Virus record (IMG/VR): IMGVR_UViG_3300006931_000029
Location: 160,955 to 224,954 of that record
Strand: one strand, 5' to 3'
Length of the DNA: 64,000 nucleotides
Both the position numbers and the translations under genes were made by a program. Positions within the stretch are counted from its first letter, which is position 1. Each line of letters opens with the position of its first letter. Positions 1 to 64,000 of this stretch are shown here, one piece after another. The notes under the pieces were generated by a model, which was given only the letters and a program-made list of their open reading frames with translations, had not been told where the DNA came from and ran no database searches.

Positions 1-2
1 AT

Positions 3-197
3 CTGGCCGTCGAAGTCCGGCACCGGTTGAAAGGTACCGAGATTCAAAAGCGTACTGTTCACGAACGCCGCATCCGCCTTCATCGCCGAGAACGGCGCGA
101 TAGCGGTATTGGACGAGCTGTAGATCAACTGAGCATGGGCAGAACTGGCGCAAAGCGCCAGAACGAGACTAAGCAACTGCAGTGCGTTCTTTTTCAT
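3..197 (-). CDS. Secreted protein, partial (runs off the left end)
   Basis: Not in the ORF track. Reads MKKNALQLLSLVLALCASSAHA/QLIYSSSN..., a Sec signal peptide with an AHA cleavage site, open to the window edge. Confidence 0.7.
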   Translation of the reverse strand, partial: MKKNALQLLSLVLALCASSAHAQLIYSSSNTAIAPFSAMKADAAFVNSTLLNLGTFQPVPDFDGQ

Positions 198-230
198 ATA
201 TGGTGTGATTCCCCGTATCTCTACGGAAAC

Positions 231-1043
231 TTAGAAGGCAGCGATGTCTGCTACCCATGGTGGCGCCATGTTGATCCTGATCTCGGTCAAGTTCACCGAC
301 GCCATGGAGCCGAAATACTTCGGCACGCCATTGACGACGATGAACACAGGTGACCCTGAGTCACCAGCTTGAACGACCACAGGCGCCGTAGATTTGTTGC
401 TCGCGGTGGCGACCCAACCAGCGCCGCTTGCGAAGGCGTACTTCAACAGCGTTTTGCCGGCGATTGGACGCGTGAGACTGCCAAGACCGAATGCGACAAC
501 CTCGCGGCTCACGTACTTGTCGGCAGACTCGAGAGGAGCGATAGCGGCTGGCTTCACTCCGAGAATGTTGCGATCAAGCTGATAGCACTCGAAGTCGTCT
601 TTCGTGAAGATGACCTTGCTGATGATCGCGACCTCGCCGCCGAAGGCGACCTTCAACCCGATGTAAGGAGCGAACGGAGCGTTGTTGTAGTGGTGAGCTG
701 CAGCGATGACGTTCGGACGAACCAAAGCGCAGAGACGAATCTGACCACCCGGATTGATGATGCCGACTGAATCGTAGCTGTTCACCAGCGTGGTTCCACT
801 CGTGATCAGAACCTCGGTTGGGGGTGGCTGAACGTACACGTCTGTCGTGTATGAAGGGAACGTAACCATGACGCCGTCTTTCACCACGGGCGGCGGGAAG
901 ACAGTCACGGTTTGCTTGACCGGGTCTGGAGTGACCAGGACTTTTGTTGACGTACCAGCTGTGGACGTGATACCGAAAAAGCTCGGGTTCAGTCCGCCGT
1001 TTGCAAGCAGTTCGTTAGCAGTTGTTGCGTTTTGAATAATCAT
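231..1043 (-). CDS. Protein with a C-terminal trypsin-like (S1) serine protease domain
   Basis: IAAAHH resembles the TAAH His motif, DDF is a candidate catalytic Asp, and AGDSGSP resembles GDSGGP. Preceded by the GTAGATAG motif. Confidence 0.6.
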   Translation of the reverse strand: MIIQNATTANELLANGGLNPSFFGITSTAGTSTKVLVTPDPVKQTVTVFPPPVVKDGVMVTFPSYTTDVYVQPPPTEVLITSGTTLVNSYDSVGIINPGGQIRLCALVRPNVIAAAHHYNNAPFAPYIGLKVAFGGEVAIISKVIFTKDDFECYQLDRNILGVKPAAIAPLESADKYVSREVVAFGLGSLTRPIAGKTLLKYAFASGAGWVATASNKSTAPVVVQAGDSGSPVFIVVNGVPKYFGSMASVNLTEIRINMAPPWVADIAAF

Positions 1044-1067
1044 GGTTATGGTGGGAGGACCTATCTA

Positions 1068-1955
1068 CTAGGCATTAACCTCCGCCATTTTGCTGCGAAC
1101 CTTGTTAGTCATTTTGCTCCGAAGCTTAATTTGCTTCGACCACAACCAGCATCGAATACGATCAGGAAAATTCACGGCTCTCAGCCAGAACCGGTAGAAA
1201 GGAGTGACATACTTCCATTCGCCGAGTGGGCGAGACGGGAGGTGGTTCAGCTTCTTGATGAGACGAAGCATGCGATCGTCATCACGTTCTCTCGACGAGC
1301 ACAAGTTAGCCGCACAGAGTTCTGCGCCGTGCGCAAGCGACAACAACCAAAGGTGTTCGTATCCTGCGGGGCTGAGAATGTGGTCGATTGACCGCTCGCT
1401 CAAACAACCACTCATCTTCAAGATGGTTTGCTTGAGTGGGAACTTACGCGAAGAGAATAGGTCAGTGCCGATGATAGTCATGCGCGGTGCATCGGGTTTC
1501 TGCCATGCGTCCAACGTCTGCTCTGAGCAGCGGATCAGGACGTCGAGAGCCTCGAGAGAGGAGAAACCGACCACCGAATTGTTTGTGAGGAGACCAGAAC
1601 TCCAGTCGTTCATCTTGAAGACTTCGCGGGCACAGGCTGCACGGTTTGCCTTAGGCACAGGCAGCTTGAAGTCCTGACGATTCCAAACCAGCACGTCGGA
1701 GTCGACCCAGTAGACCGCCTCGTAGAGTCCGGTCTTGAGGTGTGACCGAACAAGCTGAAGACGACAGATGTCCGAGCGGGTAACCTTGGTGAAAGGAGCG
1801 CGGCAGTATTGCTTCGCGAAGTCGAACAGTTCGTCACCGACGTAGAGGTACTTGTAACCGCGGATGAACGCCCACGTCTTCACGCTGCTCATGCACGCTT
1901 GAACCCAAGCTGCAGGGTTCGGACGGCTCGACTGGAGGACAAGGATTGGCTTCAT
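1068..1955 (-). CDS. Putative GT-A fold glycosyltransferase (GT34-like)
   Basis: WAFIRGYKY, SDICRLQL and YWVDSDVLV (DxD motif). Confidence 0.55.
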   Translation of the reverse strand: MKPILVLQSSRPNPAAWVQACMSSVKTWAFIRGYKYLYVGDELFDFAKQYCRAPFTKVTRSDICRLQLVRSHLKTGLYEAVYWVDSDVLVWNRQDFKLPVPKANRAACAREVFKMNDWSSGLLTNNSVVGFSSLEALDVLIRCSEQTLDAWQKPDAPRMTIIGTDLFSSRKFPLKQTILKMSGCLSERSIDHILSPAGYEHLWLLSLAHGAELCAANLCSSRERDDDRMLRLIKKLNHLPSRPLGEWKYVTPFYRFWLRAVNFPDRIRCWLWSKQIKLRSKMTNKVRSKMAEVNA

Positions 1956-1958
1956 GGG

Positions 1959-2219
1959 TTAATCTCGGTTGAGTGCTGAAAGCATCATCTTTTTCGCTTC
2001 TTCGAACTTGAGCTTACCAGCTTCCGTCTCACCCTTCTCGACCAGTTTAACGGCTTCGAGATGGACGCGAATGGCGAGAAGCGCTTTGTCGGCTCCCATC
2101 TCGTTCGCGATGATCGCAGCAGCGATGTCCCGGTCTTGGGGCGTCCAAGACGTCGAGTGCCCGAGTCGCACCAAGATGCGATCTGCAGACTTTACGGCTC
2201 TAGTTGGTAGAATGGCCAT
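1959..2219 (-). CDS. Hypothetical protein
   Basis: Helical 86-aa ORF tiling the minus-strand gene array. Confidence 0.6.
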   Translation of the reverse strand: MAILPTRAVKSADRILVRLGHSTSWTPQDRDIAAAIIANEMGADKALLAIRVHLEAVKLVEKGETEAGKLKFEEAKKMMLSALNRD

Positions 2220-2379
2220 TGTTTTGTCCGTGTCGCATTAGCGCGGACGATTGACACCTGTTGTAGACTTTCGATCCATGCGAAATATCACAATGTCAAA
2301 AAACGATAAAGTAAACATCAAAATGTAAACAATTTTCGTTAAGAACTCGCTTCAGTTCATGCCGCTGACTGGTGCAACT

Positions 2380-2988
2380 TCAGCCGAAAGCCGATTGGGC
2401 CGCTGGTTTCTTGCCATGAAGCATAGCACGAAGGTCTACAATCCGCTCCTTGTGACGTTTTATTTTCGTGTGACACTCCGACTCTGCCGTCGCATACATG
2501 TCCATTTGTACCTCTCGCATCCACACGCGAAGGTCGTCGTTTTTGTAGACGAACTCGAGACGCGTAAAAGCTGGATTGTGAGGCTGTAGTTCGGCTCGTT
2601 CGACGTAGAGGTTGGTGAACCGACTCGGGATGCTGATGTCCACTGTCACGCGCTTGTTCTCTTCCTCTTCGCAGTCAGCGAGAATGATGCTGTAAGTCGC
2701 CGTGATGACGCGAGGTGAACTGAAGTCGATTGAGTTTTTGTCCTGCTTCTCGTGATGACCAAGACGAACTTTTTCGAGACTGATCGGTCCGCTCCCTCGG
2801 CTGTACGCGAACGCCAATCCCCTCGGCATTACAAACAGCCATCCATCTTCAATCGCCTTACGAATGGCGTAGTCAAGGTTCGTGCCACGAAATTTCTTGT
2901 TCAGAGTTTCGGCGGCGAGAAGCGTTTGGGCGAAAGCACCTGGCGCTGATTTGAAGACGATGGGTCTGGCTTTGGGTTTCTTGCTCAT
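2380..2988 (-). CDS. Hypothetical protein
   Basis: 202-aa ORF with ATG start, tiling the array. Confidence 0.7.
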   Translation of the reverse strand: MSKKPKARPIVFKSAPGAFAQTLLAAETLNKKFRGTNLDYAIRKAIEDGWLFVMPRGLAFAYSRGSGPISLEKVRLGHHEKQDKNSIDFSSPRVITATYSIILADCEEEENKRVTVDISIPSRFTNLYVERAELQPHNPAFTRLEFVYKNDDLRVWMREVQMDMYATAESECHTKIKRHKERIVDLRAMLHGKKPAAQSAFG

Positions 2989-3312
2989 AGTGGTTTAGGC
3001 GACGATGTTAGTCTCCGTTTGCGTCGAAGGAAAGTTCAAGGATTCTGCCGCACCAACGGCACGCGTACCAGACGCTGCCTTTGTGACGCAGCCAAATCAG
3101 CCGGTTGATTCGACGAGAAAGGACGCGGCGTTTCGCAGTGGTTCTGACAGTGGTTTCTACTACCACGAACCTGGTAGGGCGATGATCAAGCTCGTAGTCG
3201 GGATGTTGTTTGACTCGGTTACGAATCGTGGAAACATTCGAACGAACGTCAACCAAGAGCTGCTTGATTGCAAGAAGGAGGCGGCGGTTGTTAAGATCGT
3301 GCTTGTGGTCGC

Positions 3313-3735
3313 TCATGCTAGTTTCCTCGGGTATTTGGCCAGCATTGCAGGCATGAGTTTGATATTAGCCGATGAATTGGCCGGATCATGCCACGCCATG
3401 AACTCTCGCACCTCCATGCAGTCGATGTCTGTTCGACCTTCAACTGACGCACGCGCGGCGATGACGTCCGGGCTGGATTCCGGGTAAGCGTCCACTCGTT
3501 TTGGTGCAAGAAATTTGTTGGCCATCGTGAGACCGCCGAGACAGAGCTTAGCGTTCTTGGCCGCCTTCTCTTCCCAGTCCGGCTTGCGATAGTCGATCTT
3601 CGTGTGACAGAAAAATGGGAAGTTGCGCCACAGATTCTCCAAGACCGTCTGCGGCGTGTAGTCGCCAAGATAGGATGGCAATGCCGTGTGACGGAACGGA
3701 CACGCCGGACACTGGACTTTGCAGGGCTTATTCAT
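3313..3735 (-). CDS. DUF6283-like Cys-rich protein
   Basis: PCxxxCPACPFR...FFCH...LCLG pattern. Confidence 0.55.
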   Translation of the reverse strand: MNKPCKVQCPACPFRHTALPSYLGDYTPQTVLENLWRNFPFFCHTKIDYRKPDWEEKAAKNAKLCLGGLTMANKFLAPKRVDAYPESSPDVIAARASVEGRTDIDCMEVREFMAWHDPANSSANIKLMPAMLAKYPRKLA

Positions 3736-4097
3736 CCGCGGCTGAGAATGAACGTCAGCTCGGCAATGTGACGTTCGGTCGATTCGGCGATACAGATTGC
3801 TTGGAATCGCGTGATGTCGGATTTTGTCTTGTCGTTTCCGGCTTCGCGCATGAGCTTAGCGAACGCGCGTTGACTCTCCAGGTACTCTGCCATTTTGGTG
3901 TCCATGGTTAGGCTCGGCGTTCTAAAATTTTCTTCAGTGCTGTGACTCGAACGTTATTGCTAAAGACCTGCCGATCGTCCCACTTCCTGTCCCATCGAGC
4001 CCATCCACTGCCCAAAAGCACCACGCTTTCTTCAAGTTCACGGCGATTGCGCTTCGAAACGGTCCGTTGGACCAGTTGAAAGATAGGTTTGACCGTG

Positions 4098-4358
4098 TCA
4101 CCCATCGACCTGAATCCTAGTGCCTTGAGTAGGTCTTTCAGCTGTTCCGTCACAGATAGCGACGATGCGTCTTGAATCCACGACGGTGCAACGGGCTTGG
4201 ACGGTTTTGATTTGGCGCTTCGGTATGTCATAGTGAGGATATTTGCCTGCGTGGTACCAGCAACGCTTGATGCTAAGCTGTTCGGCCATCTTGTGCAGAT
4301 TCTCGACCGAGTATGGCACGCAGACGAGGTGACGCTGGTTGTCACAGTAGAAGGTCAC
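4098..4358 (-). CDS. DUF4031 family protein
   Basis: YCD...HLV...ENLHKMAEQLSIKRCWYH...PHYDI. Confidence 0.7.
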   Translation of the reverse strand: MTFYCDNQRHLVCVPYSVENLHKMAEQLSIKRCWYHAGKYPHYDIPKRQIKTVQARCTVVDSRRIVAICDGTAERPTQGTRIQVDG

Positions 4359-4696
4359 CGATAGAGCGGGTACTTCACGAGCGCAGCACGTTCTAACAGC
4401 TCAAGCTCGTAGGATCGTTCCCACGTTTGGCCGTCGGTCGGATGCTGGCGAATGCGGGCTTCCTCGACGGCCATGTAGCGAACCTTGTAACGCCAGATGC
4501 CGAAGACCGGATCGTAGAAACCGCCGGTCACGATACCAACTTGGCCGCTGAGCTTGTTGCGAACGGCGTCACCTTGGTTGTAGAACGGGTCGACGCCGAC
4601 AGGGATGGTGGCAATCTGCGGAGACCGGATGGCCGGTTGAACGACGCAGCCGGTGAAAGATACCGACAGGAGAAGGAGTGGAAGCAGGAATTTCAT
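4355..4696 (-). CDS. Putative lipoprotein
   Basis: MKFLLPLLLLSVSFTG-C lipobox. Confidence 0.6.
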   Translation of the reverse strand: MKFLLPLLLLSVSFTGCVVQPAIRSPQIATIPVGVDPFYNQGDAVRNKLSGQVGIVTGGFYDPVFGIWRYKVRYMAVEEARIRQHPTDGQTWERSYELELLERAALVKYPLYR

Positions 4697-5659
4697 GGTT
4701 TAGATTTTTGTGTAGCTGATGTCGTCGGTGGCCGACAAATGTTTCAGCTTGAGTTCGGCTTCGTTGACGTCGGTGACCTTTCGTTTCTCTCCGCCGACGC
4801 TGGTGATCTCGTAGGTTTCACCGCCGAGGCGGTAGCTGTTTGCCATCCTCAAGATTGTGTCTCGCATCGTATTGGCGAGATGCGTGGCATGAGGAAGAAT
4901 TTCGGCTTCGATCTGACGCTTGAGCTCCATGGCGGTGCCCCGCTTGCCGTCGTGGTTATTCTTTGGACCGACGTCGGTGAGGCACAGGTAAGCGTTCATG
5001 AACGGATCAGTGTGTGCCGTCCCACAAACCATAACCGTCGCCCAGGTGCGGATGATCGTCTCACGAATTTTCGGCTCAAGCATCTCTCGTGAGATGTTGA
5101 CGATCTGTTCGTCGGTGAGCTCGTAGACGTTATCGTGGGCTCGACTGATCTCAGCCAGTGCCGTCTGAAGGATGAAATTGGCCTGAATGCTGGAGAAGTT
5201 AAGGTCTTTGCTACCGACGATTTGCTGTGCAATTTCGGCGACGTTGCGCCATTGAGATGGAATGCTCATGATTCTTTCTGCATCGAAGCCTTCTTGCGAG
5301 CGAGGAGGATGTCTAGCTTTGTGAAGTGTTTCTTTGTGCGTGGCTTGGCGTTTTGAAGACGTTTGACTGCCCGTTCTGTGCGAGCGGCGTTGAGTTTTTG
5401 GCCAGCGTATTTCATTTGTCGGCCTTTTTGGCCAGTTCAAGCTTTAAGAGGGCAACGTCACGCTCTAGCTGCGCGATGCGTTCAAGGTCGCTGAGAGTCG
5501 ACTTCGACGCTTGATGACGAGCTTCTATCGCTTTAATTTCGGCGATGAAGTCAATGTCGGACTGGCTGACTCTGCCGTAGCTGCGCCAAATGTTAGGATC
5601 GAATGCTATCACGAGTGCGAATACGACGAGAGGCAGAAACACGACTAATGATTTAGCTT

Positions 5660-6004
5660 TCATGCGATGGCAGCGTTGACTTGGTTCGCCCACTCTTTTT
5701 GCTGAGCGTCGAGTTGAATTCGAACACGAGCAGCCGACTCAGTCTCGGGCTTCGGATAACCGAGGCTCCATGCGAGTTCGAGCGGCGTGGTATTCTTGAG
5801 AAGGACGAGCATCTCGGTAACCGTCAGGCGGGCGAAGACGAACTTCACCCAAGATTTGGCTTTCGCCATCGGCGCACGGTACTTGAAACGAGCGATCGCC
5901 TCACGAGGTTCGTCGATGATGACGTAAACTTCAGATCGACCGGAAACCATTCCGACTCGGTTACCGTCCACGAAGATGAGATTGGCTGCGATGGTGACTT
6001 TCAT
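5660..6004 (-). CDS. Hypothetical protein
   Basis: 114-aa ORF downstream of an early-promoter cassette. Confidence 0.65.
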   Translation of the reverse strand: MKVTIAANLIFVDGNRVGMVSGRSEVYVIIDEPREAIARFKYRAPMAKAKSWVKFVFARLTVTEMLVLLKNTTPLELAWSLGYPKPETESAARVRIQLDAQQKEWANQVNAAIA

Positions 6005-6010
6005 GGTCGT

Positions 6011-6214
6011 TTAGCCAACCATCATGAAGCCCGTGCCGAGAATCTCGTTGACTCCCTTTCCACCGGGGCAGATAAAGACTGCCGTCCAACGATCCTCGAT
6101 CGTCTTGCAAACCAGATGACGAACCGAGAGGTTCGTGAACTTCGCCAGCGCCGTGGTCAGATTCGCTTCGGTCGCATAGCTCTTAACGTTTTTGGAGGAG
6201 ATTTGGGTTGCCAT
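6011..6214 (-). CDS. Small hypothetical protein (likely leaderless start MATQISS)
   Basis: ATG at 6214 lies 6 nt after the -10 hexamer of the promoter at 6221-6249. Confidence 0.65.
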   Translation of the reverse strand: MATQISSKNVKSYATEANLTTALAKFTNLSVRHLVCKTIEDRWTAVFICPGGKGVNEILGTGFMMVG

Positions 6215-6220
6215 GAACCC

Positions 6221-6258
6221 ATACAACCCACTTTATCTGAAAATGTAAACAAAAAAGT
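6221..6258 (-). promoter_or_regulatory. Sigma70-like early promoter cassette
   Basis: T-tract-GTTTACA-N17-TTGTAT-N6-ATG. Near-identical copies at 45228-45266 and 58594-58632. Confidence 0.75.
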
Positions 6259-6288
6259 ATAACAAAAGTGAGTCTAGTTTTTTACAAT

Positions 6289-7614
6289 TCAACTGATCCT
6301 GGTGACCTTCAAGAAAGACCCAACCAAGACGTTGCCCGTGCCACTGGTTGCCTTCTTCGCGGTGAGAAACAGGTTGCACGCCGAATTGGGTGCCGTGATC
6401 AGACCACCAAACGTCACAACACCGTTCCCGACTTGTCTGATCATCGCTGTGGATTGGAAACCTTGGGCAGTGATCTGATCAACGACCCGCAGAGCATTCG
6501 CACCCAGCGTGGCCTGTGTGCCTTCCATCCATCCGTTAATGGTAGCGCCAGCGACGCTGCATTGAATACCGAACTGAGCACCTGCCGTCGACGATGATTG
6601 AGCTCCGATAAAACCGTTGAACTCGTAGACCCCGTTAGCGACTAGGGCAACGGTCGAGTCGGTGATCGTCGTGTTGACGGTGGTGTAGGCAGCAACTACG
6701 TCTACCGTTCCCCAGATGCTCGTCGCGCCTTGAAAACCCTGTGGTCCCTGAGCTCCGGTCGTTCCTTGACTGCCCGTAGTTCCGGTCGTCCCTTGGAATC
6801 CTTGCGAACCTTGAGTTCCAGTTCCTCCTTGCAAACCCTGGAATCCTTGAGCACCAGTGCCCGTCGCACCTTGGAATCCCTGGAAACCCTGGTTGCCCGT
6901 CGTGCCTGTCGCACCTTGAACTCCTTGAGAACCGGTCGAACCTCCTACTCCTTGGAATCCTTGAAAGCCCTGACTTCCTGTCGAACCTGTGGCGCCTTGC
7001 AATCCCTGTGATCCGACGCCGGTTGCACCTTGGAAACCTTGACTGCCTTGCGAACCGGTCGTGCCGGTTACGCCTTGAAAACCTTGGCGACCCTGAAATC
7101 CCTGAAAGCCTTGAGCTCCGACGTCGCCTTGAGAACCCGCGCTTCCCTGCAAACCCTGATTGCCCTGCGCCCCGGTGTTTCCAACAACGCCCTGCGATCC
7201 TTGAGAACCGACGGCTCCTTGGGCACCTGTCGCGCCCTGAGAACCTGTCGAACCACCTACTCCTTGGAAACCCTGAGCTCCGACACCAGTCAAACCTTGA
7301 AAGCCTTGGAAACCCTGGTTTCCTTGTGAACCAATCGATCCTTGAACTCCTTGTGAACCGGTCGCTCCTTGCGACCCGACTGCGCCTTGTACGCCCTGAC
7401 TGCCAGTTACGCCTTGAAAACCCTGGTTGCCTACGGCGCCTTGGAAACCCTGCAGCCCACTGGAATACGGCAGAGAATTCCAGCGCGTAACTCCGTCACC
7501 TAGCTTCCACTTGCCGGTGTCAACCTCAACGCCGAGTTCACGTTCAGCGAGAAGAGGATTGATGGCGGTGGCAAGTGCTGCCAACCCGCCACGTTGCTGC
7601 ATCTGCTGGGCCAT
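6289..7614 (-). CDS. Collagen-like fibre protein with an Mtd_N/hyaluronidase-like N-terminus and a C-terminal beta-sandwich
   Basis: LAERELGVEVDTGKWKLGDGVTRWNSLPY N-terminal domain, then about 80 Gly-X-Y triplets (GFQ, GSQ, GAT, GVQ). Confidence 0.85.
   Translation of the reverse strand: MAQQMQQRGGLAALATAINPLLAERELGVEVDTGKWKLGDGVTRWNSLPYSSGLQGFQGAVGNQGFQGVTGSQGVQGAVGSQGATGSQGVQGSIGSQGNQGFQGFQGLTGVGAQGFQGVGGSTGSQGATGAQGAVGSQGSQGVVGNTGAQGNQGLQGSAGSQGDVGAQGFQGFQGRQGFQGVTGTTGSQGSQGFQGATGVGSQGLQGATGSTGSQGFQGFQGVGGSTGSQGVQGATGTTGNQGFQGFQGATGTGAQGFQGLQGGTGTQGSQGFQGTTGTTGSQGTTGAQGPQGFQGATSIWGTVDVVAAYTTVNTTITDSTVALVANGVYEFNGFIGAQSSSTAGAQFGIQCSVAGATINGWMEGTQATLGANALRVVDQITAQGFQSTAMIRQVGNGVVTFGGLITAPNSACNLFLTAKKATSGTGNVLVGSFLKVTRIS
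6725..7460 (-). repeat. 9-bp periodic collagen-coding repeat
   Basis: Recurring ccttg/ccctg/gaaacc units on the plus strand that encode G-X-Q triplets. Confidence 0.85.
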
Positions 7615-7848
7615 TTAGAATGATCCGCCATCGATGGGTGTTGTTCCGCCGTAGTTCGTGTCCCACGTCCCGCCATCAATGTTGCCCATGGACGAGGCTT
7701 GAGCTCCTTGAGAGCCTTGAACACCTTGCGGTCCTGCCACTCCTTGAGGACCCTGCGGTCCAGAAGGAATGCCCGTAAGCGTATCGCCCGGCTGAAGGAG
7801 CTCGAGGTCACCCTGCGGGGTGAGTACGAGTGGTCTCCTCTCGGACAC
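7615..7848 (-). CDS. Small collagen-like protein
   Basis: GPQGPQGVAGPQGVQGSQGAQ with IDGG repeats. The N-terminal RRPLVL...GDLELLQPGD is shared with the neighbouring gene. Confidence 0.75.
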   Translation of the reverse strand: MSERRPLVLTPQGDLELLQPGDTLTGIPSGPQGPQGVAGPQGVQGSQGAQASSMGNIDGGTWDTNYGGTTPIDGGSF

Positions 7849-7851
7849 GCG

Positions 7852-8322
7852 TTACAGTTTGATGCTGCGGTAAGGCGCAGACAGACGTAGGTCCGTCGGC
7901 GACATTGCTTGGCCCAGCTCCACGACGAACGCACCATCGGCCGTCGGAGCTTGGTCACTGGCTTCACCAGCAACAGTATCGGAGAGGAAGTAACGAACGC
8001 CTTCGGTCAAACCGCCGGAGGTACCGAACGCCGCATCCCACGCCGCCGTCGAGGCGGTATGAACTCCGCTCAGCAACACGTCGCCGATCGCGCCTGGAGC
8101 AATGGTACCGTTGAACACAAGTCCAATGACGTCCTTCGTCGCCAGCGCGTTGGCTCGTGCCTTCTTGATGGTGCCATCGCCGTCGTTGTAGACGGGAGTG
8201 CAGATGGCTAGTGAGCCGACTTCGTTGTTAGTCTGACGCGCTGCGTCGTAAGACTTGGTGTAATCACCAGCTTGGAGCTGCTGAAGTTCACCGTTGACGA
8301 GAACAAGTGGTTTGCGAATCAT
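7852..8322 (-). CDS. Putative virion decoration/fibre-base protein
   Basis: RKPLVLVNGELQQLQAGD, ARANA..KDVIGLV, GLTEGVRYFLS, VVELGQAMSPT: a capsid-cement-like beta domain. Confidence 0.6.
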   Translation of the reverse strand: MIRKPLVLVNGELQQLQAGDYTKSYDAARQTNNEVGSLAICTPVYNDGDGTIKKARANALATKDVIGLVFNGTIAPGAIGDVLLSGVHTASTAAWDAAFGTSGGLTEGVRYFLSDTVAGEASDQAPTADGAFVVELGQAMSPTDLRLSAPYRSIKL

Positions 8323-8328
8323 TGGAAG

Positions 8329-8805
8329 TTAGAGGAGGATTGGATTGGCGAGAGTAATAAATACCTGCGTTGGTGTGACGACGCTTCCGATCAGCTGATT
8401 CCAACCAGTCGTCGGTGGGATAGTGGAAGGCCACTTGCCATTGGCCCACAATTTTTGGCGTGCTGTCCACTTCCACGCCGGATTTTCGCACACGCCGTAG
8501 AAGCATACGACAACGCTCATGCCGGGCCACGCTTCGTCAAGAGCAACGCCGGCCAAAAGATTCATGTTGTCGAGGTCGCTGCTGTCGCATCGATAACCGT
8601 CTGTCGTCACCAACGAATACGCCTCGATGTGGGCATTCGCCGTCATAGTGAGAAGACCGGCATTAACCGTTGACCCGACGTCGCCCGGTATACCTCCTCC
8701 ACTGCCGTCAAGTCCTCTGGCGCCTTGTGGTCCTTGAGGACCAGGCGTACCTCGAGCGTCGAGGCCTCTTTCAATTCCAGGAAACGGTATTTGGACTACT
8801 TGCAC
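8329..8805 (-). CDS. Virion protein with a short collagen segment and a decoration-type domain
   Basis: GTPGPQGPQGARG, LAGVAL, NPAWKW, QLIGSVVTPT. First gene after the GTAGGTAG motif. Confidence 0.6.
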   Translation of the reverse strand: MQVVQIPFPGIERGLDARGTPGPQGPQGARGLDGSGGGIPGDVGSTVNAGLLTMTANAHIEAYSLVTTDGYRCDSSDLDNMNLLAGVALDEAWPGMSVVVCFYGVCENPAWKWTARQKLWANGKWPSTIPPTTGWNQLIGSVVTPTQVFITLANPILL

Positions 8806-8825
8806 TCACTACCTACCGGCTAAAA

Positions 8826-9146
8826 TCAAGCCGTAACTTCTCGGTCAGAGACTGGAGCAGCAGGTATTAAGTTACCTGTTACAGTAGGTTCTTTCGTACC
8901 TATCGGGACTGTGACTGCTGGGGTAGTTGACTTCAGAGCGTTCATCAGAAACACGGTGAGCACGATCAACGCTTGCGTGTTGTCGATGACCAAGATTTCA
9001 CCCTTCTTGACACAGTTGACAGTCCAGACTCCGAGGATGTCGATGATGATCAACGCGCCAACCCATTGGCCCCATTTCGATGTATCGCCGAGACGAGATT
9101 TGATCGCGTCGTAGAATGACTGTAGGAAGTTCATCATGGTCATCAT
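8826..9146 (-). CDS. Membrane protein with two TM segments (holin-like)
   Basis: Two hydrophobic segments and multiple N-terminal Met codons. Confidence 0.45.
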   Translation of the reverse strand: MMTMMNFLQSFYDAIKSRLGDTSKWGQWVGALIIIDILGVWTVNCVKKGEILVIDNTQALIVLTVFLMNALKSTTPAVTVPIGTKEPTVTGNLIPAAPVSDREVTA

Positions 9147-9154
9147 TTATGCAT

Positions 9155-9187
9155 AAAAACAGGGCGACCCGTTTCCGAGTCGCCCTG
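9155..9187 (-). terminator. Rho-independent terminator
   Basis: CAGGGCGACTCG-GAAA-CGGGTCGCCCTG-TTTTT on the minus strand, just after the stop at 9205. Confidence 0.85.
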
Positions 9188-9204
9188 GTTCAAAAACGAT
9201 CTGG

Positions 9205-9687
9205 TTAGACCGTCGGCGCGTCCGGAACGACCGGAGTAGCCGGAGCATCCGGCACCACGTCGGCCAGCGCTTGCGCAGAGGCCGACAGAGAGTTCAACGA
9301 GGAAAGGAATGCCTCGTCCGTGACGTTCGGGTCTTGAGCGTCGGCGATCAACTGGTCGATCTGCGCCTGCATGGCGGTGACCTTCGCGTTGATCTCTCCG
9401 AGAGCTTCTGCGTTCTTGGCTGCGGCTGCAGCAATGGCTGTTTTGATTTCGCTGAGTTTCATATTGATTTCTTGGATTTCCTGACGTAGTGAATTCAGGT
9501 CGTCTTTGGTTGGTGCATTCAGCAAGTGGGACCTGAACCACTCGAGAATGAAAAAGAGAGCGCCATCGCCCGTGGTAGGCAATGACACTGCGGGTCCTGG
9601 CGGACCTTGTTCTCCGCGCTCTCCTGGTTGACCCTGCGGTCCTGTGTCGCCTTTTGGTCCTGGCGGACCTGGATGGTGATCGTGCAT
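9205..9687 (-). CDS. Collagen plus coiled-coil protein
   Basis: MHDHHPGPPGPKGDTGPQGQPGERGEQGPPGP followed by a heptad helix. ATG at 9687 lies 2 nt after the upstream stop. Confidence 0.65.
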   Translation of the reverse strand: MHDHHPGPPGPKGDTGPQGQPGERGEQGPPGPAVSLPTTGDGALFFILEWFRSHLLNAPTKDDLNSLRQEIQEINMKLSEIKTAIAAAAAKNAEALGEINAKVTAMQAQIDQLIADAQDPNVTDEAFLSSLNSLSASAQALADVVPDAPATPVVPDAPTV

Positions 9688-9689
9688 GG

Positions 9690-10583
9690 TTACGGAATTA
9701 TCGTGACGGTTATTTTCTGACTGACAGTGGAGCCTGCGGTGTTTGAGACCGAGCACATATAGACACCACCGTCGGAGGCCTGCGCAGATGCGACGGAAAA
9801 GACTTGGTTCGTTGATCCTTGGATTGGCGTTCCGTTCTTGAACCATTGGAAAGAAAGTGGTGGTGATCCTTCAGAATCGGCTGATAGGGTGAGGAGTTGT
9901 CCTACCTTAACTGTCGTAGCCAAGGCGAGTTTCACTGATCCGGCTGGTGCAAATGCAACGTAGACAAATTTGGTGCCATCGCTAGCAAGGAGTTGTCCTG
10001 CGTGATTGGCAGGATCAGGAAGTCCTGAAACACCCGGAGGTCCTTGCGGGCCGACGTCACCCTTCGGTCCTTGTACGCCGATGCCTGGCAATCCCGGGTC
10101 GCCTTGATCGCCTTTCGGACCTTGCGGGCCTGGAGGTCCTGGAATTCCGGTAGGCGGAGGAGGTGGCGTTACACCAATCGACACCGACGAACCAACCTTC
10201 GTCTTCAGCTTTGCACCATCTTCCATGGTGATGGTAACTCCAACCAAGGGCGAGAGATTGTTCGACCCGAGTGTAGCGCTGAATCCTCCGCTCACGTTGT
10301 TCGCGACGACGATCGCAATACCGCCGGCCGATTTGACTACGTTAATCTTGTCAAGGACACTGTTGACACCTCGATCAAGCAAAACAATTTTGCCAGCCCA
10401 CGCAGCGTCTGCCGATTGGCCGAGTCCGCCGTAAACCAAAACAGCTGTGGTCGCAACCTTCGGCGTGCCAGTGACGTAGACGGCAGGGTATGCGTCAGGC
10501 GTTGCAAAGACGTAGACAGCGTCTGCGGCCGCCAAAAACGGTAACAGAAATAGGAATCCCAAGAAAACGGTAAGGCGCTTCAC
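9690..10583 (-). CDS. Secreted PA-domain + collagen + Ig-like protein
   Basis: Signal peptide; GKIVLLDRG...[18 protein letters not shown] (PA domain); GPP/GPQ repeats; [13 protein letters not shown]...[15 protein letters not shown] (Ig I-set). Confidence 0.8.
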
Positions 10584-11144
10584 GGCACCTTATGTATCCG
10601 CTTCGTCTACTCAAAAACCGTAAAGCGACAACTGTCTACAGGTCTTACACTATCCGTAAATTTCTCGATGTAACGATTCGATAAATTTTTTGAGCGCAAC
10701 GCATTTTGAAACGGCTTACGGCGCACGCGCTGGCATAAAATTATCTGCATCAACGCTGAAAATTTTGAGCGCCGATTAGGATTCGTTTCAGGAACATTTG
10801 TTCCATCTCGCGGCTCCAGGCTGGGCTCAGAGCTCAGTCCAGAACGATCTGGCTTAGACCTTCTCCAGGTTTCCAGGTAGCGGTTGCCGTTGCCTTGCAC
10901 CTCATGCAGCGGATAGGCATGTTGTCCATTTCCATGATCGGAGAAACCATCGAATGAGCTTCGTGAATCGTTCGCCAATCGTGGTCTCCTCGCTTGCACT
11001 TTAGCTCCTCTAGCCGCTTGGCAATCCTAGCGTCATCACGCTTCATCCTGCGATAATGCATCAACGTGAACAGAAGCATCACGATCGTGGCCCAACAGCC
11101 AAGAAAGAATTCGGGCGGCGCGTTGACAAGTCTGTCCACTAAGC

Positions 11145-11426
11145 TCATGGCGTAATTGTGAACTCAGCTTTGAGCACGGCCGTAGGTTTTATCACTTCGA
11201 CCGTGATGACACCATAGCGCACAGCCAACCTCACAGCGTCGGCTAGGCACTTTGCATTGATCTTTTTGTAGAGGTGACCGCGCTGAGTCTCTATAGTCTT
11301 CGTGCCGACGTCGCAGACGGTTGCTATCTCCTTTGCCGATTTTCCATTCGCCATCATCTCCCAAATTTGGTACTCACGTTCCGTGATCTTGAATCCATTC
11401 ACGGTAACTTTAGAGTAGACGGTCAT
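11145..11426 (-). CDS. LuxR-family HTH regulator (stand-alone)
   Basis: ITEREYQIWEMMANGKSAKEIA...KTIETQRGHLYKKIN...LAVRYG. Confidence 0.85.
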   Translation of the reverse strand: MTVYSKVTVNGFKITEREYQIWEMMANGKSAKEIATVCDVGTKTIETQRGHLYKKINAKCLADAVRLAVRYGVITVEVIKPTAVLKAEFTITP

Positions 11427-11872
11427 TTTGGCGGTGGAGCGTGTGGGTCCTCGATGGCGTCTAAGCGAATAGCTTCAGCAAGAATACGCAACGCGTTGTG
11501 AGTTCTCAGAGAACGACCGCCACCGCCAGAGGTTCTGAACCGCAACCATTCGGATGTGCCGCCAGGCATAAGCTGTGAACCGTGGGGACGCGATGAGACA
11601 TAGACATGCATATCACCATCTGGAGCACGAAGTACACCAATCTTGCCCTGGTATGTGCCGTCGTGGTCGTCGTGCAACCGCTCAAGCACGCCGTCTTCCA
11701 CGCTTGTCAGCGGCCAGAATGACTCTAGGACGGTTTGAATTACCAGCTGCGGATTGACGTTGATCGCTTGCTCGATTGCCTTTCGAAGGCTTGCCAGTCT
11801 TACTGCGTGGTCGAGTGAGCGAGAGAAGGGCGTCGGCCCATCCGTTCCAGTAGGTGGAGTCTTCGAGGGCAT
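11423..11872 (-). CDS. Hypothetical protein
   Basis: ERLHDDHDG and LRFRTSGGGGRSLRTHNALRILAEAI look like conserved motifs. Confidence 0.6.
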   Translation of the reverse strand: MPSKTPPTGTDGPTPFSRSLDHAVRLASLRKAIEQAINVNPQLVIQTVLESFWPLTSVEDGVLERLHDDHDGTYQGKIGVLRAPDGDMHVYVSSRPHGSQLMPGGTSEWLRFRTSGGGGRSLRTHNALRILAEAIRLDAIEDPHAPPPK

Positions 11873-11935
11873 CGGATACTTTGGCGTTCTGTCGTGCTTC
11901 AGCGGCCTGCTTTCTAAGCTCGTCTTCGCTGAAGG

Positions 11936-12376
11936 TCACGCTAGTGAATCTTGGGGTTTCCAGGTGGTAGGACGAGAGCACCAAGCTCGGTGCATAAAAT
12001 CCTTGTTGAATCCTTTGAAGAGATACTTTGGGTCCATGTCCAGCATCTTCGCCGTGACGTTGATGACCCGAGTCGTGTTGGCTTTTGAGTCACCGAACGC
12101 ATGAGACACAAGCCAAATGGCGTGGACAATCTTCATCTTCCGCTTCGTCTCTTCCACCACCGCCGTCGAATTGACGTACGTTGGATCGTACTCCCAGTCC
12201 CACTCTTGGCAGAGGTAGTCGATTGCTGCACACTCCTTGTCCGACATCTTGTACTCGGTGTCGAACGGATAGATCATGAACTTCAACTCGCCGAAGTTCT
12301 GGGTTTCTTCAAGGAACGACCATGCCTCACCGTCGTCCTTGAACATTCTGCGGAGGTGATCGGGTGCTTGTGGCAT
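11936..12376 (-). CDS. Hypothetical protein
   Basis: 146-aa ORF, MPQAPDHLR...AIDYLCQEWDWEY. Confidence 0.6.
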   Translation of the reverse strand: MPQAPDHLRRMFKDDGEAWSFLEETQNFGELKFMIYPFDTEYKMSDKECAAIDYLCQEWDWEYDPTYVNSTAVVEETKRKMKIVHAIWLVSHAFGDSKANTTRVINVTAKMLDMDPKYLFKGFNKDFMHRAWCSRPTTWKPQDSLA

Positions 12377-12377
12377 G

Positions 12378-12778
12378 TCAGAGATTGGTTAGCGAGAAAC
12401 GACTCGACTTCTTCTTTGGCGGCGGTCTTGAGTCTTGTTCGAACTTGATCTCTTGGTCGATGGCGGCTGCTGAAAACGTAACGCCTTTACGGCGACGGGG
12501 CACAACTGTCTGCGATCCTTGATGACCCTGGGGTCCTGAGTACTGAACTCCTTGATGCCCTCCTCCAGAGGATTGGGAACCGGCAGAACCGCCGCCTCCG
12601 CCACCTCTGACGGCAACATAAGACACACCCCAGTTAAGTCTAGGGGCATGCGACCCAGAATCAAGCACCACGAAATCGTCACCATTTGCGCCCATCGGGC
12701 CAACAGGTCCGACGCAACCGGTCGGCCCGATGTTACGCGCGAATGGATTTGGATTCCTGTGCAGTTGGCCCCTTAGAC
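12378..12778 (-). CDS. Gly-rich ORF, probably the -1 frameshift extension of 12773-12973
   Basis: The frame is open back to the slippery site. The collagen-like GPTGCVGPVGPMGANG begins upstream of the first ATG (12695). Confidence 0.6.
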
Positions 12779-12973
12779 GAAAGGGCGCACAAGGACGTCG
12801 ACGAGGGCGAGGTCAGTTGGGAGTTTATCTTTGTTGTCGAGCGTGGCTTTCATCGCAGCGGCACGGTCGTCAGTGGCGATGAAACAATACGGCGGAACGA
12901 TGAGCACCTCGGGTGTACCTTCTTCGCGCTGTTTGTGGGTAGGTTTCTGAACGATAGCGACTTCGTAGAGCAT
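12773..12973 (-). CDS. Small protein ending VLVRPFV
   Basis: 66-aa ORF with GTTCT 10 nt upstream. It ends over a C-CCT-TTC slippery heptamer. Confidence 0.8.
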   Translation of the reverse strand: MLYEVAIVQKPTHKQREEGTPEVLIVPPYCFIATDDRAAAMKATLDNKDKLPTDLALVDVLVRPFV

Positions 12974-12988
12974 AGGTTTTGGTAGAAC

Positions 12989-13318
12989 TCAACCTGATTT
13001 TCGACTGGAAATTTCCTTCAGTAAAGACCTGATGATGTCGTGGTACTCTTGCCAGTGAAGCGGCATGGTCGGAGAGTAGTATTCCACGTTGCCTAGTTTC
13101 TTCTCGATTTCAGCGTGACGCTTTGAGAGCGGTAGAGGCGCGAGTATCCAGCGACGATGATGTCCATGGATCGTTGGTTGTTCAACGGCAAGCCCTTTCT
13201 TTACCAGGCGATTCAGTGCAGCCACTTCCCAACTTCGGACGTCTCCACCGGAAATCGGTGACAGCTGCAACAGCTTGTAAACACGAGCCTCAAGCTCGGT
13301 GAGTTTAGGATCGCCCAT
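12989..13318 (-). CDS. Putative winged-helix protein
   Basis: LTELEARVYKLL...ALNRLVKKGLA. Confidence 0.5.
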   Translation of the reverse strand: MGDPKLTELEARVYKLLQLSPISGGDVRSWEVAALNRLVKKGLAVEQPTIHGHHRRWILAPLPLSKRHAEIEKKLGNVEYYSPTMPLHWQEYHDIIRSLLKEISSRKSG

Positions 13319-13363
13319 GAGCAGAAGAATTCGTTTACGTTTTAACAGACTAGTAGGTAGTCT

Positions 13364-13633
13364 ATGAAACCGATCCAACTCGTCGAGGCTCTGCTAGGTG
13401 ACACGCAGCCAGTGATCGTGCAAGATCGTGTGATCCCGAACGGCGACATGGTTTGTCCTCACTGCAAGGAAAGCATCCACGAAAAGGGACTAGCGTACCG
13501 AGATGGTCAACACATCCACGGTGCCTGCGGCGGTACGGTGACTCTTCCTCCACCATCAGCGACCGAGCTGAAGTGGCTCGACCAATTCAAATCACAGGTC
13601 TCGAGTCTGAAGAATCCGCCGGCGAATATCTGA
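13364..13633 (+). CDS. Zn-binding small protein, candidate late/internal virion protein
   Basis: N-terminus MKPIQLVEALL, CPHC...HGAC, and GTAGGTAG directly upstream. Confidence 0.6.
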   Translation: MKPIQLVEALLGDTQPVIVQDRVIPNGDMVCPHCKESIHEKGLAYRDGQHIHGACGGTVTLPPPSATELKWLDQFKSQVSSLKNPPANI

Positions 13634-13787
13634 TTTCGATCCAGAAGCCGATCATCGGCAATGGACAGACATAGAGGCGCTTGGCCTTCTTGTCGTAGTA
13701 GGCGCCAATCCACAGGTCGTACCACCGAAAGAAGGTTTCGACGGTGAGTTCCCAATCGCAGCGATAAGACGAAGGCGTTTGCACGGA

Positions 13788-14168
13788 CTAAACCTCTTCT
13801 TTTCCGTCACGAATCATCTGAGCGCCCGGATACTTCTCCTGCAGCTCCTTGAACTCTTTCGATAGGGTCAAGAGAGCGTCGATCTTTTGGGCTTTGAGCT
13901 GCGCCTCGATTCGATCGGTGATGATGTTGACCAGCTCCTTCAGCGAACTGTGATTTGGATCGTCGAGGTTTCGATTGTCTACTGTGTTGGCGTAATTTTC
14001 CGCCCAGATACCCAAGATTCTGAGGTCCTGAACATTGATGACGATCGTCGCATCATTCTTCGGATCACACGGGATGTCCTTCGTCCCACAAGCCGGACAA
14101 CTCGTTGCTCCTTTCAACTCGTCAGCGGTGAAAGATTTATTGCAACGAATACAACGGGCGGCGTCCAT
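13788..14168 (-). CDS. Zn-ribbon protein
   Basis: CIRC...CPACG. Confidence 0.6.
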   Translation of the reverse strand: MDAARCIRCNKSFTADELKGATSCPACGTKDIPCDPKNDATIVINVQDLRILGIWAENYANTVDNRNLDDPNHSSLKELVNIITDRIEAQLKAQKIDALLTLSKEFKELQEKYPGAQMIRDGKEEV

Positions 14169-14385
14169 GTCCTACTTATCGACGCGAAACGCATTGCGAA
14201 TCTCGTCCCGCTCCTTCGTCCAGTCTTTGCACCAGTCAATGATCGGTTGTCGGGCGGTAGGAACTTCCATTCCAATCATGATAACGAACTCTTGCAGCGC
14301 ATACTCCATGGCGAGAACTCTGGCTTCCCAATGAGTCTGCGGCTCACAGCCAGGCGGTTCCTGGCTGGGAAGGCCTCGGTCTTCG

Positions 14386-14985
14386 TTAATGTCCACCTGA
14401 CGAGAACGCCTTCACCAAGTCCAGATATGGTTGCGACATCTTGTGAGCTGCCGTCCTCGACGCCCAATCGATGGCCGTGTCAAGACTCATGCTCATGTTT
14501 CGAATAGCGTATGCAGCAGCGACAGCCCCGGTCCGGTCTGTACCGTTCAAGCAGTGAACGTAGATTTTCTTCGCGCTCATCTCATTCAGTCGGCTGATGA
14601 AATCGATCAGCCCTTCGAAGTCGTAGGACTGTGCCGAAGGACCGGTGACGTCCGGCGTCGTACCGCCTTCGATCGGCCACCAACAGAGAAGCCTGTTTTG
14701 ATAAGGCATCGCGTGCATCAAAGCAGGGTCCCACTGAGGATCGAGAAACGGCGGAGCACTACGGGTGAACTTGCAGGCGTAGGTGCGCTCGAGAACCTCT
14801 AGCAGGTCAACCTCGCCGGTGTTATCGGTCAGACAGATTTGAATCAAACCGGATTTCTCAGAACCGATCAACGAATCGAGCTGAGCAAAGTCGACTTCTC
14901 GGTCCTTGTTCAGTGGGAAGTTGCCACGCCAAAGATTGCCATGGATTTCGGAGACGCGAGCCGGATCAAGGATGGGATTGTTCAT
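14386..14985 (-). CDS. Cys-based tyrosine/dual-specificity phosphatase
   Basis: YVHCLNGTDRTG is the CX5R P-loop. N-terminal NLWRG. Confidence 0.85.
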   Translation of the reverse strand: MNNPILDPARVSEIHGNLWRGNFPLNKDREVDFAQLDSLIGSEKSGLIQICLTDNTGEVDLLEVLERTYACKFTRSAPPFLDPQWDPALMHAMPYQNRLLCWWPIEGGTTPDVTGPSAQSYDFEGLIDFISRLNEMSAKKIYVHCLNGTDRTGAVAAAYAIRNMSMSLDTAIDWASRTAAHKMSQPYLDLVKAFSSGGH

Positions 14986-15720
14986 GGTTGTGTTCGTTCG
15001 CCTCTGCGCATCTTCATTTCAGCTTCTCGCGACTCCTTGAGAGCATGATAGCTCTCACGGTCAGTCTTGAGATGGTTAAGAAGCCAAGCTTCAGTCATGT
15101 TGCTGGCGAAGATTTCTGCCTCCTCATAGTCAGTGAAAACCCACGGATGGGTCAAGCACCAATGACGTGGATTAAACGTCGCCGTGTATGACTTCGTCAA
15201 CCTCAACCAAACGCCAGATGACACGCGTCGAAATTCAATGATGCTCCCACCTGGATACGGTATTACCCGTGCTTCCAACCGAGGGATAGGAATAGCTGGA
15301 AGCGTGTTGAGCGGTGAGGAGATTCGCCGCTTCCACCAAACTCGAAGTATGCGCAGCCATCTCACTTTTTCTTAAACGCTTCCAGTTCCGGCGGGCCATA
15401 GACGTTGTCGACGGCTGAGTTTGCCGTATACCGAGCGTCGCTCGATCCAGCGCCATTGTCAATCGCCTTGTTGAAGACTGACCACCAGAGAACTGCTCGG
15501 TCGCCGGCAACCACCATAGTCGTGGGAAGCGGAAGCTTCGCCGGTTGCTTTGCGTCCTTGTCCATGTAGACGATGATGTCCGGACCAGGAAAATAGACGT
15601 GAACGTAAGCGTTCACCAGCAGCGTTCCGCAGATGAACAATACCGCAAGGGCGATTGCCACGTCGCGAGGATCGAAATACTGCCACCAGCGTTTGCGTGG
15701 CGGCGGGTTGCTGAGCTGCT

Positions 15721-16236
15721 TCATGGTTCGATGATCTTAGCGATTGTGGCTAGCGCTTCCTTTGTAGAGTGGTGCATTCCAGTCGTGAGGTAATCAGAAA
15801 TCCGCTTAGCCTTCTGCTCAGGAGAACTGTCTGGCCATTTGGCCTCCGGAATCTTGGATGCGTCTGTCAGCAGGGTGATGCCGTGAACGCCATGAAAATC
15901 AGCACGAACTCGGATGACGTTTGATTCGATCGTCTTGAACAAATAGCCCTGCGGACATTCCTTGATCAAGTTTTCAACGTCGTCCTTGTTGATGCAACCG
16001 TACTCCGACCGGTCCGGATTGTCGCCGTTCAGTATTTTGAATGGCCGAGTGAGGAAGCTGTTGTTCAGCCCGATGATCGAAATGAACTTGGTGGATGGAC
16101 CGTAAGCAGTCAGCGTGCCGGCTCTAGGATCATTCCACCAGACGGCGCAGCTCCTGCACTCGCACCACTTGGGATTCTCAGCGATGCGGCTGGGAACCAC
16201 CAAGCTGCCACAAGAGTGGCAAAACATCATCTTCAT
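15721..16236 (-). CDS. Cys-rich hypothetical protein
   Basis: CHSCGS...WCECRSC. Confidence 0.55.
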   Translation of the reverse strand: MKMMFCHSCGSLVVPSRIAENPKWCECRSCAVWWNDPRAGTLTAYGPSTKFISIIGLNNSFLTRPFKILNGDNPDRSEYGCINKDDVENLIKECPQGYLFKTIESNVIRVRADFHGVHGITLLTDASKIPEAKWPDSSPEQKAKRISDYLTTGMHHSTKEALATIAKIIEP

Positions 16237-16516
16237 TTGCCGAACCCGCCGCCACCCTTCTTGAAGTCGTCGACAGTGATGTCGCTGGCCCTGAAGACGA
16301 CGAGAGGATAGTAAGGAGCGAAGATTGACACGCTCTCGTTGCTATTGCGATGCCACCGCGCGAACAGAGCCATCTGAACTTCCAGGAGTCTGGTCATGTC
16401 CCTGTCCACCTCCGGTGAAAGTGGAACGGTCACACTGGGATAAACCAGTCTCAGCCGAAGTTCCTCAGCTGAAAGTTCCTCATCAGTCCACTCTGAATAA
16501 CGGTGTGCAACGACTC

Positions 16517-16942
16517 TCATTTGGTATGGGTGCCCTCTACTCCGCGGGCTAGACGGTCTTTGGTTCTCTTCTGTAACCACTCGAGTGCAGATTCCAGATG
16601 CTTCAGAGCCTCAGCGTTTTCCACACAGGCGTATTTGCCTGGGATGCTGAAGTTGAACGAGCTGTCCTCGTTGCGGGCGTACTGGAATCCCCGCATGCGA
16701 TCGATGGCAACGGCGATAATCGCTTCGTTCGTAATGCCGTTACGGTCGGCTGGGGTTTGAATCGGTCCGTTTTGGAACCGAAGGTTCACGCCGAACGGTA
16801 CGCGCTCACCAGCAATCGCGCCGGCTTCGCCAATGATGTCGTACTTGTGGTTGGCACCGCCAGGACCTGGCGCGTCAACAGCTGCGATTTCGATGGCTTC
16901 GTTGAGACCGCCGACAATGTGATTTGAGATGATGCGTTTCAT
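16517..16942 (-). CDS. tad1: Tad1-family anti-Thoeris signal-sponge protein
   Basis: GPGGANHKYDI, FQNGP, NGITNEAIIAVAIDRMRGFQ and ENAEALKHLESALEWLQKRTKDRLARGVEGT match the Tad1 pattern (GPGGAxHxY...FQxG...DRLxxFQ...ENAxAL...R..R.V.GT). Confidence 0.85.
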   Translation of the reverse strand: MKRIISNHIVGGLNEAIEIAAVDAPGPGGANHKYDIIGEAGAIAGERVPFGVNLRFQNGPIQTPADRNGITNEAIIAVAIDRMRGFQYARNEDSSFNFSIPGKYACVENAEALKHLESALEWLQKRTKDRLARGVEGTHTK

Positions 16943-17317
16943 TTAGTAGGGTGGATTTTTGGTTAGTTCCTCAGCGATGCAGAACTTTCCCCTTACTCTT
17001 GTCATCAAAACCTCTTTCGCAATGTCCGGTCCGGCGGCGAAGTCGCAGTGAGCCATGCTCTGTGGAAAACCAGTTGCTTCGAAGGCCCACTTAGTCAGGT
17101 CGTCTAGCGTAGCCAACGTCTCAGCTGTCGGTCCCCATTCGTCATGAATGATCCAGACGTCTGGCCTTCCGTACAATCGAACGGTCAGCCTGTTCGCTTG
17201 ATGAATCCAATAGGAGCGGCGTCGCCTGCTGCGTTGGCGATCGACGTTGCGGTACGCTCTGGCAATCTTGTGCAGTAGCCGAGAACGAGTACACGCGTCT
17301 AGTTTTGGTGTCTTCAT
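16943..17317 (-). CDS. Hypothetical protein abutting tad1
   Basis: ATG at 17317 follows the structured leader. Its stop is immediately adjacent to the tad1 ATG. Confidence 0.55.
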   Translation of the reverse strand: MKTPKLDACTRSRLLHKIARAYRNVDRQRSRRRRSYWIHQANRLTVRLYGRPDVWIIHDEWGPTAETLATLDDLTKWAFEATGFPQSMAHCDFAAGPDIAKEVLMTRVRGKFCIAEELTKNPPY

Positions 17318-17400
17318 CGTGAAGCCAATGTGGCCGAGCTTTCGCCCGGCCACAAGGTCCAGCTTCAACTTACGGACACCGGCAAACGCCGGGCCGCTCA
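17318..17400 (-). ncRNA. Candidate structured 5' leader (pseudoknot with an inserted GAAA hairpin)
   Basis: CCGGC/GCCGG hairpin; GTCCG/TGGAC stem whose loop TGAAGC can pair with GCTTCA just before the ATG; 10-bp stem with a GAAA tetraloop. Confidence 0.5.
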
Positions 17401-17417
17401 AGTGATAAGAACAGCGA

Positions 17418-17774
17418 TCAGGCTTTCTTAGCCTTGGGTGGCACCACAGACACAGAGACCAGCATGCCATAGGTCCGATTGTGGCGGGCGAAACGGCGTC
17501 CGGACATAAGTTTGGCAGTCGCGAGGCTGACGAACTCGAACGTCTCCTCTGTGCCGTCTGCGTGTGTGACGACCGTCTTGACGGAACCGAACTCCGCCTT
17601 CAACTGAACGAGAATGGTCTCAACGGCGTTGACGGCACTGGCGAGTTTCTTGTAGCCTTCACCGCCGCCACCTTGATTGCGGTTGTTGCCGCCCTGAAAA
17701 TGGAAGAACCATTCCGGCTTCCAGATTTTGGATTTTGCTTTGCGTACTTTACCGTGGAAGACTTCGATGTGCAT
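17418..17774 (-). CDS. DUF1508 (YegP-like) domain protein
   Basis: EWFFHFQGGNNR...GEGYKKLASAVNAVETI. Confidence 0.6.
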   Translation of the reverse strand: MHIEVFHGKVRKAKSKIWKPEWFFHFQGGNNRNQGGGGEGYKKLASAVNAVETILVQLKAEFGSVKTVVTHADGTEETFEFVSLATAKLMSGRRFARHNRTYGMLVSVSVVPPKAKKA

Positions 17775-17775
17775 G

Positions 17776-18045
17776 TTAGCTTGATGTTGGGATTGTGGTG
17801 CCGCCGGAAGCGATATAGTCGAGCACGTGACCGTAGGTCTTGAACTTCTCTGCGTGCTCTTCAGGAATTTCGCCACCGATTTGGTCTTTGAACTCCTCCT
17901 CGATCGCCATAAGCAACTCGACCATGTCGAGTGAGTCGCAACCAAGATCGTCAAAGGTGGCAGAACCAACCACCTGGTCGGAGTTCAGGTTCAGCTGATT
18001 GACGAAGATTTCTCGGAGCTTAGTGTCGACTTCTTGGCGTTCCAT
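17776..18045 (-). CDS. acpP: Acyl carrier protein
   Basis: FDDLGCDSLDMVELLMAIEEEF...EIPEEHAEKFKT contains the DSL phosphopantetheine site. ATG at 18045 is preferred over 18207. Confidence 0.9.
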   Translation of the reverse strand: MERQEVDTKLREIFVNQLNLNSDQVVGSATFDDLGCDSLDMVELLMAIEEEFKDQIGGEIPEEHAEKFKTYGHVLDYIASGGTTIPTSS

Positions 18046-18720
18046 AGCGGTTTGAGGTTGGATGAATAAGGCGTGGTGAAAAGCTTTGAGTAGAAGAACT
18101 CGGTCGAAGTTGCTGATAGTTGGATCGATTCCCAGTGGAAGCCTGACGTAGTTCAGCGCAAACAGAAGCCACTCGCGTTCCTCGCGTAGGCGTTGCAGCT
18201 CGTCCATTACGGAAGCCTCTTGGAGAGTTCCTTCCGCTTCGTAGTTTCAAAGTCGTCCGGTTCCGCCTCCACAATCTTGGAAAGCTCTGCAAGATCACCG
18301 AGAATTTGTCGGTATTCTGGAAAGATGAAGCTGATGATTAGCACGCGGAAACTGCCAATCTCTGCAGTGCGAGCAAGGATGATGTTGAGGATGGCCTTCT
18401 TCATCTCCTTGTTGCTCATGTGATCCGCGGAGCGCATGTAGTATTCCAGGAGCTGCGGGACGGTTTGGCGTCTGTCTTTCATTTGCGTGATCCTCCTTCA
18501 ACTGTTGATGTGACTATCTTGCCGCCGAGAACCGTGGCGCCCCAACCTCCGTTGAGAGCGCTAGTCGAGATGATGTAGCCGAGGTAGCCGTCAACTCCGA
18601 AGCAGTAGGAAACCTGTTCACCTCGGTACATGAAGACGCCCTTCGGTCCTCCTGCGGCGTGAACGGCGGTTGGCGCGTCGATCCATTGGGCGTTTGGCGA
18701 CGTCGTGTATTCATGCCGAC

Positions 18721-19347
18721 TCATACCAGTCCTGCGTCAGTTGCCTTCTGAACAATCTCAGTGGAGTCATCCAGCGAGAATTCTCCGGTGGTCATCAGTT
18801 TCTCGACCGTAATACCCTTCAAGAACTGCGGACCTGTGAATCCTGCTTTGATCAGACGCGCTATCATCGCAAGTGAGACACCTAACACGCTCCGGAAAGC
18901 AGACGCGTCCCGGTTTGATGAGTCTAGCGATTCGTCGAGGTCTCGCTCCTCGTCCTGCCGTTCGATGAAGTCTTTCGCCAGCTTCGCCATGTTCAACTTG
19001 TCGATCCTGCCTTTGATGACGTACGAGTTGTCACCCATGCCGATCGGCTCCTTGAGGGCGTACTCCGATCGAGAAAGGATTGCTTTCAATTCACCGATGT
19101 TGAACTCGTCTCTGAACAAGTCGATGGCTCCATCTCGATAGTCAGGAACGGTGTACAGCTCGACGGCCAGTTTTTCTAGTTCGGCCCAGCGGTCAAACAA
19201 GATAACCGAATGATGCTCCTCGTTGCGGTGTTCTCGGCGGAACATCACCAGTGACCGATGTACGCGATGCAGCGTAAGTGCGGGACAGGATTCTGCCGCC
19301 TTCTCCGCTGCCAAAAGTGCGGCGGCACGGAAATACAGATTGAGCAT
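18721..19347 (-). CDS. Protein with a C-terminal HhH domain resembling the NusA acidic repeat
   Basis: FRSVLGVSLAMIARLIKAGFTGPQFLKGITVEKLMTTGEFSLDDSTEIVQKA. Confidence 0.45.
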   Translation of the reverse strand: MLNLYFRAAALLAAEKAAESCPALTLHRVHRSLVMFRREHRNEEHHSVILFDRWAELEKLAVELYTVPDYRDGAIDLFRDEFNIGELKAILSRSEYALKEPIGMGDNSYVIKGRIDKLNMAKLAKDFIERQDEERDLDESLDSSNRDASAFRSVLGVSLAMIARLIKAGFTGPQFLKGITVEKLMTTGEFSLDDSTEIVQKATDAGLV

Positions 19348-20122
19348 GTCTGCGTAGAACGTAACCTGGATAGGTAAACGATTCCAGACTAAGTTATGTT
19401 TCGCTAATGTCTATCTCAACCTTGACCGTTCCGTCGGCACACTTAACCTCCATCAAACGGATCGTGCGACCTTGAAGAATGAGAATGACGAGAGTGGCAC
19501 GGCGATGGCGGTTAAAATCCCTTTCCCATGAACAGCCAGCCGATTCAACTAAGGCGCTGAGCGCTTCGTGAGCCATCGCCATCTCTTCTTTGGTAAAATC
19601 CAGTGAATCAGCCATCTTGCTCATGACGCAGATAACGTTCGAAACTTCTTCTCGTTTGCCAGTATCAACCGGAGTTTGGCCTGCGTTTCAAGATAGTGCT
19701 TGATGGTTGCAACCGTCCAACCGAAGACAGTCGCCTGTTCCCAGAGAGCCATCAAGATGTGCACGTGCTGGTTTGCATTGTGCACGGACATCCCTGAGCA
19801 GTAAAGGTTTACCTGCCGGAGAAGTTCGTTAGGATGCTCAAAGTAGTTGTCCACCTCACTCGGGTTCTTTGCGCTCTCTTCGTGCATCGTCAGACTTATC
19901 GGTAACTATCGGAGTGACCGCGATTCCATGCATGTCGATTAGCGCCACGCCATCGTCCACCATGAAGGCGTGGTCGTAGCCAGCTGCCTTCAACTTGTTA
20001 GCGATCTCGTCGAAGGCTGGTTTGCTGATCTCAAGTCTGGCGAAGGTGTGAGTGATCCTCAACATAGCGATGGACAGAACTTGGTCTGACGCGCTTGTAA
20101 ACAAAAACTTGTAGACAACGTG

Positions 20123-20593
20123 TTAATAGCCGCGCAGTTCGTCTCGAACTTCCATCAACAAATGGCCCAACTTATTTTGGCCAACGCCGTCGCACACGCC
20201 CCAAAAGTGGTCGCTCCACCAATTTTTCTCTTCAAGAAATTTCTGCCCCGTGTCCAGCAGCGCTCGCCTCATCTGTTCGTTGGCGTACTTGGCCCGAAGC
20301 ACGTCGCGCATGACGTCGACCTTCCGGGTCTCCCAATCGGCGGTAAGCTTTGCCGTCTGCCCTTTGGTCTTTGCCTGGAATGGTGAGCAGCCCTTGAAGT
20401 AAGACCGAGCATTCGGCCAATGATCTTCCTTTGGCCACTTCGCCGCCTGGTAGGCGTTCTCGCTGGACGGAAAGAACTCGCCCTCGTAGTGGAGGGGAGT
20501 CGGAAACATGTTCGACAACCAGCGATACGGGCCGAAGAACCCTCGAATCACCAGGTCGTTGTGGACGTACTCGAAGTCAGGTGGGATTCTCAC
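20123..20593 (-). CDS. NADAR (YbiA-like) family protein
   Basis: WLSNMF...FPSSENAYQAAK...WETRKVDVM...KY...LLDTG...DHFWG...GQNKLGHLLMEVR. Confidence 0.9.
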   Translation of the reverse strand: MRIPPDFEYVHNDLVIRGFFGPYRWLSNMFPTPLHYEGEFFPSSENAYQAAKWPKEDHWPNARSYFKGCSPFQAKTKGQTAKLTADWETRKVDVMRDVLRAKYANEQMRRALLDTGQKFLEEKNWWSDHFWGVCDGVGQNKLGHLLMEVRDELRGY

Positions 20594-20610
20594 CTGACAG
20601 AGAACGAAAA

Positions 20611-20841
20611 CTAGTCCTCAATCAATTTGCTGACAAGAGATTCGGCAGCTTTCCTGCCGGTCTTGATCTTGCGCCACTTCGATTGGGCGGGATCGTCATT
20701 GGTGAACATCACGCGCTTCACGCGGCCATCGGCCAATCGAATGCGCACGCCATCGTCTTTGTCGTGGCCGATCAAACCGACCACCTTGCCGACGCCAAAT
20801 TCTGGATGTTTCACGTCGTCACCGACTTGGACCATGAGCAT
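20611..20841 (-). CDS. SH3/Tudor-like small protein
   Basis: VGDDVKHPEFGVGKV, with C-terminal AESLVSKLIED. Confidence 0.55.
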   Translation of the reverse strand: MLMVQVGDDVKHPEFGVGKVVGLIGHDKDDGVRIRLADGRVKRVMFTNDDPAQSKWRKIKTGRKAAESLVSKLIED

Positions 20842-20879
20842 GATGACTAATTACTCTGTCAGGAAACGGGTGTAAACGC

Positions 20880-21563
20880 CTAACTGACGCCGGCGTGGAG
20901 TTGGCGCATCTGATCCGGCGAGAGCCAGTGGTATCCGAGTTGGGTTCTTGCGAAAGACATCGGATGGTTCAGGGTTTCCGGCGCCATCGTGTGGAGCAGG
21001 AAGGTGTCGTACATCAAGACGTCACCGATGGCCCGCCACCAATAGCCGATCGTCACGTCCGCGTAACCGTTCCAGGTTGGGTTTGGATGGTTGCCAATGT
21101 AGTCGAACAGGCGTTTAACCAGCGCGGCGCTGATGGCAAATCCCGCACCTCCGGCGTAGTACTGGACGTGGATGTCGGTCTTCTCACCGTGCATGCTGTC
21201 TCTGTACTTGTCCTTGTCCGGTGAAAACCAGAATGGCCAGCCAGTTGCGATCGACCGTCCTGGTTGCCGACCCACCATTACCTCCTCGAGATGGAGGACC
21301 AGGTTGTTGACGAGCACGTAGCCATCATCATCGGCGAAGTAGTACCAGTCTTGGGTCGGATCGTAGTTGCTCCTGTCTTTGAAGAAGGCAACGTACTTCA
21401 ACGCCATGTTGTCGTAGCCGATGGCCGTGCCATAGCCGACCTTCTCGGGACCGGGTTCGTCGCTGAGGAAGACGAAGTTTTGTCCCTTCAACCAAGTCTC
21501 TCGCTGGGCTTTCTGCCGCTCAAGGTACTTTTCGCAAGTCAGTAGGACGTATTTGATCTTCAC
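20880..21563 (-). CDS. Fringe-like (GT31) glycosyltransferase
   Basis: RETW, WYYFADDDGYV..NL, YYAGGAGFAIS, ADVTIGYW, YHW. No TM anchor. Confidence 0.85.
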   Translation of the reverse strand: MKIKYVLLTCEKYLERQKAQRETWLKGQNFVFLSDEPGPEKVGYGTAIGYDNMALKYVAFFKDRSNYDPTQDWYYFADDDGYVLVNNLVLHLEEVMVGRQPGRSIATGWPFWFSPDKDKYRDSMHGEKTDIHVQYYAGGAGFAISAALVKRLFDYIGNHPNPTWNGYADVTIGYWWRAIGDVLMYDTFLLHTMAPETLNHPMSFARTQLGYHWLSPDQMRQLHAGVS

Positions 21564-22057
21564 GGCTGCTTGCGTTTGCGCGTGGGTAAAACGTATCCCT
21601 GAGCTTTAGCAAAATCTCTCAGCTGGTTCGCCGCCGCTTCAATCTCTGCATCGGTCACGCCGTCGTCGGTGTCGTCCCAAATGGCGGAAATTTGTTGCTG
21701 GTAATACTCGGTGTCTGAGAAGTCTACCACCGATTCTCCGGTCTTCAAACTGTCCAGATTGACCTTGGAAAAGATACGAAATAGCTCCTCGACTGGAGGA
21801 AGTTTTCTCTTCTCCGGAGCGTTATTCGACGCCCATGCCTTCAGCTTATCGATCTCGTCGGCGCCATAAGCTTGGTCTTCGTCTTCTTGCTGAATCGAAT
21901 TCCAGTCATCGTCGTCCAGCGCCAAGATAAGGCGTTTGAGTTCGGCCTCGTCCTTGATCCTCACGCCTAACTCGATCGCCAACCGATGAGCCAAGCTCAG
22001 AATCGGATCGATGTGGTTCTCCGCAAGCAGCTTCTCGACGAGGTCTTCTGGTTTCAT
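21560..22057 (-). CDS. Acidic protein with an MKPEDLVEKLLAE N-terminus
   Basis: Shares its N-terminal motif with 13364-13633. Confidence 0.6.
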   Translation of the reverse strand: MKPEDLVEKLLAENHIDPILSLAHRLAIELGVRIKDEAELKRLILALDDDDWNSIQQEDEDQAYGADEIDKLKAWASNNAPEKRKLPPVEELFRIFSKVNLDSLKTGESVVDFSDTEYYQQQISAIWDDTDDGVTDAEIEAAANQLRDFAKAQGYVLPTRKRKQP

Positions 22058-22095
22058 GGCTGTGTTTTAACCACTTCAGCTGCGTTTTGTAAACA

Positions 22096-22740
22096 TTATT
22101 TCCTCAGCCATCCGGTATGGTTCGGAGTCTGCCAGTTAGGAAGGTAGCCGATCTTCCTGAAGTGGTCGTGCACTGCCTTCTGGACTCCGGTGTAACCCCA
22201 ATCGTCGACGATCAAGATGCCGCCCGGTACCAGTTTGTCCCACAGATAGTCCATGGCCACAACCGTCGGGTCGTGCATGTCCATATCAAGGCGGAGCATT
22301 GCAATCGGACCTGGTTGATTGTCCGGCAACGGCAGAGTGTTCTGAATCCATCCCTCGACCAACCGGAACTGTTCGAATGGCAGGTTCAGCTCGATGATGT
22401 GGTTCTCGACGTCGGTTCGCCGGTGCGCCGTGATCCCACTCGACACGAGGAGGTCTTCAGGTAGTTCGCGATTCGGGTCGAGCTTGTCGCCGAATCCCGG
22501 CTGGTATTCGTCGTGGCGACCGGCCAGTTGAATGCCTTCGAAAGAATCGTAACCCCAAACCGTCTTCGTCTTGGCCGCGAGGTGCATTGCAATGATGGAT
22601 GAACCCATCGCGACGCCGCACTCAACCAAATCTCCTTCCAGGTTAGACGCTTCTTGTGCGAGACGATACGTCTCTTGAAGCGTGGATTCGAAACCGTAGA
22701 AACGGTGGAGGATTTTCTTGAGGATTTCCTGGTCGGTCAT
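22096..22740 (-). CDS. TylF/MycF/NovP-family O-methyltransferase
   Basis: EGDLVECGVAMG, WGYDSFEG, VEGWIQNTLP, IAMLRLDMDM, LVPGGILIVDDW. Confidence 0.9.
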   Translation of the reverse strand: MTDQEILKKILHRFYGFESTLQETYRLAQEASNLEGDLVECGVAMGSSIIAMHLAAKTKTVWGYDSFEGIQLAGRHDEYQPGFGDKLDPNRELPEDLLVSSGITAHRRTDVENHIIELNLPFEQFRLVEGWIQNTLPLPDNQPGPIAMLRLDMDMHDPTVVAMDYLWDKLVPGGILIVDDWGYTGVQKAVHDHFRKIGYLPNWQTPNHTGWLRK

Positions 22741-23531
22741 TCGTTAAGTACCGGCTTGGTCTTCTTCCACTCCTCGATCAGGTAGCAGAGGCGCTCGTAC
22801 TCCAGCTCGTCGATACTCAACAGCGTGAGCCACGTCTTGAAGTAGTTGTCCAACTCTTGGGCGCGAGGATGCGTCTGCTTGTGATAAATCTCAAAGTCCT
22901 TCCTGTTTTGAACCTTGTCGGCGATCAGCATCTGCTTCACCTCGGGCAGTGGCGACATGGTCAAACTCTGCAACTCGTCGAAGCTGAGGTAGGAGTTGGC
23001 CGTGCGACGGTACTCCATGGCGAGGATGATGACGCTGATGCCATCGTTAGCCACGCCGTGAACCAGCCAGTTTCGATGAACCGAATCCAGGTCCATGGAG
23101 TGTTCCAGGTTCACGTCGTCTTGCACGAACGGGTGCAGGCAAAAGGCCATCATCGCATTTGGCGTGGCTCCGATCGCCTTCAAGACGACGATCCCTTCGT
23201 CGATGTGGTTGATGTACGGAACGCCGGACCGCTGGGCTTTCTTCTCGGCGTAGAATCCTTTGATCGCTGCGTACGAGCAGGACTTGGTAACGTCCCACGC
23301 GATCGGTTCGACGGGCTCCATCTCGTCGTAGCAATAGGCGCCGGTGTGTTGGCTTTCGTCGTGCTTGACGAACCAAACGTCGCCTCCGTGACCGGGCACG
23401 TGACCGACAACGGTACCCTTTATGCCGATCTCTCGGCACTCTAGATGCCGAGGCACGATCATCATTCCGTCTGTGGTTCCGAGTTTAGCAATCCTGACCT
23501 TCAAGTAGGGTTTGACGTCGTTGCAGTTCAT
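22737..23531 (-). CDS. HD-like domain protein with a small N-terminal beta domain
   Basis: AQRSGVPYINHIDEG, AFCLHP, LIADKVQNRKDF. Confidence 0.55.
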   Translation of the reverse strand: MNCNDVKPYLKVRIAKLGTTDGMMIVPRHLECREIGIKGTVVGHVPGHGGDVWFVKHDESQHTGAYCYDEMEPVEPIAWDVTKSCSYAAIKGFYAEKKAQRSGVPYINHIDEGIVVLKAIGATPNAMMAFCLHPFVQDDVNLEHSMDLDSVHRNWLVHGVANDGISVIILAMEYRRTANSYLSFDELQSLTMSPLPEVKQMLIADKVQNRKDFEIYHKQTHPRAQELDNYFKTWLTLLSIDELEYERLCYLIEEWKKTKPVLNE

Positions 23532-23797
23532 GCTGGGTTGGTGGCTTCTTCGAAGTTAGTTGTGAGAAAGTGTGGCGCAAGACCACCGATCATCGTCAAG
23601 AAGATAGGCGATCCGTTGTTGAGTGCTTCGAGCTGCTCCTTCGACGGAGTGTGGGCGACAACGCACATCTGCAATCCATCGCATGAGCCTTGGCTGATAG
23701 GACCGATGAACCCAGGAATTGTGCGAACCTGACTCTCAGCGAGTCCTGCTGGCGGACCAAAGTCAGTGTTGGCCTGTGGGAATTTGGTGAATTGCAT
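23528..23797 (-). CDS. Hypothetical protein
   Basis: MQFTKFPQAN.FGPP...PSKEQLEALNNG.PIFL. Confidence 0.6.
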   Translation of the reverse strand: MQFTKFPQANTDFGPPAGLAESQVRTIPGFIGPISQGSCDGLQMCVVAHTPSKEQLEALNNGSPIFLTMIGGLAPHFLTTNFEEATNPA

Positions 23798-24490
23798 CGA
23801 GTCTTTCTTTTCCTGCCGGCGTGATCCAGTAGCCCATGCCGATCTTAGTGGCGTACTTCAAACTTTCCAGATGGACGCACGACTTTGGGTTGAACCTGTA
23901 GGACTTGCGGTTGAGGTTGTGAGCCCGCATGTCCGTCAACGCAAGCAACTGGCGAGTGGTCAATTGAGTGTTCATGGTAGGAGTTTCTCCACTTCATCTA
24001 TCCTACCGGCGTCTACGGCGTCTCGAGGAGAGCAACCTAAGTCAGGATGGACTGTGAACCACCACCTCATCGAAGGAATCCTCTTGCCCAAATCCAACAG
24101 GCGTTGAGCCATACCGTCGTCCATCGGCAGCGTGTTGCTGTTGGTATTCGTAACCACGTTCAGAAGAACTTAACCGCCGACGCCTAGCGGCGCGTTGCTT
24201 GGCACATTTGTCTTCGGCGCAAGCGTCGCAGAGTTTGCCGTGTCCGCCGATTGGCCCATAGTACCGTGCTGGTCGATAGCACCGGGGCTTGGAGCAATAG
24301 ACTTCCGGTTTATCGTGCAAAACTGACAGAACGAAACTGGTATGGGTGGTGGAAGTGGCATGACCAGCATGGATTGGTCGCAGCGACACTGCAGAATCTT
24401 TCCACCATTCAGCAATTTGCGTCCGAAGGGAATCATAAAACACGCACAGCCGATCTAGCTGGTCGACGGGCATTCACCCTCGTTAAGAAC

Positions 24491-24700
24491 ACCTGTCATC
24501 CCAAACCAGATCGGCTATGCGGCCCGTCACGCACGACGGGTTGTGGCCCTTTGGTTGCGCCAGTGTGCAGGGTATAGCGATGAGCTGCAGTCTCGTTCGC
24601 ATCTGCTCCTAAAGCCTGTCCAACCGGGACTTTTATGACTATGACAGGTTAACCCACCCGTCGATTCGAGGATGAACCGGGTTTCGCTAAACTGTGCCAG
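24491..24700 (-). ncRNA. Candidate structured non-coding RNA of about 210 nt
   Basis: Gap in the gene array bounded by GTTCT motifs, with a 9-bp closing helix ACCTGTCAT/ATGACAGGT and several internal hairpins. Confidence 0.45.
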
Positions 24701-25381
24701 AGAGAACGCTATTTGATCCTCCACGGCGGGCGACTGCGCAACGCGTGCAGCACATCAATTCCCATCCAGATAAAGCCGATGATGAGGCAAGCCCTCAGAA
24801 AGCCAGGTGTTGCAGTATCGAGCACGTAAAACGTGGCAGCTGCAATGCACATCGCAAGGATACCGCATAGAAACAACCAGAGAATCCACTCAGTCTTCAT
24901 CGTGGAGTATTTCTATGAAACGTTCCGCTCGTTCCTGTTCATCCATCACAAAGTTGACGAAGTCGTATGACTTTGTCGGCCACTCGAGAACCTGAGCCGA
25001 CGTCATCGACGAACCCTCAGGTGGTTTCATACACGACATCTTCCTGACAGACTTCATCGCCAAGCGGTCGTCGTCATCGACCCGCACATCGACGATGTCA
25101 AGCGCGTCTTCCTCAAGATCGTTGTAGATGCCGTTGTCGTCGCTGATCTCTGTTGCGCGACCCTCCTCGGGGTTCAAGAGCATCAAGTGACCTAGCGCGT
25201 CTCGGTAAACTGCTCCGCGGAAGGTCATCGTTTGCGATTGCGTAGATGCCAAATCAACGGCATGGCGGTTGCAAAGCCTAGCCACGGAATCCATATCAGT
25301 AACGCCCATGCGTGGAACGTAGTCACGAGACAGGCCAGCGCAAACGGTACCCACGCTGCAATCAGCATGCCGATGAAAGGA

Positions 25382-25843
25382 TTAGCTGGAGCTTTCATGT
25401 TTGGCTGGAAGCAGAAACTCCTTGGCAAAATCTCGGTTATTCAATCCAGTGTATTTCCAATCGTCAACGTCTTGTCTCGACGGTGTGACTGGTTGACCGT
25501 TGTGAGTCCACACAATCTTGGCTAACGTCATGCTTTCGATCCGCGCAAGATACTCCAACACTTTGGCGAGATGAGTCAGTTCCACCGTCTCAGCGGCGGG
25601 CTCAGTGTCTACGTTCGGCTCTTCACGCTTGAAGATACGGATGAGCTGACCCATCTTGATGTTGTTGTAGACAATGGCCGACTGGCGTCCTTGATGGAAG
25701 TTCACGCCGTAGTAGTCGTTCCTCTCCTTGCACCAGGCGATCCATTCGTCGCAGCTGGCAAGCTCCGCCTTGTACTCGCGTTCGTACAGCGCCTCAAAAT
25801 CAGCCAGAGACTTAGGGTGAACGTATGGCGTCGGCGAACTCAT
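25382..25843 (-). CDS. Hypothetical protein
   Basis: 153-aa ORF with GTTCT 7 nt upstream. Confidence 0.65.
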   Translation of the reverse strand: MSSPTPYVHPKSLADFEALYEREYKAELASCDEWIAWCKERNDYYGVNFHQGRQSAIVYNNIKMGQLIRIFKREEPNVDTEPAAETVELTHLAKVLEYLARIESMTLAKIVWTHNGQPVTPSRQDVDDWKYTGLNNRDFAKEFLLPAKHESSS

Positions 25844-25854
25844 GTTGGTTAGAA

Positions 25855-26226
25855 CTAACCCTGTGACGGGTCTCCGTCCATGTCCAATATCCGAGTGGGA
25901 CGTGGGAATTCGGTGATGTAGAGATGCCGACCTACTTCCTTCGCCACGATTATCGGTCGTGCACCACCGACCGGATAGATGTCAAGGATATAGGAGCCGA
26001 AGTCCAACCATGAATGCTCCCATAGCTTCGACGGCACGTACCAGCCACGAACCACTGTGCCTTTGCCCGTCCACTCATGGAAAGTCTTCGCTGCGGTGTG
26101 GCAATCAGAGATTCCTTCCAGCATGTTCAACGCTGTCCACGCGTCAGCCAACAGCTCGTCGATCTCGGCCGGCGTACTCGGCAAGTCGCCAGAGACCTGA
26201 GCGTAAGGCGTGAACGTCGGTTTCAT
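25855..26226 (-). CDS. Putative transglutaminase/papain-like fold protein
   Basis: Candidate Cys-His-Asp triad: DCHTAA...EHSWL...ILDI. Confidence 0.45.
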   Translation of the reverse strand: MKPTFTPYAQVSGDLPSTPAEIDELLADAWTALNMLEGISDCHTAAKTFHEWTGKGTVVRGWYVPSKLWEHSWLDFGSYILDIYPVGGARPIIVAKEVGRHLYITEFPRPTRILDMDGDPSQG

Positions 26227-27044
26227 TCTTCGACGTTAACGTAATGGTAAGGAACAGGCGGCGTGCCCTTCTCCTGAATACGAAAGTTGCGTGCGCCCGC
26301 CTCCACTAAATCTTGAATCGTAGCTTCAGGGTCAATGAAAATCCTAACGCCTCGCCCATCGATCATCTCGAGTTGCTCAGGGCGGGTACGGATTTCGTGA
26401 ATGACTTTCTTCTTCATGCTATTCGTGTCGTGGAACCGATTGAGGATAGATGGACAAGTAGTGGGCAGGACACATGCAGTGGCGTTTGAACTCGACCTCT
26501 CGGTGTGCAGACATTACTGTTTCAAGTACGTCCCTCGGGTGACACGGGAATCGTATCGAGACTTCGCCCTTGCCACGGCAGTCGTTGCATTCCCAACCGA
26601 AGACCTGAGAAGTTGGCGTCACAACTGTGGCAGTTCCGGGTTTGGATCGGGCATCCAGTGAGTGACGTGTTCAGTCTTCAACCAGTAACGGCCGCCGTCC
26701 GGAGCTGAGAAGTATGGATACCGCTTGTCATTGTCGGCGAAGAAGAAACCACCACGATAGACGTGTCCATACCTGATGAAGCGAACCATATCGCCTGCGT
26801 GAGGAATCGGTGCGCCATCCACGATTTTGATCCACGCGTCGGTGTAGACACCTAGCTCCTCCATGCGATCGGCAATAACCTTTCGGCGCTCATCAGGTTT
26901 CAAACCCTCCTTTGGTTTGCACGTCTCGGTTCCGATGAGTCGACGAGTCTTTGCATCGAACGTCCAAACTGTCAACATGCGACAGTTTGCGTGGATTTTG
27001 TAACCGTGGTAGAAGGCACCGGACGCTTTAGCTGGAGGCATAAA

Positions 27045-27284
27045 TTATGCTGGCGTTGCTTTGTCGATGATCTCGGCCAGCTCACGGTGGTCCGCTGTCC
27101 GCAGGTCTTTGCCGCGCCGACGAAGCTCTTCGTTCGTCTTGATCAACGTCTCAGTCACGCGACCGTGGGTCTCTTCTGACCCACCCAAGACGGTGAAGCT
27201 GTCTGCCTTCGTGATCCTCTTGTGACCGTCGTGGTTGTCCAGCCCGAGTCCAAGAAGATGTGGATTTTGGTTGTGTCGGCTCAT
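27045..27284 (-). CDS. Small conserved protein, probably host-derived (PVC group)
   Basis: LLGLGLDNHDGHKRIT...GGSEETH recalled as a Verrucomicrobia/Planctomycetes hypothetical family. Not verified by search. Confidence 0.5.
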   Translation of the reverse strand: MSRHNQNPHLLGLGLDNHDGHKRITKADSFTVLGGSEETHGRVTETLIKTNEELRRRGKDLRTADHRELAEIIDKATPA

Positions 27285-27701
27285 GGAGTAAGAATCGGGA
27301 TACGGTCCTTCTTGAACGTAACCCAGGTGATTTGAAGTGTTGGATTGGAGCAGCCCTTCGGTCCCCATTCGCTGGAAACTTTCAGGACTTCGGTGTTGTT
27401 GGCACGGTACTGCCTAACTCGATCGTTGAACACTTCTTCGTCATCTGGTCCGTGAACTTCAACCTCCACTCCATTGACCGTAACGAAGGCGTCAGTGTTG
27501 GTCGGGAAAATCAAGCCGTCTCCACCGAAACCCTGCTCACGCAACCGCTTGCAAACGGCCTGCGCATGGAAGAAATTAGGATGTTTGTCAGTTGAGGAAT
27601 TGTCTTCGTTGCCGAGGCTGACCGTTTCTGGCCACCACGCCTTCGACACGAATTCAACTTGGTATGCTGACATTGTAAACAAGAACTTGCCAGACTCCAG
27701 A

Positions 27702-28172
27702 TTATGAAGCCTTGCGTGGACGGATGGTGACTTTTATGCCTTTCGATGCATAAAGTCTGTTGATCAAGTCATCGGCAACCCAATTCTGTTCACGAGGAAT
27801 CCACGTGAGAATCATCTCGGAACGCCACAGCTTTCTGCATTCCTCCCGCAGAGTGTAGAGAGCCGGCACGTTGCACTGCCATTTCTCGGTGAACTGGTTC
27901 ACGACCAGCTGTGAATCCATGAACAAGGCGATCGGCTGAGGCTTTGCGTTCTGCGAAAGCCATTGCAACGTGCCTCTCAACGCCCGCCACTCGGCAACGT
28001 TGTTCGTCATCCCGTTCCCGTTGCCAAGTATGAGAGCTGCCTGCTTCAGTGGCTTGGGTCGTGGATCGTCCTTACCGCCGGACACAGCGCCTTCGAAGGC
28101 TGCGAACGCGCACGCGCCGTATCCACCCGGATTGAATGGTTCACAAGCTCCATCGATGAAGACCGTAATCAT
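27702..28172 (-). CDS. rnhA: Ribonuclease HI family protein
   Basis: FIDGAC, TNNVAEWRAL, MDSQLVVNQ, WIPREQN.VAD (D-E-D-D catalytic residues). Confidence 0.85.
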   Translation of the reverse strand: MITVFIDGACEPFNPGGYGACAFAAFEGAVSGGKDDPRPKPLKQAALILGNGNGMTNNVAEWRALRGTLQWLSQNAKPQPIALFMDSQLVVNQFTEKWQCNVPALYTLREECRKLWRSEMILTWIPREQNWVADDLINRLYASKGIKVTIRPRKAS

Positions 28173-28753
28173 GCGACCGCCTTTTTCTTTTTAGCTTCGT
28201 CGATAGCTTGGATGCAGTGGTGAAAGTTGGATGAGTCGCACGAAGCCCGGCGGCTACCGTTGTCGTACGTGCCTGTGAAGTGTTCCTTGAGCCACGCCTC
28301 CACGAACTTGTGATTGACCATCCTGCTACAGGCGTCGTAGAAGCAAACGAGGAACCCGTCAATCTCCACCCACTGCACCTCGATGTTAACCGGTTGTCTG
28401 TAGACCTCGCCGACCCGAACCAACCAACCAGGGCTTATCTGCTTCCAGTCGTATGCACGTTCGCTGAGTGGGCCGAATCGCTTCACTGAGTCATCGATCC
28501 CTTTCAGGTACGACTTCGCCAGGCATAAGCCGGACGGGTTGTCTCGGTAGTTGCATTCGAGGAAGTCCACCATCTCCCTCAGGGCGTTAGTGTAACCGAA
28601 CCGTGCCTCCCTAGCATAGCGAGACCAGAACTGCTGCACCTCGTTACCCGTAGCTTCGACGATGAACAGCGTTTCTTTCAACCGTGTCTCGGCCGTATCA
28701 TTCGGCCGGTAGTTACGGTTCGGATACTCGGGAGCTGGAAGCGGATTGATCAT
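28169..28753 (-). CDS. Hypothetical protein
   Basis: Likely start MINPLP. FIVEAT...FYDACSRMV...SNFHHC. Confidence 0.6.
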   Translation of the reverse strand: MINPLPAPEYPNRNYRPNDTAETRLKETLFIVEATGNEVQQFWSRYAREARFGYTNALREMVDFLECNYRDNPSGLCLAKSYLKGIDDSVKRFGPLSERAYDWKQISPGWLVRVGEVYRQPVNIEVQWVEIDGFLVCFYDACSRMVNHKFVEAWLKEHFTGTYDNGSRRASCDSSNFHHCIQAIDEAKKKKAVA

Positions 28754-30527
28754 GGTACGAACGCCATCGTGTATGTTGCACCGCCTTCGAAGGTGATGGT
28801 TAACCCGTCCTTGGTCCTCAGTGACGACGTCACCTTCACGCCGTACATCGGCGCCAACTCCAGTACCAGCTTCTCGTTTCGTGCCATCATCTCGGGAATT
28901 GTGACCGGGTCGTCGGCCTTCGTCGCTTCGATGTGGCGGTTGACTGCTTCTCGAAGGGCTGTTACGTTTCTCTTCTGTTCGGCATCCATTAGAGAAATGA
29001 GTTGCGAAGGTACAGCTTGCGAAGCTCCTCTGAGCTGGCAACTTTCACGCACGACGGAGGACACTCAGGCGCACTGAGTCCTGCTCGCATCTGGCGACCC
29101 GCCTTACGCGCCGAGGCACGAAAACCTTTTGGCAGTTTTGGCACCTCAACCGTGACAGGTTTTCCATTACGATGCTTGAGCTTGGTGAGTTTGATTTTCA
29201 TGCCAGTTTAGTGTAGATTTCCACTTCCCATCTGTCGATTGATCCCATCGTGACTCGGATCAGGAGCTCGCCGACCTTCTCCTCCACCGTGTCTCCACGG
29301 CCACCATTCATAGCGTCCGTGTATGCCCTAGAACACGCCGACCGAATGGCCCTGATCATAGGCGCAGTGACAACTAGAGTGTGGTTCTCCAGCCTATTGA
29401 ACACCGCCTCAGCGGCTTTCTGGGATGGCGTGGATTGACTTGCTAGGTCCGGCAAAATGATCTTCATGAACGAATGACCATCCCAAAGTTCCTAAAAATG
29501 TAAACAATTTAGTGCCGCACCTGTCGTTTTCTGGCTGCGCGTATCATCTTGTGGGCGTATCCACGCAGCAAGCACGGGACTTTGCTGCCGATGTCCACGA
29601 TGAAGGTGCCAGTGGTGCCAGAACCAGCCGGATCAACGTGCACCTTCCGAACGACTGGAAACTCAGTGTGCACCAGCTTTAGCTGCACGCTCAACGGCCG
29701 TTGCAATGAGGTCAAGGGTATCCGCTCGCTCATTTTGCCAGACGCCGTTGTGCATCACTCTATTTCTCTCACGGTTAGCCAAAGCCCGAAGCTCAACGGC
29801 GAGCGCTACTCGAGGAGCATCAGCTGGGTTGAAGTGGTCGTTGGCCAAGTCACAGATTTCTTTCTTTATGGGCGTGCGGTCCAACGCCGCCTTGACCATG
29901 TCGATCTCTCTGATATACATCTTGATCAGGCGGAGCGCGTCTGTCAAATCGTTTACGACGTACGCACCAAAGGCTCCTGTCGGCCTAGATAATTTCTTGC
30001 GCAGGTCGTCGTACTCTTGTTGCAACCGTTGACAGATGTCTTTCGCCTCGTCCAACGTGATAGTTTCAGGCGAATAGGTCATAGTCCATTTGCGAGAACG
30101 AATTTGTCGACCACGGCTTGGCTGATCGTCTCCTCGTTCATCTGCTGAAGAATGACTTCCACAATCTTGGACGATAACCCTCGGTCACCGTAAATTTTGC
30201 GATAGCGTACCACGTCTGGCATCTTCGAGATGAGATTGCAAACCGAAGCAGGAACGTTGACGTCCGGATTCCCACTGGCTACGATGGCGAAGCCGTGATT
30301 CAAGTCATTCCTCCATCGGTGGGAGGACGTAGGCATCTCAGGTTTCTTCCGATGGTCAACGATCTTGCCGACCTCAATCACTGCCGCACCCTTCATGTGC
30401 TTGATATTTTCCATGGTCCAACCCGGAGGTGGATTGCCCATGAAGATCGCCTCGACCATTTCGGCGGCGGTGTCCGTAACGTGGGCTTCAACCCCACTCG
30501 GTTTGCTAGCGACGAGGATAAACATGA

Positions 30528-30977
30528 CTATTCGAATTCTGAATTTTTACGTTTGCCGTCGTCCCACTTTGTGTGATCCCAACCGTAGTGCTTGCAGATG
30601 AGGACGAGATTGTCTTTGCCGTAGTGCTGGTATTCGCTTAGGTCTGGGAATTTGTCGTCGTCGCCCAGCAACCAAATCCACGCCATGTAGTGTTCCATCG
30701 ATCGCTGAGCCGACAGGCCACGGCAATTGTTCGCCTTATCCCAGGCAAATTCCATGTACTCCTCCATCTTTTTCAAGACGGCTTCGCGTGTCAGTTCGTA
30801 GTGAATCCACTTCTCCTCGGTGTGATCCGGATGAGCAGGTTCCTTGATGAACTGCTTCGCGTATTCCCATGGCAAGTGAGCCATGAAGTCGGAACGTCGG
30901 TAACCGAAGAAGTCTTCAACGCAGCCGTCGAGGCTATAGTTCTTGATCTCTTGGACGATTTCTTCGTAAGTGCGCAT
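30528..30977 (-). CDS. Hypothetical protein
   Basis: YMEFAWDKANNCRGLSA.RSMEHYMAWIWLLGD looks like a conserved phage protein. Confidence 0.65.
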   Translation of the reverse strand: MRTYEEIVQEIKNYSLDGCVEDFFGYRRSDFMAHLPWEYAKQFIKEPAHPDHTEEKWIHYELTREAVLKKMEEYMEFAWDKANNCRGLSAQRSMEHYMAWIWLLGDDDKFPDLSEYQHYGKDNLVLICKHYGWDHTKWDDGKRKNSEFE

Positions 30978-32783
30978 GTGTTATGAATAGACAACGAGGG
31001 CGAACGCCGCCAGACCTACGGCAAGAAGAATGATCATGACGGCGATGAAGAGCTTAACTTCCTGTTTCATGGACGGGCTTCTTTTCCGTCTCCCATTCCG
31101 GTAGACCGTAGAGTCCCTGAGCATTGCGCGTGAGTTTGCCTTCCTTCACCAGTTGATCGAGATTCACCTTGAGATGAGCCATCTCTCGCTCGCGCTTTGT
31201 GGATTTCACGGCTTTGACCACCCGCTGGCAGGAAACTGTTGGCGTCTCAACGCCCGGTTCAAACGCGTGGCCATATCCTCGGACAGTCCTATTCCCTTCG
31301 TCATGGATCGCCATGTGCTGAGACCAGCCGCAGACTTTACACGGGTTCACCTTGTCCCTGGCAGGTACCGAGCTGTTGTTGCGCACGTGCCACTTCTCGT
31401 TGAACCCATTCCAGACGTAACGGTCCCACCAAACGTCAGAGACCCAGCGTCCCTGATACCGGATGAGTCGACCCTTTCGGTCACCGTCAACAACCATGGT
31501 TTTCTTCATCTCGGATGCTTCTTCTCCCACTCCTCAATTTGACTGTCCGGCTTCCAGATTGGGGTTACGTCAGCAACCTTGCGAACGTAGCACGTACTCA
31601 TTCCCTCAGGAACCATGATCAGGGTGAACGACTCCTTGCAAATGCTGCACGCGCTCTTCGCGCCGATCTCTACCTGCTTGCCTTCGTACTCTGCCGCCAC
31701 CGTGGCGGCGCAGCACCGAAAGACGCCACCCTTCTCTATGGCTGTCTTTTCAAGATCGTACGTTTTCGTGTTGGGTGTGCTCATTTGATTGGCTTATATT
31801 CGGCCGACGTTGAAGTCTTTGTCGAACTGTTTCTCGCGGCGCGTGCGGCGATCGCCTTCACGCTTCACCACCTTCATGGCGACCGGCTTCACCTTCAGCA
31901 CAAACGGTTGCTCGCTGTTCATCCTAGGCAGACATGCATGGCAGGAGACAAACACGTTGTTCCTGGCTTCGGCGTTCAGCGACCACAGGTAGACTTCCTT
32001 GGGTGGTTTGCCGCAGATGTAACAGAGAAGTTTGAGCGTCTTCACGGCTTCTTCAGGCACGGGCAATCGGGATGATGAATGATTCCACCGTTGCCGTACA
32101 CGACGAACTTGTGGCCGTCGTGTTCCACGGTAGCCAGCATGAAGACGTATCCGCCGTGTATCGACGCATGAGCGTACGTGGCAGACTCCGGCGGCTTCTC
32201 GACTACGTTCACTTGAGGGGTCTTGTGGTCGTCCGCCAGCTTACTGATAAGGGTGCCAACGCCGAAGATGAAAACCACAGCGGCAGCTCCAAACGCGATA
32301 AAGGTCTTCATGGCAGGTTAATCTGGATGGTGTGAATGATGGCCGCCAGCAGGAACGCTACGGTCCAAGCAATCTTAAATCCGGTGCGACAGGTCTTCAT
32401 GTGAGCGTGAGTCGTTTACGTTTCTTGACCCGCATCCTGACCGGGGCTTCCTGCCTGGGCAACTTCCTGTAGAAATCACCGAGACAGTTGATCGATCCAC
32501 AGGCGCACTCGAACGGAACCAGGATAGCAGGAACGCCTTCACGCTTGCACTGAGCGTGGGCTACCGATTCCTCCCACCGACGCCGGCGCATCCGCCACTG
32601 AGGAAGGAAGACACGGCCACCACGATCCAGGTGCGCCATGTTGTGTACGTGCACTTGAGCTTCCTTGTTCACGGATAGTTGCGGGTCCTCATGGTAAAAC
32701 GATTACATTTCAGGGCAGCCGATGGGCAATGTAAACAATAAAGCGAACGCTTGGACGCACTAAATCGTTGGTGACAGCCCGGC

Positions 32784-34310
32784 TTATTGCCGCTTTGCTG
32801 ACATTTCAGCGAACGTTAGGTCGTCAATCGCATCCTGTGCGGAACTGCTGTACCGACCAGCTACCCGTAGCTCGCCCCGAATACGTTCCAGCTGAGACCG
32901 TGTGAGTTGGAGGGAGATAGATGGCTCTGGCCCCGAATTGGGATCATCGCGCTTGGACGCACCCGCCTCAGCCCATCCACCTTGACCAGCCTTTTCATTC
33001 CACGTAAACCCATGTTCGTCCCTCACTATGGAATCGGGTCCAAATTTACGCTCGGACGCACTTGGTCCGCCTTCACGCTTTCCTTGATCCACTATCTCAC
33101 TATCGCCAGTCTGTCGCTCGTCGCTCACGTGTGGCGCATGGTCGCCTTCAATCGTACCACGCAATGGTGCAGTTGCATTGGCCCGCTTCATCAGCTCCAT
33201 AGCGAGAAGCTTGCTACCATGGCGCTCTATGCCAATAGAAGCGCCCATGAGCAACACATTCTCGATCAGCACCGTTGCCTCCACGTCATTCATCCTGTTC
33301 AGCAGTGGATCATTCTGGACCACCTGACGCGCAATCCGGACCGTCTCATTCACGATGTCTTCCTCGTGTTTACGCAGCAGGTCTCCCTCACGCACCAGCT
33401 CAGCAGCCAACTTGGATTTCTCCTTCAGCGCATCAGCCAGCAGTTTGCTCGAGTGGACTTCCATGGCAATGGAAGCTCCAATGAGCATGGTCGTCTCGCT
33501 CATGACCTTGGCTTCGGGGGATCGGTTCAGCTCCCAATTCTTCATCAGCGAGTTGTCCTGGATGAACAAGGCCGAACACCGTTTGATCTCGTCGATGATC
33601 GCCCGCTCGTCTGCCATCAATTGAGCCAAGCTCGGTTTTCCTTCGCCGTTCAACGCTCTGAGCAGCATGTCCACTTGCTCTCCTCGCAAGGCGTTCTTGC
33701 CGTCTGGGGTGACAATGGCGAACGGTTTTCCGTTGAACCTGAGGCTTGCCCGGTAGCGGCTGTACGTCCACGGGTTGTCACCTTGGAGGTGCATTGGTGG
33801 TTCGGACAGCAGGTCGTTCGCGTCGCCTCCCGCGGCCAGAATCTCGGCCAACGGCGGCATCGCTGCAATGATGTCGCTCGCGGTTTCGAGGTTGGTTCGT
33901 TGGGTCGGAGGTTCGGCTCCGGGGGTATTCGGGCTCGAACCTATAGTAGTTGCGCGCGCGATCGCGGCCCGGAACTGAGCCTCAACACTAGGGACCAGAG
34001 GTTCTGGTAAGGCCAACAACCGCTCTCTCGACAGCTCAACAAACAGATTGTGAGCAAAGTCCGGCAGTATCCCACCAGGTTTGGCCATAGCCGGCTGGTA
34101 GTTCTCGCACCGCATGGAATAGCCATGCTCGTACTTCATGAACTGCAACCATGACGAATCTTCGCCGTGTGGCTTGTGGAAAAGGATGGCGAAGAAGAGG
34201 TCGATGACCGCAGCTTCTGGTGCCAACCCACGCCCGACCGGCGGCGAACCTGGTAAGTCAGTGCAGTCTGCTTGAAAGCCTTGGTCGGACTTGGTGATGG
34301 AAATCTTCAT
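32784..34310 (-). CDS. Mosaic 508-aa protein with a HicB-like N-terminus and an internal duplication
   Basis: FQADCTDLPG...G.APEAAV, plus two copies of (M/L)GASI(A/G)(M/I)E.H.SKLLA. Confidence 0.55.
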   Translation of the reverse strand: MKISITKSDQGFQADCTDLPGSPPVGRGLAPEAAVIDLFFAILFHKPHGEDSSWLQFMKYEHGYSMRCENYQPAMAKPGGILPDFAHNLFVELSRERLLALPEPLVPSVEAQFRAAIARATTIGSSPNTPGAEPPTQRTNLETASDIIAAMPPLAEILAAGGDANDLLSEPPMHLQGDNPWTYSRYRASLRFNGKPFAIVTPDGKNALRGEQVDMLLRALNGEGKPSLAQLMADERAIIDEIKRCSALFIQDNSLMKNWELNRSPEAKVMSETTMLIGASIAMEVHSSKLLADALKEKSKLAAELVREGDLLRKHEEDIVNETVRIARQVVQNDPLLNRMNDVEATVLIENVLLMGASIGIERHGSKLLAMELMKRANATAPLRGTIEGDHAPHVSDERQTGDSEIVDQGKREGGPSASERKFGPDSIVRDEHGFTWNEKAGQGGWAEAGASKRDDPNSGPEPSISLQLTRSQLERIRGELRVAGRYSSSAQDAIDDLTFAEMSAKRQ

Positions 34311-36411
34311 GTGGTTACCGCGGCGGTGATTGGTTTGGCCTGAGGGCGCAATGGCCCGATCCAGAAATAATTCTTGAAGTTTTCGTTGCGCACCGAGTTG
34401 GCGTACGGGTAGTGGAAGGCAAGACCGCCGGTAGTTTCCTTGGTGAGTTCACCGACCACCATCTTGCCGGATTCCTTGTGGATGCACCAATAGAAACCGG
34501 GGATCGTCGGACCAGGACCATTGAATGGTTGGGTGGATGCGCCAGACGGTTGACGTCGAAGGAGGTTGGCTGATTCAATCAGCGCCTTGAATTCGGGTGT
34601 GTAGTCCGGACGGATGCCCTCCTGCACGATGGCAGTGAGAAGCAGATCGACAGCCGATTGATAGGCTTCGATCCGATCGATGAGATTGTCGACTCGTGCT
34701 TTGACGTCGTCGGCGATTTCGCGCGGGACTTCCAGGTAGAGAGCTTGAACAGCTTGTCTAACCGGGTTTATGTGGCGGTCTAGGTGTTGCATGACTGGAA
34801 GGCTTGGACAGGAACGATTCGATGGTGCAGCCTGATCCACCGTTGGATCGCTGCAACCGTTGAAACTCACGCCATTTCCGGCGGAACCTGCTGTGGTTCA
34901 CTGGCGTGAGGAGACTGAGTAAGAGTTGTGACGCGTCCTTGTAGACGTAGAAGTCCTTCAATTCTTTGCCGCTGCACGCGTCTTCGATGCGGCTGAGAGA
35001 TTCTTGAATCGGCGTTTTCATTCTGAGATTTCCACCACCGGTTTCCGCTTGACAAAGTCCTCGATCCCGTTGAACATCCGGTTGGATTGCCTCAGGTCGT
35101 CGTCCTTCTTGAACTCCGCAAACAACCGATCGAACCGCATGCGAGCGTAGTCTGGCATGAGCGCTAGAGCCAAGTGCAGGGCCGACATGACTTCGTAGTA
35201 GTCGTTGTGTTCGGGACCCCGGCAGAATGAGCCAACGACTCTTAAGGAGCGCGCGACGGTCCCGGACTTTGGAAGTTTCGGCGTTGTCAGTGGTTGTGGT
35301 TTGCGTTTCGGCATGGAGGGTCTTTGGCGAGTTCACGCGTGATGTCAGTCATGTCTATCCCATTTGGATAGTTCGGGTGTGGTTTGAAACCGGTGGCAAG
35401 GTCGCGTGCTGTGGCTTCCTTCGGACGCTTTAGCATCTTCCTGGAAACCCAGAGCTGAAACAGCAGAGCTAGGATCAACAGAATCGCGTTGAACCACGTC
35501 GCCCATAGCGGTTCACGACGGAAGAATGCGCCGTAAATCGTCATTGCTGCCGACACGAACATGATGGCGTTAGCGATCGACCACGATCTGTGAGCGGGTG
35601 TCATTGTGGTGGATTCGATGTATTGGGCGTGGTTGAATTCCATCGACCAGTTTGACCGGTTTGCACGGTCTTCTTCACCTTCAAATTCGATCTTCCTTTG
35701 AGGAGGATTGCCCACGCCACCCGCCAAAAGACCTTGAACAAACGCCATCTAGCGCTACGAGTTGTAGCGGTGATGCGATAAAGATTGTGCTCTCCGGTGT
35801 CGACGACCATCTCAGTTTGAATAGAATCCATGCACCGCTCGGCGCTCCTGAACGCGTTGTCGACTTCTCGCATGGCTTTGTCCATGTGTCGAGATACGTC
35901 TTTCCAGTCCTGGTTCATGGCAATAGCCCAAGACGGGCCGGCTTGAATGTTGGAACAATTCCCATGTGGCCAAGAACTTGTCCTGGCCAAACGGAAATGT
36001 AAACATCAAACCTGAACGATTGCTACAAATTTTCCGCCACCAAAATCCAAGACCATCTCGTTGTCCGACTCTTGATCGAATTCACTGGCTTGGTCTGAGG
36101 TAATCAGGTAGACGTAGTAAGAACCGACCATCAAGCAGGTCTTGCCTTGGGCATCAACCAGCGGAAATCCACGCGCGATCTCTCCAAGGATGGGTTTCTC
36201 ACCAGACCGGAACTGCGGTGGCACGGCGTTAGTCTTTCGCATGCCCACCAGTAGTTTGCCAACGTTGGCCTGAAGTGTTTCGCGAATCTTTTCGGCGTGA
36301 GCTTTATCTGGCTGAGGTTCCGTTGGTTGGACGTCGGACGGCTTGACGGCTTCGACCGCAGGTTGAGTAGCCTCAATCGGATTTGTTTTGCGTTTTCTGG
36401 CCATGAGATAA

Positions 36412-37602
36412 CTACCACTCCCGTCGCTGTGCGCGCGGCATACTTTGCCACTCTTTCGCGATCTTCTTAAACTCATTCGCATTTGCCCACCACCAGAAAA
36501 GCGACTGAGCGATAACGGCTACGACGAGATAGGTTACAATCGACCAAGTTGGAGCAGGAACTCGAATGTAATCGAACTTCTTCCAATCCTTGATGACGTA
36601 GTCGGCCTTGATCTCCGCCTCGATGAGCGGCAGCGTTGCTTCAGAGATTCCCTTTTCAAGGATGAGTGATTCGAGTTGGCGTAGACACGTTTTCTTTTCA
36701 GTCCAGCCGAAAGCTCGCACCCATGTCGGCGCTGAATTGAGCCCGCCCCAGCAGATAACGACATCATTCTTCTTTCCACCGATCCACGCAGCTTCTTGCC
36801 ATTGACCAGCCATGCTATCCCGATCCCCGAAGCCAACCAGTATTACGTTCACTTTCTTGGTCGGACCGAGCCTGGCGTTCATCTGGTCGAAGGCGAACAG
36901 GTTGACGAGAGTTGCTGATCCGAGCAATCGATCCGACATGAACGCGTTCTTGTTTTCAGGATAAGGAAAGACCTTAGTTCCAACCGGCACTGGAGAATAC
37001 GAGAACGTGGTTGGAGTCGCCTTGATCCTATTCTCAAATGAGACGAGTTTCGTAACCGGCCAAATGTAGCCGGTTTTGTTGTTCATGACATAGTCGTTCG
37101 GATCGCCACCGATCATCTTCGAGGCATGTTCGCCGGTCGTGCGCTTGCCAGGAACGGCCTTTACGCCACCCCACGTTTTTGCGATCGTGTAATACTCGTC
37201 TTTGCTGATCGAATGGCTCGTGTCGATGTTGCTGTTGACGTGATACTCGTCGTCGTGCCAGCGGCGTTCACTTGACCAGTGGTCGAATACCTGGCGCGTG
37301 CTGTACTCCGGATTGCCCTTCGAATCGGTGCCGGACTGGTAAGTCTCGGTGCGGTAAACAGCTTCCTCGTAGTACTCCTGCCAGCGACCGATGTGGCGAC
37401 CATCCACTAGCTGTCCGCTCCACGTCTCCACGTCTGACGTTTGGCCGAACAACGCCATCGCATGGAAAATTCCGGCCATGGCGAATCCGATCGCCGTGCC
37501 GCCCAACCATTCCTGCCAGACCACCTGCTTGCCGGTGGCCCACAGAAGACCGCCGACAAGAAATGGAATGACAGCGAAGACGTAGAACCAAATGACGTCC
37601 AC
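36412..37602 (-). CDS. Membrane protein with a large extracytoplasmic domain
   Basis: Two N-terminal TM segments and one C-terminal TM segment; WIGGKKNDVV motif. Confidence 0.7.
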   Translation of the reverse strand: MDVIWFYVFAVIPFLVGGLLWATGKQVVWQEWLGGTAIGFAMAGIFHAMALFGQTSDVETWSGQLVDGRHIGRWQEYYEEAVYRTETYQSGTDSKGNPEYSTRQVFDHWSSERRWHDDEYHVNSNIDTSHSISKDEYYTIAKTWGGVKAVPGKRTTGEHASKMIGGDPNDYVMNNKTGYIWPVTKLVSFENRIKATPTTFSYSPVPVGTKVFPYPENKNAFMSDRLLGSATLVNLFAFDQMNARLGPTKKVNVILVGFGDRDSMAGQWQEAAWIGGKKNDVVICWGGLNSAPTWVRAFGWTEKKTCLRQLESLILEKGISEATLPLIEAEIKADYVIKDWKKFDYIRVPAPTWSIVTYLVVAVIAQSLFWWWANANEFKKIAKEWQSMPRAQRREW

Positions 37603-37603
37603 G

Positions 37604-38155
37604 TTATTTCTTCTTGAGGTCGACGTCGTCGTCCTTGCCGGTCTTGAACGCAGTATCGGTTCTAGACGAGGTGACGAGCTTCACGTTGATCTTCTCGAAG
37701 CCGAACATTCGCAACAGGATATTGGAGGGAAAGACGTCGAGCATCGTGTTGTACTCTCGGCCGATGTCGACTAGAGCCACCTGATTTGCTGTCCACTCGT
37801 CGCGAGAACCAGTGATGATGTTTTGCAGATTCTTGAACACCGACGTATCGACCTGAGGAATCGCCTCACGAACGGCATTGATGAACGATCCGCTGTTTCC
37901 ACCGGATCGGGCTTGAGCATAGCCGACAAAGATTTCCTTCAGCGCGTCCTTCTGCGCGTCGGTCACTTGGGCCGACTGGCTGATCTTCTTCCACATGTTG
38001 TCGAAGACCGTCGTATTCGCTTGCTCCTTGGCAGAGATTTGGTTCTTGAGCGACTGAGCCCGGTTGTAAATGCCGACACCCCACATTGCGCCGATGCCAG
38101 CGAACAGAATAAAGCCACCGACGAGGATGGCTCCGATGATTAGGAATTTTTTCAT
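37604..38155 (-). CDS. LemA-like membrane-anchored protein
   Basis: N-terminal TM, YN, coiled coil, REYNTMLDVFPSNILLRMFGF. Confidence 0.65.
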   Translation of the reverse strand: MKKFLIIGAILVGGFILFAGIGAMWGVGIYNRAQSLKNQISAKEQANTTVFDNMWKKISQSAQVTDAQKDALKEIFVGYAQARSGGNSGSFINAVREAIPQVDTSVFKNLQNIITGSRDEWTANQVALVDIGREYNTMLDVFPSNILLRMFGFEKINVKLVTSSRTDTAFKTGKDDDVDLKKK

Positions 38156-38470
38156 GTTTTGTTGGATAAAATCAGCTGAGAGCTTCGATGACGAGAACGG
38201 TTTTGCCGGCTTCGGCAGTTTTGCTCACACCTCGATCTAGTTCGGCAAGGCGCATGTACGACGGACCTTCCCACGAGTAGTAGTAGGCTCCGGTTGCATT
38301 CACCCAATCCAGAATGGCCTTGTTCCAGATGTCGGGATCGATTCCCATCCACTTGTTTTGACCAAACAACGCGTCGAGCAGAGTGCAAACGTGAACGACG
38401 GAGACGCCATCACGGGTTTCTTCAGTCACAGCTTCCACGGTAACCGTATTAACAGAGCTCATTGCCCACG

Positions 38471-38526
38471 ATTCAAACAACTTAAGGGAAAATGTAAACA
38501 AAAATGTTTACGGACTTGGAGGTTCT
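38471..38526. promoter_or_regulatory. Divergent promoter region with an inverted repeat
   Basis: Minus strand: TTTACA-N16-TTGAAT-N8-ATG(38462). GTAAACA-AAAA-TGTTTAC inverted repeat. Plus strand: GTTCT 7 nt before GTG 38534. Confidence 0.65.
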
Positions 38527-38533
38527 TTCTGGC

Positions 38534-38914
38534 GTGCATTTCGTCACCATTTACACTAAGGTTGGCCCGAAGCTATCGAACTGGCTGACGGCGAAAGGTG
38601 TGACCGACGACGAGTGGTTGAAGTGGTGTCTTCGAGACCGAGATTCGAAGGACTTCACCGCAATTGTCGATGAGCTGGAAGAGGCAGCAACAGCTGCCGA
38701 GGTCTTAGTTTCGCCGATCCTTGAGGTGGAACGCTACATCATGGAATCCACGGAGAAAGTCGAACTGCTTATTGAACGCAGAAAGCTGGTATTAACGTCG
38801 AGACCGAAGCACTACGCTAGCTCGGAACTCATTTCGAGATTCATCTCAAAGTGGTTTGAGATTTTGGACAAAGAAGCCGCTAGCGATCTTTCCGCCACAC
38901 GACCCACTTCTTAA
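38534..38914 (+). CDS. Hypothetical protein
   Basis: Plus-strand ORF behind a GTTCT motif. Its 3' end overlaps the sigma-factor gene. Confidence 0.55.
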   Translation: MHFVTIYTKVGPKLSNWLTAKGVTDDEWLKWCLRDRDSKDFTAIVDELEEAATAAEVLVSPILEVERYIMESTEKVELLIERRKLVLTSRPKHYASSELISRFISKWFEILDKEAASDLSATRPTS

Positions 38915-39788
38915 GCTGGTTGATAGCGTCCTGCCGTATCTGACAGATACGCGATTCAGTGACCTTGAACTCCTCAGCTATCTGCCACAGTCGCATGCCC
39001 TCGAAGTAGTTCATCCGCAAGATGGTTTGCCATTGGTCGGGTAACCGGCTGATGTGGGTTTTCAGCAAGCCAACCAGCTCTGCTTCCTGCATTGAGTCTC
39101 TTGCAAGAACGTCCTGGGTGTCTGCCAGAGACTCGTGAAGAGATACGCCGTGTTCCTCACTTTCGCTGATGAAATCGATAGACGTGAACGTTTGAGGACG
39201 GGCTTCTTCGACCATTTTTCTGTACTCGGTTGGCGTCAAGTTCATCTCGGCCATGATCTCGGTCGCCGTCGGGTCTCGTTGCAGTTTTTGCGTCAACGTT
39301 GCGACAACTTCTTTTAGAACCCGGTTTCTAGCTCGAGCTCGACGAGGAACCCAATCCATCCTCCTAAGCTCGTCTAGGATAGCTCCTCGAATTCTCATGG
39401 AAGCGTACCCTTTGAACGAAGAAGCTCTGGCAGCGTCGTACTTCTTCGCTGCCGCCATCAACCCGGTTATTCCTACGCTGTGCAGGTCGTCTGCGTCGAT
39501 GTGTGCAGGAAGATTTAGTTTGATCCGGTCCACGACCTGTCGGACGAGGTACATGTGTTGCACAAGAAAATCTCCGCTAGTTGCCTCCGCGGTTACTTCT
39601 TGCCTCTTCCTCTTAGGTTTAACGATCAGCTCGTGAGGAGCTTGGTTCACCTGCTCCCTAGGAACGACCGGTTGAAAAATGTCAAGGCGGTGCCGAGGCG
39701 CCACCATGATCGGTGGACCGTCGACGACAACTTGAATAATCTCGAAAGCGTCGTCCTCGACTGTGAGTAGGACGAGCGTTGAGTTCAC
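38880..39788 (-). CDS. RNA polymerase sigma factor, FliA/WhiG family
   Basis: DDLHSVGITGL..AAKKYD...FKGYASMRIRGAILDELRRMDWVPR (region 2), region 3, and IAEEFKVTESRICQI (region 4). Confidence 0.9.
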   Translation of the reverse strand: MNSTLVLLTVEDDAFEIIQVVVDGPPIMVAPRHRLDIFQPVVPREQVNQAPHELIVKPKRKRQEVTAEATSGDFLVQHMYLVRQVVDRIKLNLPAHIDADDLHSVGITGLMAAAKKYDAARASSFKGYASMRIRGAILDELRRMDWVPRRARARNRVLKEVVATLTQKLQRDPTATEIMAEMNLTPTEYRKMVEEARPQTFTSIDFISESEEHGVSLHESLADTQDVLARDSMQEAELVGLLKTHISRLPDQWQTILRMNYFEGMRLWQIAEEFKVTESRICQIRQDAINQLKKWVVWRKDR

Positions 39789-40633
39789 GACATGGAGTTG
39801 AGGTCCACGAGTTTTCGCATAACATCCTCCACCGTGTCGCAGTGGATGACGCGATCCTTCGAGGAAAACTTCTTTTGAATCTGTTCGACTTGAAAACGCG
39901 TGATGAGTCCGTCCATAATGACGGCGTAATCGACCACAACGGCAGGAGTGTTTCTGGTATTGGCGTCGCAGAACGTGGCGTCTATTCTCAAGAGGTTTTT
40001 GGACTTCTCTTGCACGATAGACTGAGCTGTCGGTAACAATCCAAGAACCAGCACCCGACGTCGACCATCCTCAGCGGGACTCGGGTCGACGACCGAAGCA
40101 GCCTTGATGACGATCGGCTCCGGCACAGGCGCAACAGCTTCCACTCTGACCACTTCTGGCGGTAACTTTGGAAGGGATGGTAGACCAACGCCGGACTTGA
40201 GCAAGCGGTCCAGGGCAAAGCCGTACAACACCGGCGTAGGAACCTCGGCAAGGATACGTGTGAGGTCCGGCTTTTCTGCCTTTGGCACTCTGAACTCGAT
40301 GACGAACGGCGCGCCTGCTGGTTTAGAAGGAGCAGCCGACACTTCGACTTCGGGCTCAGGAGTCGGTCGCGGTGCGCTGACGGGTGCAGCTCCACCGGCC
40401 ACAGACCTGTCAAAGTAGCGCTTCTCGAACTGCTTTAAGGCCATCTTGATGTCGTTCTGGGCTTCCCAGTTCAACAGAGAAAATGCTTTGATGTCTCGGC
40501 GCCGTTCTGGAGGAAAGGCCTCTTCCATCGCCTTAGTGAGAACCTCGGTGATCGGCGCCATCATATCGCGAATGCGCGCTTCGAGGAATTTCTCAGCTAG
40601 GGCTTTTGTCTCAGCGGGTGTCCATCGGATCAT
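39785..40633 (-). CDS. Hypothetical protein with Pro-rich linkers
   Basis: 282-aa ORF, 4-nt overlap with the sigma-factor gene. Confidence 0.65.
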   Translation of the reverse strand: MIRWTPAETKALAEKFLEARIRDMMAPITEVLTKAMEEAFPPERRRDIKAFSLLNWEAQNDIKMALKQFEKRYFDRSVAGGAAPVSAPRPTPEPEVEVSAAPSKPAGAPFVIEFRVPKAEKPDLTRILAEVPTPVLYGFALDRLLKSGVGLPSLPKLPPEVVRVEAVAPVPEPIVIKAASVVDPSPAEDGRRRVLVLGLLPTAQSIVQEKSKNLLRIDATFCDANTRNTPAVVVDYAVIMDGLITRFQVEQIQKKFSSKDRVIHCDTVEDVMRKLVDLNSMS

Positions 40634-40639
40634 CGTGGC

Positions 40640-41395
40640 CTAGATTGGGTTGTAGCCAAGAACTGGAGTCCACTTTGTCGAGAGTCTTTTCAAGTCTCGG
40701 GCGACTAGAGCGTTGTCGAACAGCGCGTGATTGTTTTGAATTGAACCGAATTTGAAGTGAAGACAGTCCATCCCGAGCAGCACACTCTGAAGTCCGGCAT
40801 GCTTTGCCTTAAGAGCGTAGTCGTCCCACCAGTACCATCCTTCGTAGTCCATGTCAGGACCGCCGATTTTTTCGATGAGCTTTCTGGTATAGACAACCGG
40901 ACCTGTGTTCATCTGAGACCGAGGAACATATTCGCCGATGGCAAGCTTCTTCCTTGCCGTATCCGACGAACTGAATGGCGATGACACCATGTTAGTGTAG
41001 TTTCGCTCGTAACCGTCGCGACCGCTGATCCATCCTAGGTTGTCACCGTACTCTTCCATGATCCGGCGGATGTCGTCGACGATGGTTTTACCTACGAATT
41101 TGTTGTCGTCGTGAGGCACGATTAGATAGTCACAGTCGGTGTCCATGAACCGACTGATAAGACGGCTGTGGACGCCGTGCTCCAGGACGTGAGTGCTTGA
41201 AGAATCGTACGACCACGAGTAGTCGATCAGGAGAGTGGGCGCTAGCTCGAGGAAATTGAGCATCGACCGGTCAGTGCACGCCTCGAAAAAGAAAGAGACG
41301 TGACTGCCCTTTGGGAAACAATCGGTAATGCCGGTGATCATCCACTCGATCATGTCCTGCTTGCCGAAAACGCCAACACCAATCATTGCCTTCAT
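40640..41395 (-). CDS. GT2-like glycosyltransferase
   Basis: CDYLIVPHDD, LIEKIGGPD, WWDDYALKAKHAG. Confidence 0.75.
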   Translation of the reverse strand: MKAMIGVGVFGKQDMIEWMITGITDCFPKGSHVSFFFEACTDRSMLNFLELAPTLLIDYSWSYDSSSTHVLEHGVHSRLISRFMDTDCDYLIVPHDDNKFVGKTIVDDIRRIMEEYGDNLGWISGRDGYERNYTNMVSSPFSSSDTARKKLAIGEYVPRSQMNTGPVVYTRKLIEKIGGPDMDYEGWYWWDDYALKAKHAGLQSVLLGMDCLHFKFGSIQNNHALFDNALVARDLKRLSTKWTPVLGYNPI

Positions 41396-41976
41396 AGTTT
41401 TTTCGCGACGGTTAGCGAAAAACCTTCGCCGATGATTTGCCACGCAGATTGGTCGTAGACTTTTTCCTGAGCAACTCTCGACGGTCCAGGATGGAACTTA
41501 GGTCCTCCTGGCCGTGACATTCTGGAATCATGAATAGCGAAGATTCCTCCCTGCTTAAGTAAGGGAACCCATTGGTTGTAGTCTCTCAGCACCGCCTCGT
41601 AAGCATGGTCGCCGTCGATAAACAAGAAGTCCAGTGGTTCTGTCCACGTAGGAGCAATCTTTTCCGAGAAATCTTTGACAAACGTCCAGCGCGAACCGAA
41701 CGGCTTGAGATTGTTCAGCAGGCGTGGTTCATTACCCTTAAGGCTTGACTCCATTGAATCAGCGACTAGTGGATCGACTGACGTGAGATGAAGATCGGAC
41801 ACTGTCAAGATAACGCACGAGCTGAATCCGTCAAGACAGCCAATCTCTACGCCCTTGCCGCCGACTCCGGCTAAAACACGTTTGAACAGATCGCATTCTT
41901 CACCAGCAAGTCCGGAAAACGTGAGCGGGTCAAGATGCGGGATTTCGAGTGCCATTTTCCTACCTAAGGACAGCAA
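41392..41976 (-). CDS. Class I SAM methyltransferase (Methyltransf_24-like)
   Basis: VEIGCLDGFSS, LDFLFIDGDHAYEAV..D, LKQGGIFAIHD. Start is either TTG 41976 or ATG 41955. Confidence 0.85.
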   Translation of the reverse strand: MLSLGRKMALEIPHLDPLTFSGLAGEECDLFKRVLAGVGGKGVEIGCLDGFSSCVILTVSDLHLTSVDPLVADSMESSLKGNEPRLLNNLKPFGSRWTFVKDFSEKIAPTWTEPLDFLFIDGDHAYEAVLRDYNQWVPLLKQGGIFAIHDSRMSRPGGPKFHPGPSRVAQEKVYDQSAWQIIGEGFSLTVAKKL

Positions 41977-43526
41977 ACCGGCGCAAGAACAAAAACTAGC
42001 GATCCAGGTTTCAACCCAGACTATGAAGTTTCATCGGATAAATCAAGGATGTTCAACGCTTAACCAATAGGTATGAATGGAACCATTGCTTACCTGATGG
42101 AACTAACGCTACGATGATCTATCGCACTCCCCCTACGTTCGAAAGACTAATTGGCAACGCGCACAGACCCGCTCAAGACTTCTATGAAGCGTGGCGTGCG
42201 AGTTCCAGTATGTCGATCTCCTCGCGGAGACGAAAATACTCCGATGTCCACTCCTTGGAGCCTCTCAACACCCCTATCGAATTGATAGAGCACTGGTGCA
42301 GAGAGCACAATGGGCGGAGATAGGGTTCGACAGTACAACCGTTCGCTCCCATGAACGGTAGGTTAGGGTGATTGGTTGGTTGGAGAGTAATGCCGAAGCG
42401 CGTCTGTGCGTAATCTTTGGCCATCTGGCAATACTCTCGGTCGCAACAACGGTTGGGCCGAATCTCCTCGATGATGTTGCAGTGCGGCGTGCCGCATTTG
42501 GCACAGGTATGATCGGCCATCTTTCGCCATAGAGCGATCAGCTCTGGCGTCTCTTGTCTAAGAGGTTTGAGAATCGGTGTGAGGGATTCGGACGACAATG
42601 CCTGGTCCGACGGCTTGCTGGTCGTCGATCTTGACGCCGATGGAACGGAGGAATTGCCGGTTTTTCTCGGCCTGTGGGAATCTGGTTTTGTGTCCGCTGC
42701 GGAGGGCATAGGTGGTTTCGACCAGCAGGTCAGTAAGGGTTTTTTCGAGCTCGGTCATCATGGCGCTTTCTTGAGAGAATTCTTGACGTCGCGCCGAAAG
42801 CCTTCGCCCTTATCGCACTGGAAGTTGCGACCATTGCCCATGCTGTACGACGTGAGACAAGTCGAGCAGCGGAATGATCCGCCTTTCGTGCCCTTGGCGT
42901 ACGGGATAAACTCCCATGTGTGACCGTTAACGTCGGCTGGTTTTTCGTTAGGAAACATTGGAGAGAGCGGTTCGGAGTGCCTTGGTTACTTCTACGGCAG
43001 AAGGGTACCCGAAAAGGCGTAGTTGATCTCGAACAGCGACAGTTGGTTCGTAAGCCGTTCCGAGAAGTCTTGGACCACCGACTGACATTGGGACTTGAAG
43101 ACCGGAGACGATTGCTCCTAGGTTGGCGATGATCTTTTCCTGCTCTGGTGTGAATTGTTTAGGCATGAGAATGATTGGTCCGCGAGCTGCGATCCGTCCG
43201 CAACCTTCGCAAGGATGAGTCAGGTGTGATTTGCAACCTCGATGGTGGCACGGTTCACCGTCTTTTAGATGAGACCGCATGCTGCTTCAAGTTCGTGGCC
43301 TTCTCGAACTGAGCGCTCGTGCAGCGCTGTTTCGTCTTTCGTGGCTGGACGCATTTTATCGAAGTCGAACAACTTGCTGCCGGCCGGTTGGACTACGACG
43401 CCGGGAACCCCATCTAGGCGAAACGTTTCGATTCCCAGCGCCATCAAAACGTTGTCGACTCCGACCACGTCAACCAACGACATCAGGCGTTCTTCTTCGG
43501 TCGGGATGTATCGTTCCATGACGGCC

Positions 43527-43562
43527 ATCCTACACTTCAGTTGTATTTTGTAAACAAAAAAG
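43527..43562 (-). promoter_or_regulatory. Sigma70-like early promoter
   Basis: TTTACA-N16-TAGGAT-N7-ATG(43519). Confidence 0.7.
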
Positions 43563-44173
43563 AATAGAAAAGTTTCACAGCTGAACTTTCTCGACGTGCT
43601 GGGTAAAGATAGCCCAGATAGCGTCGGTGCTTGAATCACGGACTCCCGACCAGTCGCCTTCCATTGCCATCTCTGGATGGTCGGTCATGCTAGCGATCTT
43701 CGGGTCGGTCCAGACAGTAAGCGAACGGATAGCGCCGAGTGGCAACCACATACCGAAGGCACAGAGGTCAGAAGTGCATTCGATTTTGACGTCGAAATCT
43801 CGGTTTGACTTACGTTCGATGCTGACAACCTTGGCGTTCGTCATGCCCATATTTTGGGCAAGGTCCACGAAGATGCGATCAGCTAGAAGTCTCTCGGCTG
43901 GGCGGAGGTTGATGTCGATTTCAGACGGGTTCATCGGGAAGAGAGATGAGATGGTTGATCGCTGCAACGGCCTTGAGAAAGTTCTCGACGTTGGCGACGA
44001 GGAACTGGCCGCTAGGAAAGAGATTGTCCGTAACGTCCTTGTGGTCTTTGTTGAACACGCGGAGCTCTGGAATTCTGCTCATGATGGTGGTACAGCTGAT
44101 CTTGAAACCCTCGTGTTCGAAAACGGCTTGGGCTTCTTGCGGCGTAGAGTCGATGGCGTAGATGCGGAGCATG

Positions 44174-44680
44174 TTATTTGAGGAGAAGTTGAGGTGCTGG
44201 AAGCGAGAGATTCATCTTGAGTTGGACGGGTTTTGGCATGAACCACGCTTTGACTTCTTTCCACGAACCCTTGACAACCGGTTCATCCCAATTATTTGCA
44301 CAAAAGACTTCCCAACCGGCGAAGCCCCATGCGTTACGGTTAACAGCGAAGAGCACGTCACCTGATTTACGGTCGCAAATCTTGAAGCTATCGTAGGTCG
44401 GGAATTTTGCAGCTGGGCAGTTGTTTTTGAAGAAGACGTAGCAATCTTCGGCCTTGAACTTCTCCGAGTGGATGATGCTCTTAGCGGCACTCCACAGCCG
44501 CTTGCCGCGATTGAACAGGCTGCTCTCGGAGCAGAACCAGTCGTACCATAGCCCGAGAACATTGGCTTCGTTCGCTTCGTGCTTGAGAAGTTGCTGGACT
44601 AGATTGCTTTTATTCGAGCCACTTCCGTCGATGTTTAGCATCGACTTGTTGGCAACGACATGAAATGATGATGAGGCCAT
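44174..44680 (-). CDS. Conserved hypothetical phage protein
   Basis: WYDWFCSESSL, YVFFKNNCP, YDSFKICD. Confidence 0.6.
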   Translation of the reverse strand: MASSSFHVVANKSMLNIDGSGSNKSNLVQQLLKHEANEANVLGLWYDWFCSESSLFNRGKRLWSAAKSIIHSEKFKAEDCYVFFKNNCPAAKFPTYDSFKICDRKSGDVLFAVNRNAWGFAGWEVFCANNWDEPVVKGSWKEVKAWFMPKPVQLKMNLSLPAPQLLLK

Positions 44681-44687
44681 GGTAGGA

Positions 44688-45221
44688 TTATTTCTTGGAG
44701 CGTTCCTGTTCCCAAAGGGCGGTGACGCGATCGATTTCAGATTGAGCGTGAGGAGTTCCGCCGGTGTTCATCTCGAGGTACCATTGAAGCACGTCCGCGT
44801 ACGACGAAAGACTTCCGACTTGAAAGATCAAGCTGGTGCGGCGAGCGATGGTATCGAAATCGTCGTAGTCGAGGAACGAGTGACCGAAGACAGGGATTTC
44901 TCCGCGCAGCATCTTGCGAACAGCCGTGAGACGCTGGAGACCATCGACGAGGTACATCGGTCCCTCAAAATTGTTTTGCCAACCGCGGCAGTTGAAGATG
45001 ATGGTACGGCCAGACTCGCCGCCGCGGATCAGAAACTCGCAGAAGGCGATCTGTTGTTCGCGAGACCAGACGTGGCCACGCTGAAATTCAGGTTCGAGGA
45101 TAAGCGGGCAGGTCCGCCGACCTTCGTCAGACCAACGACCGATCGTGAATTCAACTTCAGCGACCGTCACGTCGATGCGGTAGTGGGCTTGTTTGAGTTG
45201 AGGGATGGCCGAAAGTTTCAT
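44688..45221 (-). CDS. DUF262 (ParB-like) domain protein
   Basis: PEFQRGHVWS, LVDGLQRLTA, MNTGGTPH. Confidence 0.85.
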   Translation of the reverse strand: MKLSAIPQLKQAHYRIDVTVAEVEFTIGRWSDEGRRTCPLILEPEFQRGHVWSREQQIAFCEFLIRGGESGRTIIFNCRGWQNNFEGPMYLVDGLQRLTAVRKMLRGEIPVFGHSFLDYDDFDTIARRTSLIFQVGSLSSYADVLQWYLEMNTGGTPHAQSEIDRVTALWEQERSKK

Positions 45222-45227
45222 GCGAAC

Positions 45228-45293
45228 ATTCAACCCACTTTATTTGAAAATGTAAACAAAAAAGTGTACGGCTCCGCTACTTTATTTTTTACA
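45228..45293 (-). promoter_or_regulatory. Early promoter cassette with an inverted repeat
   Basis: TTTACA-N17-TTGAAT-N6-ATG(45221). 45251-45265 and 45279-45293 form a 13/15 inverted repeat. Confidence 0.75.
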
Positions 45294-45974
45294 ATTGGAA
45301 ACCTATCTCGGCGCCAATCCGAACCGCTTCCGATGGCCAAAAGCGGATAAGTCCAGAAATTGGCTTTCGCGTACGCAGTCTACCTCCGCCAAGAAATTTA
45401 CTAACTGCATCACGTCGCCAGGACGGAGACGAAGCGGACCTTGTTTTTTATCGGCCTCGATGAGTCGTTCGAACACGCTCTTTTCAGCTTTAGATTTTGG
45501 CATTTGAATCTAGCTCCCAGAAATCTGTGTGCCAGCCGGTATTGCAGGTCGACAGCGCGTAGCCGTCAACGTGAACTAGAAGCTGGCCGCGGCGCGTGTA
45601 TCGAATAACCGTTCCCTTATTTCCCCTAGGCATGACGCGAGTTCGTTCGCCTGCTTCAGTTTTCCTCACTCGTTCGCCTGGGTGCAACATTGCCGTTCTG
45701 ACGCCGTTCATTTTTGTGGATATTGTAGACCTTCTTCCTGATGTGCGGAGCCGTCGGTCGATAGATCGTGATGATGAGATTTTGCTTGACGACCAAAACG
45801 AAGCCTCGTCCGTAGATTTTAGAGACGTCCGATTTGGGATCGCTTTTGAGTTTCTTGCCGTTGAGGAAGCAGTATTCGACTTTGGTCCTGGCGCGTTCCG
45901 GCGACTTGCAACCGGTGCGCTCCATGTAACGCTTGACAGCGTGAGCAGAGACAACAGGGATTTGCACACTCAAT

Positions 45975-46205
45975 CTACAGGCGAGAGACTCTTTCGTCGA
46001 TTGCATTTGGCAGGTCCTGCATGGCTTCGAATTGCTTTGGTGAGAGGACTTCTAGCTGTCCTCCGGTTTTGTGATCGAACACTAAACGACCTTTCTTCGT
46101 GGGTACATCTCCCGCTTTCTTCAAACACGAAACGCACATGGTTGCGTCTGGAACAGCTTCCAAACGTTCCGGTGGAATCGGGTTCTTGCAGCGGGAGCAG
46201 TTCAT
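45975..46205 (-). CDS. TraR/DksA C4 zinc-finger protein
   Basis: CSRCKNPIPPERLEAVPDATMCVSC. Confidence 0.85.
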   Translation of the reverse strand: MNCSRCKNPIPPERLEAVPDATMCVSCLKKAGDVPTKKGRLVFDHKTGGQLEVLSPKQFEAMQDLPNAIDERVSRL

Positions 46206-46777
46206 CGAAGGGCGGCGTATGGTTTCCGTTCGAAGAGAATGTAGTGAGCGAGAAGGTACTTGGTGCGCATCGCCTTCTGACGACCCTTGCTCGGAATGCC
46301 CTTGATGTCTTCCCAGTTCACGTTCATGTCTTCCTCCTTTACCAACAGGACGATCCAGTCGCCATCGTCTCTGATCGAAATGATGTAGTCAAGGTAGTCT
46401 CCGCCGGTTGTGTTGGACAACTTGTCGATGCACTTGATGGCGAGGTCAACGGCAACGGCAGGAATGCCTTCGGCTAACCAACGATCCCTCAAAGGAAATC
46501 CTGGTTTGTCTTCCTTCACATCGTGGCCGATAGCGGTCAACAAAGCGACAAGGAGAAACATAGATGTGTCGTCAGCCAGACCATAGAAACCGGCGACCAA
46601 CTTAACCTCAGGATACGCCATCGAACTGATCTTGTCGTGAACGCGTCGTGCCACCTCAACCGGATGCTCGACGTACGGCGTTGTCTGGTCGGCTCGGAAC
46701 TGGTCGGCGTGTGCGTCTCGGACTACGACTTCGGCGCGATAGAAATGTTTGCTGACGTCTGCGAGGGATATGCTCAT
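46202..46777 (-). CDS. HD-domain hydrolase (SpoT/Mesh1-like small alarmone hydrolase family)
   Basis: AHADQFRADQTTPYVEHPVEVA and AIGHDVKED. Confidence 0.75.
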   Translation of the reverse strand: MSISLADVSKHFYRAEVVVRDAHADQFRADQTTPYVEHPVEVARRVHDKISSMAYPEVKLVAGFYGLADDTSMFLLVALLTAIGHDVKEDKPGFPLRDRWLAEGIPAVAVDLAIKCIDKLSNTTGGDYLDYIISIRDDGDWIVLLVKEEDMNVNWEDIKGIPSKGRQKAMRTKYLLAHYILFERKPYAALR

Positions 46778-47643
46778 GGTTGGAGATTGACGATTCGGTA
46801 GGTTTGTCCAGCGGAGTCTTTCCACTCTTCGGGACCAACCCACGTCGACTTGATTTTGATTTTGCGGATGTTGCCTTGTGCGTCTCTGCGAAACCGTTCA
46901 GATTTCAGCATGCGTTCGTGCGCTCGGCGGGTATGCGCTATGCGAGTGATTTCTCTGCTAGGGTCTTGGTTGACCGTTGCGCCACGAACAACCATCTTAT
47001 CGTTCGCTGCGTGCGTCCGATGAATTACTGTGTAGTGCTCCCGAGCTTTTGCCCACTGAACGGATTTTCCGGGGCGGGTCGGTTCAACCTTGGCGACGAA
47101 ATTACCAGGGCGAAGGTACTCAAGCGAAATAGATTCAAGGCAGACGATGAGAATCGTGACGGCGCGATCAAGTGCGGCTTGGGCCGTCGGTTCAAGAATC
47201 TGAGAACCGTATGGACCTTTCGTGATCTCCTTGCCGTTGTCATGGCGGAATGCCCGACTGTTCCAGTCAGCGACGCCAGGTTTAGGCGTGGCGTTGAGGA
47301 ACACCTTCAGGATCATTTTCTTTCCATCGATGTTGTTGGTCACGACAGCCACGGTTCGAAGCATCGCGTCGTGCCGTTCGCAGACCCCGTAGTGCGTTCC
47401 CCACTTAGTCCGAATCCAGTACCGGAAAGATTGGAATGGCGTTTCAAAAACCTTTCCGAAGAAGTTCAGCGTAGTGCTGAGCCGCGCATCCATCTGCTCC
47501 TTCGTCTCGTTGCCGAAGTCATACGTGATCAACGGCCACGTCTTGAAATGCTCTAGCTGCTTCATCGTCTCGGCCCGACCTGCGTCAGGGTAGGCGATGT
47601 CGATTGCTCGAACAAGCTCTTCGTTAATGGTGATCGGATTCAC
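46774..47643 (-). CDS. Hypothetical protein
   Basis: 289 aa with a basic C-terminal HTRRAHERML...WVGP. First gene after an early promoter. Confidence 0.65.
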   Translation of the reverse strand: MNPITINEELVRAIDIAYPDAGRAETMKQLEHFKTWPLITYDFGNETKEQMDARLSTTLNFFGKVFETPFQSFRYWIRTKWGTHYGVCERHDAMLRTVAVVTNNIDGKKMILKVFLNATPKPGVADWNSRAFRHDNGKEITKGPYGSQILEPTAQAALDRAVTILIVCLESISLEYLRPGNFVAKVEPTRPGKSVQWAKAREHYTVIHRTHAANDKMVVRGATVNQDPSREITRIAHTRRAHERMLKSERFRRDAQGNIRKIKIKSTWVGPEEWKDSAGQTYRIVNLQP

Positions 47644-47650
47644 TTAGACC

Positions 47651-47685
47651 ACCATACCGTTGGGACGGATTTTGTAAACAAAAAT
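47651..47685 (-). promoter_or_regulatory. Sigma70-like early promoter
   Basis: TTTACA-N16-TATGGT-N7-GTG(47643). Confidence 0.7.
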
Positions 47686-49217
47686 TTATGGCTTATGCCC
47701 AAAAGACACCCCTGTCGATCAAGTTGTCGATGTCGACTCCATGGGAGTAACCCTTCTGACTAATCCAGCAACGATGGCGCGCGTCTTCTGTAGGAAATCC
47801 CCATGGCCATTCGTTCGCGATCGACGTGAGCGTAATCAACTCCTGATCCTGTCCGTAAAGGCGGTGAAGAGTGTAGCACCACATCACGGCGTCGCCCGGC
47901 CCTTTGCAGAGATTTAACACGTAAAAGAAAACCTCAATGGTCAACTGCGTAGACTCGTGCATTCTACCTGCGAAGACTTTGAAACCAAAGCCTTCAGAGA
48001 CTTTAGCAATGACGGAGGCGTGACGATTGTTCGCTAGATTAGTACGATCAAACGGCGTCAACTTGCCTTCTTTTTCATCTTCGCTCTCGGCGGCCAAAAG
48101 CTGCAGAAACATCAAGCTCTGGTCCGGGGTCATCGGCTCGATGTCCTCCTTAGCTCGAAAGTCGAGCAACGATTTCAAGACGATCTTCTCGCCTGTTTTC
48201 GGACTGATAGTGATGTCTGGTTTGTCGCTCATTTGATGTTGAGAAGTTTCTTGGCTGCTGCTTCGACCTGAGGATCAAGCCAGTCCTTTTTAGAAGGAAG
48301 ATCGGAGATGATCTGGCGCAAAAGGCTCTCCGCTAGATTCTCACCGTTCAAGGGTTGACGACCGACCACGGCGTTGTTTAGAATCGTTGTTGCGTCGAGA
48401 GCCGTTGAATCCATCGCCATTTGAAGCTGCTCAAAGCTTCCGCAGTCCTTACGAGCGTCAAAGTTATCGGGCAAGATGGCGATCGCCTGCACCTCGATGT
48501 AGGTCTTTCCCTTGAGCGGGCCTTTAGTGACGTGACCGCGGTAATTTACCCGGTCCCATGTCCATCTAATTATTGCCGGAAGATTGGCGGGCTTTTCTGG
48601 AAGATCGATTCTCTTCGACGACATAGTAGGCAGCGGTTGAAGCCAGGACTTGGCCAGTTGTGAGAAGGAAAGCTAGAAGGAGTTTGAACCAGACGCTAAT
48701 CGACTGACCGAATGGTAACATCAACGTCAGGATGTAGACCGCGCCTACGTTGAACAGAAAGGCGAAGGCGGTGAGCGTGGTTGAGATAGGGGGCGACTTC
48801 AAGGTTTGGTTTTCTTCCGATGATCGTAGACGATGTGCTTCTGTTCTTCGGCATGCATGCGAGGAGCGAAGACGTGGCACTTCCCATCGTCTAGCAAGAA
48901 CTCACGGTGGATCGTGTCGGCAGGAAGATTGGCGTCAGGCTTGGACATTTCAACAACGGCTGTTTCTGGTTTTTGAACCAATTCGCCTTTCCACATTCTT
49001 CCGCTTACCTTGGGAACGACCGGAGCTTCGTCTCGCTGTTGTCGTTTGCCGGCTTTCGAGACATAGGTCTTGAGCAGGATTTCCAAACTACCTGCTTTCT
49101 CGATACGACCTCGAATGTACTCAGGATCGGAATAAACGACCTCGTCTCCAGTGACTGAACACTTCAGCGTGAGAGGGCAGGGAAAGCCAAGAGTCGGGTT
49201 GATCGGGTTGATGCCGC

Positions 49218-49433
49218 TCATGTGAGGAACGACTTTGAAGGAACGAACTTCACTACTGATCGGGCCTGAACCTTGACGATTTGACCGCTCGGCAAACGCT
49301 GGTTGCCGGCTTTCTTCTTCACGATCTTGAAGGTGCCGAAACCGCGGATTGACAGCTTTCCGTTCTGGCGAACGGATTGCCGGATGTCACTCAGAAAATT
49401 CTGCAGATTTGGTGCAAGAGGCTTGACGATCAT
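49218..49433 (-). CDS. HU/IHF-family DNA-binding protein
   Basis: LSIRGFGTFKIV...GQIVKVQARSVVKFVPSK. Confidence 0.8.
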   Translation of the reverse strand: MIVKPLAPNLQNFLSDIRQSVRQNGKLSIRGFGTFKIVKKKAGNQRLPSGQIVKVQARSVVKFVPSKSFLT

Positions 49434-49439
49434 GAAGCC

Positions 49440-49477
49440 ATCCTACACTTTGGTTGGAATTTGTAAACAAAAAAGTG
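49440..49477 (-). promoter_or_regulatory. Sigma70-like early promoter
   Basis: TTTACA-N16-TAGGAT-N6-ATG(49433). Confidence 0.7.
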
Positions 49478-49496
49478 TTGGCCTATTTCAGCCAAA

Positions 49497-50000
49497 CTAG
49501 CGCTTTGCGGTCCCAACTCCATCGTTTTTCTCGATGATGTCTAGGAACGCAAATGTTTTTCCTGAGTACGCGTAGCCCAGCAAGATCGATTCAAACTCCT
49601 GGTCTGTGATCCACGAAAAACCCTGCTCCTTCACATACTCAATTGCGCCGTCGGGATTGAAACGCACCAGTCGTTGATTGACGAGCCGAGCTTCAGATGG
49701 AATCTTCACCACGATTGGTAGTGTCACGACGCTCGCGACTCGCACGAACGGAGACGTGCGGTGCCAACCAGGGTGTTGAACCGTCACAGACCCGTCGCTC
49801 GAGTCGTACGCCAACCCAACGTGGTTGAGCGAAATATGGTTCAAGCAGAGAATGTAGAAAAGTGGAGCGCCGAAAACCAGGATTACGGCTAAAGCGATGA
49901 GAGACCAACGAAGTATAGAGCGCATAGTACTGCCAGGAGAACGATAAATCTCCTCCAGCGCCGGGTCATACCCGAGTTTTGCTGAAGGAGATTTGCTCAT
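49497..50000 (-). CDS. Membrane-anchored SPFH-like protein
   Basis: TM helix followed by HVGLAYD...PGWHRTSPF. Confidence 0.45.
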   Translation of the reverse strand: MSKSPSAKLGYDPALEEIYRSPGSTMRSILRWSLIALAVILVFGAPLFYILCLNHISLNHVGLAYDSSDGSVTVQHPGWHRTSPFVRVASVVTLPIVVKIPSEARLVNQRLVRFNPDGAIEYVKEQGFSWITDQEFESILLGYAYSGKTFAFLDIIEKNDGVGTAKR

Positions 50001-50003
50001 TGG

Positions 50004-50120
50004 TTAAGAAGCCGGAGCTTCGGTTGGAGCTGGCGTGGCTGGTGTCGGTTCGGCCGGTGCAGGCGTTGCGACTTTCGGTTTGCCAGCTGAGGTTTCGTTA
50101 TCTTCTGCGGGAGCGCCCAT
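50004..50120 (-). CDS. 38-aa Pro/Ala/Thr-rich peptide
   Basis: MGAPAEDNETSAGKPKVATPAPAEPTPATPAPTEAPAS. Its leader CAGGACATCACC-ATGGG resembles that of the vWA gene. Confidence 0.55.
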   Translation of the reverse strand: MGAPAEDNETSAGKPKVATPAPAEPTPATPAPTEAPAS

Positions 50121-50137
50121 GGTGATGTCCTGTTGGT

Positions 50138-51469
50138 TTACGTTAATGAGCCAACAGCGACGGTTTCTTTGTCGTCAGCCGTTGGCCCGAAAGAGAGAAG
50201 ACGCGGAACAATTCCGGTGGTGGCTTTGATCTCTGTCAATAACCAGTCAATGGTTCCTACGTCTTTGTAGACCGGTTTTGCGTTCTCAAGAGCTTGTGTA
50301 ACTTTGGCCCGTGCAAACAAATCCCGAGAACTAGAATGATCGAGACGCATGGTAGACCTATCCGGCAATCTGTACTCTGAGCAGACCTTCAGTTCGCCAA
50401 GTGAACTTACCCGATCCAAGCATGTCACGGCTAGGTAGTCCATCTTGCCGGCGACGTCGCACGCGTACTTCAATGCCACAGTGTCGAGCCAACCAGCCCT
50501 CATGCCACCTTGCCATCGGTTGTGGACGTTGTGCTGCTCTGGAAGTCTGCGCGTCATATCCTCGTCATAAGCAACAAAGGGACCCGCGCCATGTCTCGTG
50601 CTGTAGGCTCGCGTTACGCCGATCTTGGTAACCTCTCCGCCATAGCCGATCTCGTCCAACATTTCGTCGGCGTTGGCGAACGTCGTTGTGCTCCACGTGG
50701 TATGAGGATGAAAACCGTACCACTCGTCTAACAACACGCCTTGAGCGCCTTCGAAGACGATTGGTCTGTCTTGGTTGGCGATGTCTCTCCACGTGTTGCG
50801 CGGCACGATATGAACCTCTTGGACGAAACTTTGATAAATTCCTAGAAAGAAGTCGATGACTGATCCGTCAACGAAGCAATCCTCAAACTCCTGCATCGCG
50901 TCTGGATGAAACGACGCGCCATCGAGCATCCTCTTCAACTTGGCGCATTTGTGCTCTCTCAAGAGCTTTAGTTTCTGTCTGACGAGGTCTGGATAGAATA
51001 AATCTCCAGCTCGGATAACGAACTGAGGATTCAACATGACGTCCTCCATCGTCTCGCCGATGCCGATGCCGCACGTTCCGTGGGCTCCGTCACCGCGGTG
51101 CAGCTCAATGATTCGGTTCGCCGCTTGTTGAAAAGGGCTGATGATAGGCGCCTCGTGATCTATGAAAGTGCGAGCCATCGGCTTCGACACGCCAAGCGTC
51201 TCGAGATGCGCGGCTTCCTTCATCATAGCCTTTGGAGCGATCAGCACGTGTTTCGACAGGAACGTGGTGGTATCGTCCACGAACATGCCGCTGCCGAACT
51301 GAGAAAATTTGTGGCTTCGTCCATCACTTGTGACGACGTGGTGGGCCGCCTGAGCGCCACCGTTAAACCGGACCACAGTTCCAGCGCCCACCTTGCGGAC
51401 AAGGTAATCGACGGTCGTTCCTTTGCCTTGGTCTCCATATCCAAGGTCGACGACGATGTAGGCTTTCAT
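50138..51469 (-). CDS. Divergent adenylosuccinate synthetase-like (PurA-fold) ligase
   Basis: GDQGKG, RFNGGAQAAH, FEGAQG.LLD, AYSTRHGAGPF, GWLD. The aspartate-binding loop is replaced. Confidence 0.9.
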   Translation of the reverse strand: MKAYIVVDLGYGDQGKGTTVDYLVRKVGAGTVVRFNGGAQAAHHVVTSDGRSHKFSQFGSGMFVDDTTTFLSKHVLIAPKAMMKEAAHLETLGVSKPMARTFIDHEAPIISPFQQAANRIIELHRGDGAHGTCGIGIGETMEDVMLNPQFVIRAGDLFYPDLVRQKLKLLREHKCAKLKRMLDGASFHPDAMQEFEDCFVDGSVIDFFLGIYQSFVQEVHIVPRNTWRDIANQDRPIVFEGAQGVLLDEWYGFHPHTTWSTTTFANADEMLDEIGYGGEVTKIGVTRAYSTRHGAGPFVAYDEDMTRRLPEQHNVHNRWQGGMRAGWLDTVALKYACDVAGKMDYLAVTCLDRVSSLGELKVCSEYRLPDRSTMRLDHSSSRDLFARAKVTQALENAKPVYKDVGTIDWLLTEIKATTGIVPRLLSFGPTADDKETVAVGSLT

Positions 51470-51511
51470 AAAAGTGAGGCCGCCAAGAGTAGGGGTGTCG
51501 TCTTGGCGGCC
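51470..51511 (-). terminator. Hairpin / possible attenuator between the vWA and PurA-like genes
   Basis: 11-bp stem GGCCGCCAAGA/TCTTGGCGGCC followed by TCACTTTT-ATG. Confidence 0.5.
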
Positions 51512-51529
51512 GGTCGCTCGGTCGGTGTG

Positions 51530-52525
51530 TCAGGTCAGGCGACCATCATCGCCAGCGGTTGGAACCGCCGCTGGGAGATTGCTTGCCGCCGCCTTGGCGG
51601 TAATGGCACGAGACGTCGAAACAACGGCCAGTGCCGAACTTGCTGCGCGAATAGCGCCAGAATCTGCGCCTGCACTGTGTAGGTCGTCTGCTCCGTCCTT
51701 GATACTGGCGATGGCTCCTTCGACGAGGCCGATCGTCATGACGATGGTTTCACAAACAGCGTCGGCGTCAGGAAGCATGATGACTCGTTCGCCGAGAAGT
51801 TTCTTCCAGCGCTTGGCGATCTCCGGCATCGAACCAGTGCTCGTGGTTGGGATGATGTGGAACCACTCGTAGCGAGTCAGAAGCTCCTTGGTGATTTGCT
51901 CGAGTGTAACACTCGCCTCGAGTTTGTCACCAATTAGCTGCTCCACCTGTTCGCGATCGACCTTCGGATATGGCATCTCGTCACCGATGGTGAAGAGGTA
52001 CGCTTTTTCCTGCCGCTTGTCCCAGCAGTCGAGGTCGGTTCGACGAGCGAAATAGAAGGGGATGAGCTCGTAGGATTCCGTGTTCTGGCCACCGCCACCG
52101 CCCTCGAGGAAGAATTTCCCGAGGTTATCGTCCATCTCCAAGCCGGATTCGAACTGACCGATCTGCAGAGGGACGCTATCGGTTGTGGCATCGCCGACGG
52201 CGCCGAAGAGAATTTGCGGGTCTTGCACGTAACTCTTGGCCAGCAGAATGTGCATGAGTTGACCGAGTTTCTTTTGGAGGACGACAGGGATTCCTCCCAT
52301 AGAGCCAGTGACATCGAAAACGACGGCAATGGCGCGCGAATTTGGGTGAGCGGCGCTGTCGCGAGATTCACGGCGCTTGTCCTTGATGTTCATGTCGGCG
52401 TGAACCACTCGCGGCCCACCTGACGATTTGACTGAGTGGTCGTAGGCGAATGCCGACGCTCCCGTTGCGGCGCGGTGTGTGGTCCGCGCTGTGTAATCCT
52501 TGTCTGACCAGCTTGTTGATCCCAT
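51530..52525 (-). CDS. vWA-domain protein
   Basis: MIDAS motif VFDVTGSM, GAVGD, LQIGQFES, EGGGGGQ..ESYEL, FTIGDE. Confidence 0.85.
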   Translation of the reverse strand: MGSTSWSDKDYTARTTHRAATGASAFAYDHSVKSSGGPRVVHADMNIKDKRRESRDSAAHPNSRAIAVVFDVTGSMGGIPVVLQKKLGQLMHILLAKSYVQDPQILFGAVGDATTDSVPLQIGQFESGLEMDDNLGKFFLEGGGGGQNTESYELIPFYFARRTDLDCWDKRQEKAYLFTIGDEMPYPKVDREQVEQLIGDKLEASVTLEQITKELLTRYEWFHIIPTTSTGSMPEIAKRWKKLLGERVIMLPDADAVCETIVMTIGLVEGAIASIKDGADDLHSAGADSGAIRAASSALAVVSTSRAITAKAAASNLPAAVPTAGDDGRLT

Positions 52526-52541
52526 GGTGATTTCTCCTGCG

Positions 52542-53678
52542 TTATGCCCCTGCTAGTGCTGGGACGTTAAAGATGCGAAACTTTGGTTTGCCGAAATTCT
52601 TCTCGAGCATTTTCTTCCAGTTGGTGGCCAACTCGAGAGCGTCGTTAGGACGACGATGAGGTGCCGGGATTAGGCAAGAACGAAGAAAGCGTTGCATTTC
52701 AATCGGTACGCCAGCTGGAAAGACGGGATTGTGCGGTACGTTAGTTGCAGCACCGAGTAGGATCGACAACGTGAACGCAGCCATGTAGATGTCCACGGCA
52801 GGAGTTGCTCCCATGCTTTTCAAAACTTCCGGTGGATAGAGAGCGATCCATTTTTTCGATATGGCCTTGATTGGTTCACCAATCGGAACCGAATAGCACC
52901 AGTCCACCAGCACCAGCCCGTGGTTCTCAGCGCAAATCAAAGCGTGATCAGGCGTAAACGCTCCGTGGACAATACCAGAAGCGTGGACAAGTCCAAGCGT
53001 CGTCCATGTCCGACTGCCCATCCATGCCACGTCTCGTGGATCGAGTGGAGCCATCTTGTACGCGTCGAGAATGTGGTTCATGCTCGTCAACCCTTCTGCT
53101 GGAATGAAGACGTTAGCCACTCGTTTTTTGTTGGCGACGTCTGCGACCGTAATGGATTCCAATAGTCGCGGAATTCTGAACTCCATGTCCTTGTCTTTCG
53201 CCAACTTTTCAATGGACGTCCGCTCCGCAGTCATCAGGTCATTATTCTTCGGATTGCGTACGACTTTGACGTATGCCTCGTGGGTATCTCCGTCTTCAGA
53301 GTATTGAGCCTTGAGCACATCAGCAAGGTCACCTGTCAGCGACAATGGTTCCCCAACAACGTAGATTCGTTTCTTCGAATGGATGGTAACAGCCTCCGGA
53401 GCTGTGGCGACCACTGCCACCTTTCTGTCACCGTAAGTCTTAGCTTCGATCTTGGCCTCGGCCTGACCCCACCACTTGGCGAGAAGTTGAAACGCACCGT
53501 CGGCGACCTTCTTGTCTTTCGGGTCCGTGTAGCGATCGGCGTGGCAAACCTTAGCGAATTGGTGATAGAGTTTCTTGCCGGCCTTCATCGGGTCGGCAGA
53601 GCTCAGCTTCCCAAAGACGTCTTCAGGGCATTTCGCCTTGTTGAGTTGCTTGCGAACGTTATCGAGTTCAGGATTCAT
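52542..53678 (-). CDS. J-domain-like + Ser/Thr kinase-fold (pseudokinase) protein
   Basis: YHQFAKVCHADRY...AFQLL (J-like); YVKV, AE, IPRL, VHGAFTPDH, LVDWCY, YPPEV, DIYM (kinase subdomains). Confidence 0.75.
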   Translation of the reverse strand: MNPELDNVRKQLNKAKCPEDVFGKLSSADPMKAGKKLYHQFAKVCHADRYTDPKDKKVADGAFQLLAKWWGQAEAKIEAKTYGDRKVAVVATAPEAVTIHSKKRIYVVGEPLSLTGDLADVLKAQYSEDGDTHEAYVKVVRNPKNNDLMTAERTSIEKLAKDKDMEFRIPRLLESITVADVANKKRVANVFIPAEGLTSMNHILDAYKMAPLDPRDVAWMGSRTWTTLGLVHASGIVHGAFTPDHALICAENHGLVLVDWCYSVPIGEPIKAISKKWIALYPPEVLKSMGATPAVDIYMAAFTLSILLGAATNVPHNPVFPAGVPIEMQRFLRSCLIPAPHRRPNDALELATNWKKMLEKNFGKPKFRIFNVPALAGA

Positions 53679-54567
53679 CGTCTTTTGCTTCTGGGAGCTC
53701 TTCGACTATGGTTTGCAGAAGGTCTTGGTCTTGCTGTTGGCGTTGCTCCATCTCGCGCCACGCGGACATGTCTAGAAACTGCTTCACTCCGTTTTCAACC
53801 AGAGCTATAAGTGTCTTCGGCTCGAGAGCGTCTAGTTCCCAACTGCTATCGCCGAATTGTTCTCGGTATGCCGCGGCTCGGCTGTCATCCATCTTCACCG
53901 GGTTTTCTGGGAGTTGATGGCGCTGGACTTGGTCGTAATTCAACGCGAGTCGAACGACGTCAACTGGGCCGTCGCTGTAGCGCTCGAGTCTATCTCTTAC
54001 GTCACGAGACATGTCCAAACCGGACGGGTCGTGGTCACCCAAGTAGAGCACATGAACGTCTTTTCCTTCGACATCGCGCTGCGACTGAATGAACTTTCCT
54101 CGCGAGTACATCGATGACACGGACGAGTAACCTTTGTTGGCCGTAAAAGCAACTCCCCATTTTTCGCAGACCGGCGCCAGCACGCCTTCCAGGGCTTGCT
54201 TCTCAACCATGACCTCGACGTAATGCTGTTGCTGTTTCCACCGAGCTAAACGAAAATGTTCAGTCAAGTGCTGCAGATACGACTTGAGACTCTTATATTC
54301 CGGAATCGAGTGAGTCACGCGTCCGCGGTCTTCGATGGCGTCCCAATCTAGCATGCCGCCTTCTCTTGATTCAGAGATAACGGTAGCGAACGCTTCGTAG
54401 TTTTGCGGCGTATTTTTCATCCAGTTCTTCGCCACAAACTGGTAGTAAAGCTGGCGAACCGTAAGCTTGAAACCCTGTGAGAGATAGTCTTGGCACAAGC
54501 CGTCGGCTTTCGCGATAATGTCGATCGCTCGTTCACCAAACTTCTTCTCTCTGAAGCATTCTTTCAT
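53668..54567 (-). CDS. Toprim-domain protein (Topo VI-A/Spo11/DUF2399-like)
   Basis: LTVRQLYYQ, VEVMVEK, KGYSS, LYLGDHDPSGLDM, WELDAL. Confidence 0.75.
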   Translation of the reverse strand: MKECFREKKFGERAIDIIAKADGLCQDYLSQGFKLTVRQLYYQFVAKNWMKNTPQNYEAFATVISESREGGMLDWDAIEDRGRVTHSIPEYKSLKSYLQHLTEHFRLARWKQQQHYVEVMVEKQALEGVLAPVCEKWGVAFTANKGYSSVSSMYSRGKFIQSQRDVEGKDVHVLYLGDHDPSGLDMSRDVRDRLERYSDGPVDVVRLALNYDQVQRHQLPENPVKMDDSRAAAYREQFGDSSWELDALEPKTLIALVENGVKQFLDMSAWREMEQRQQQDQDLLQTIVEELPEAKDDES

Positions 54568-54577
54568 GGACGGGTTT

Positions 54578-54612
54578 AGGCTAGCGTTGTCCTTGAGTTT
54601 GTAAACAAAAAT
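54578..54612 (-). promoter_or_regulatory. Sigma70-like early promoter heading the Toprim-to-PurA-like operon
   Basis: TTTACA-N16-TAGCCT-N10-ATG(54567). Confidence 0.7.
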
Positions 54613-54615
54613 AAA

Positions 54616-55131
54616 TCACTTGCCGTACCACGCCGTGATCGGTCGTATTGCGAACGGAGCAGAGTGGCCATGCATCGGAATGTGACCCCAATCGCCGGTG
54701 TAGATTCGCCAACCTCTGTTGTTGCTCCCATCGTGGTCGCACCAGCCGTCCCAACCGTAATCGTGGCGTAGGCACGCGTAGGCGTCGTACGTTGCGGTGA
54801 GGCCATCCCTGGTTTCAGGAAGTGGCGGTGGAGTGACCTTGTCAGCGGCTTCCGAATTGAGGTAGTTGTAGACGAAAGCAGCAAGTTTTTGAGGATCGTA
54901 ACCCTCGCCAAACGGAAATCGTTGCGTCAACTTATCGTTGTGATCGATCGGATACTGATACAAGACAAGGCCGAGGTGAGGATCGATTCGATAGCCCGTG
55001 AAGCCTCCGTACCCTTCGCTCTTCTTCGCGTGAACCTGCGGCCACCGAAATTCTCTGCGGAAGATGAATTCGAGGATGCCGACCAGTTGAGCTTGGTTAT
55101 CGCCTGTGACGTTGAATCTGTGGTTGTCCAT
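54616..55131 (-). CDS. Hypothetical protein
   Basis: DHDGSNNRGWRIY...FAIRPITAWYGK. Confidence 0.65.
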   Translation of the reverse strand: MDNHRFNVTGDNQAQLVGILEFIFRREFRWPQVHAKKSEGYGGFTGYRIDPHLGLVLYQYPIDHNDKLTQRFPFGEGYDPQKLAAFVYNYLNSEAADKVTPPPLPETRDGLTATYDAYACLRHDYGWDGWCDHDGSNNRGWRIYTGDWGHIPMHGHSAPFAIRPITAWYGK

Positions 55132-55967
55132 TACTTCAGGGCAGTGTTGATTTTGATCTTCTTGCCGGCGCGACGGCCCTCGGCAACAGAGCCGAAATCG
55201 TCTAGATTTCCTTCACTGACTTTGAAGTATTTCAACCGAGGATGGTAACCCTTGACGGCTTGATCGACCTTCTCTTTTTCGCCGATCAAAATCATGGCGA
55301 CGGATTTGCCTGCATCAGCGTGCGACAGTTCGGCTTGCGCTTCGGCTTCGACTTTTCCCTTCTCGATGTCAAGCTTCTCATTGAGACCTTGGTAGACACC
55401 GTAGAAGAAGCTGTTACGGCTTGACATCGGTGCGTCGACGGCCTTCCGGTGTTTGTGCCAAAGGTCAATGAATTCGCGATGGAGAAAGCCGTAGACGTAG
55501 ATGGCAATGTGAACGTTGGTCTGTCGACCGATGAAGCTTAACGATTTCACGGTACCCGTCTTCTTGATTCCTTTGTCGACGTAGTCAGTCCAATCTGAAC
55601 ACTCGATGATCTTCACGCCGAAATACGACTTGAGAATCCACGTGATGAACTTATGACAGGATGGAAGTCTAGCTGCGCAAACTCCGCCTCCCTCGCGAGA
55701 AGGCCTGAACGGTTGCTGGACGATCGGCTCACCGGCTGACGTGTCCTCCGTCATGTCAATTGAGGCAAGGTCAATCCCGTGCTTCAGTGCAAGTCGTTGT
55801 GCGGCCATGAGCGCACCTTCGGCTTCGGCTTGTGTCGATCCTTTCGATGTCTCAGCTCGAGAAAGGAGCTTTTTGATCTTCTCGAGAATCTCGGTGTTCG
55901 CGACCGACATCGCCGGATGGTTCTCCGGTTTCAACCCTTCTGGTGCCTTCTCTGGTGCGTCGCTCAT
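55131..55967 (-). CDS. DUF2786 domain protein
   Basis: ILEKIKKLLSRA...EAEGALMAAQRLALKHGI. Confidence 0.8.
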   Translation of the reverse strand: MSDAPEKAPEGLKPENHPAMSVANTEILEKIKKLLSRAETSKGSTQAEAEGALMAAQRLALKHGIDLASIDMTEDTSAGEPIVQQPFRPSREGGGVCAARLPSCHKFITWILKSYFGVKIIECSDWTDYVDKGIKKTGTVKSLSFIGRQTNVHIAIYVYGFLHREFIDLWHKHRKAVDAPMSSRNSFFYGVYQGLNEKLDIEKGKVEAEAQAELSHADAGKSVAMILIGEKEKVDQAVKGYHPRLKYFKVSEGNLDDFGSVAEGRRAGKKIKINTALK

Positions 55968-56369
55968 TGTAGTCAAGAACTAGTCAGACCCCAGGATTCG
56001 TTATCTTGGGCGGCGTGATTTCGTTCAATTTGTTGAGAATTTTCCTGATAGCCAGTTGAATGCCCATTCCACGCTGGGCTTTGTCGAGTTCGAGAAACTG
56101 AGATTGCTCAGCTATCTTGGCCAGCGTGTCTAACTCTCGCCACGTGAGCTGGTTTTCGTTGTCCGGAAAAACACTGGACGCATTCACTATTCCGTAGAGA
56201 AATCCTCCAACTTGAGACGCGCGTTGACACACGCCGTCATAGTGTTTCTGCGAGCACTCAACTAGCAACTCAATCTCGTCAGGAGAAAAGGTAACCCACG
56301 CTTTTGGTTGAAAAGTGACAGACAAGAGATTCATTTCGGTGCAGGCCTCCTAGTCGGAGGGCTGTAGCG

Positions 56370-56401
56370 AAACCCGGCGAGGCCACACGCCCCGCCGGAT
56401 T
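56370..56401 (-). terminator. GC-rich hairpin terminator
   Basis: ATCCGGCGGGGC-GTGTG-GCCTCGCCGGGT-TT after the stop at 56412. The U-tract is short. Confidence 0.6.
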
Positions 56402-56411
56402 CCATGGCTGT

Positions 56412-57335
56412 TTAGTTGAGAAGCAGGTCGACGGCGGCCGTCTGCAGGCCAATACCGTAACCGATCATGTTGGTCTCGAAGCGGGATTCGGCAGCACGCT
56501 TAGCGCGAACCGGTTTCTCGTGCGAGAGGAACTGCGTGACCGCGTTTAACGCGTCGGCGCGGGTCTTACCCTCGTTGCCGATACCGTTGCGGAAGAGCTC
56601 GAACACCTTTGTGCGGGTGTTGGTGACACGTTTGCCTTCGCCGGGCATCCAAACCTCGACGAATTTCTTCGCGTCGCCTTCGGACATCTTGACGGACTGG
56701 AGTTGGTTGTAGACCTTCTGGAACTCCTGCGCATGCTTGTCGGCGAGACCGACGATGCGGTGAGCTTGTTCAATTTTGTCCTTGAAGTTTTTCGTGTGAC
56801 GGATAACGACCATCGATTTGGCCTCACCGAGGGCGGCCGACAGCGTGTTCATGCAAACCACGCGAGTGGAGACGAAGCGAACTGAAACCGGTTTGGTGCC
56901 GTCGTGACTGAGATAAACGAGGAAGTACTGCTTGAGTCCGTCGTTTTTGCCAGAGAGAAAGTACTCCTTCTTGAGGCTGGCGAGGAACCAAACGATCTTG
57001 CCGTTGCGGAGTGAACCGGCCGTCTCGTAGACTGCGTCGTCACCGATAACCGGATCGAGGATGTTGAGACCGTCGACGTTCTGGATCGGCGTGTAGCGGG
57101 TGCCCACGATTCCGAGGGGCTCGCCAGTGTCAGCGCGAACGATTCCGAAGTGGTCGGGGAAGGATTTGCCGTCAGCAACGCGGATGCGTTTCTTTGAAAC
57201 TTCCCAGTTCAGTTTGGCCTGAGCGAGAGCGGCTTCCGCCGTAAGAGCACCTTGGACAACGGTGCCGAGTTTGTGCCACGGGACGATACCGTTAGCAGAG
57301 ACCATGTGGTCATTTTCCTGGAGTTCGTGAGCCAT
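56412..57335 (-). CDS. DUF932/DUF945 family protein
   Basis: MAHEL, PWHKLG, YTPIQN, ETAGSLRNGK.VW, SHDGT, RVVCMNTL, IRHT. Confidence 0.9.
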   Translation of the reverse strand: MAHELQENDHMVSANGIVPWHKLGTVVQGALTAEAALAQAKLNWEVSKKRIRVADGKSFPDHFGIVRADTGEPLGIVGTRYTPIQNVDGLNILDPVIGDDAVYETAGSLRNGKIVWFLASLKKEYFLSGKNDGLKQYFLVYLSHDGTKPVSVRFVSTRVVCMNTLSAALGEAKSMVVIRHTKNFKDKIEQAHRIVGLADKHAQEFQKVYNQLQSVKMSEGDAKKFVEVWMPGEGKRVTNTRTKVFELFRNGIGNEGKTRADALNAVTQFLSHEKPVRAKRAAESRFETNMIGYGIGLQTAAVDLLLN

Positions 57336-57388
57336 ATTGATTCGAGTTTTTAACGTTTAACAGACTTGATTTGCTTTCAACGAAAGTA

Positions 57389-57425
57389 AGCCTAAACTTT
57401 CTTTCAGCAATGTAAACAAAAAAGT
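57389..57425 (-). promoter_or_regulatory. Sigma70-like early promoter
   Basis: TTTACA-N16-TAGGCT, followed by a leader of about 50 nt. Confidence 0.7.
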
Positions 57426-57606
57426 GCGAACTATTTTTCGGTATGTTCTTGGCTAGATTGGATTTCCCTGATTTCCGTGTCGTGGGTAAAATCAGCTCTA
57501 GCACAGGCCAGAAGCAACTTTACGATCATGAGAAGCACCAGACAGATGGCGAATAGGCCGAGAAAGTTGATGAACCTCTGTTCGCTAGGCGAGTATTCTC
57601 CGGGGC

Positions 57607-58128
57607 TCATGTTTCGTATGGAGCAATGCCGCCAGTGGTGTAGTAGCCGTTGACGTTGAGCATCATTCCTGATTTTGACTTTCTCGGTGTCGGCGTACGA
57701 CCAACGCTGAAGAGGAACTCGGCCACGAGTTGGCGACTGGACATTTCCTCGATGTCTGGATCACGGCGACCCATCAACACGGAAGCCACAGTGCAGAAAG
57801 CAGTGGCTTCATCATTGAAAGCAATTCCATCGCCTGAGCGATTAAAATTCTTCGCGTCAAATTTGAAACCGGAGGCTTCGAGGCGGTAGAGCGAATTGAG
57901 AAACCCGGTTGCCGACATGTCTTTGAGCTCGTTGAGCATCTTGACAAATTCCTCAGCGGCGTCGTTGCCCAATTCGGCGACAATTCCATCGTACACCATC
58001 TTGATGTGCTTCGGGCCAAGATCGCCACGGTTAACGCCGCGACCCGAGTAATACTCTGGACGAGCGGACAAGCGACCATCCGTGTGTTTGTGGATGATCG
58101 CGCGAACGGACATTTTTTCAGTTGACAT
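57607..58128 (-). CDS. Hypothetical protein
   Basis: 173-aa ORF tiling the array. Confidence 0.65.
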   Translation of the reverse strand: MSTEKMSVRAIIHKHTDGRLSARPEYYSGRGVNRGDLGPKHIKMVYDGIVAELGNDAAEEFVKMLNELKDMSATGFLNSLYRLEASGFKFDAKNFNRSGDGIAFNDEATAFCTVASVLMGRRDPDIEEMSSRQLVAEFLFSVGRTPTPRKSKSGMMLNVNGYYTTGGIAPYET

Positions 58129-58130
58129 GG

Positions 58131-58586
58131 TTAAACTCTAGTTGCGCATTCGGGTCCGAGACCCAGTTCGATACTCTCTGGAACAGTGAGCTTACGCCCA
58201 CAACGGCCGCAGCGACCCTCGTGCCACAATTCGCAGTTCGGAAGCTCCTGACCTGCGAGAACTCGCTCGACTACCCACCTAGCTGCCTTAGCGGATGGCG
58301 CGTCCGGCGTAATCTTCGATCGGACGCCGTGCGAGTAAGTCCCATTGGCGAAAATCGTGCCGACAAACTGGTATGAATGCTCGTTGTCCGAACCGTTAAG
58401 GACTGAGACGAAGTGCGGCGATTGAGCGGTCGGTTTGCGAACCTTCAGCGTGAATCGCGTCTGGGTTTTACCTGACCGGACCGTGAAAGTAGCGTTACCA
58501 GCGAGCAGAAACTGCTTTAAGTTTGCCGGAGCAACTTGAGCAGGAGCAGCGGGGTCCAGTCCAGGTAGGGAAGGAGTGTCAACCAT
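58131..58586 (-). CDS. DUF6011 domain protein
   Basis: LAGNATFT, HEGRCGRCGRKLTVPESIELGLGPECA. Confidence 0.85.
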   Translation of the reverse strand: MVDTPSLPGLDPAAPAQVAPANLKQFLLAGNATFTVRSGKTQTRFTLKVRKPTAQSPHFVSVLNGSDNEHSYQFVGTIFANGTYSHGVRSKITPDAPSAKAARWVVERVLAGQELPNCELWHEGRCGRCGRKLTVPESIELGLGPECATRV

Positions 58587-58593
58587 AAAAACC

Positions 58594-58632
58594 ATTCAAC
58601 CCACTTTGTTCTGAAATGTAAACAAAAAAGTG
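58594..58632 (-). promoter_or_regulatory. Early promoter cassette
   Basis: TTTACA-N17-TTGAAT-N7-ATG(58586). Confidence 0.75.
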
Positions 58633-58684
58633 TAGGTAATTTTAGGTGTCTTTCGGCTCAGCTGGAAGTAGGTTCTTCTAGACT

Positions 58685-59404
58685 ATGGCTGACTACCCGG
58701 AGCTTCTGGCACCCATTCCAGTTTCATTCCTTACCGACTTCGTCCGAGACTTTCAAAAGAACCGGCTAGATGGGCCGCTGTCTCAAGCAGCCAACGATTT
58801 AGTTCGAGACGTTCTATTTCGAGCTTCACTCGAAGACGCCGTTGAAACTAGGATCGAGCTCAATAACCGGATTCAACAGGAGGAAAGAGCGCCAACTGAC
58901 GAAGAATTGCGGCAAGAAGAGGCAGACAAGCATGCCGATCCAATTCTCGATGTCCTCGATAACGTGGTCGAGGGAATCCTCAAAGGCGAGAGTCTCGAAA
59001 AGCATCACGACCAAATTCGCAAGTACATCCTGAACCAGCAGGATCGGTCTGAGTTAATCGCCAATCTTCTTCTCACAAAGGACTACCGCCGACTCGTCTC
59101 CTTCGTGAAGGTTCGAGATGTCCTCGAACAACGGCTACTAGAGGCAGCGACAAGAGCGGATTTGAACATCTCCGAGATGATGGCGATGATGACGATCGTC
59201 AATGCAGGTGCCGACAAGCTGTCGAACAAGGTGGAAGCCGGAGCGTCCAACATCTCTGACGTAATTGCTCTCATGACGAAGGTTGACTACACGCTGCAGG
59301 AAAACGATTCGAAGATGAAAGAGAAATTGAAGAAGACGTCGCCTTCTGGACGAGAAATTGTTCGTCGCGTCATCCACAAGCTCAAGAAGGTTTCAGAGGA
59401 ATAG
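58685..59404 (+). CDS. Helical hypothetical protein
   Basis: 239-aa ORF with GTTCT 8 nt upstream. Confidence 0.7.
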   Translation: MADYPELLAPIPVSFLTDFVRDFQKNRLDGPLSQAANDLVRDVLFRASLEDAVETRIELNNRIQQEERAPTDEELRQEEADKHADPILDVLDNVVEGILKGESLEKHHDQIRKYILNQQDRSELIANLLLTKDYRRLVSFVKVRDVLEQRLLEAATRADLNISEMMAMMTIVNAGADKLSNKVEAGASNISDVIALMTKVDYTLQENDSKMKEKLKKTSPSGREIVRRVIHKLKKVSEE

Positions 59405-59666
59405 TCTTCCTCAGCGCCGTGAGTGCCGACGTAGGAGACATGAACAGGGTGCCGCCACGCTTACCTGGACGTCTCCATCTCCACTGGTAAATGGAATCGG
59501 CAGGATGCACCGGTTCGGGTGTCCATCCGGCTTTCTTTAGTTCAGCCGCCGTCTCTAGGTCGCCATCGTAGATGATTTTCGAGGCAGATGCTTGAAGCTG
59601 TTCGAAATAAGACTCCCGCTGGAGCGGCGTCATCTTCGCAATTTCCTTCCACGGTTTGTCCGGCAT
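59382..59666 (-). CDS. Hypothetical protein
   Basis: Start MPDKPW behind TTTACG-N16-TAAGCT-N5-ATG. Confidence 0.55.
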   Translation of the reverse strand: MPDKPWKEIAKMTPLQRESYFEQLQASASKIIYDGDLETAAELKKAGWTPEPVHPADSIYQWRWRRPGKRGGTLFMSPTSALTALRKTIPLKPS

Positions 59667-59727
59667 TCTCCAGCTTACCCCGCCTTGGAAAAACGTAAAC
59701 AAAAAATTTCCTCGGTAGATAGGCAAC

Positions 59728-60243
59728 ATGTCATTCCTGACAGAAGATCAGCTGGACAACCAGATCGACCTCCCAGTTTCCGCTCCCACGATTTTGATCG
59801 AACAGCAGAAATGGATCATCGTGTCTTCTATCAAGGTCGTTGACCCGATGCAGCTGAACCTACGCTGGCTTCAGATTCAGCTGGTTGAGGTTGTGAATCC
59901 GTTTACAGACGGAACCGTCACGGTCACTCCAAATGCCCAAGGGCTTTGCGTGTTTCCGCCGTCGGACATCATTCTGGACAACGCTGACTATGGCCTGGCG
60001 TATCTTGGTCTCTACCGAGGATTCTCACCTGCCGTCACTCCCCTTTCTCAGTCTTTGCAGGAACCGCCTCTGATCGTGGGTGGAGTAAATGCCACCGCAG
60101 CCGCCATCGCTGCCAGGAACGTCACGCCTACCGTTTATGCCACGGCCGGCGTCTACAGCTTTGTGCTGGTCAACAACACTCAGAACCGTCGGTTGAAGGT
60201 CACGGTCACAGGTCAAGCTCGCATGGTTCTCAACCCGGCATGA
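59728..60243 (+). CDS. Putative virion structural protein
   Basis: Beta-rich 171-aa protein, GTAGATAG upstream, directly before the large adhesin-like gene. Confidence 0.6.
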   Translation: MSFLTEDQLDNQIDLPVSAPTILIEQQKWIIVSSIKVVDPMQLNLRWLQIQLVEVVNPFTDGTVTVTPNAQGLCVFPPSDIILDNADYGLAYLGLYRGFSPAVTPLSQSLQEPPLIVGGVNATAAAIAARNVTPTVYATAGVYSFVLVNNTQNRRLKVTVTGQARMVLNPA

Positions 60244-60253
60244 CCACGGCTAA

Positions 60254-63200
60254 ATGGCGAATGAAATCTTCCCGAATTCGTCGCGTAGCCCTGCCGGTGT
60301 CATTGGGCTAGGTCAGCCGGTAACGCTGACGTGGGCGGCAACCGCTACTCTCGGAATCGCGTATCGAGAGGGTGCAATTACCAAGCCGAACGGGCAGGTG
60401 GTCAACCTCGCCCGCGTTTGGTATCCTGACGGTCCGCTCGGTCCTCAGTCGTTTACCGACACCGTCCTTGCTGGACTTTACAGCTGGCGGTCTCGTTACG
60501 CTGACATGTCGGTGCTGCAGGGCGCCGCCAACGGACTCACCGGCCAATACTACAACGGCACGGACTTGAATCCGGCTGAGTTGGTGTTCACGCGCACCGA
60601 CCCGAACATCAACTACAGTTTCCCGTCGAATTCGCCACCGGCACCTGGAATTGTCAGCGACCACTATTCGATGCGGTGGACAGGAACTATCATTCCGAGG
60701 TTCACGGGCAACTACACTTTCTCCACTCTGTCAGATGACGGCGTCCGTCTCTACGTCAACAACGCCAATTTGATCAACAATTGGACGGATCACGGCGCCA
60801 CTACCGACGTCGGTCCACCGATCTTCCTGCAGGCGAACGTCGCTGTTCCGATCGTCGTCGAGTTTTTCAACAACTTCGGCCCGGGTCTTCTTACCCTCTA
60901 CTGGCAGAGCGCAGCACAAAACTACGAGGTTGTTCCTCAAAGCCAACTACGCAACACCGGAAGCACGCCGCCAACGTACGGCACGGGCTACATCGATCAG
61001 GTTCTCACGTTTCAAGTTGGAGGTCTCACCCAAGCGAGCGTCGCGATTGCTCCAACCACGCCGACGGTACAGATTGGCGCTACCGTCAACTTCACGGCTA
61101 GCGGCGGAACAGGAACAGGACTCTTCAACTGGGGTGGCGAAGCGTCTGGAGTTGGCACGACAAAATCGGTTCAGTTCAACTCTGTTGGCACGTTTCAAGT
61201 TACGGTCTATCGGGCAGGCGACAACACGTACAATCAGTCGAACACGGCCACGTCGACCATCACTGTGGTGAAGGCGAATCAGGCGACACTAGTTGCCTCC
61301 CCAGCAAACACGACTGTTGCTGTCGGAACTATCGTAACGCTGACAGCGAATGGTGGAACAGGAACAGGCCAGTACCAGTGGGGAGGAGCAGTAAGTCTCA
61401 CGACATCGCTGAACTCCATTCAATTCCAAGTTCCGGCAGCTGGTTTGTCTCAAATCACGTGCGTGAAGTTGGGCGATGCCACGCTCAATAATTCGAACCA
61501 AATCACGTTCAACGTCACAGGTGTCAAGTCGTCTCAAGCGGCAGTTACTGTGTCGCCAACGCCAATCAACGTTGAGCCGGGAACAACAGTTATGTTCACG
61601 GCCGCCGGCGGTTCAGGAACAGGCCAGTACCAGTGGGGTGGAGACGCGAGTGGAACGGGTAGCACAAAGCAGGTCACCTTCAATACGGCAGGAAGCAGAA
61701 CCGTCACCGTAGTTCGGCTAGCTGACGCGGCGTACAACCAGTCGAACACGGCGACCGCAGCTGTCACCGTTCAAGTCCACGTTATCACGCCAAACTCCAG
61801 CAGAACCCCTGCTACGAGACCGGTTGGATCGCCGTTCACGTTGACATGGGCAGCGACAGCTACGCTAGGAATTGCGTATCGAGAAGGTTCAATCCTTCAA
61901 GCGGACAGCAGCGTTGTCTCTCTTGCTCGGGTCAATTCGTTTGAGCCTGGAATGCTTGGTCCGCAGTCTTTCCTGCCAACAGGAGGAAAGGGCGTCTACA
62001 CGTGGACTTCCAAGTACGCAGACCAATCCATCAACACCGGTCCGCCATTCACGGGTGGCACCGGGTTTGTGGAGCAACAGCTCACCTTCACCGTCACAGG
62101 ACTAAGCCAGTCGACGGTGGTTATTTCCCCGTCGACTGTCGGAGCCACGCTCGGTGATGAAATCACGTTCACAGCATCAGGAGGATCAGGAACCGGAGAC
62201 TACCAGTGGGGCAGCGATGCAAGTGGAACCGGTAGTTCAAAAGCTGTTACGTTCAACACTCCAGGTGTTAGAACGGTCACGGTCAAGAAACTTGGAGATT
62301 CAACCTATGCAGATTCGAATCTAGCCATCGCGACTATTACTGTCACGAAGCTTGTTCAAGCTGTTGTCACGATCTCTCCTAGTTCGATTGACGTCGAACC
62401 AGGTACCCTCGTCACTTTCACAGCTTCAGGCGGGTCTGGCACTGGAGACTACCAGTGGAGTGGAGACGCTAGCGGAACAGGAACGACGAAGGACGTCACG
62501 TTCAACGTCGGAGGCTCTCGCGTTGTCAACGTTAAACGACTCGGAGATTCGACGTATCAAGATTCCAATTTTGCCCAAGCGTCGATCGACGTTGCAGTTC
62601 ACATCATCACGCCGAATTCGTCGAGGACGCCGTCTCCAGCTTCATTTGGTCAACCGGTTACGCTGAAGTGGAATGCCACAGCAACGCTAGACATTTACTT
62701 TAGAGAAGGAAGCATCGTCAAGCCGGATGGAAACACCGTTGCCCTCAATCGGGTTTATTACAACGAGGCGGGAATGCTCGGCTTTCAATCGTTCACAGAT
62801 ACGGCCCAACGCGGCACGTATACCTGGACATCTCGTTACGCCGACTTCTCGATCATCAATCCTCCGCTGACGTATGGTGTCGGGTTTAAGGACCAAATCC
62901 TCACGTTTTTCGTCAACGGTATCAATCAAGCCGCTCTCTCGCTTACGCCAGGGACGATCAACACTTTCGTCGGGAATACGGCTGTCTTCACCGCGTCGGG
63001 AGGATCGGGAACAGGACTCTATCACTGGAGACTTTTCTATCATCAGACGAGTTCCACGGTGACAATTGACACGACCGACCCTGAGCTCATTCTCACGAAC
63101 GTGGCGTTAGGGACCGTCGACGTATGGGTCACTAAGGTCACCGATCTCACGTACAATTCTTCGAATGAGGCTGGACCTTCGCACCTCGTTGTTGTGAAGG

Positions 63201-64000
63201 CAACTCAGACGACTGTCACTATCGCTCCGACTGCCGTCACCGTGGAGATTGGAAGCTCGGTCACGTTCAACGCCGTTGGCGGCAGCGGAACGGGGCAATA
63301 TCTTTGGGGAGGAAAAGCGTCCGGCAATGGGTCGTCAAAGGTTGTTCACTTCGCACAACTAGGCACGTTTCAGGTTACAGTGTTGAAGTTGGGAGACACG
63401 CTGTTCAACAACTCGAATACGGCCACAGCGACCGTTATCGTGACGGCAATCCTGCCTCCGACAGTCACGATCTTTGCTTTCCCTGCTGAAGGCTCTGCTC
63501 CATTTTCCACGACAATCACGTGGTCGTCTGAGAATGCCGTCGGAGTAACAGTGAGTGGTCCTGGTCTTTCGTCGACAGCACAAAATGGAAGCGAACTAGT
63601 TTCAGGTCTAGGCACTGGCGTCAAAATCTACACGATTCACGCAACAAACGCGGGTGGGACGACTTCTGCTAGCGTTCAAGTCACAATCGATCTTACCCCT
63701 GTTGAGACTACAGGATTCACGGTTCATTTCACCGATCAAACGGTGCTTCGGGCGGACACATGGCTTTGGGATTTTGGTGACGGTTCGTCAACGTCAACGG
63801 TTCGAAATCCCATTCACACCTACAACGATCTAGGTGTCTTTCTAGTCACGTTGACCGTCACGTGCGATGGTCAAACTGACGTTAAGCAAAAACTGATTTC
63901 GATTGGTTGCAATCCTAGCGATCCTTTCCCATTTACTCCGGACTGGAACACGCTCGTCAACGAGGAAGACTACGATCCTTTCAACGACCCCCGTTACGTC
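60254..64000 (+). CDS. Large Ig-repeat / PA14 / PKD virion surface protein, partial
   Basis: Omitted from the ORF track (no stop in the window). MANEIFPNSSRSP...; PA14 (NGLTGQYYNG...SMRWTG...SDDGVRLYVN); 7 FTASGGxGTG-type repeats; PKD (WLWDFGDG...NPIHTY). In frame at both ends. Confidence 0.85.
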   Translation, partial: MANEIFPNSSRSPAGVIGLGQPVTLTWAATATLGIAYREGAITKPNGQVVNLARVWYPDGPLGPQSFTDTVLAGLYSWRSRYADMSVLQGAANGLTGQYYNGTDLNPAELVFTRTDPNINYSFPSNSPPAPGIVSDHYSMRWTGTIIPRFTGNYTFSTLSDDGVRLYVNNANLINNWTDHGATTDVGPPIFLQANVAVPIVVEFFNNFGPGLLTLYWQSAAQNYEVVPQSQLRNTGSTPPTYGTGYIDQVLTFQVGGLTQASVAIAPTTPTVQIGATVNFTASGGTGTGLFNWGGEASGVGTTKSVQFNSVGTFQVTVYRAGDNTYNQSNTATSTITVVKANQATLVASPANTTVAVGTIVTLTANGGTGTGQYQWGGAVSLTTSLNSIQFQVPAAGLSQITCVKLGDATLNNSNQITFNVTGVKSSQAAVTVSPTPINVEPGTTVMFTAAGGSGTGQYQWGGDASGTGSTKQVTFNTAGSRTVTVVRLADAAYNQSNTATAAVTVQVHVITPNSSRTPATRPVGSPFTLTWAATATLGIAYREGSILQADSSVVSLARVNSFEPGMLGPQSFLPTGGKGVYTWTSKYADQSINTGPPFTGGTGFVEQQLTFTVTGLSQSTVVISPSTVGATLGDEITFTASGGSGTGDYQWGSDASGTGSSKAVTFNTPGVRTVTVKKLGDSTYADSNLAIATITVTKLVQAVVTISPSSIDVEPGTLVTFTASGGSGTGDYQWSGDASGTGTTKDVTFNVGGSRVVNVKRLGDSTYQDSNFAQASIDVAVHIITPNSSRTPSPASFGQPVTLKWNATATLDIYFREGSIVKPDGNTVALNRVYYNEAGMLGFQSFTDTAQRGTYTWTSRYADFSIINPPLTYGVGFKDQILTFFVNGINQAALSLTPGTINTFVGNTAVFTASGGSGTGLYHWRLFYHQTSSTVTIDTTDPELILTNVALGTVDVWVTKVTDLTYNSSNEAGPSHLVVVKATQTTVTIAPTAVTVEIGSSVTFNAVGGSGTGQYLWGGKASGNGSSKVVHFAQLGTFQVTVLKLGDTLFNNSNTATATVIVTAILPPTVTIFAFPAEGSAPFSTTITWSSENAVGVTVSGPGLSSTAQNGSELVSGLGTGVKIYTIHATNAGGTTSASVQVTIDLTPVETTGFTVHFTDQTVLRADTWLWDFGDGSSTSTVRNPIHTYNDLGVFLVTLTVTCDGQTDVKQKLISIGCNPSDPFPFTPDWNTLVNEEDYDPFNDPRYV

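What the first reader, a model, noticed from the sequence alone, without database searches (positions are those of the whole stretch)
12984..58676. Second promoter-like element: GTTCT 7-12 nt before start codons
Seen: GTTCT precedes starts at 12973 (10 nt), 19347 (8), 20065 (10), 20593 (7), 24157 (7), 24473 (12), 25843 (7), 27673 (8), 35965 (7), 41976 (9), 55967 (8), and on the plus strand 38534 (7) and 58685 (8). It also precedes both candidate RNAs and the ACP leader. It tends to sit in short gaps where genes are not translationally coupled, has no fixed -35 partner and is not SD-like. Roughly one such placement would be expected by chance. Inference: a middle-class promoter read by a phage sigma factor or activator. 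The FliA-like sigma at 38880-39788 is a candidate, although the canonical sigma28 -10 (GCCGATAA) differs.
Basis: partly seen in the sequence, partly recalled or inferred. Interest (0 to 1): 0.6.

Follow-up and report, generated by a model that had tools for sequence, protein, structure and literature searches.

The report
Phage GTTCT promoter box beside start codons

Summary
All 13 listed sites check out. Genome-wide (224,954 bp, complete phage), GTTCT ranks first of 1024 five-mers for lying 6-13 nt before an ORF-opening ATG/GTG (38 of 479 copies, p=5e-17). The spacer mode is 7-8 nt. None of its 15 one-mismatch variants is enriched, and there is no -35 partner.

Three related 223-238 kb phage genomes show the same signal, as do orthologous genes whose flanks cannot be aligned.

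This clade has no Shine-Dalgarno signal. Its sigma70-type promoters (TGTTTACA, 17 nt, -10 hexamer) stand about 6 nt from the ATG, so they should give leaderless mRNAs. GTTCT(t) occupies the same place as that -10 hexamer.

Genes behind GTTCT include primase, DnaB-like helicase, SbcC-like nuclease, flap endonuclease, ligase and a kinase, which reads as a "middle" class.

The promoter reading is therefore the best one (about 0.6), but no start site is mapped because no RNA data exist.

The FliA/WhiG sigma in the window is genuine. However, it is absent from five relatives, three of which demonstrably keep the motif (the other two were not tested), and no sigma28-type promoters exist here.

A conserved, very divergent sigma-like protein outside the window is a better but unproven candidate reader.

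The parts
141..145 (-). GTTCT, 12 nt before TTG at 128 (228-aa ORF); low confidence
12984..12988 (-). GTTCT, 10 nt before ATG 12973
14403..14407 (-). GTTCT, 6 nt before GTG 14396
19356..19360 (-). GTTCT, 8 nt before ATG 19347 (208-aa ORF)
20076..20080 (-). GTTCT, 10 nt before ATG 20065. It lies inside a T-tract/TGTTTACA promoter, 15 nt after TTTACA
20601..20605 (-). GTTCT, 7 nt before GTG 20593 (NADAR-domain protein)
24165..24169 (-). GTTCT, 7 nt before GTG 24157. The 61-aa ORF overlaps the 24473 ORF, so this gene is uncertain
24486..24490 (-). GTTCT, 12 nt before ATG 24473 (143-aa ORF)
25851..25855 (-). GTTCT, 7 nt before ATG 25843 (153-aa ORF)
27682..27686 (-). GTTCT, 8 nt before ATG 27673
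30095..30099 (-).
35973..35977 (-). GTTCT, 7 nt before ATG 35965. It lies 20 nt after the TTTACA of a TGTTTACA promoter
38522..38526 (+). GTTCT, 7 nt before GTG 38534. This is a divergent plus-strand gene; an alternative ATG lies at 38504
41986..41990 (-). GTTCT, 9 nt before TTG 41976, or 30 nt before ATG 41955 (methyltransferase)
48897..48901 (-). GTTCT, 9 nt before ATG 48887 (63-aa ORF); possible site
49938..49942 (-).
55976..55980 (-). GTTCT, 8 nt before ATG 55967 (DUF2786/DUF7168 protein)
58672..58676 (+). GTTCT, 8 nt before ATG 58685. This is a divergent plus-strand gene, back to back with a minus-strand TGTTTACA promoter
38880..39788 (-). It is a genuine sigma but is not conserved in relatives that keep the motif

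Best explanation
GTTCT, often GTTCTt, is the -10-like core of a promoter class specific to this phage clade. It has no -35 element.

RNA polymerase carrying a specificity factor other than the host primary sigma would melt DNA at this box and start about 7 nt downstream. That point is at, or a few bases before, the start codon. The resulting mRNAs are leaderless or nearly so, and the host can translate them without a Shine-Dalgarno sequence.

The class mainly serves DNA replication, recombination and nucleotide-metabolism genes, so it is 'middle'-like. It is sometimes superimposed on early sigma70-type promoters.

What is shown: the positional enrichment, the strictness of the word, its conservation in relatives, its geometry relative to bona fide promoters, and the gene classes it precedes.

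What is inferred: that it acts on DNA as a promoter, where transcription starts, and when it is active.

The best candidate is a clade-conserved, highly divergent sigma-like protein at genome 98776-99792, minus strand, outside the window.
For: 1. Strict word with strong positional enrichment: p=1.6e-15 with gene calls and 4.7e-17 without; no one-mismatch variant enriched.

2. Same result in three related genomes: rank 1 in G002 and G004, rank 6 in G003, spacer mode 7-8 in each. Pooled over 116 sites, spacer 7 occurs 34 times and spacer 8 occurs 24 times.

3. Orthologues of two genes in many IMG/VR loci (30-58% amino-acid identity, GC 47-60%) keep GTTCT 7-11 nt before the start, while their flanks cannot be aligned.

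4. Leaderless architecture of the clade:
- In G000, TTTACA ends 27-32 nt before start codons, with a peak at 29-30.
- In G003, the promoters are TGTTTACA, N17, TGaTATAGT, N6, ATG, and 10 of 17 have a spacer of exactly 6.
- GTTCTn therefore falls exactly at the -10 hexamer position.
- The same geometry (a -10 box 6-7 bp before the ORF) has been shown experimentally to drive leaderless genes in Deinococcus (PMC12340547).

5. No SD signal exists in this clade, whereas the same test recovers AGGAG in distant phages.

6. The motif is enriched at genes that need their own promoter: 12/52 divergent genes against 4/95 coupled genes. There are back-to-back pairs in 27-78 bp divergent gaps.

7. GTTCT directly abuts an intrinsic terminator T-tract in G002 and L029.

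8. Where GTTCT lies inside TGTTTACA promoters, its position follows the ATG rather than the -35. It would not be in the RNA made from that promoter.

9. The genes behind it are primase, DnaB-like helicase, SbcC-like nuclease, flap endonuclease, LigA, a dTMP-kinase-like protein, glycosyltransferases and Cpn10. No recognised structural gene is among them.
Against: No transcription start is mapped, because only DNA runs hold this phage.

Five bases (10 bits) occur 479 times in the genome, and about 440 copies are not near starts. Extra determinants, or tolerated spurious starts, must therefore be assumed.

About 30% of sites have spacers of 10-12 nt, which would leave leaders of 3-5 nt.

About a quarter of the start codons behind the motif are GTG or TTG, which are poor leaderless starts in some bacteria.

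Avoidance of the motif on the antisense strand of genes is not distinguishable from background.

Placement before RNA genes is not significant: only the tmRNA (14 nt) and one Rfam-only tRNA (10 nt) show it.

Conservation at orthologous genes is only moderate (odds ratio about 3, p=0.05).

No reader protein has been demonstrated.
Confidence: 0.6

Rival explanations
1. GUUCU acts in the RNA. It would be a non-SD translation-initiation or standby element, or the recognition site of a sequence-specific endoribonuclease or RNA-binding regulator (in the manner of RegB, RegA or MazF). Such a factor would release or control downstream cistrons, for example by generating leaderless mRNAs from polycistronic transcripts.
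For: The spacing to the start codon (mode 7-8, range 6-13) resembles SD spacing.

The strict five-base requirement with no tolerated mismatch resembles nuclease or RNA-binding-protein specificity more than it resembles typical -10 boxes.

The low information content is unproblematic for a signal that works only together with a nearby start codon.

The motif is frequent in short same-strand gaps (9/35).

The clade has no SD, so another signal would be welcome.
Against: In promoters of the TGTTTACA class, the motif lies upstream of the predicted start site and would not be transcribed from that promoter.

Divergent gaps as short as 27-40 bp carry GTTCT and no other recognisable promoter, so an upstream start site would have to lie inside the neighbouring gene.

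Some sites directly follow terminators.

GUUCU is not complementary to the anti-SD CCUCC.

Sense-strand copies inside genes are not avoided (193 observed, 184-186 expected). They are followed by ATG/GTG at 6-13 nt as often as control words are (47/188 against 20%).
Confidence: 0.18
2. GTTCT is a half-site or operator for a phage DNA-binding regulator. The regulator would sit over the -10/+1 region and switch on or off promoters whose own elements are too weak to see.
For: Several palindromic arrangements exist: AGAAC-N2-GTTCT at genome 154045-154063, GTTCT-N3-AGAAC at window 11502-11514, and GTTCT-N11-AGAAC at genome 15718-15738.

Six early TGTTTACA promoters contain GTTCT between the -35 and the ATG, against about 1 expected. 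This would suit shut-off of early promoters.
Against: Most sites are single and asymmetric, and they are strand-specific with respect to the gene.

The pooled 116 sites show no underlying -35 or -10 signal around the motif, so there is no visible promoter for a regulator to act on.

The palindromes coincide with divergent gene pairs, where two oppositely oriented single sites are expected anyway.
Confidence: 0.1
3. One reading: GTTCT promoters are read by the FliA/WhiG-type sigma encoded at window 38880-39788.
For: The gene is a full-length FliA/WhiG sigma with regions 2, 3 and 4. It is the only Sigma70_r2 gene in the genome.
Against: It is absent from five related genomes, as is any Sigma70_r2 domain. 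Three of these genomes (G002, G003, G004) have the same GTTCT signal.

GTTCT has no likeness to the sigma28 -10 (GCCGATAA), and no TAAA-N15-GCCGATAA sites exist in the genome.

Region 4 is present, yet there is no -35 partner.
Confidence: 0.05

Closest known systems
-10 boxes adjacent to ORFs that drive leaderless mRNAs (TANNNT 6-7 bp before the ORF in Deinococcus-Thermus; also Actinobacteria). Source: PMC12340547, PMC3160421
   Same: A single short box stands 6-8 nt before the start codon. There is no SD and often no -35. The position mimics an RBS, but in those organisms the box has been shown to act as a -10.
   Different: The sequence is GTTCT rather than TANNNT: position -11 is T, not A. 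It is found in a phage clade alongside ordinary TTTACA-N17-TATAGT promoters. It presumably needs a different specificity factor. No start site is mapped.
T4 late promoters (TATAAATA, read by the divergent sigma gp55 with gp33 and the gp45 clamp). From established knowledge
   Same: The phage has T4-like structural genes. The element is one short, strictly conserved -10-region word without a -35. A very divergent phage sigma-like protein is available as a candidate reader.
   Different: The word is different. The genes served are replication and recombination genes, not late structural genes. The box is placed for leaderless mRNAs. Homology of the candidate protein to gp55 is weak (E about 1e-4, and only for orthologues). 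Clamp dependence is unknown.
T4 middle promoters (MotA box at -30 plus a sigma70 -10, with MotA/AsiA sigma appropriation). From established knowledge
   Same: The gene class served is the same: primase, helicase, gp46-like nuclease, RNase H/FEN and ligase.
   Different: The conserved element here lies at -10, not at -30. No sigma70-type -10 accompanies it.
ECF sigma promoters (-35 GGAAC-type with a short -10 such as GTT or CGTC). From established knowledge
   Same: The -10 is short and G/T/C-rich. The candidate sigma-like protein's N-terminal domain best matches ECF sigma2 domains (SigC, SigW, SigK; Z 9.2-9.8, rmsd 2.4-3.2 A).
   Different: ECF promoters depend on a strong -35, and none is present here.
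Shine-Dalgarno ribosome-binding site
   Same: The distance to the start codon is similar, and both favour genes that are not translationally coupled.
   Different: There is no complementarity to CCUCC. The clade lacks any SD signal, while the same test finds AGGAG in distant phages.

Membership tests
sigma70-type -10 hexamer (TATAAT / TAnnnT) | A at -11 and T at -7 within a hexamer placed about 6 nt before the start site | tested here: not met
   When aligned to the TATAGT-N6-ATG promoters of relative G003, GTTCTn has T at -11. T at -7 occurs in only 45% of the 116 sites. The position is met; the sequence is not.
sigma28 / FliA-WhiG promoter | TAAA-N15-GCCGATAA consensus | tested here: not met
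   There are 0 matches to TAAA-N14-16-nCGATA. There are 18 CCGATAW sites in the genome, and only 2 lie within 150 nt of a start.
sigma28 / FliA-WhiG promoter | Co-occurrence of the sigma gene with the motif | tested here: not met
   The sigma gene and Sigma70_r2 domain are absent from G001-G005. GTTCT is enriched in G002-G004.
Shine-Dalgarno site | Complementarity to the 16S 3' end (CCUCC), located 5-10 nt before the start | tested here: not met
   The spacing is compatible, but the sequence is not complementary. No GGAGG-type word is enriched in G000 or its close relatives, whereas AGGAG ranks first in distant phages.
Leaderless-mRNA promoter architecture | Promoter elements at a fixed distance from the start codon, so that the start site coincides with it | tested here: met
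   The distance from TTTACA to the start codon is 27-32 nt. G003 has TTTACA-N17-TATAGT-N6-ATG. GTTCT has a spacer mode of 7-8. This is geometry only.
Leaderless-mRNA promoter architecture | Mapped primary 5' ends at or next to the start codon | not testable with these tools
   No RNA run holds this phage.
T4 late promoter system | TATAAATA box | tested here: not met
   The motif is GTTCT. No TATAAATA-like word is enriched.
T4 late promoter system | gp55-type sigma encoded by the phage | tested here: inconclusive
   phrog_234 hits the orthologues in G004 and G005 at E=1.9e-4 and 8.4e-5, but not the G000 copy. hhalign to T4 gp55 is not significant. The AF2 model of the G000 protein (pLDDT 76) matches sigma factors almost exclusively, and its sigma2 domain gives Z 9.2-9.8.

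The most novel reading that the evidence does not exclude
A clade of uncultured T4-like soil phages of about 200-240 kb runs its replication (middle) genes from a -10-only promoter whose core is the invariant word GTTCT.

In this reading, the promoter is read by a phage-encoded, extremely divergent sigma with an ECF-like sigma2 domain (genome 98776-99792). It produces leaderless mRNAs in a host that does not use Shine-Dalgarno pairing.

This would be a complete transcription-translation strategy not described for any cultured phage.
Probability: 0.3. Interest if true: 0.7.

Novelty: new variant of a known kind. Interest (0 to 1): 0.55.

Why it matters
If confirmed, GTTCT gives a simple, portable marker for one temporal gene class in a large uncultured clade of soil phages.

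It also corrects gene starts in these genomes, because many true starts lie 7-8 nt after the box.

It shows a phage that relies on leaderless expression without SD pairing for much of its early and replication-gene programme.

It further points to a new, very divergent sigma-like protein with a five-base -10 specificity. That would interest people who study sigma-DNA recognition and people who build orthogonal promoters.

Finally, it warns that motifs at 'RBS distance' in SD-less genomes are often promoters.

Tried and rejected
- **RNA evidence.** The look-up of sequencing runs returned only DNA metagenome runs from rhizosphere and soil, so start sites cannot be mapped.

- **Close annotated relatives.** None were found by DNA search. 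The best cultured-phage capsid match is about 31% identical.

- **Host identification.**
  - The genome-contig scan with LigA returned one irrelevant Sulfurimonas hit.
  - The protein atlas places the FliA-like sigma nearest to Verrucomicrobiota and Bdellovibrionota clusters, which is only a lead.

- **Synonymous-codon shuffling for strand-specific avoidance.**
  - Antisense copies look depleted (157 observed against 211-212 expected).
  - The null distribution over all five-mers has an sd of 3.7 z-units, and AGAAC is only rank 153 from the bottom.
  - The result is inconclusive.

- **Placement before RNA genes.** Only the tmRNA (14 nt) and one Rfam-only tRNA (10 nt) follow a GTTCT. This is not significant.

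- **Terminator adjacency.** Only 3 of 116 sites show it, so it is anecdotal.

- **Candidate sigma-like protein.**
  - The profile search of the PDB and hhalign against T4 gp55 gave no significant sequence match.
  - No paralogue of this protein was found.

- **Crude test without the 'start of ORF' filter.** It was too noisy on 20-kb loci.

They could not be located. Rfam found nothing in the window at gathering thresholds.


Full report
**Context.** The window is the last 64 kb of a complete 224,954-bp virus record with direct terminal repeats.
- The phage has T4-like portal, capsid and prohead-protease genes, a family-A DNA polymerase and an NAD-dependent ligase.
- It also carries about 38 tRNAs and a tmRNA.
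- It has no DNA-level relatives among deposited phages. Its capsid protein is at most about 31% identical to any cultured phage.
- Seventy-nine related IMG/VR loci were found, with capsid identity of 64-82% for the close clade and contigs up to 238 kb.
- The DNA occurs in rhizosphere and soil metagenomes. No RNA run holds it.

- Every one of the 13 listed sites has GTTCT at the stated place and distance.
- No gene caller was available, so I built one from codon-phase Markov scores, without any RBS model. It called 283 genes.
- GTTCT is the most enriched five-mer in the 22 nt before starts: 25 against 5.3 expected.
- Its distance to the start peaks sharply at 7-8 nt, with a tail to 12.
- At spacer 6-12 there are 22 sites against 2.1 expected (p=1.6e-15). 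None of the 15 one-mismatch variants exceeds expectation.
- A test without gene calls counts a word followed 6-13 nt later by an ATG/GTG that opens an ORF of at least 60 codons with at most 20 open codons upstream. It ranks GTTCT first of 1024 (38/479, p=4.7e-17).
- In the window alone this test gives 12 sites against 2.1 expected (p=2e-6).
- Total GTTCT is not in excess: 131 in the window against 156 in shuffles. The signal is therefore positional.
- The flanks carry no information. There is no -35 partner, only a T preference after the motif (45% of 116 pooled sites).
- The motif prefers uncoupled genes:
  - divergent neighbours: 12/52
  - same-strand gap of 10-39 nt: 9/35
  - same-strand gap of 40 nt or more: 8/100
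  - same-strand gap under 10 nt: 4/95

**Conservation.**
- Orthologues of two motif-bearing genes keep GTTCT 7-11 nt before their start in many relatives with 30-58% protein identity and GC of 47-60%. The genes are a glycosyltransferase-like gene (genome 94496-95524) and an SbcC-like gene (genome 79146-81107). The surrounding bases cannot be aligned.
- I fetched three near-complete relatives: G002 (238 kb), G003 (223 kb) and G004 (230 kb).
- GTTCT is again rank 1, rank 6 and rank 1 respectively, with the same spacer profile.
- Distant phages with capsid identity of 35% or less show AGGAG/GGAGG on top and no GTTCT. This validates the test and shows that the close clade lacks Shine-Dalgarno signals altogether.
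- Conservation of the motif gene by gene is only moderate: 7/26 against 16/149, an odds ratio of about 3, p=0.05. That is expected if promoters move when gene order changes.

**What the position means.** The other promoter-like element of this genome is a T-tract followed by TGTTTACA.
- In G000 it ends 27-32 nt before start codons, with a peak at 29-30. Several further copies are followed by unannotated ATGs at 28-30 nt.
- In G003 the same element is a textbook sigma70 promoter: TTTACA, 17 nt, TGaTATAGT, then exactly 6 nt to the ATG in 10 of 17 cases.
- A -35 box has no reason to keep a fixed distance to a start codon unless transcription starts there. These promoters therefore predict leaderless mRNAs.
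- This is the arrangement shown experimentally for TANNNT boxes 6-7 bp before ORFs in Deinococcus (PMC12340547).
- GTTCT with spacer 7-8, read as the hexamer GTTCTn with spacer 6-7, occupies the place of the -10 hexamer.
- Six TGTTTACA promoters also contain GTTCT. There it keeps its distance to the ATG and not to the -35. It would lie upstream of that promoter's start site, so it would not be in that RNA.
- Pairs of GTTCT face outward in divergent gaps of 27-78 bp that contain no other recognisable promoter.
- In G002 and L029 the box directly follows a canonical terminator hairpin and T-tract, and the ATG comes 7-8 nt later.

Together these points favour a DNA-level, -10-like promoter element.

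**Which genes.** Proteins encoded behind GTTCT include:
- a primase (phrog_47)
- a DnaB-like helicase
- an SbcC-like nuclease subunit (phrog_77)
- a 5'-3' exonuclease (FEN)
- LigA
- a thymidylate-kinase-like protein
- glycosyl- and methyltransferases
- a histidine phosphatase
- a NADAR protein
- a Cpn10-like protein

In relatives, two helicases and the sigma-like gene also follow GTTCT. None of the recognised structural genes does. The capsid gene instead has a long CA-rich leader in the whole clade. This fits a replication ('middle') class, but the timing is inferred.

**Who reads it.**
- The gene at window 38880-39788 is a genuine FliA/WhiG sigma: TIGR02479 at 211.6 bits against a cut-off of 189.6, with best PDB matches to FliA and sigma28.
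- It is the only Sigma70_r2 gene in the genome.
- It is missing from five related genomes, four of them at least 93% complete, both as a protein and as a domain. G002-G004 keep the motif.
- No sigma28-type promoters exist in the genome.
- The motif also has no -35 element for region 4 to contact.
- This candidate is therefore not supported.

A better candidate lies outside the window at genome 98776-99792, minus strand, 338 aa.
- It is present once in each of the four genomes and in 21 related loci.
- Its orthologues hit the T4 gp55 late-sigma family weakly, at E about 1e-4.
- It contains a region-2-like sequence pattern.
- Its AlphaFold model (pLDDT 76) matches sigma factors almost exclusively.
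- Residues 16-125 superpose on ECF sigma2 domains: SigC 'Pribnow box recognition region' at Z 9.8 and rmsd 2.4 A over 88 residues, SigW at Z 9.7, and SigK at Z 9.2.
- The domain is helical and the scores are moderate, so I call it sigma-like with caution.
- In G000 it lies downstream of an early TTTACA-N17-TAAAAT promoter. It could therefore be made early.
- Nothing links it specifically to GTTCT rather than to another promoter class.

**Rivals.**
- *RNA-level signal* (non-SD initiation element, or a nuclease or RNA-binding-protein site).
  - It fits the SD-like spacing and the unusual strictness of the word.
  - It fits poorly with the sites that lie upstream of predicted start sites, the promoter-less divergent gaps, and the terminator-abutting sites.
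  - Sense copies inside genes are not avoided.
- *Operator for a DNA-binding regulator.*
  - It is suggested by a few palindromic arrangements and by the excess of GTTCT inside early promoters.
  - Most sites are single, and no underlying promoter is visible around them.
- *Unresolved tests.* The strand-avoidance test and the RNA-gene test did not discriminate.

**Verdict.**
- The promoter interpretation is the best-supported reading, at about 0.6.
- The 'middle' label is plausible.
- The link to the FliA-like sigma is not supported.
- The finding is a new variant of a known kind: a phage-specific, -10-only promoter class in a leaderless, SD-free expression system.

Noticed in passing
genome-wide; examples in window upstream of the ATGs at 41955 and 59728 and the GTG at 8805: A second start-proximal word family, TA(A/T/C/G)(T/G/A)TAG(G/T), for example TAATTAGG, TACTTAGG and TAGGTAGG, ends only 2-6 nt before many start codons, including in divergent gaps. 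That is too close for a standard -10 box. Related words (GTAGT, CGTAG, TAGTT) are enriched in the relatives. Its function is unexplained.
   Followed up: partly
window, e.g. 57411-57418(-), 58617-58624(-), 45251-45258(-), 6244-6251(-); whole genome: T-tract plus TGTTTACA promoters stand at a fixed 27-32 nt from start codons, which predicts leaderless early mRNAs. Relative G003 has the textbook form TTTACA-N17-TGaTATAGT-N6-ATG.
   Followed up: yes
genome 98776-99792(-) = L005:18776-19792 (outside window): A clade-conserved 338-aa protein not recognised by Pfam or PHROGs. Its model matches sigma factors, with an ECF-like sigma2 domain at Z 9.2-9.8. Orthologues hit the T4 gp55 family weakly.
   Followed up: partly
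genome 54200-62900(-) = L003:14203-L004:2830 (outside window): An array of about 38 tRNA genes plus a tmRNA with tag GNTIVKAFARSNELRLAA, which from memory resembles cyanobacterial-type tags. A TROVE/Ro60-like plus VWA protein (genome 52566-54047) lies next to the array.
   Followed up: no
L007:12581-12656(+) (genome 132581-132656): A tRNA with anticodon CUA, an amber-suppressor type that ARAGORN calls 'Pyl'. Possible TAG recoding was not examined.
   Followed up: no
window 50138-51469(-): An adenylosuccinate-synthetase homologue of 443 aa scores below the PurA equivalog cut-offs and has a weak match to PurZ (E=1.8e-10). Whether the phage modifies its adenine was not examined.
   Followed up: no
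whole genome, coding strands: GGAGG is among the most avoided five-mers inside genes (147 observed against 271 expected under synonymous shuffling), although no SD is used upstream of genes.
   Followed up: no
L010-L076, upstream of the capsid gene; G000 genome about 91745: The capsid gene probably starts 33 nt upstream of my call, at ATGGTCATC... It is preceded across the clade by a 30-45 nt CA-rich leader without an SD.
   Followed up: partly
window 17776-18207(-): Acyl-carrier-protein gene (PP-binding domain at 17812-18021). The ACP domain starts at ATG 18045. The ORF extends 54 codons upstream to ATG 18207. GTTCT at 18095-18099 lies inside that extension.
   Followed up: partly
window 60254-64000(+): A very large open-ended ORF (more than 1248 aa) with PA14 and PKD domains at the genome end, probably a fibre or adhesin.
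   Followed up: no

What the first reader, a model, noticed from the sequence alone, without database searches (positions are those of the whole stretch)
17315..17412. Pseudoknotted 5' leader in front of the operon that contains Tad1 (riboswitch-like)
Seen on the minus strand: a GTTCT motif (17408-17412), a CCGGC-GTTT-GCCGG hairpin, and a GTCCG/TGGAC stem with loop TAAGTTGAAGC. These are followed by a 10-bp GTGGCCGGGC-GAAA-GCTCGGCCAC hairpin and then GCTTCA (17320-17325), which is complementary to the loop and ends 2 nt before the ATG at 17317. Most genes behind this motif appear leaderless, so an 85-nt folded leader stands out. Established: a pseudoknot with an inserted hairpin is the topology of fluoride and preQ1-II riboswitches, but their conserved nucleotides are absent here. 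Inference (speculative): a translational switch controlling the gene coupled to tad1, possibly responding to a protein or to an immune-signal nucleotide.
Basis: partly seen in the sequence, partly recalled or inferred. Interest (0 to 1): 0.7.

Follow-up and report, generated by a model that had tools for sequence, protein, structure and literature searches.

The report
Conserved two-hairpin leader before Tad1 operon
In front of a two-gene unit that ends in the anti-immunity gene tad1, this soil jumbo phage has a real, conserved, non-coding folded RNA leader, but it is two ordinary hairpins abutting the start codon rather than a pseudoknotted riboswitch, and what controls it is still unknown.

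Summary
The sequence features are all present as described, on the minus strand. The window belongs to a 225-kb jumbo phage with direct terminal repeats. The gene after next is a genuine Tad1 homolog.

Two relatives, contigs L003 and L025, carry the same leader. Remote homologs of the downstream protein start at ATG 17317. In L025 all three leader frames contain stop codons. The leader is therefore non-coding.

Comparison across the three copies supports a nested fold and not a pseudoknot.
- H1 (17395-17375) is an 8-bp hairpin whose sequence changes with compensatory pairs.
- The core (17367-17320) is a 48-nt bipartite hairpin: a 9-bp basal stem, an ACCU bulge, an 11-bp upper stem and a GNRA loop.
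- Window and L025 match at 48 of 48 core positions, while their flanking genes are 58-73% identical.
- The "loop-GCTTCA" pairing is real, but it is the basal stem of the long hairpin.

Unpaired bases vary more than the stems, and Rfam gives no hit, so a small-molecule aptamer is unlikely.

My best guess is a protein-recognised translational operator or processing signal. An alternative fold that occludes the start codon lies 1-4 kcal/mol above the long hairpin. Interest is moderate.

The parts
17418..17420 (-). Stop codon (TGA) of the upstream 118-aa gene (17421-17774).
   Evidence: The same ...AAGAAAGCC-TGA ending occurs in L003 and L025.
17407..17412 (-). GTTCTT motif, inferred to be a -10-like promoter element. 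It is invariant in all three leader copies.
   Evidence: Genome-wide enrichment 11-17 nt before first ATGs. The same spacing occurs in relative L022. TGA..GTTCTT matches at 13 of 13 positions between window and L025. The phage encodes a sigma-70 family protein. Promoter function is inferred.
17399..17401 (-). Conserved TTG 11 nt after the G of GTTCT. This is the predicted 5' end region of the transcript and is not a conserved start codon.
   Evidence: An in-frame extension from here is excluded by the stops in L025 and by the homolog N-termini.
17375..17395 (-). Hairpin H1: 8 bp with one bulged U and loop GUUU. Its structure is conserved but its sequence is not.
   Evidence: 8 of 8 pairs are kept in all three sequences, with 2 compensatory changes (C-G to U-A, G-C to A-U) and 2 one-sided changes. 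Folded alone it gives -11.8 kcal/mol.
17368..17374 (-). Unpaired 7-nt linker between H1 and the core hairpin. It is poorly conserved.
   Evidence: Three of 7 positions are identical between window and L025.
17320..17367 (-). Core bipartite hairpin. Basal stem 17367-17359 pairs with 17328-17320 (9 bp, 3 G.U). Bulge ACCU lies at 17358-17355. Upper stem 17354-17344 pairs with 17339-17329 (11 bp, 1 G.U). The GNRA loop lies at 17343-17340.
   Evidence: Folded alone it gives -30.6 kcal/mol, and basal-pair probabilities are 0.62-1.0. Window and L025 match at 48 of 48 positions plus one inserted T. Window and L003 match at 45 of 48, with changes only in the bulge and at loop position 2. All 4 non-Watson-Crick pairs are G.U on the sense strand.
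17312..17317 (-). Start codon ATG plus AAG. The bases UGAAG repeat the 5' arm of the basal stem and can pair with the 3' arm GCUUCA in an alternative, start-occluding fold.
   Evidence: fold B lies 1.1-3.7 kcal/mol above fold A in the 9- and 15-nt extension constructs of all three sequences, and up to 5.9 in the L003 30-nt construct; with 60 nt of coding sequence added, the start codon is mostly paired in L003 and L025.
16943..17317 (-). ORF124, an arginine-rich helical protein of unknown function and the first gene behind the leader. Its stop is immediately followed by the tad1 ATG (TAAATG).
   Evidence: No Pfam, NCBIfam, PDB or Atlas match.
16517..16942 (-). Tad1 homolog (Acb2/Tad1 hairpin family).
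   Evidence: PDB Tad1 chains at E 5.6e-12. PF24729 on 300+ homologs.

Best explanation
Shown: the stretch 17320-17412 (minus strand) is a non-coding, evolutionarily conserved leader RNA. It stands in front of a small operon whose first two genes are ORF124 and tad1. It folds into two nested hairpins. H1 is kept as a structure only. The second is a 48-nt bipartite hairpin with a GNRA loop that ends 2-5 nt before the AUG, and its sequence is frozen on both arms.

Inferred: transcription starts about 7 nt after the GTTCTT element. In this phage that element normally sits 7-12 nt before start codons, giving near-leaderless mRNAs.

Inferred mechanism: the long hairpin is a cis-regulatory operator read by a sequence-specific factor, most likely a protein. 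The operon's own arginine-rich first product is a candidate. Binding or cleavage would shift the balance between two nearly isoenergetic folds. In fold A the 3' arm GCUUCA pairs with the upstream UGAAGC and the AUG is free. In fold B the 3' arm pairs with the UGAAG of AUG-AAG and the start codon is occluded. This would set translation of ORF124 and, through the TAAATG junction, of Tad1.
For: Non-coding status:
- Remote homologs P0123, P0124 and P0126 begin within 0-3 residues of ATG 17317.
- The L025 leader has stops in all three frames, even if its extra T is removed.

Conservation:
- Window and L025 match at 48 of 48 core positions. The flanking genes are 73% and 58% identical, and third codon positions are 42-50% identical. 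The probability under the flank rate is about 3e-6.

Structure:
- All 28 nested pairs are kept in all three sequences, with compensatory changes in H1.
- The nested fold scores -43.4 kcal/mol.
- The element ranks third of 44,976 genome windows by MFE.
- All four non-Watson-Crick pairs are G.U on the sense strand. This points to sense-strand RNA and not to a DNA palindrome (sequence).

Switch:
- Fold B lies 1.1-3.7 kcal/mol above fold A in the short constructs of all three copies.
- Only the leader-bearing clade starts with AUG-AAG-AC.

Promoter inference.

Precedent: structured 5' UTR hairpins of acr-aca operons are bound by Aca2 and Aca1, and Aca2 binding represses translation (PMC13551039).
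Against: - Only three independent sequences exist, and the core shows no variation, so its pairing has no covariation support.
- No transcript data were found, so the 5' end is inferred.
- No binding factor has been identified.
- ORF124 homologs sit next to Tad1 without any leader in L022 and its relatives. If ORF124 is the binder, that cannot be its only role.
- The AAG second codon could simply encode a common lysine.
- The identity profile between window and L003 shows other 95-100% patches inside genes. The conservation argument therefore rests mainly on L025.
Confidence: 0.45

Rival explanations
1. The hairpin is an RNase III-type processing or mRNA-stability element. The 20-bp coaxial hairpin would be cut by a double-strand-specific nuclease, or would protect the mRNA end. 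This would uncouple the ORF124-tad1 message from the upstream genes and set its stability and translation, as at the T7 intergenic R sites or the lambda N leader (own knowledge).
For: - About two helical turns of duplex with a bulge lie in an intergenic position directly before an AUG.
- Strong intergenic hairpins recur in this genome.
- H1 near the predicted 5' end behaves as a structure-only element, as a 5' stabiliser would.
Against: - RNase III recognition is mostly structural, so stems should drift with compensation, as H1 does. Instead all 40 stem bases of the core are frozen.
- The host and its RNases are unknown.
- No cleavage data exist.
Confidence: 0.2
2. The element acts on transcription. 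It could be a U-tract-less terminator or attenuator for the upstream operon, or a put-like RNA (as in HK022) that modifies RNA polymerase just after the promoter (own knowledge).
For: - Two stem-loops lie immediately downstream of a putative promoter and immediately after a stop codon.
- Other GC-rich hairpins without T runs follow genes in this phage.
Against: - There is no T run after either hairpin, whereas this phage's clear terminators have long T runs.
- The hairpins lie downstream of the conserved GTTCTT, not upstream of it.
- No strong terminator was seen further down the operon that would need to be overridden.
Confidence: 0.1
3. One reading: an H-type pseudoknot with an inserted hairpin that forms a ligand-sensing riboswitch, possibly for an immune-signal nucleotide.
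For: - The GTCCG/TGGAC stem and the loop-GCTTCA complementarity exist in the window and in L003.
- The X/X'/X arrangement allows a translational switch.
- The element sits in front of a gene pair that includes a sponge for signalling nucleotides.
Against: - Two of five H2 pairs are broken in L025.
- H2 pairs have probability 0 in the pseudoknot-free ensemble, and the nested fold is about 8 kcal/mol better before any knot penalty.
- The H2 5' strand is used by the covariation-supported extension of H1.
- No Rfam family reaches threshold. The best match has E 2.1.
- The unpaired linker, bulge and loop vary while the stems are invariant.
- There is no multi-helix junction that could form a binding pocket.
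Confidence: 0.05
4. The stretch is translated as an N-terminal extension of ORF124, starting at TTG 17401 or at ATG 17470. The hairpins would then be incidental or would act within a coding region.
For: - The frame is open in the window and in L003.
- A TTG or GTG lies 11 nt after GTTCT in both.
- The 3-nt insertion in L003 keeps the frame.
- A gene caller annotated the extended form as P0001.
Against: - In L025 every frame of the leader has a stop.
- Three of the four more distant homologs of the protein start within 0-3 residues of the ATG, and P0125 carries an unrelated 13-residue extension.
- Synonymous sites are frozen in the stretch, unlike in the neighbouring genes.
Confidence: 0.03
5. 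The element has no dedicated function. The identity would reflect a recent recombination patch shared among mosaic phages.
For: The identity profile between window and L003 is patchy, with other 95-100% stretches.
Against: - Two separate invariant patches (TGA-GTTCTT and the core) flank a diverged H1 that keeps its pairing by compensation.
- The MFE rank is extreme.
- The G.U pattern is strand-specific.
- The flanks in L025 are near saturation at silent sites.
Confidence: 0.05

Closest known systems
Structured 5' UTR RNA motifs of phage acr-aca operons, bound by Aca2 and Aca1
   Same: Both are conserved hairpins in the leader of a phage counter-defence operon. Both lie between the promoter and the first start codon. 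In both, the stem sequence and not only the fold is conserved, which fits readout by a protein. For Aca2 the result is translational repression (PMC13551039).
   Different: No HTH regulator has been identified here. ORF124 has no Pfam, NCBIfam or PDB match. No matching inverted repeat was found in the promoter DNA. Binding has not been tested. The operon carries Tad1, not an anti-CRISPR. Only three sequences are known.
Lambda N leader: nutL boxB hairpin plus an RNase III-sensitive hairpin before the N start codon (own knowledge)
   Same: The order is the same: promoter, then a small hairpin, then a large hairpin abutting the start of a small arginine-rich protein at the head of an early operon. 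A GNRA-type loop is present. In lambda, translation is set by protein binding and RNase III cleavage.
   Different: There is no boxA or boxB sequence similarity. The GNRA loop caps a 20-bp helix and not a 5-bp one. ORF124 shows no detectable similarity to N. An antitermination function was not tested.
T7-type intergenic RNase III processing sites (own knowledge)
   Same: Both are bipartite hairpins of about 20 bp with an internal interruption, lying between genes of a phage transcript.
   Different: The interruption here is a one-sided 4-nt bulge. The whole stem sequence is frozen. The site lies downstream of a putative promoter. No cleavage evidence exists.
   Same: The only shared feature is complementarity between an upstream segment and a segment next to the start codon.
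   Different: There is no Rfam match. The pseudoknot stem is not conserved. The conserved nucleotides of those families are absent. The conservation pattern is the reverse of an aptamer.

Membership tests
Any Rfam family, including the fluoride, preQ1-II and other riboswitches, phage cis-regulatory RNAs, ribozymes and CRISPR direct repeats | The covariance-model score reaches the family's gathering threshold. | tested here: not met
   There were 0 hits in the whole window at gathering thresholds. In the permissive scan of 17250-17480 the best match was CC3552 at 15.4 bits (threshold 50, E 2.1). All four matches had E above 2.
   Two of five pairs are broken in L025. Pair probability is 0 in the pseudoknot-free ensemble. 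The 5' strand is used by the covariation-supported H1 extension.
Riboswitch aptamer in general | Unpaired junction and loop nucleotides are conserved while stems covary, and binding to a ligand is shown. | tested here: not met
   The pattern is the reverse. The linker matches at 3 of 7 positions. The bulge and loop position 2 vary. All 20 core base pairs are invariant. Ligand binding cannot be tested with these tools.
Cis-regulatory 5' leader RNA | The element is non-coding, lies on the sense strand between a promoter and a start codon, and its structure is conserved in homologous loci. | tested here: met
   Non-coding status. Structure kept in three loci with compensatory changes in H1. The G.U pairs are sense-strand specific. 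The promoter and transcription start are only inferred.
Aca-type 5' UTR operator | An operon-encoded regulator binds the RNA hairpin, and a related inverted repeat lies in the promoter DNA. | not testable with these tools
   The complex prediction for ORF124 plus the hairpin was not folded by the tool. No HTH domain was found in neighbouring proteins. No second copy of the repeat exists in the genome.
Intrinsic (Rho-independent) terminator | A GC-rich hairpin is followed directly by a run of U. | tested here: not met
   The tails are GTCCGTAAG after H1 and CGATGAAG after the core. The consensus terminator scan reports nothing at 17320-17395. True terminators in this genome have 9-11 T.
RNase III processing site | About 20 bp of duplex are cleaved by RNase III. 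| tested here: inconclusive
   The duplex length is met, with 9 + 11 bp stacked. Cleavage cannot be tested here and the host is unknown.
Tad1 (the neighbouring gene named in the finding) | Sequence homology to structurally solved Tad1 proteins and to the Acb2/Tad1 hairpin domain. | tested here: met
   PDB 8kbh, 8kbg and 7uav match at E 5.6e-12 over residues 20-141. PF24729 is on the homologs. Sponge activity was not tested.

The most novel reading that the evidence does not exclude
The 48-nt frozen hairpin with its start-codon-occluding alternative could be a previously undescribed class of switch RNA. It would time or dose production of the Tad1 sponge and its conserved partner ORF124 in jumbo phages. 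It might be read by ORF124 itself as an autoregulatory, arginine-rich RNA binder, analogous to but unrelated to Aca proteins. It might instead be read by a host or immune-derived factor.
Probability: 0.12. Interest if true: 0.7.

Novelty: new member of a known kind. Interest (0 to 1): 0.4.

Why it matters
Regulation of phage counter-defence genes is known mainly for anti-CRISPR operons, where Aca proteins act on DNA and on 5' UTR hairpins. How sponges such as Tad1 are timed or dosed is largely unexplored.

This leader is a concrete, small and testable candidate for such control in an uncultured jumbo-phage clade. It also flags ORF124 as a conserved partner of Tad1.

The work also exposes this phage's transcription grammar: GTTCT placed 7-12 nt before start codons, near-leaderless genes and a phage-encoded sigma factor. 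That grammar helps annotate related soil phages.

The practical value is limited by having only three sequences, no host and no RNA data.

Tried and rejected
- **Rfam.** The scan at gathering thresholds over the window and the permissive scan of the locus found nothing usable.
- **Collection scans for further copies.**
  - The loop/arm pattern found 0 stretches in IMG/VR.
  - In metagenome contigs it found 6 stretches, of which only the own genome and the L003 contig are real.
  - In GTDB genomes it found 6 stretches, all chance.
  - The upper-hairpin pattern found 0 in IMG/VR.
- **Covariance model R1.** It found one copy in the own genome and none in other Tad1 loci or in L022. The full records behind L022, L019 and L017 are not held, so they were not searched.
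- **GenBank phages.** blastn found no match.
- **Close Tad1 homologs.** P0004, P0005, P0007 and P0008 have unrelated upstream genes and no leader.
- **Upstream-gene homologs.** They yielded only the own genome and L003-type sequences.
- **Sequencing runs.**
  - All holders look like DNA metagenomes.
  - Their contigs showed variants only outside the element (17182, 17192, 17201, 17264).
  - They gave no transcript ends.
  - The second read-laying run laid nothing.
- **Complex prediction.** Complex prediction for ORF124 plus the hairpin RNA was not folded by the tool. It counts as no evidence either way.
- **ORF124 function.** Pfam, PHROGs, NCBIfam, PDB sequence search, Foldseek against the PDB and the ESM Atlas gave nothing. 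The structural model is confident only for the N-terminal helical hairpin.
- **Conservation argument from L003 alone.** I rejected it as too weak because other 95-100% identity patches exist.
- **Other readings considered and rejected.**
  - N-terminal extension: rejected on the evidence.
  - dsDNA palindromic operator: all four imperfect pairs are G.U on the sense strand.
  - CRISPR-repeat mimic, group II intron domain V and N4-type DNA hairpin promoter: no supporting feature was found.

Full report
**Context**

The window is bases 160955-224954 of a 224,954-bp IMG/VR virus record with direct terminal repeats. It is a jumbo phage found in rhizosphere and soil metagenomes. The genes around the finding run on the minus strand.

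In transcription order the local genes are:
- an ACP-like gene at 17776-18207 (PF00550);
- a 118-aa gene at 17421-17774 with stop TGA at 17420-17418;
- the 100-nt gap that holds the finding;
- a 124-aa ORF at 16943-17317, called ORF124 here;
- a 141-aa gene at 16517-16942 whose ATG directly follows the TAA of ORF124.

The 141-aa gene is a genuine Tad1 homolog. It matches solved Tad1 chains at E 5.6e-12, and its 300+ homologs carry PF24729.

**Check of the observation**

The 126-nt stretch folds to -54.7 kcal/mol with a z-score of -4.4 against dinucleotide shuffles.

I scanned the whole genome in 80-nt windows on both strands. There were 44,976 windows, with a mean of -19.9 and a standard deviation of 5.0 kcal/mol. 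The element ranks third at -45.1.

- GTTCT precedes the first ATG of ORFs of at least 50 aa by 11-17 nt in 36 cases. Thirteen control pentamers give 3-15 cases (listing).
- The related jumbo-phage contig L022 shows GTTCT-N7-start at three of 14 genes.
- Only about one gene in seven has the motif. That frequency suits a promoter and not a ribosome-binding site.
- The phage encodes a sigma-70 family protein. No T7-like or multisubunit polymerase was found.

I therefore read GTTCTT as a -10-like element. It would place the 5' end near 17400 and give a leader of about 84 nt where 0-5 nt is usual. This step is inferred, because no RNA data could be found.

**Is the stretch translated?**

The frame is open in the window, and a TTG lies 11 nt after GTTCT. 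The one close homolog, P0001 on contig L003, was annotated from a GTG at the same distance.

Three observations argue against translation.
- An exhaustive phmmer search found more distant homologs.
  - P0124 begins MKTPKLD, exactly at the position of ATG 17317.
  - P0123 and P0126 begin within three residues of it.
  - P0125 has an unrelated 13-residue extension.
- The contig carrying P0124, L025, contains a third copy of the leader. All three of its frames hold a stop between GTTCTT and the ATG. This stays true if its one extra T is treated as an error.
- Silent sites are frozen in the stretch but near saturation in the adjacent genes.

The leader is non-coding.

**Which fold?**

I aligned the three copies (A3). 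A nested model keeps 28 of 28 pairs in every sequence.

H1 (17395-17375) has 8 bp and one bulged U. Its sequence differs in L025, but the pairing is kept by two compensatory changes and two one-sided changes.

The core (17367-17320) has four parts:
- a 9-bp basal stem, UGAAGCUGG with UUGGCUUCA;
- a 4-nt bulge;
- an 11-bp upper stem;
- a GNRA loop (GAAA, or GCAA in L003).

Its pair probability is 0 in the pseudoknot-free ensemble. Its GTC bases are consumed by the supported H1 extension.

The nested fold scores -43.4 kcal/mol. With three sequences the shuffle control is not significant (62 of 500 shuffles). The covariation evidence is suggestive for H1 and absent for the core.

**Conservation pattern (window against L025)**

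| Segment | Identity |
|---|---|
| Upstream gene | 73% |
| ORF124 | 58% |
| Third codon positions | 42-50% |
| Core hairpin | 48 of 48, plus one inserted T |
| TGA..GTTCTT | 13 of 13 |
| Spacer plus H1 | 17 of 30 |
| Linker | 3 of 7 |

The probability of the core identity under the flank rate is about 3e-6.

L003 changes only the H1 loop, two bulge bases and loop position 2. It also inserts three bases before the ATG. On its own the L003 comparison would be weak, because other 95-100% identity patches exist between those two genomes.

Two features shape the interpretation.
- Both stems of the core are invariant while unpaired bases vary. This is the reverse of a small-molecule aptamer and suits readout of a helix by a macromolecule.
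- All four non-Watson-Crick pairs are G.U on the sense strand. For random mismatches this has a chance of roughly (1/6)^4. It points to sense-strand RNA and not to a DNA palindrome or an antisense RNA.

**Distribution**

A covariance model of the element finds one copy in the own genome. It finds none in the other Tad1 loci or in the L022 locus. Pattern scans of the viral, metagenome and GTDB collections add nothing beyond L003.

In the L022 lineage the ORF124 homolog overlaps its upstream gene and has no leader. Close Tad1 homologs elsewhere have unrelated neighbours. The promoter-plus-leader cassette is therefore specific to a narrow clade.

**Mechanism**

The 3' arm GCUUCA is complementary to the 5' arm UGAAGC and also to the UGAAG of AUG-AAG. 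In short constructs the start-occluding fold B lies only 1.1-3.7 kcal/mol above fold A in all three sequences. With 60 nt of coding sequence added, the start codon is predicted to be mostly paired in L003 and L025.

I propose a protein-recognised operator that biases this equilibrium. It would set translation of ORF124 and, through the TAAATG junction, of Tad1. The closest documented precedent is the 5' UTR hairpins of acr-aca operons that Aca2 and Aca1 bind (PMC13551039).

ORF124 is a candidate reader for two reasons.
- It is arginine-rich (RSRLLHKIARAYRNVDRQRSRRRRSYW) and has a confidently predicted N-terminal helical hairpin.
- It is paired with Tad1 in at least four lineages.

However, ORF124 has no recognisable family, and it also occurs without the leader. 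The complex-prediction tool did not fold the protein-RNA pair.

An RNase III-type processing or stability role is the main rival. Transcriptional roles, the pseudoknot riboswitch, a coding extension and a neutral recombination patch are less likely, for the reasons given under each rival.

**Verdict**

This is a real, non-coding, conserved and strongly folded leader in front of ORF124-tad1. Its topology is two nested hairpins and not a pseudoknot. It is unlikely to be a riboswitch. Its function is unproven and is most plausibly a protein-read translational operator. It is a new, Rfam-absent member of a known kind, of moderate interest, and is limited by three sequences and no RNA data.

Noticed in passing
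whole genome; e.g. window 19360, 20080, 20605, 24490, 55980, 58672 (minus or plus strand); L022:571, 1358, 4801: GTTCT(T), often preceded by C, lies 11-17 nt before the first ATG of about 36-50 genes. Upstream regions show no Shine-Dalgarno-like sequence. The same GTTCT-N7-start spacing occurs in a related 222-kb phage contig. This suggests a clade-specific -10-like promoter with near-leaderless mRNAs.
   Followed up: partly
genome-wide; e.g. window 22058-22095, 47644-47692, 49434-49496, 54568-54615, 58596-58684: A second motif, TTTTTGTTTACA(A/T), has 43 TGTTTACA copies. It often follows T-run terminators directly and sometimes lies 9-15 nt upstream of GTTCT. It is possibly a second promoter class or a -35-like element.
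   Followed up: no
window 39351-39560 (minus), inside a 396-aa frame: A phage-encoded sigma-70 family protein (PF04542, E 4.8e-13). No T7-like polymerase or RNA polymerase beta-subunit homolog was detected in the genome.
   Followed up: partly
window 24441-24520 (minus): This is the most stable 80-nt fold in the genome (-45.9 kcal/mol). A 17-bp long-range helix encloses a GTTCTT motif and the ATG of the next gene. Read-through transcripts would therefore have that start codon enclosed in a hairpin.
   Followed up: no
window 56331-56410 (minus); genome 51715-51794 (minus); genome 69325-69404 (minus): Other very strong intergenic hairpins without T runs lie directly before start codons. They rank 5th, 2nd and 4th by MFE. 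Structured intergenic RNAs recur in this phage.
   Followed up: no
window 16943-17317 with 16517-16942; L003:1175-2091; L022:3001-3794; contig of P0125: ORF124-family proteins sit immediately upstream of Tad1 homologs, with touching or overlapping stop and start, in at least four lineages. They are arginine-rich at the N-terminus, carry a conserved C-terminal AEELTKNPPY, and match no known family. They may be a functional partner of Tad1.
   Followed up: partly
window 16972-17031 (minus); L003:1624; L022:3324: The 3' end of ORF124 is 100% identical at the DNA level between window and L003 over 60 nt. It holds a GTTCT 43-46 nt before the tad1 ATG, and this is also present in L022. It could be an internal promoter for tad1 or simply the conserved G(K/R)F codons.
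   Followed up: no
window 14386-14985 (minus): A dual-specificity phosphatase gene (PF00782, E 1.3e-9) is absent from the otherwise syntenic relative L003, so it is an indel.
   Followed up: no
window 20123-20593 (minus); window 17776-18207 (minus): A NADAR-domain protein (PF08719, E 8.9e-20) and an ACP-like protein (PF00550) lie in the same gene block as Tad1. The region looks like an accessory or counter-defence neighbourhood.
   Followed up: no
genome about 54.8-62.7 kb (outside the window): The intergenic gaps there look like a large cluster of tRNA genes, judged from sequences such as GGTTCGAATCC. This was seen only in the intergenic listing, and the tRNA finder was not run.
   Followed up: no

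What the first reader, a model, noticed from the sequence alone, without database searches (positions are those of the whole stretch)
24486..24707. Structured RNA candidate of about 210 nt with its own promoter motif and mutually exclusive helices
Seen: a gap in an otherwise wall-to-wall gene array, starting after a GTTCT motif (24703-24707) and ending at the next one (24486-24490). Possible minus-strand pairings are ACCTGTCAT (24641-24649) with ATGACAGGT (24491-24499) or with the nearer GACAGG (24615-24620). ACCCGTCG (24534-24541) can pair with the local GACGGG (24523-24528) or with the 5' CGACGGGT (24656-24663). ATGCG/CGCAT, CAGAT/ATCTG, CCCT/AGGG and TGG/CCA helices form a multi-branch core. 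The only same-strand ORF (24527-24724) looks spurious. Inference: a stand-alone small RNA or two-state switch of a family I do not recognise.
Basis: partly seen in the sequence, partly recalled or inferred. Interest (0 to 1): 0.65.

Follow-up and report, generated by a model that had tools for sequence, protein, structure and literature searches.

The report
Conserved non-coding phage leader with hairpin
A roughly 320-base stretch between two small genes of a 225-kb soil phage encodes no protein yet is far better conserved than its neighbours. It ends in one very stable RNA hairpin that buries a gene-start signal, so it is most likely a control region in the messenger RNA, not the free-standing multi-branch switch RNA first proposed.

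Summary
The gap is real and non-coding. Against the only other lineage found (L002), 24437-24708 differs at 4.8% of sites and has four 1-nt indels. Flanking genes differ at 14-48% of third codon positions. The low-divergence block runs from 24754, inside the 3' end of the upstream 63-aa gene, to the ATG at 24436.

Seven GACRGG/CCYGTC hexamers lie within 200 nt (0.18 expected), a cluster unique in the genome.

The proposed fold fails. L002 substitutions break the ATGCG/CGCAT and CAGAT/ATCTG helices and weaken ACCTGTCAT/ATGACAGGT. The long-range helices cost 9-18 kcal/mol.

The one exceptional structure is an 80-nt hairpin at 24443-24521 (-47.6 kcal/mol, z -6.7). It encloses GTTCT-N12-ATG.

GTTCT is a genome-wide gene-start motif, 6-12 nt upstream of start codons, in a phage that shows no Shine-Dalgarno signal. 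It is not shown to be a promoter.

There is no Rfam match, no further homologue and no RNA reads.

Best reading: a cis-acting mRNA leader controlling the small overlapping genes downstream (confidence about 0.4).

The parts
24437..24754 (-). Conserved block. The non-coding part is 24437-24708; the rest is the last 45 nt of the upstream 63-aa gene, whose synonymous sites are also frozen.
   Evidence: Window versus L002: 13 differences in 272 sites (4.8%) plus four 1-nt indels. Third codon positions of flanking genes differ at 14-48%. The last 43 nt of the 63-aa gene differ at 1 of 14 third positions, against 48% earlier in that gene. The whole block folds with z -3.08 on the minus strand and -1.81 on the plus strand.
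24443..24521 (-). Long irregular hairpin of 31 base pairs with an 11-nt loop, UUAACGAGGGU. It is the only thermodynamically exceptional structure in the element.
   Evidence: -47.6 kcal/mol and z -6.72 on the minus strand; -33.7 kcal/mol and z -5.42 on the plus strand. L002 keeps the same architecture at -39.1 kcal/mol, z -5.87. It is among the 3 most stable of 21,418 84-nt windows in the genome. Pair counts: 25 pairs invariant, 3 changed on one side and kept, 3 broken, 0 compensatory.
24486..24490 (-). GTTCT gene-start motif. Its GUUC is paired with GAAU in the hairpin's inner stem.
   Evidence: Its pairing probability is 0.81, in the most stable local context of all start-linked GTTCT copies.
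24471..24473 (-). AUG 12 nt downstream of GTTCT, inside the hairpin stem. It opens a 143-codon mixed-frame ORF in the window and a 13-codon uORF in L002, whose UGA stop overlaps the X1 AUG.
   Evidence: A 1-nt indel (alignment A1, column 499) changes the frame between the two lineages.
24703..24707 (-). GTTCT one base after the stop codon of the 63-aa gene. No ATG, GTG or TTG follows within 6-12 nt in either lineage.
24465..24662 (-). Cluster of seven GACRGG/CCYGUC hexamers, numbered 5' to 3' on the minus strand: 1 = 24657-24662, 2 = 24643-24648, 3 = 24615-24620, 4 = 24535-24540, 5 = 24523-24528, 6 = 24492-24497, 7 = 24465-24470. They pair locally as 1-2, 4-5 and 6-7, leaving hexamer 3 unpaired; long-range combinations are also possible.
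   Evidence: 7 observed against 0.18 expected, unique in 225 kb. Six of the seven are kept in L002; the copy at 24492-24497 is not.
24523..24540 (-). Small hairpin CCCGUC-GUGCGU-GACGGG.
   Evidence: Pair probability 0.99 in the window and 0.98 in L002. It is invariant, so it gives no covariation information.
24642..24662 (-). Candidate hairpin GACGGGU-GGGUUA-ACCUGUC.
   Evidence: Present in the minimum-energy fold of the 235-nt and 272-nt spans and of L002. It is replaced by another pairing in the 331-nt window fold. It is invariant between lineages.
24709..24900 (-). Upstream 63-aa hydrophobic protein gene.
   Evidence: Third-position substitution pattern. Called as a gene in every related contig. 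Only two protein variants are on record.
24170..24436 (-). X1, a small Cys-rich ORF. Only its first 45 or so codons show coding constraint. Its ATG marks the 3' end of the conserved block.
   Evidence: 11 of 15 differences in 24302-24436 fall on third positions of this frame. The N-terminal 42 residues differ at one position.
24042..24320 (-). X2, an overlapping ORF in another frame with a TTG start 7 nt after GTTCT (24328-24332). It has a Cys-rich N-terminal part and a basic tail.
   Evidence: 18 of 26 differences in 24174-24320 fall on third positions of this frame.
23972..24157 (-). X3, a 61-aa ORF with a GTG start (ATG in L002) 7 nt after GTTCT (24165-24169).

Best explanation
The stretch is a cis-acting, non-coding part of a polycistronic sense (minus-strand) phage mRNA. 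It is a roughly 270-nt leader lying between the 63-aa gene and the small overlapping Cys-rich genes X1, X2 and X3. Its working part is an 80-nt, 31-bp hairpin directly upstream of the X1 start. The hairpin locks a GTTCT-N12-AUG start signal into its stem.

Inferred mechanism: the hairpin sets how much X1-X3 is made. It could do so by occluding the start signal, by acting as a double-strand-specific (RNase III-type) processing site that creates a new 5' end next to the X1 AUG, or by both. The upstream GACRGG/CCYGUC modules would serve as auxiliary hairpins or as binding sites for a protein.

Shown: non-coding status, strong sequence constraint, the hairpin and its sense-strand bias, and the gene-start association of GTTCT. 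Inferred: transcription through the element, the regulatory effect, and any processing or protein binding.
For: 1. Not coding. There are four 1-nt indels between the two lineages, no ORF is shared, and coding scores are negative.
2. Constraint. Divergence is 4.8%, against 14-48% at neighbouring third codon positions. The run of third-position substitutions resumes at codon 5 of X1, so the block ends at the X1 ATG.
3. Hairpin. It scores -47.6 kcal/mol, z -6.7, and is among the top 3 of 21,418 genomic windows. L002 keeps the same architecture (z -5.9) despite 8 changes. Three of those changes switch between G-U and Watson-Crick pairs, and one mismatch moves by two positions.
4. Sense-strand RNA. 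The hairpin has six G-U pairs and is 14 kcal/mol more stable on the minus strand than on the plus strand. The same holds for the whole block.
5. Context. GTTCT lies 6-12 nt upstream of 47 start codons (9.8% of copies, against 2.9% for permuted 5-mers). It occurs in 9.1% of gene upstream regions against 1.0% of controls. Shine-Dalgarno words are not enriched. The hairpin therefore buries what this phage uses as a start signal.
6. No TGTTTAC promoter motif (the core of this phage's promoter consensus) lies between 27681 and 22095, so the element sits inside a transcription unit.
Against: - There is no direct evidence of transcription. No RNA run holds the element.
- Only two lineages exist, so there is not a single compensatory double change, and three hairpin pairs are broken in L002.
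- The 190 nt upstream of the hairpin are the best conserved part, with 2 differences in 120 nt. They have no significant predicted structure, so the hairpin model leaves most of the constraint unexplained.
- The uORF arrangement around the buried AUG differs between the two lineages.
- X1 has no GTTCT at the usual spacing, and how it is translated is unknown.
- Divergence varies among neighbouring genes (third positions 14-48%). Part of the low divergence could therefore reflect a recombination tract.
Confidence: 0.4

Rival explanations
1. A stand-alone small RNA of about 250-270 nt. It would start a few bases after GTTCT at 24703-24707, end at the big hairpin followed by GUGUUUUAU, and act in trans or as a multi-state switch.
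For: - Strong constraint over the whole stretch, including parts with no cis role that can be named.
- GTTCT follows the upstream stop codon by one base with no start codon after it. If GTTCT is a -10-like element of leaderless transcripts, an RNA would start there.
- A stable 3' hairpin followed by a short U run was flagged as terminator-like.
- Dense, mutually complementary hexamers.
Against: - GTTCT carries only 5 conserved bases with no flanking conservation, and 432 of its 479 copies are not at gene starts. That fits a ribosome-binding-type signal better than a promoter.
- No TGTTTAC promoter motif lies nearby.
- The hairpin is unlike the phage's clear intrinsic terminators, which are perfect GC stems followed directly by a U-tract.
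- Fold energy outside the hairpin is no better than random.
- The alternative helices cost 9-18 kcal/mol and are eroded in L002.
- No Rfam family matches and no paralogue exists.
Confidence: 0.2
2. A DNA-level regulatory region. It would be an internal promoter/operator array in which the GACRGG repeats, in both orientations, bind a regulator. The regulator could be the Cys-rich, basic X1 or X2 proteins encoded just downstream, acting in autoregulation.
For: - Seven copies of one hexamer in both orientations within 200 bp, unique in the genome.
- Six of the seven copies are conserved.
- The adjacent genes encode small proteins with paired cysteines and an arginine-rich stretch.
- The central 190 nt are conserved without predicted RNA structure.
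Against: - Constraint is nearly uniform over 270 nt, not confined to the hexamers.
- Hexamer spacings (14, 28, 80, 12, 31 and 27 nt) and polarities are irregular.
- The hairpin depends on six G-U pairs, which are mismatches in DNA, and it is 14 kcal/mol weaker on the other strand.
- No sigma-70-like promoter and no TGTTTAC motif lies in the region.
- X1 and X2 match no DNA-binding family.
Confidence: 0.2
3. No function of its own. The low divergence would reflect a recent recombination tract between the two phage lineages, and the hairpin and repeats would be incidental.
For: - Divergence along the 2.2-kb alignment is patchy: third positions differ at 14% in the 70-aa gene and 48% in the 63-aa gene.
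- The low-divergence tract starts inside the upstream gene.
Against: - The tract ends at the X1 start codon.
- 4 of its 17 events are indels, as expected for non-coding sequence under selection and not for a fresh identical tract.
- Its divergence is still 3 times lower than the lowest synonymous divergence nearby.
- The hexamer cluster and the hairpin are each extreme outliers in the genome.
Confidence: 0.1
4. It encodes a small peptide, for example the 39-codon ORF 24483-24602 that follows AGGAG.
For: An ATG preceded by AGGAG. The first 17 codons are nearly identical in both lineages.
Against: - A 1-nt deletion in L002 changes the frame after codon 17 and gives a different, shorter tail.
- The coding score is negative.
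- Shine-Dalgarno words are not used upstream of this phage's genes.
- There is no codon periodicity among the substitutions.
Confidence: 0.03

Closest known systems
Phage mRNA leaders and intergenic hairpins that are RNase III sites and gate translation, such as the lambda N leader and the T7 early/late R sites (from general knowledge, not tested here)
   Same: A long, imperfect double-stranded hairpin of more than two helical turns lies between genes of a polycistronic phage transcript. It sits directly upstream of a start codon and encloses initiation signals.
   Different: No cleavage or processing data exist. There is no sequence similarity. The host is unknown. The buried signal is GTTCT, not a Shine-Dalgarno sequence. 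About 190 conserved nucleotides upstream have no counterpart in those sites.
Transcription attenuators and riboswitch expression platforms, which use mutually exclusive helices
   Same: Several segments can pair in more than one way (GACRGG with CCYGUC). A stable 3' hairpin is followed by a few U residues upstream of a gene.
   Different: No Rfam riboswitch or leader matches. The alternatives are 9-18 kcal/mol worse than the ground state. The U run is short and offset from the stem. One alternative helix is eroded in the sister lineage.
Phage translational operators bound by a phage protein, such as T4 RegA or gene 32 and the MS2 coat operator (from general knowledge)
   Same: RNA structure at a start site, next to genes for small, possibly nucleic-acid-binding proteins. 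Repeated modules could be binding sites.
   Different: No binding protein has been identified. X1 and X2 match no family. The element is several times longer than known operators.
Phage-encoded small or large non-coding RNAs in Rfam, such as GOLLD, ROOL and phage sRNAs
   Same: A conserved non-coding stretch in a large phage that also carries tRNAs and a tmRNA.
   Different: No match to any of the 4227 Rfam models, even at E up to 10. There is a single copy, and it is not next to the tRNA array.

Membership tests
Any Rfam 15 family | Score at or above the family's gathering threshold | tested here: not met
   The whole window gave 0 hits at gathering thresholds. In 24300-24800 at E up to 10, only chance-level hits to eukaryotic or archaeal miRNA and snoRNA models appeared, at 11-18 bits against thresholds of 38-149 bits.
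Structured non-coding RNA (generic) | Fold energy better than dinucleotide shuffles | tested here: inconclusive
Central part z -0.1. Whole block z -3.08. Hairpin alone z -6.7. Only the hairpin carries the signal.
Structured non-coding RNA (generic) | Compensatory base-pair changes among homologues | tested here: inconclusive
   Only two distinct sequences exist. There are 0 double changes, 3 one-sided changes that keep the pair, and 3 broken pairs.
Riboswitch or attenuator two-state switch | Alternative folds of comparable energy, both under selection | tested here: not met
   The forced long-range helices cost +17.8 and +9.4 kcal/mol and cross each other. L002 changes weaken ACCTGTCAT/ATGACAGGT while the local helix keeps 11 of 12 pairs.
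Riboswitch or attenuator two-state switch | Intrinsic terminator: a GC-rich stem directly followed by a U-tract | tested here: inconclusive
   The scan flags a weak 5-bp version. Four U residues start 3-4 nt after the stem. The phage's clear terminators look different.
Stand-alone sRNA gene | Own promoter | tested here: inconclusive
   No sigma-70-like site and no TGTTTAC motif between 27681 and 22095. GTTCT is present, but it behaves as a start-codon-linked 5-mer.
Stand-alone sRNA gene | A discrete transcript | not testable with these tools
   No RNA run holds the element. The four runs laid had no contig on 24441-24668.
RNase III-type processing hairpin | About 20 bp or more of mostly continuous double-stranded RNA in an intergenic position | tested here: met
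   31 pairs, with 18 continuous at the base. The hairpin lies between the 63-aa gene and X1.
RNase III-type processing hairpin | Cleavage in vivo or in vitro | not testable with these tools
   No raw RNA reads are available.
Protein-coding gene | An ORF conserved in frame, with substitutions mostly at third positions | tested here: not met

The most novel reading that the evidence does not exclude
The element is a new family of phage RNA that serves as an internal ribosome-entry or processing platform. This phage shows no Shine-Dalgarno signal upstream of its genes, and its TGTTTACA promoters place a -10-like hexamer only 6-7 nt before the start codon, which implies leaderless first genes. A gene that follows a 270-nt untranslated gap would then need a dedicated structured RNA to be expressed. 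The RNA would be built from repeated GACRGG/CCYGUC hairpin modules and a terminal long hairpin, possibly read by the adjacent Cys-rich proteins. Alternatively, the same RNA is released as a stable trans-acting molecule.
Probability: 0.12. Interest if true: 0.65.

Novelty: new member of a known kind. Interest (0 to 1): 0.35.

Why it matters
If the hairpin controls the genes downstream, it is a clean test case for how a large phage with no Shine-Dalgarno signal upstream of its genes expresses internal genes. Together with the GTTCT start motif, it would give handles for annotating such phages. Standard gene callers left 730 bases here empty in every contig, missing three small genes. The element is confined to two closely related soil-phage lineages, and its function cannot be established from sequence alone.

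Tried and rejected
- GenBank phages. Blastn of 1 kb and 8 kb around the element gave no homologue of the element.
- IMG/VR. Protein-seeded scans with three neighbouring genes and a 24-mer scan gave nothing, except a distant 171-kb phage (L006) that lacks the element.
- Protein word searches with the 154-aa, 63-aa and 70-aa neighbours. Only two lineages exist among 5.8 billion proteins. All window-type contigs are 100% identical.
- Metagenome pattern scan. It returned only the two known lineages plus one chance match inside an unrelated coding region (L013/L014).
- Two pattern scans of 185,579 bacterial and archaeal genomes returned nothing.
- The genome search 'relatives' is not available for a virus record.
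- Sequencing runs. No RNA holder was found. The four low-share runs laid had no contig on the element, which says nothing either way.
- Covariance model of the 3' part. It found only itself in the genome and nothing in the L006 record.
- Weak similarity of 24656-24697 to 28646-28689, inside a gene. nhmmer gave E 0.013, and the local alignment scored 37 against 33 for the next best genomic chunk, so it is not significant.
- RNA polymerase genes that could explain a phage-specific promoter. No Pfam hits; the T7-type model had no positive control.
- Pairing of GTTCT in general. Start-linked copies are no more and no less paired than other copies (0.61 against 0.60).
- Pfam, PHROGs and Atlas look-ups of X1, X2, X3 and neighbours gave nothing informative.
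- Literature search for GTTCT as a phage promoter gave nothing relevant.
- The first genome-wide fold scan timed out and was repeated with a coarser step.

Full report
**Setting**

The window is the last 64 kb of a 224,954-bp IMG/VR phage record with direct terminal repeats. Genes run almost entirely on the minus strand. The phage comes from rhizosphere and soil metagenomes. Most genes around the finding are orphans.

**Check of the observation**

On the minus strand, GTTCT lies at 24703-24707, one base after the TAG of a 63-aa gene (24709-24900), and again at 24486-24490.

They are not a chance pattern. They are copies of one hexamer, GACRGG, and its complement, CCYGTC. Seven copies lie between 24465 and 24662, where 0.18 per 200 nt is expected. 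No other 250-nt window of the 225-kb genome has more than four.

For 24474-24708 on the minus strand, the energy is -73.5 kcal/mol against -76.5 ± 5.0 for shuffles, so z is +0.59. The plus strand gives z -1.15.

**Related sequences and coding status**

Word searches with the flanking proteins, followed by contig look-ups, found only two lineages in all collections.
- The window type occurs in at least five further contigs, all 100% identical.
- A second type is L002, which is identical to L003 and L011.

A metagenome pattern scan added only a chance hit. Two scans of bacterial genomes, four scans of IMG/VR and two of GenBank phages added nothing.

The window-L002 alignment is informative.
- Flanking genes differ at 14-48% of third codon positions and at 3-16% of first and second positions.
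- 24437-24708 differs at 13 of 272 sites (4.8%).
- That stretch has four 1-nt indels and no codon periodicity.
- The 65-aa ORF 24527-24724 stops after 33 codons in L002.
- The 39-aa ORF 24483-24602 changes frame after codon 17 in L002.
- Both ORFs have negative hexamer coding scores.

The stretch is therefore non-coding and under constraint comparable to non-synonymous sites.

The low-divergence tract begins at about 24754, inside the 63-aa gene. The last 14 third positions of that gene carry one change, against 48% earlier in the gene. The tract ends at the ATG at 24436, and third-position substitutions resume at codon 5.

**What lies downstream**

Its hexamer score is negative. A 1-nt indel just after its ATG shifts it in L002. 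Substitutions follow three different frames:
- X1 from ATG 24436, constrained only over about 45 codons;
- X2 from TTG 24320, in another frame;
- X3 from GTG 24157, which is ATG in L002.

X2 and X3 each start exactly 7 nt after a GTTCT. X1 and X2 are rich in paired cysteines, and X2 has an arginine run. None of the three matches a known family. Gene callers left the whole 730 nt empty in every contig.

**Structure**

Extending the 3' border by 45 nt reveals a long hairpin at 24443-24521.
- It has 31 pairs and an 11-nt loop.
- It scores -47.6 kcal/mol with z -6.7.
- It is among the three most stable of 21,418 84-nt windows of the genome.
- L002 has the same architecture at -39.1 kcal/mol, z -5.9.
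- It contains six G-U pairs and is 14 kcal/mol weaker on the plus strand. This points to selection on the sense-strand RNA and not on a DNA palindrome.

Eight L002 changes fall within the hairpin. Three interconvert G-U and Watson-Crick pairs, one repairs a mismatch, three break pairs and one adds a bulge. None is a compensatory double change. With two sequences, covariation cannot prove the structure.

The hairpin encloses GTTCT (24486-24490; its GUUC pairs with GAAU) and the AUG at 24473 in its inner stem.

The rest of the element (24521-24708 or 24521-24754) has z about -0.1. The small CCCGUC/GACGGG hairpin at 24523-24540 is predicted with probability 0.98-0.99 in both lineages, but it is invariant.

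- 24518 A>T breaks ATGCG/CGCAT.
- 24507 G>A breaks CAGAT/ATCTG, while it improves a G-U pair to A-U in the hairpin.
- Four changes at 24491-24495 leave ACCTGTCAT/ATGACAGGT with two mismatches and two wobbles. The competing local helix keeps 11 of 12 pairs.
- Forcing the two long-range helices costs +17.8 and +9.4 kcal/mol.
- The two long-range helices cross each other.

A two-state switch is therefore not excluded, but nothing measured supports it.

**The GTTCT motif**

Window-wide, GTTCT is not over-represented: 131 copies against 156 expected. Its placement, however, is special.
- 47 of 479 genomic copies lie 6-12 nt upstream of an ATG, GTG or TTG that opens at least 50 codons. That is 9.8%, against 2.9% for permuted 5-mers, and the highest absolute count of any 5-mer.
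- 9.1% of genes carry it at -20 to -4, against 1.0% of control positions.
- GGAG, GAGG and AGGA are not enriched at all.
- It has no conserved flanks.

The phage's evident promoter is different. It is a T-tract, then TGTTTACA, then a 16-17-nt spacer and a TAnnnT- or TTGAAT-like hexamer that ends 6-7 nt before the start codon. This implies leaderless first genes. There are 22 copies in the window against 4.7 expected, and 20 of them are on the gene strand. None lies between 27681 and 22095, so the element sits inside a transcription unit.

GTTCT is thus a gene-start signal. It could be a ribosome-binding-type signal or a minimal -10-like box. It is not a demonstrated promoter. The copy at 24703-24707 has no start codon behind it in either lineage.

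**Interpretation**

The best-supported reading is a cis-acting leader within the sense mRNA (confidence about 0.4). Its terminal hairpin would gate expression or processing of X1-X3.

The rivals are:
- a stand-alone RNA (0.2);
- a DNA-level operator or promoter array that uses the hexamers (0.2);
- a recombination tract with no function (0.1);
- a small peptide (0.03).

The main weakness of every RNA model is that the most conserved 190 nt have no significant predicted fold. The main weakness of the DNA model is the G-U-dependent, strand-asymmetric hairpin and the uniform constraint.

No RNA data exist. No listed run is on record as RNA, and the four runs laid had no contig over the element.

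**Comparison and novelty**

Nothing in Rfam 15 matches. There is no paralogue in the genome and no copy in the distant relative L006.

In kind, the element resembles phage mRNA leaders and intergenic RNase III-type hairpins, or translational operators. It shares with them the long imperfect duplex at a start site, but no sequence and no tested activity. I rate it a new member of a known kind, with modest interest.

The more unusual observations are by-products. They are the GTTCT start motif in a phage with no Shine-Dalgarno signal and apparently leaderless first genes, the three overlapping small genes, and the phage's atypical tRNA set.

Noticed in passing
Whole window and genome; examples at window 25851-25855, 24165-24169, 24328-24332, 19356-19360 and 55976-55980: GTTCT is a start-linked motif. 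47 of 479 genomic copies lie 6-12 nt upstream of a start codon, and it has no conserved flanks. Shine-Dalgarno words are not enriched upstream of genes at all. Whether it binds the ribosome, acts as a minimal -10 box of leaderless mRNAs or marks an RNA processing site is open.
   Followed up: partly
Window, 22 sites, for example 58618-58624, 49463-49469, 45252-45258, 43550-43556, 6245-6251 and 22089-22095: Strong promoter-like consensus: TTTTT-TGTTTACA, a 16-17-nt spacer, then TTGAAT, TAGGAT or TATGGT ending 6-7 nt before the start codon. This implies leaderless mRNAs. There are 22 copies against 4.7 expected, and 20 are on the gene strand.
   Followed up: partly
Window 23972-24436, minus strand: Three small overlapping genes (X1 from ATG 24436, X2 from TTG 24320, X3 from GTG 24157) are revealed by codon-position substitution patterns. 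X1 and X2 each have a constrained Cys-rich N-terminal part and an apparently unconstrained tail that overlaps the next gene (the 61-aa X3 is not Cys-rich and has no such tail). No gene caller found them in any contig. A frameshift that joins X1 and X2 into one zinc-finger-like protein is not excluded.
   Followed up: partly
Same genome, outside the window: G000 54,365-62,830, 132,581-132,656 and 133,813-133,908: 38 tRNA genes, 36 of them in one array together with a tmRNA gene (tag GNTIVKAFARSNELRLAA). 37 of the 38 tRNAs end in an encoded CCA. 29 of 38 have a T-loop reading G-U-G-C-R-A, with G at position 55 in place of the near-universal U. Many of their D-loops appear to lack the usual GG, which looks like co-variation of the G18-U55 tertiary pair.
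   Followed up: partly
Window 60254-64000, plus strand: A large open frame of more than 1,248 aa that runs off the window end, with PA14 and PKD domains. It is probably a virion surface or adhesion protein.
   Followed up: no
Window 27702-28172 and 22096-22740, minus strand: An RNase H-like protein (RVT_3/RNase_H) and a TylF-type O-methyltransferase lie in the same transcription unit as the element.
   Followed up: no
Same genome, outside the window: G000 about 154,044-154,070: A palindrome, AGAAC-NN-GTTCT, lies between two divergent genes. Each gene starts 7-8 nt after its own GTTCT.
   Followed up: no
Window 28646-28689, minus strand: A 41-nt stretch inside a 290-aa gene resembles 24656-24697 of the element (30 of 41 identical). 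It scores barely above the genomic background.
   Followed up: yes

What the first reader, a model, noticed from the sequence alone, without database searches (positions are those of the whole stretch)
50004..54605. Toprim / J-pseudokinase / vWA / PurA-like operon with altered catalytic motifs: candidate uncharacterised nucleotide- or protein-modification system
Seen: one early promoter (54578-54605) heads a tightly packed run of a Toprim protein, a J-domain plus kinase-fold protein, a vWA protein, a PurA-fold protein and a 38-aa peptide. The PurA-like protein keeps the catalytic Asp and His (GDQGKG, AAH). However, the aspartate-binding loop (TTGRxR in canonical PurA) reads HNRWQGGMR, the guanine-recognition TKLD reads TCLD, and GTTG reads GTCG. 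The kinase fold has HGA in place of HRD and DWC in place of DFG, and the J-like domain has HAD in place of HPD. The vWA MIDAS is intact. Established: PurA phosphorylates O6 of IMP and then ligates aspartate, and PurZ has Ser at the Asp13 position. Inference: this is neither purine biosynthesis nor Z-base synthesis. It may be a ligase that joins a different amine (a small molecule or a protein side chain) to a purine nucleotide, with vWA and the pseudokinase as adaptors. I recall similar vWA/kinase/PurA-like neighbourhoods in bacteria without a known function, so the module may be catalogued but not characterised.
Basis: partly seen in the sequence, partly recalled or inferred. Interest (0 to 1): 0.85.

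Follow-up and report, generated by a model that had tools for sequence, protein, structure and literature searches.

The report
Conserved J-pseudokinase, vWA, PurA-like gene trio
A large phage carries a three-gene cassette (a chaperone-recruiting pseudokinase, a metal-binding vWA adaptor and an adenylosuccinate-synthetase look-alike that has lost its aspartate pocket); the same cassette occurs in hundreds of big phages and bacterial chromosomes, and I found no paper describing it, so it probably encodes an unknown purine-nucleotide reaction.

Summary
The genes and every quoted motif are at the stated coordinates, all on the minus strand. The functional unit is a trio, not the five ORFs listed: J-domain/kinase-fold protein (52542-53678), vWA protein (51530-52525) and PurA-like protein (50138-51469).

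This trio recurs in the same order in about 70 of 80 bacterial loci (Chloroflexota, Actinomycetota, Planctomycetota, Myxococcota). It also recurs in 72-76 of 80 viral contigs and in about 200 Bixzunavirus mycobacteriophages.

The "altered" motifs are invariant family signatures. GTP-binding and catalytic residues are kept (D13, K16, H41, Q224, D333). The aspartate-binding residues are replaced (T300W, T301Q, R303 deleted, R305F). The protein scores far below the curated PurA and PurZ cut-offs.

HGA and DWC are family-wide in the kinase domain. HAD is peculiar to this phage clade, because relatives have HPD.

The Toprim gene is a Top6A/Spo11-like neighbour found in other phages. It is not part of the module, and neither is the 38-aa ORF. 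The promoter is unverified.

In 53 of 80 bacterial loci, nearly all actinobacterial, an NrtR-like Nudix regulator gene heads the operon.

The function is uncharacterised. Most likely it is GTP-driven activation of a 6-oxopurine nucleotide coupled to a non-aspartate nucleophile, with the vWA and J-domain proteins as adaptor or regulators.

The parts
52542..53678 (-). J-domain + Hanks-type kinase-fold protein (predicted pseudokinase), 378 aa; module gene 1
   Evidence: phrog_3043 'kinase' at 4.2e-33. AF2 pLDDT 93.8, with four N-terminal helices followed by a kinase fold; Foldseek top matches are AAK1, Pim1 and PknB, TMt 0.7-0.77. Of 38 family members, 17 hit Pfam DnaJ and 17 hit Pkinase. K138, E152, H238, G239, H245, E284 and D296 are invariant; the HRD Asp is Ala in 38 of 39; the DFG Asp is kept in 34 of 39; the J motif reads HAD here but HPD in 35 of 39.
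51530..52525 (-). vWA-fold protein with MIDAS-like DxTGS...GDE, conserved N-terminus MGxxxWS and conserved C-terminal ...RL; module gene 2
   Evidence: phrog_2971 at 1.7e-69. ESM Atlas structural matches to vWA clusters. Invariant D71, T73, G74, S75, Q121, Q124-F-E126, G144-146, E150 and G181-D182-E183. In 147 homologues the N-terminus is M-G in 144 and the C-terminus is R/K-L in most. The family comprises 982 clusters at 50% identity with E <= 1e-30.
50138..51469 (-). PurA-family (adenylosuccinate-synthetase fold) enzyme with the aspartate site replaced; module gene 3
   Evidence: PF00709 at 3.5e-67. Below the PurA and PurZ equivalog cut-offs. Residue map against E. coli PurA: D13, K16, H41, Q224, T239, R272, D333 and S414 are kept; changes are N38Q, I126H, T129C, V273H, T300W, T301Q, R303 deleted, R305F/M and K331C.
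53668..54567 (-). Top6A/Spo11-like Toprim protein; a co-linear neighbour, not part of the conserved module
   Evidence: phrog_6247 'DNA topoisomerase' at 3.2e-96. Motifs RQLYY (38-42), E118 and DHDPSG (178-183) are invariant in 5 homologues. ESM Atlas links it to PF21180 TOP6A-Spo11_Toprim. Its homologues lie in a different set of phages. It is absent from all 80 bacterial loci and from 78 of 80 viral loci that carry the trio.
50004..50120 (-). 38-aa Pro/Ala-rich ORF; lineage-specific small gene, not part of the module
   Evidence: The N-terminus MGAPAEDNETSAGKP is shared with 62-98 aa ORFs at the same position in related phage contigs. The window copy lacks their central segment. Nothing equivalent occurs in bacterial loci.
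54578..54605 (-).
   Evidence: TTTACA-N16-TAGCCT in the 48-nt gap upstream of the Toprim gene. Not reported by the sigma-70 scan. Unique in the window, and the relaxed motif occurs no more often than chance.

Best explanation
The window carries a mobile three-gene module: a J-domain pseudokinase, a MIDAS-vWA protein and a PurA-family enzyme. The module is shared by many large phages and by bacterial chromosomes.

The PurA-like protein keeps the GTP-binding P-loop, the guanine-specific Asp333, the catalytic Asp13/His41/Lys16 and the base-contacting Gln224. It most likely still uses GTP to phosphorylate O6 of a 6-oxopurine nucleotide such as IMP. Its aspartate pocket is rebuilt into an aromatic, uncharged one (Trp300, Gln301, Phe305, Arg303 deleted). 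The activated C6 is therefore handed to a nucleophile other than aspartate. Candidates are ammonia, a neutral or hydrophobic amine, or a peptide amine. The product would be an AMP-type or N6-substituted adenine nucleotide.

The vWA protein is the obligate partner, so it is probably the adaptor or activator that docks on the enzyme through its MIDAS and its conserved termini. The J-domain pseudokinase keeps its nucleotide-binding residues but has no catalytic Asp. I infer that it binds a nucleotide and links the complex to host DnaK/Hsp70. This would resemble the way MoxR AAA+ ATPases work with vWA adaptors on target enzymes.

Shown: gene content, conservation, co-occurrence and the residue pattern. 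Inferred: the substrate, the nucleophile, the protein contacts and the DnaK link.
For: - Co-occurrence is strong. About 70 of 80 bacterial loci and 72-76 of 80 viral loci carry the trio. It is also present in about 200 Bixzunavirus genomes and in Oscillochloris and Chloroflexia chromosomes.
- Order variants such as NrtR-vWA-PurA-Jkin keep the same gene set.
- vWA plus PurA-like is the tightest pair. It persists in the Vibrio and Rhizobium phage clade, where the upstream gene is unrelated to the J-kinase.
- The catalytic and GTP residues are invariant, and the aspartate residues are replaced, in 190 bacterial and 70 viral sequences.
- The protein scores below the PurA and PurZ cut-offs.
- HPD J domains predominate in the family.
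- The kinase fold keeps K138, E152 and D259 but has Ala at the HRD Asp.
- The vWA termini are conserved.
- An intein is inserted next to the IGDE motif in some vWA genes, which argues that the protein is functionally important.
Against: - No biochemical or structural evidence exists for any step.
- In this phage clade the J motif is HAD or HQD, so DnaK recruitment may be weakened or lost in the window itself.
- Residues around the IMP 5'-phosphate are also changed (N38Q, T129C, R143 lost, new His126 and His273). The nucleotide may therefore not be IMP.
- No AAA+ or Hsp70 gene is linked to the module, and no protein fusions were found to prove contacts.
- The NrtR-like regulator in 53 of 80 bacterial loci, nearly all actinobacterial, points to NAD/ADP-ribose biology, which this model does not explain.
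Confidence: 0.35

Rival explanations
1. Protein purinylation. The vWA protein is itself the substrate. After Met removal its invariant N-terminal Gly amine attacks the GTP-activated C6, or alternatively its conserved C-terminal ...RL tail enters the PurA-like active site. The result would be a protein-nucleotide conjugate. The J-pseudokinase would act as scaffold or reader.
For: The vWA N-terminus M-G-x-x-x-W-S-x-D-x-Y is almost invariant (Gly2 in 144 of 147), and so is the extreme C-terminus R/K-L, across phages and four bacterial phyla. vWA and PurA-like are the obligate pair. The aspartate pocket has become aromatic and uncharged.
Against: I know of no precedent for such chemistry. Conserved termini can be structural or docking elements. 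No fusion and no complex model is available. The C-terminal motif varies in several viral clades.
Confidence: 0.12
2. Nucleotide signal or stress module tied to NAD/ADP-ribose metabolism. The PurA-like enzyme makes a modified adenine nucleotide. The nucleotide-binding pseudokinase senses it, and the vWA protein relays the signal to a target. In actinobacteria the operon is switched by an NrtR-like, ADP-ribose-type regulator. Phages carry the module to manipulate or counter this response.
For: An NrtR-like gene (NUDIX + NrtR_WHD) sits immediately upstream, usually with a 4-nt overlap, in 53 of 80 bacterial loci, nearly all actinobacterial, and in 5 viral loci. Rhizobium phages place the pair next to phosphoribosyltransferase and NMN-adenylyltransferase/Nudix genes, and a Vibrio phage places it near a NADAR gene. 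The pseudokinase keeps its ATP-site residues.
Against: There is no match to PADLOC defence models for the vWA or PurA-like proteins. In Micromonospora and Actinomadura the operon is syntenic and looks vertically inherited, unlike defence islands. No effector domain such as a nuclease, NADase or pore is present. The NAD-related neighbours come from only a few lineages.
Confidence: 0.15
3. Ordinary auxiliary purine metabolism. The protein is a divergent but genuine adenylosuccinate synthetase that boosts AMP supply during infection, and the neighbouring genes are unrelated.
For: PF00709 match, intact catalytic Asp13 and His41, intact GTP site. Databases name it adenylosuccinate synthase.
Against: T300, T301, R303 and R305, which bind aspartate in E. 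coli PurA (established knowledge), are replaced in all 260 homologues. The score is 190 bits against a 402-bit equivalog cut-off. Strict co-occurrence with the vWA and J-kinase genes across phyla argues against unrelated neighbours.
Confidence: 0.06
4. PurZ-type enzyme of the 2-aminoadenine (Z-base) pathway.
For: PHROG 1211 carries the label '2-aminooxy adenylosuccinate synthetase'.
Against: The PurZ model NF038379 scores 40 bits against a cut-off of 300. Asp13 is kept where PurZ has Ser. PurZ still uses aspartate, and that site is lost here. No PurZ chain appears among the PDB sequence hits, whereas bacterial PurA chains do. No DatZ- or MazZ-like neighbours were seen among the flanking ORFs scanned.
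Confidence: 0.01

Closest known systems
Adenylosuccinate synthetase PurA (EC 6.3.4.4)
   Same: Same fold (PF00709), the GDxGKG P-loop, catalytic Asp13 and His41, Gln224, the guanine-specific Asp333 and the SxGP motif. It is 30-32% identical to E. coli PurA.
   Different: The aspartate loop TTGRRRR reads WQxxFR. The residues around the IMP phosphate differ (N38Q, T129C, R143H/Y/N). His126 and His273 are new invariant residues. The score is less than half the equivalog cut-off. The gene is always paired with a vWA gene.
Phage PurZ / PurZ0 (2-aminoadenine pathway)
   Same: A phage-borne PurA-superfamily paralogue with altered specificity.
   Different: PurZ descends from the archaeal short PurA form, has Ser in place of Asp13, still uses aspartate, and sits beside datZ and mazZ. 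None of this holds here.
MoxR AAA+ / vWA adaptor pairs (CbbQ-CbbO, NorQ-NorD, RavA-ViaA, Mg-chelatase ChlI-ChlD)
   Same: A MIDAS-bearing vWA protein is encoded next to a chaperone-type partner and next to the enzyme it is thought to act on. This is a functional analogy recalled from my own knowledge.
   Different: There is no AAA+ ATPase. A J-domain protein, which would recruit Hsp70 in trans, takes that place. The analogy is untested.
TerY-P triad (vWA + Ser/Thr kinase + PP2C phosphatase)
   Same: A vWA gene adjacent to a Hanks-type kinase-fold gene in bacteria (recalled from my own knowledge).
   Different: The kinase here lacks the catalytic Asp, there is no phosphatase, a J domain is added, and a PurA-like enzyme is present.
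NrtR regulons (Nudix-related regulators of NAD metabolism)
   Same: In 53 of 80 bacterial loci, nearly all actinobacterial, the first gene of the operon has the NUDIX + NrtR winged-helix architecture.
   Different: Known NrtR regulons control NAD synthesis and salvage genes. I found no report of this trio among them. The window phage has no such gene beside the trio.

Membership tests
PurA (adenylosuccinate synthetase) | PF00709 fold with the GDxGKG P-loop and catalytic Asp13/His41 | tested here: met
   PF00709 at 3.5e-67. D13, K16 and H41 are invariant.
PurA (adenylosuccinate synthetase) | Aspartate-binding residues T300, T301, R303, R305 (E. coli numbering) | tested here: not met
   W, Q, a deletion and F/M respectively, in all 190 bacterial and about 70 viral homologues.
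PurA (adenylosuccinate synthetase) | IMP 5'-phosphate contacts N38, T129, R143' | tested here: not met
   Q38 and C129 (V in some phages). R143 is replaced by H/Y/F, and by N in the window.
PurA (adenylosuccinate synthetase) | Score above the curated equivalog cut-off | tested here: not met
   NF002223 gives 190 bits against 402. TIGR00184 gives 165 against 396.
PurA (adenylosuccinate synthetase) | Adenylosuccinate formation / purA complementation | not testable with these tools
   Needs an enzyme assay or genetics.
PurZ | Match to the PurZ model; Ser at the Asp13 position; Z-cluster neighbours (datZ, mazZ) | tested here: not met
   40 bits against a 300-bit cut-off. Asp13 is present. No such neighbours appear in the flanking ORFs scanned.
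J-domain proteins | Helical J fold with the HPD tripeptide between helices II and III | tested here: inconclusive
   Helices at 3-14, 18-22, 30-45 and 53-78. The window has HAD at 46-48, whereas 35 of 39 relatives have HPD. Pfam DnaJ hits 17 of 38 relatives but not the window protein.
Hanks-type protein kinases | Kinase fold with the beta3 Lys, alphaC Glu and DFG Asp | tested here: met
   Foldseek matches to AAK1, Pim1 and PknB. K138 and E152 are invariant, and D259 is kept in 34 of 39.
Hanks-type protein kinases | Catalytic-loop HRD Asp and the downstream Asn | tested here: not met
   H-G-A (Ala in 38 of 39) and His245 (38 of 39) take their places.
vWA / MIDAS proteins | vWA fold with a DxSxS...T...D metal site | tested here: met
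   Structural matches to vWA clusters at TM 0.5-0.59. D71-x-T73-x-S75 and D182 are invariant. There is no Pfam hit, and metal binding is untested.
Top6A/Spo11-type Toprim (the upstream neighbour) | 5Y-CAP catalytic Tyr motif plus a Toprim Glu and DxD | tested here: inconclusive
   RQLYY, E118 and DHDPSG are invariant. ESM Atlas links it to PF21180 clusters. There is no Pfam or PDB sequence hit, and Foldseek on a pLDDT-74 model found nothing.
Known anti-phage defence systems (PADLOC) | Match of the component proteins to a defence-system model | tested here: not met
   No hits for the vWA or PurA-like proteins. The kinase domain gives only weak generic matches.

The most novel reading that the evidence does not exclude
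The PurA-like enzyme is a GTP-dependent 'purinyl ligase'. It would attach a purine nucleotide through C6 to the invariant N-terminal glycine of its vWA partner, or to another protein amine. That would be a previously unknown protein-nucleotide modification, read or regulated by a J-domain pseudokinase and Hsp70, and used by jumbo phages and by multicellular-type bacteria.
Probability: 0.1. Interest if true: 0.95.

Novelty: new variant of a known kind. Interest (0 to 1): 0.72.

Why it matters
PurA-superfamily enzymes are known for two reactions only, to my knowledge: AMP synthesis and the phage Z-base pathway. Here a third clade is sharply defined. It keeps the GTP-driven activation chemistry and has discarded aspartate. 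It is always tied to a vWA protein and usually to a J-domain pseudokinase.

The clade is common. The vWA partner alone forms about 1,000 clusters at 50% identity. It occurs in jumbo phages, in the well-studied Bixzunavirus mycobacteriophages, and in Actinomycetota, Chloroflexota, Planctomycetota and Myxococcota.

Working out its product would add a new purine-nucleotide reaction. It would also give a role to a bacterial J-domain pseudokinase. It may expose a link between NAD/ADP-ribose sensing (NrtR) and adenine-nucleotide chemistry that phages exploit. Bxz1-type phages and M. smegmatis offer an immediate experimental system.

Tried and rejected
- Megablast of the region against GenBank phages found nothing.
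- PDB sequence searches found nothing for the vWA protein or the Toprim protein, including a 5-sequence Toprim profile.
- Foldseek on the Toprim model gave only noise, because the model was mediocre at pLDDT 74.
- Rfam scans of the window and of 11 bacterial loci found no riboswitch or other RNA beside the operon, only unrelated tRNAs.
- PADLOC gave no defence-system match.
- Nine literature searches and one paper read found no description of the trio.
- Profile comparison of the upstream genes in the Vibrio and Rhizobium phages with the J-kinase family showed no relationship.
- I looked for enzyme displacement in loci with a vWA gene but no adjacent PurA-like gene (L007, L010). The neighbours were ordinary regulators, so nothing was learned.
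- I looked for covariation between the vWA C-terminal motif and the PurA-like pocket residues. The pattern only follows lineage.
- Longer vWA homologues were checked for informative fusions. Only an intein turned up.
I rebuilt the alignment without that row.
- Not done: a check that trio-bearing bacterial genomes also carry a canonical purA.

Full report
WHAT IS THERE

The window is part of a 224,954-bp viral contig, IMGVR_UViG_3300006931_000029. Positions 50004-54567 carry five minus-strand ORFs packed head to tail.
- 53668-54567: 299 aa, phrog_6247 "DNA topoisomerase".
- 52542-53678: 378 aa, phrog_3043 "kinase".
- 51530-52525: 331 aa, phrog_2971, function unknown.
- 50138-51469: 443 aa, Pfam Adenylsucc_synt at 3.5e-67.
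- 50004-50120: 38 aa, with no family match.

The proposed promoter at 54578-54605 is only a weak TTTACA-N16-TAGCCT resemblance. The sigma-70 scan did not report it, it is unique in the window, and its relaxed form occurs no more often than chance.

THE UNIT IS A TRIO

tblastn against GenBank phages shows the PurA-like and vWA proteins in the same genomes: about 200 Bixzunavirus (cluster C1) mycobacteriophages, 10 Rhizobium phages and 6 Vibrio phages. The kinase-like protein is found in the Bixzunavirus set. In phage Bigswole the order is kinase, hypothetical (vWA), an 88-aa ORF, then "PurA-like adenylosuccinate synthetase".

The Toprim protein occurs in a different set of phages, namely Pseudomonas PaMx25-like, Xylella Sano/Salvo, Flavobacterium and others.

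The closest homologues of the PurA-like protein outside its own phage clade are bacterial, at 45-49% identity. In Oscillochloris trichoides and in a Chloroflexia genome the gene is preceded by a DnaJ-hit protein of about 355 aa and a protein of about 329 aa with no Pfam hit.

A profile of the vWA protein scanned against one genome per species found at least 496 loci. I examined the best 80. They come from Chloroflexota, many Actinomycetota genera, Planctomycetota, Myxococcales and one gammaproteobacterium. About 70 of them carry J-kinase, vWA and PurA-like genes in that order on one strand. None carries the Toprim gene.

The same scan of viral contigs found 289 contigs, many of them 150-490 kb. 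Of the best 80, 72 have the J-kinase and 76 the PurA-like gene. Only the window and one other contig have the Toprim gene.

Close metagenomic relatives of this phage keep the local synteny DUF932, DUF2786/DUF7168, a 171-aa ORF, Toprim, then the trio and a small ORF. The Toprim gene is therefore a lineage-specific neighbour. The 38-aa ORF is a shortened copy of a 62-98 aa gene found only in that lineage.

The vWA family comprises 982 clusters at 50% identity with E <= 1e-30.

A quick maximum-likelihood tree of the PurA-like proteins, rooted on E. coli PurA, shows deep and diverse viral lineages. Bacterial clades that follow taxonomy are nested among them, which indicates repeated exchange between phages and bacteria followed by vertical inheritance. 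The root and the deep branches are uncertain.

THE PurA-LIKE ENZYME

I aligned 190 bacterial and 70 viral homologues to E. coli PurA. Two groups of residues stand out.

Kept, invariant or nearly so:
- G12, D13, G15, K16, G17
- H41, Q224, T239, R272, D333
- S414 and G416, nearly invariant in the bacterial set and less conserved in the viral set (S414 in 43 of 70)

Replaced throughout the family:

| E. coli residue | Family residue |
|---|---|
| N38 | Q |
| I126 | H |
| T128 | S |
| T129 | C (V in one viral clade) |
| R131 | aliphatic |
| R143 | H/Y/F (N in the window) |
| V273 | H |
| T300 | W (aromatic) |
| T301 | Q |
| R303 | deleted |
| R305 | F (hydrophobic) |
| K331 | C/H |

From established PurA enzymology (my own knowledge), D13, H41 and K16 carry out GTP-dependent phosphorylation of O6 of IMP. 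D333 and S414 read guanine. T300, T301, R303 and R305 hold L-aspartate. N38, T129 and R143 of the partner subunit hold the IMP 5'-phosphate.

The family therefore keeps the activation chemistry and has systematically rebuilt the nucleophile pocket and part of the nucleotide pocket, under purifying selection.

It scores 190 bits against the 402-bit PurA equivalog cut-off and 40 bits against 300 for PurZ. [quoted passage not shown] Neither canonical PurA nor PurZ membership holds.

THE PARTNERS

The 378-aa protein folds with high confidence (pLDDT 93.8) into four N-terminal helices followed by a Hanks-type kinase domain. The best structural matches are AAK1, Pim1 and PknB. Of 38 relatives, 17 hit Pfam DnaJ and 17 hit Pkinase.

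K138, E152, H238, G239, H245, E284 and D296 are invariant. The HRD Asp is Ala in 38 of 39, and the DFG Asp is kept in 34 of 39. This is the pattern of a nucleotide-binding pseudokinase or an atypical enzyme, not of a decaying gene.

The J-motif is HPD in 35 of 39 aligned relatives and in 54 of 63 viral ones. HAD or HQD occurs only in the window's own clade.

The 331-aa protein has a vWA fold. Its invariant residues are D71-x-T73-G-S75, Q121, Q124-F-E126, a G-rich loop, E150 and G181-D182-E183.

Its termini are strikingly conserved across 147 phage and bacterial proteins. The N-terminus reads M-G(144)-x-x-x-W(127)-S(122)-x-D-x-Y(123). The extreme C-terminus, after a variable linker, reads R(97)/K(12)-L(111).

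Some mycobacteriophage vWA genes, and a metagenomic homologue, carry an intein near the IGDE motif.

vWA plus PurA-like is the minimal pair. In the Vibrio and Rhizobium phage clade the upstream gene is unrelated to the J-kinase.

A FOURTH GENE

In 53 of the 80 bacterial loci, nearly all actinobacterial, a gene with NUDIX and NrtR winged-helix domains lies directly upstream, usually overlapping the J-kinase start by 4 nt. A canonical Nudix box is present in at least 32 of the 53. Five viral loci also have this gene, with a rearranged order. No riboswitch was found.

This ties the operon to NAD/ADP-ribose-type regulation. It fits the NAD-salvage and NADAR neighbours seen in the Rhizobium and Vibrio phages, although those are few lineages.

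HOW IT MOST LIKELY WORKS

Shown: a conserved, mobile trio, and a PurA-family enzyme with intact GTP and catalytic residues but no aspartate site.

Inferred:
- The enzyme activates C6 of a 6-oxopurine nucleotide and passes it to a non-aspartate nucleophile. Candidates are ammonia, a neutral amine or a peptide amine.
- The vWA protein docks on the enzyme as adaptor or activator.
- The J-pseudokinase binds a nucleotide and recruits DnaK. This is analogous to MoxR-vWA activases.

I put this at about 0.35. The rivals are:
- the vWA protein as substrate (protein purinylation), 0.12;
- an NAD/ADP-ribose-linked nucleotide-signal module, 0.15;
- plain adenylosuccinate synthetase, 0.06;
- PurZ, 0.01.

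Caveat for this window: the HAD motif suggests that the DnaK link may be weakened in this phage clade.

NOVELTY

PADLOC, NCBIfam and Pfam have no models for the vWA protein or for the cassette. Nine full-text searches found only genome announcements that list "PurA-like adenylosuccinate synthetase". Subscription-only literature was not searched, so an earlier comparative-genomics mention cannot be excluded.

I rate this a new variant of a known kind, namely a third functional clade of the PurA superfamily embedded in an undescribed cassette. There is a roughly 10% chance that the chemistry is categorically new.

Noticed in passing
window 53668-54567 (-): The 'Toprim' protein looks like a compact Top6A/Spo11-type enzyme. 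It has an invariant RQLYY at 38-42 (resembling the catalytic-Tyr motif), E118 and DHDPSG at 178-183. ESM Atlas links it to PF21180 clusters. Homologues occur in Pseudomonas PaMx25-like, Xylella, Flavobacterium and other phages. Pfam and PDB give no hit.
   Followed up: partly
L028 4116-4940 and 52 other bacterial loci; viral loci L110, L118, L119, L122, L135: An NrtR-like gene (NUDIX + NrtR winged helix, mostly with a canonical Nudix box) is translationally coupled to the J-kinase gene. In actinobacteria this makes a four-gene operon and suggests control by ADP-ribose or a related nucleotide.
   Followed up: partly
GenBank Bixzunavirus hits H94-H101 and H104-H106; protein P0172: In some mycobacteriophages the vWA gene is split into two blocks about 750 nt apart; in one record (CharlieB) the feature annotated under the match is an HNH endonuclease. 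A 581-aa metagenomic homologue has a Hint (intein) module inserted near residue 176, beside the conserved IGDE motif.
   Followed up: partly
window 50004-50120 (-); L087 8387-8683, L088 8366-8587, L089 8406-8594: The 38-aa Pro/Ala-rich ORF shares its N-terminus with 62-98 aa ORFs at the same position in related phages. It lacks their central NL(T/I)L.DG...YNPVTG.W segment, so it is a shortened lineage-specific gene.
   Followed up: yes
window 55131-55976 (-) and 56412-57335 (-): A DUF2786/DUF7168 protein and a DUF932-like protein (phrog_1221) lie upstream. The same order is kept in related contigs of about 229 kb, which marks a conserved early or accessory region of this phage group.
   Followed up: no
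window 49218-49433 (-): A 71-aa HU/IHF-like DNA-binding protein (phrog_379). The equivalent gene in related contigs hits Bac_DNA_binding.
   Followed up: no
L002 (Rhizobium phage RHph_TM39) 636-2239 and 4649-4966; L003 (Vibrio phage phiKT1024) 4201-4845 and 10566-12074: In these phages the vWA/PurA-like pair lies near NAD-salvage-type genes (phosphoribosyltransferase, NMN adenylyltransferase/Nudix), a HIRAN-domain ORF, a NADAR protein and a TROVE (Ro60-like) protein.
   Followed up: no
viral loci L126-L143, e.g. L136 2183-2938 and L134 38-571: In one viral lineage the trio is flanked by RNA-repair-type genes: an R2K ATP-grasp, a HAD_SAK_2 gene, an ATP-dependent ligase and an Rv2179c-like exoribonuclease.
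   Followed up: no
window, whole: No tRNA genes and no Rfam family reach threshold in the 64 kb. Nearly all ORFs of 110 aa or more between about 2 kb and 58 kb are on the minus strand.
   Followed up: no
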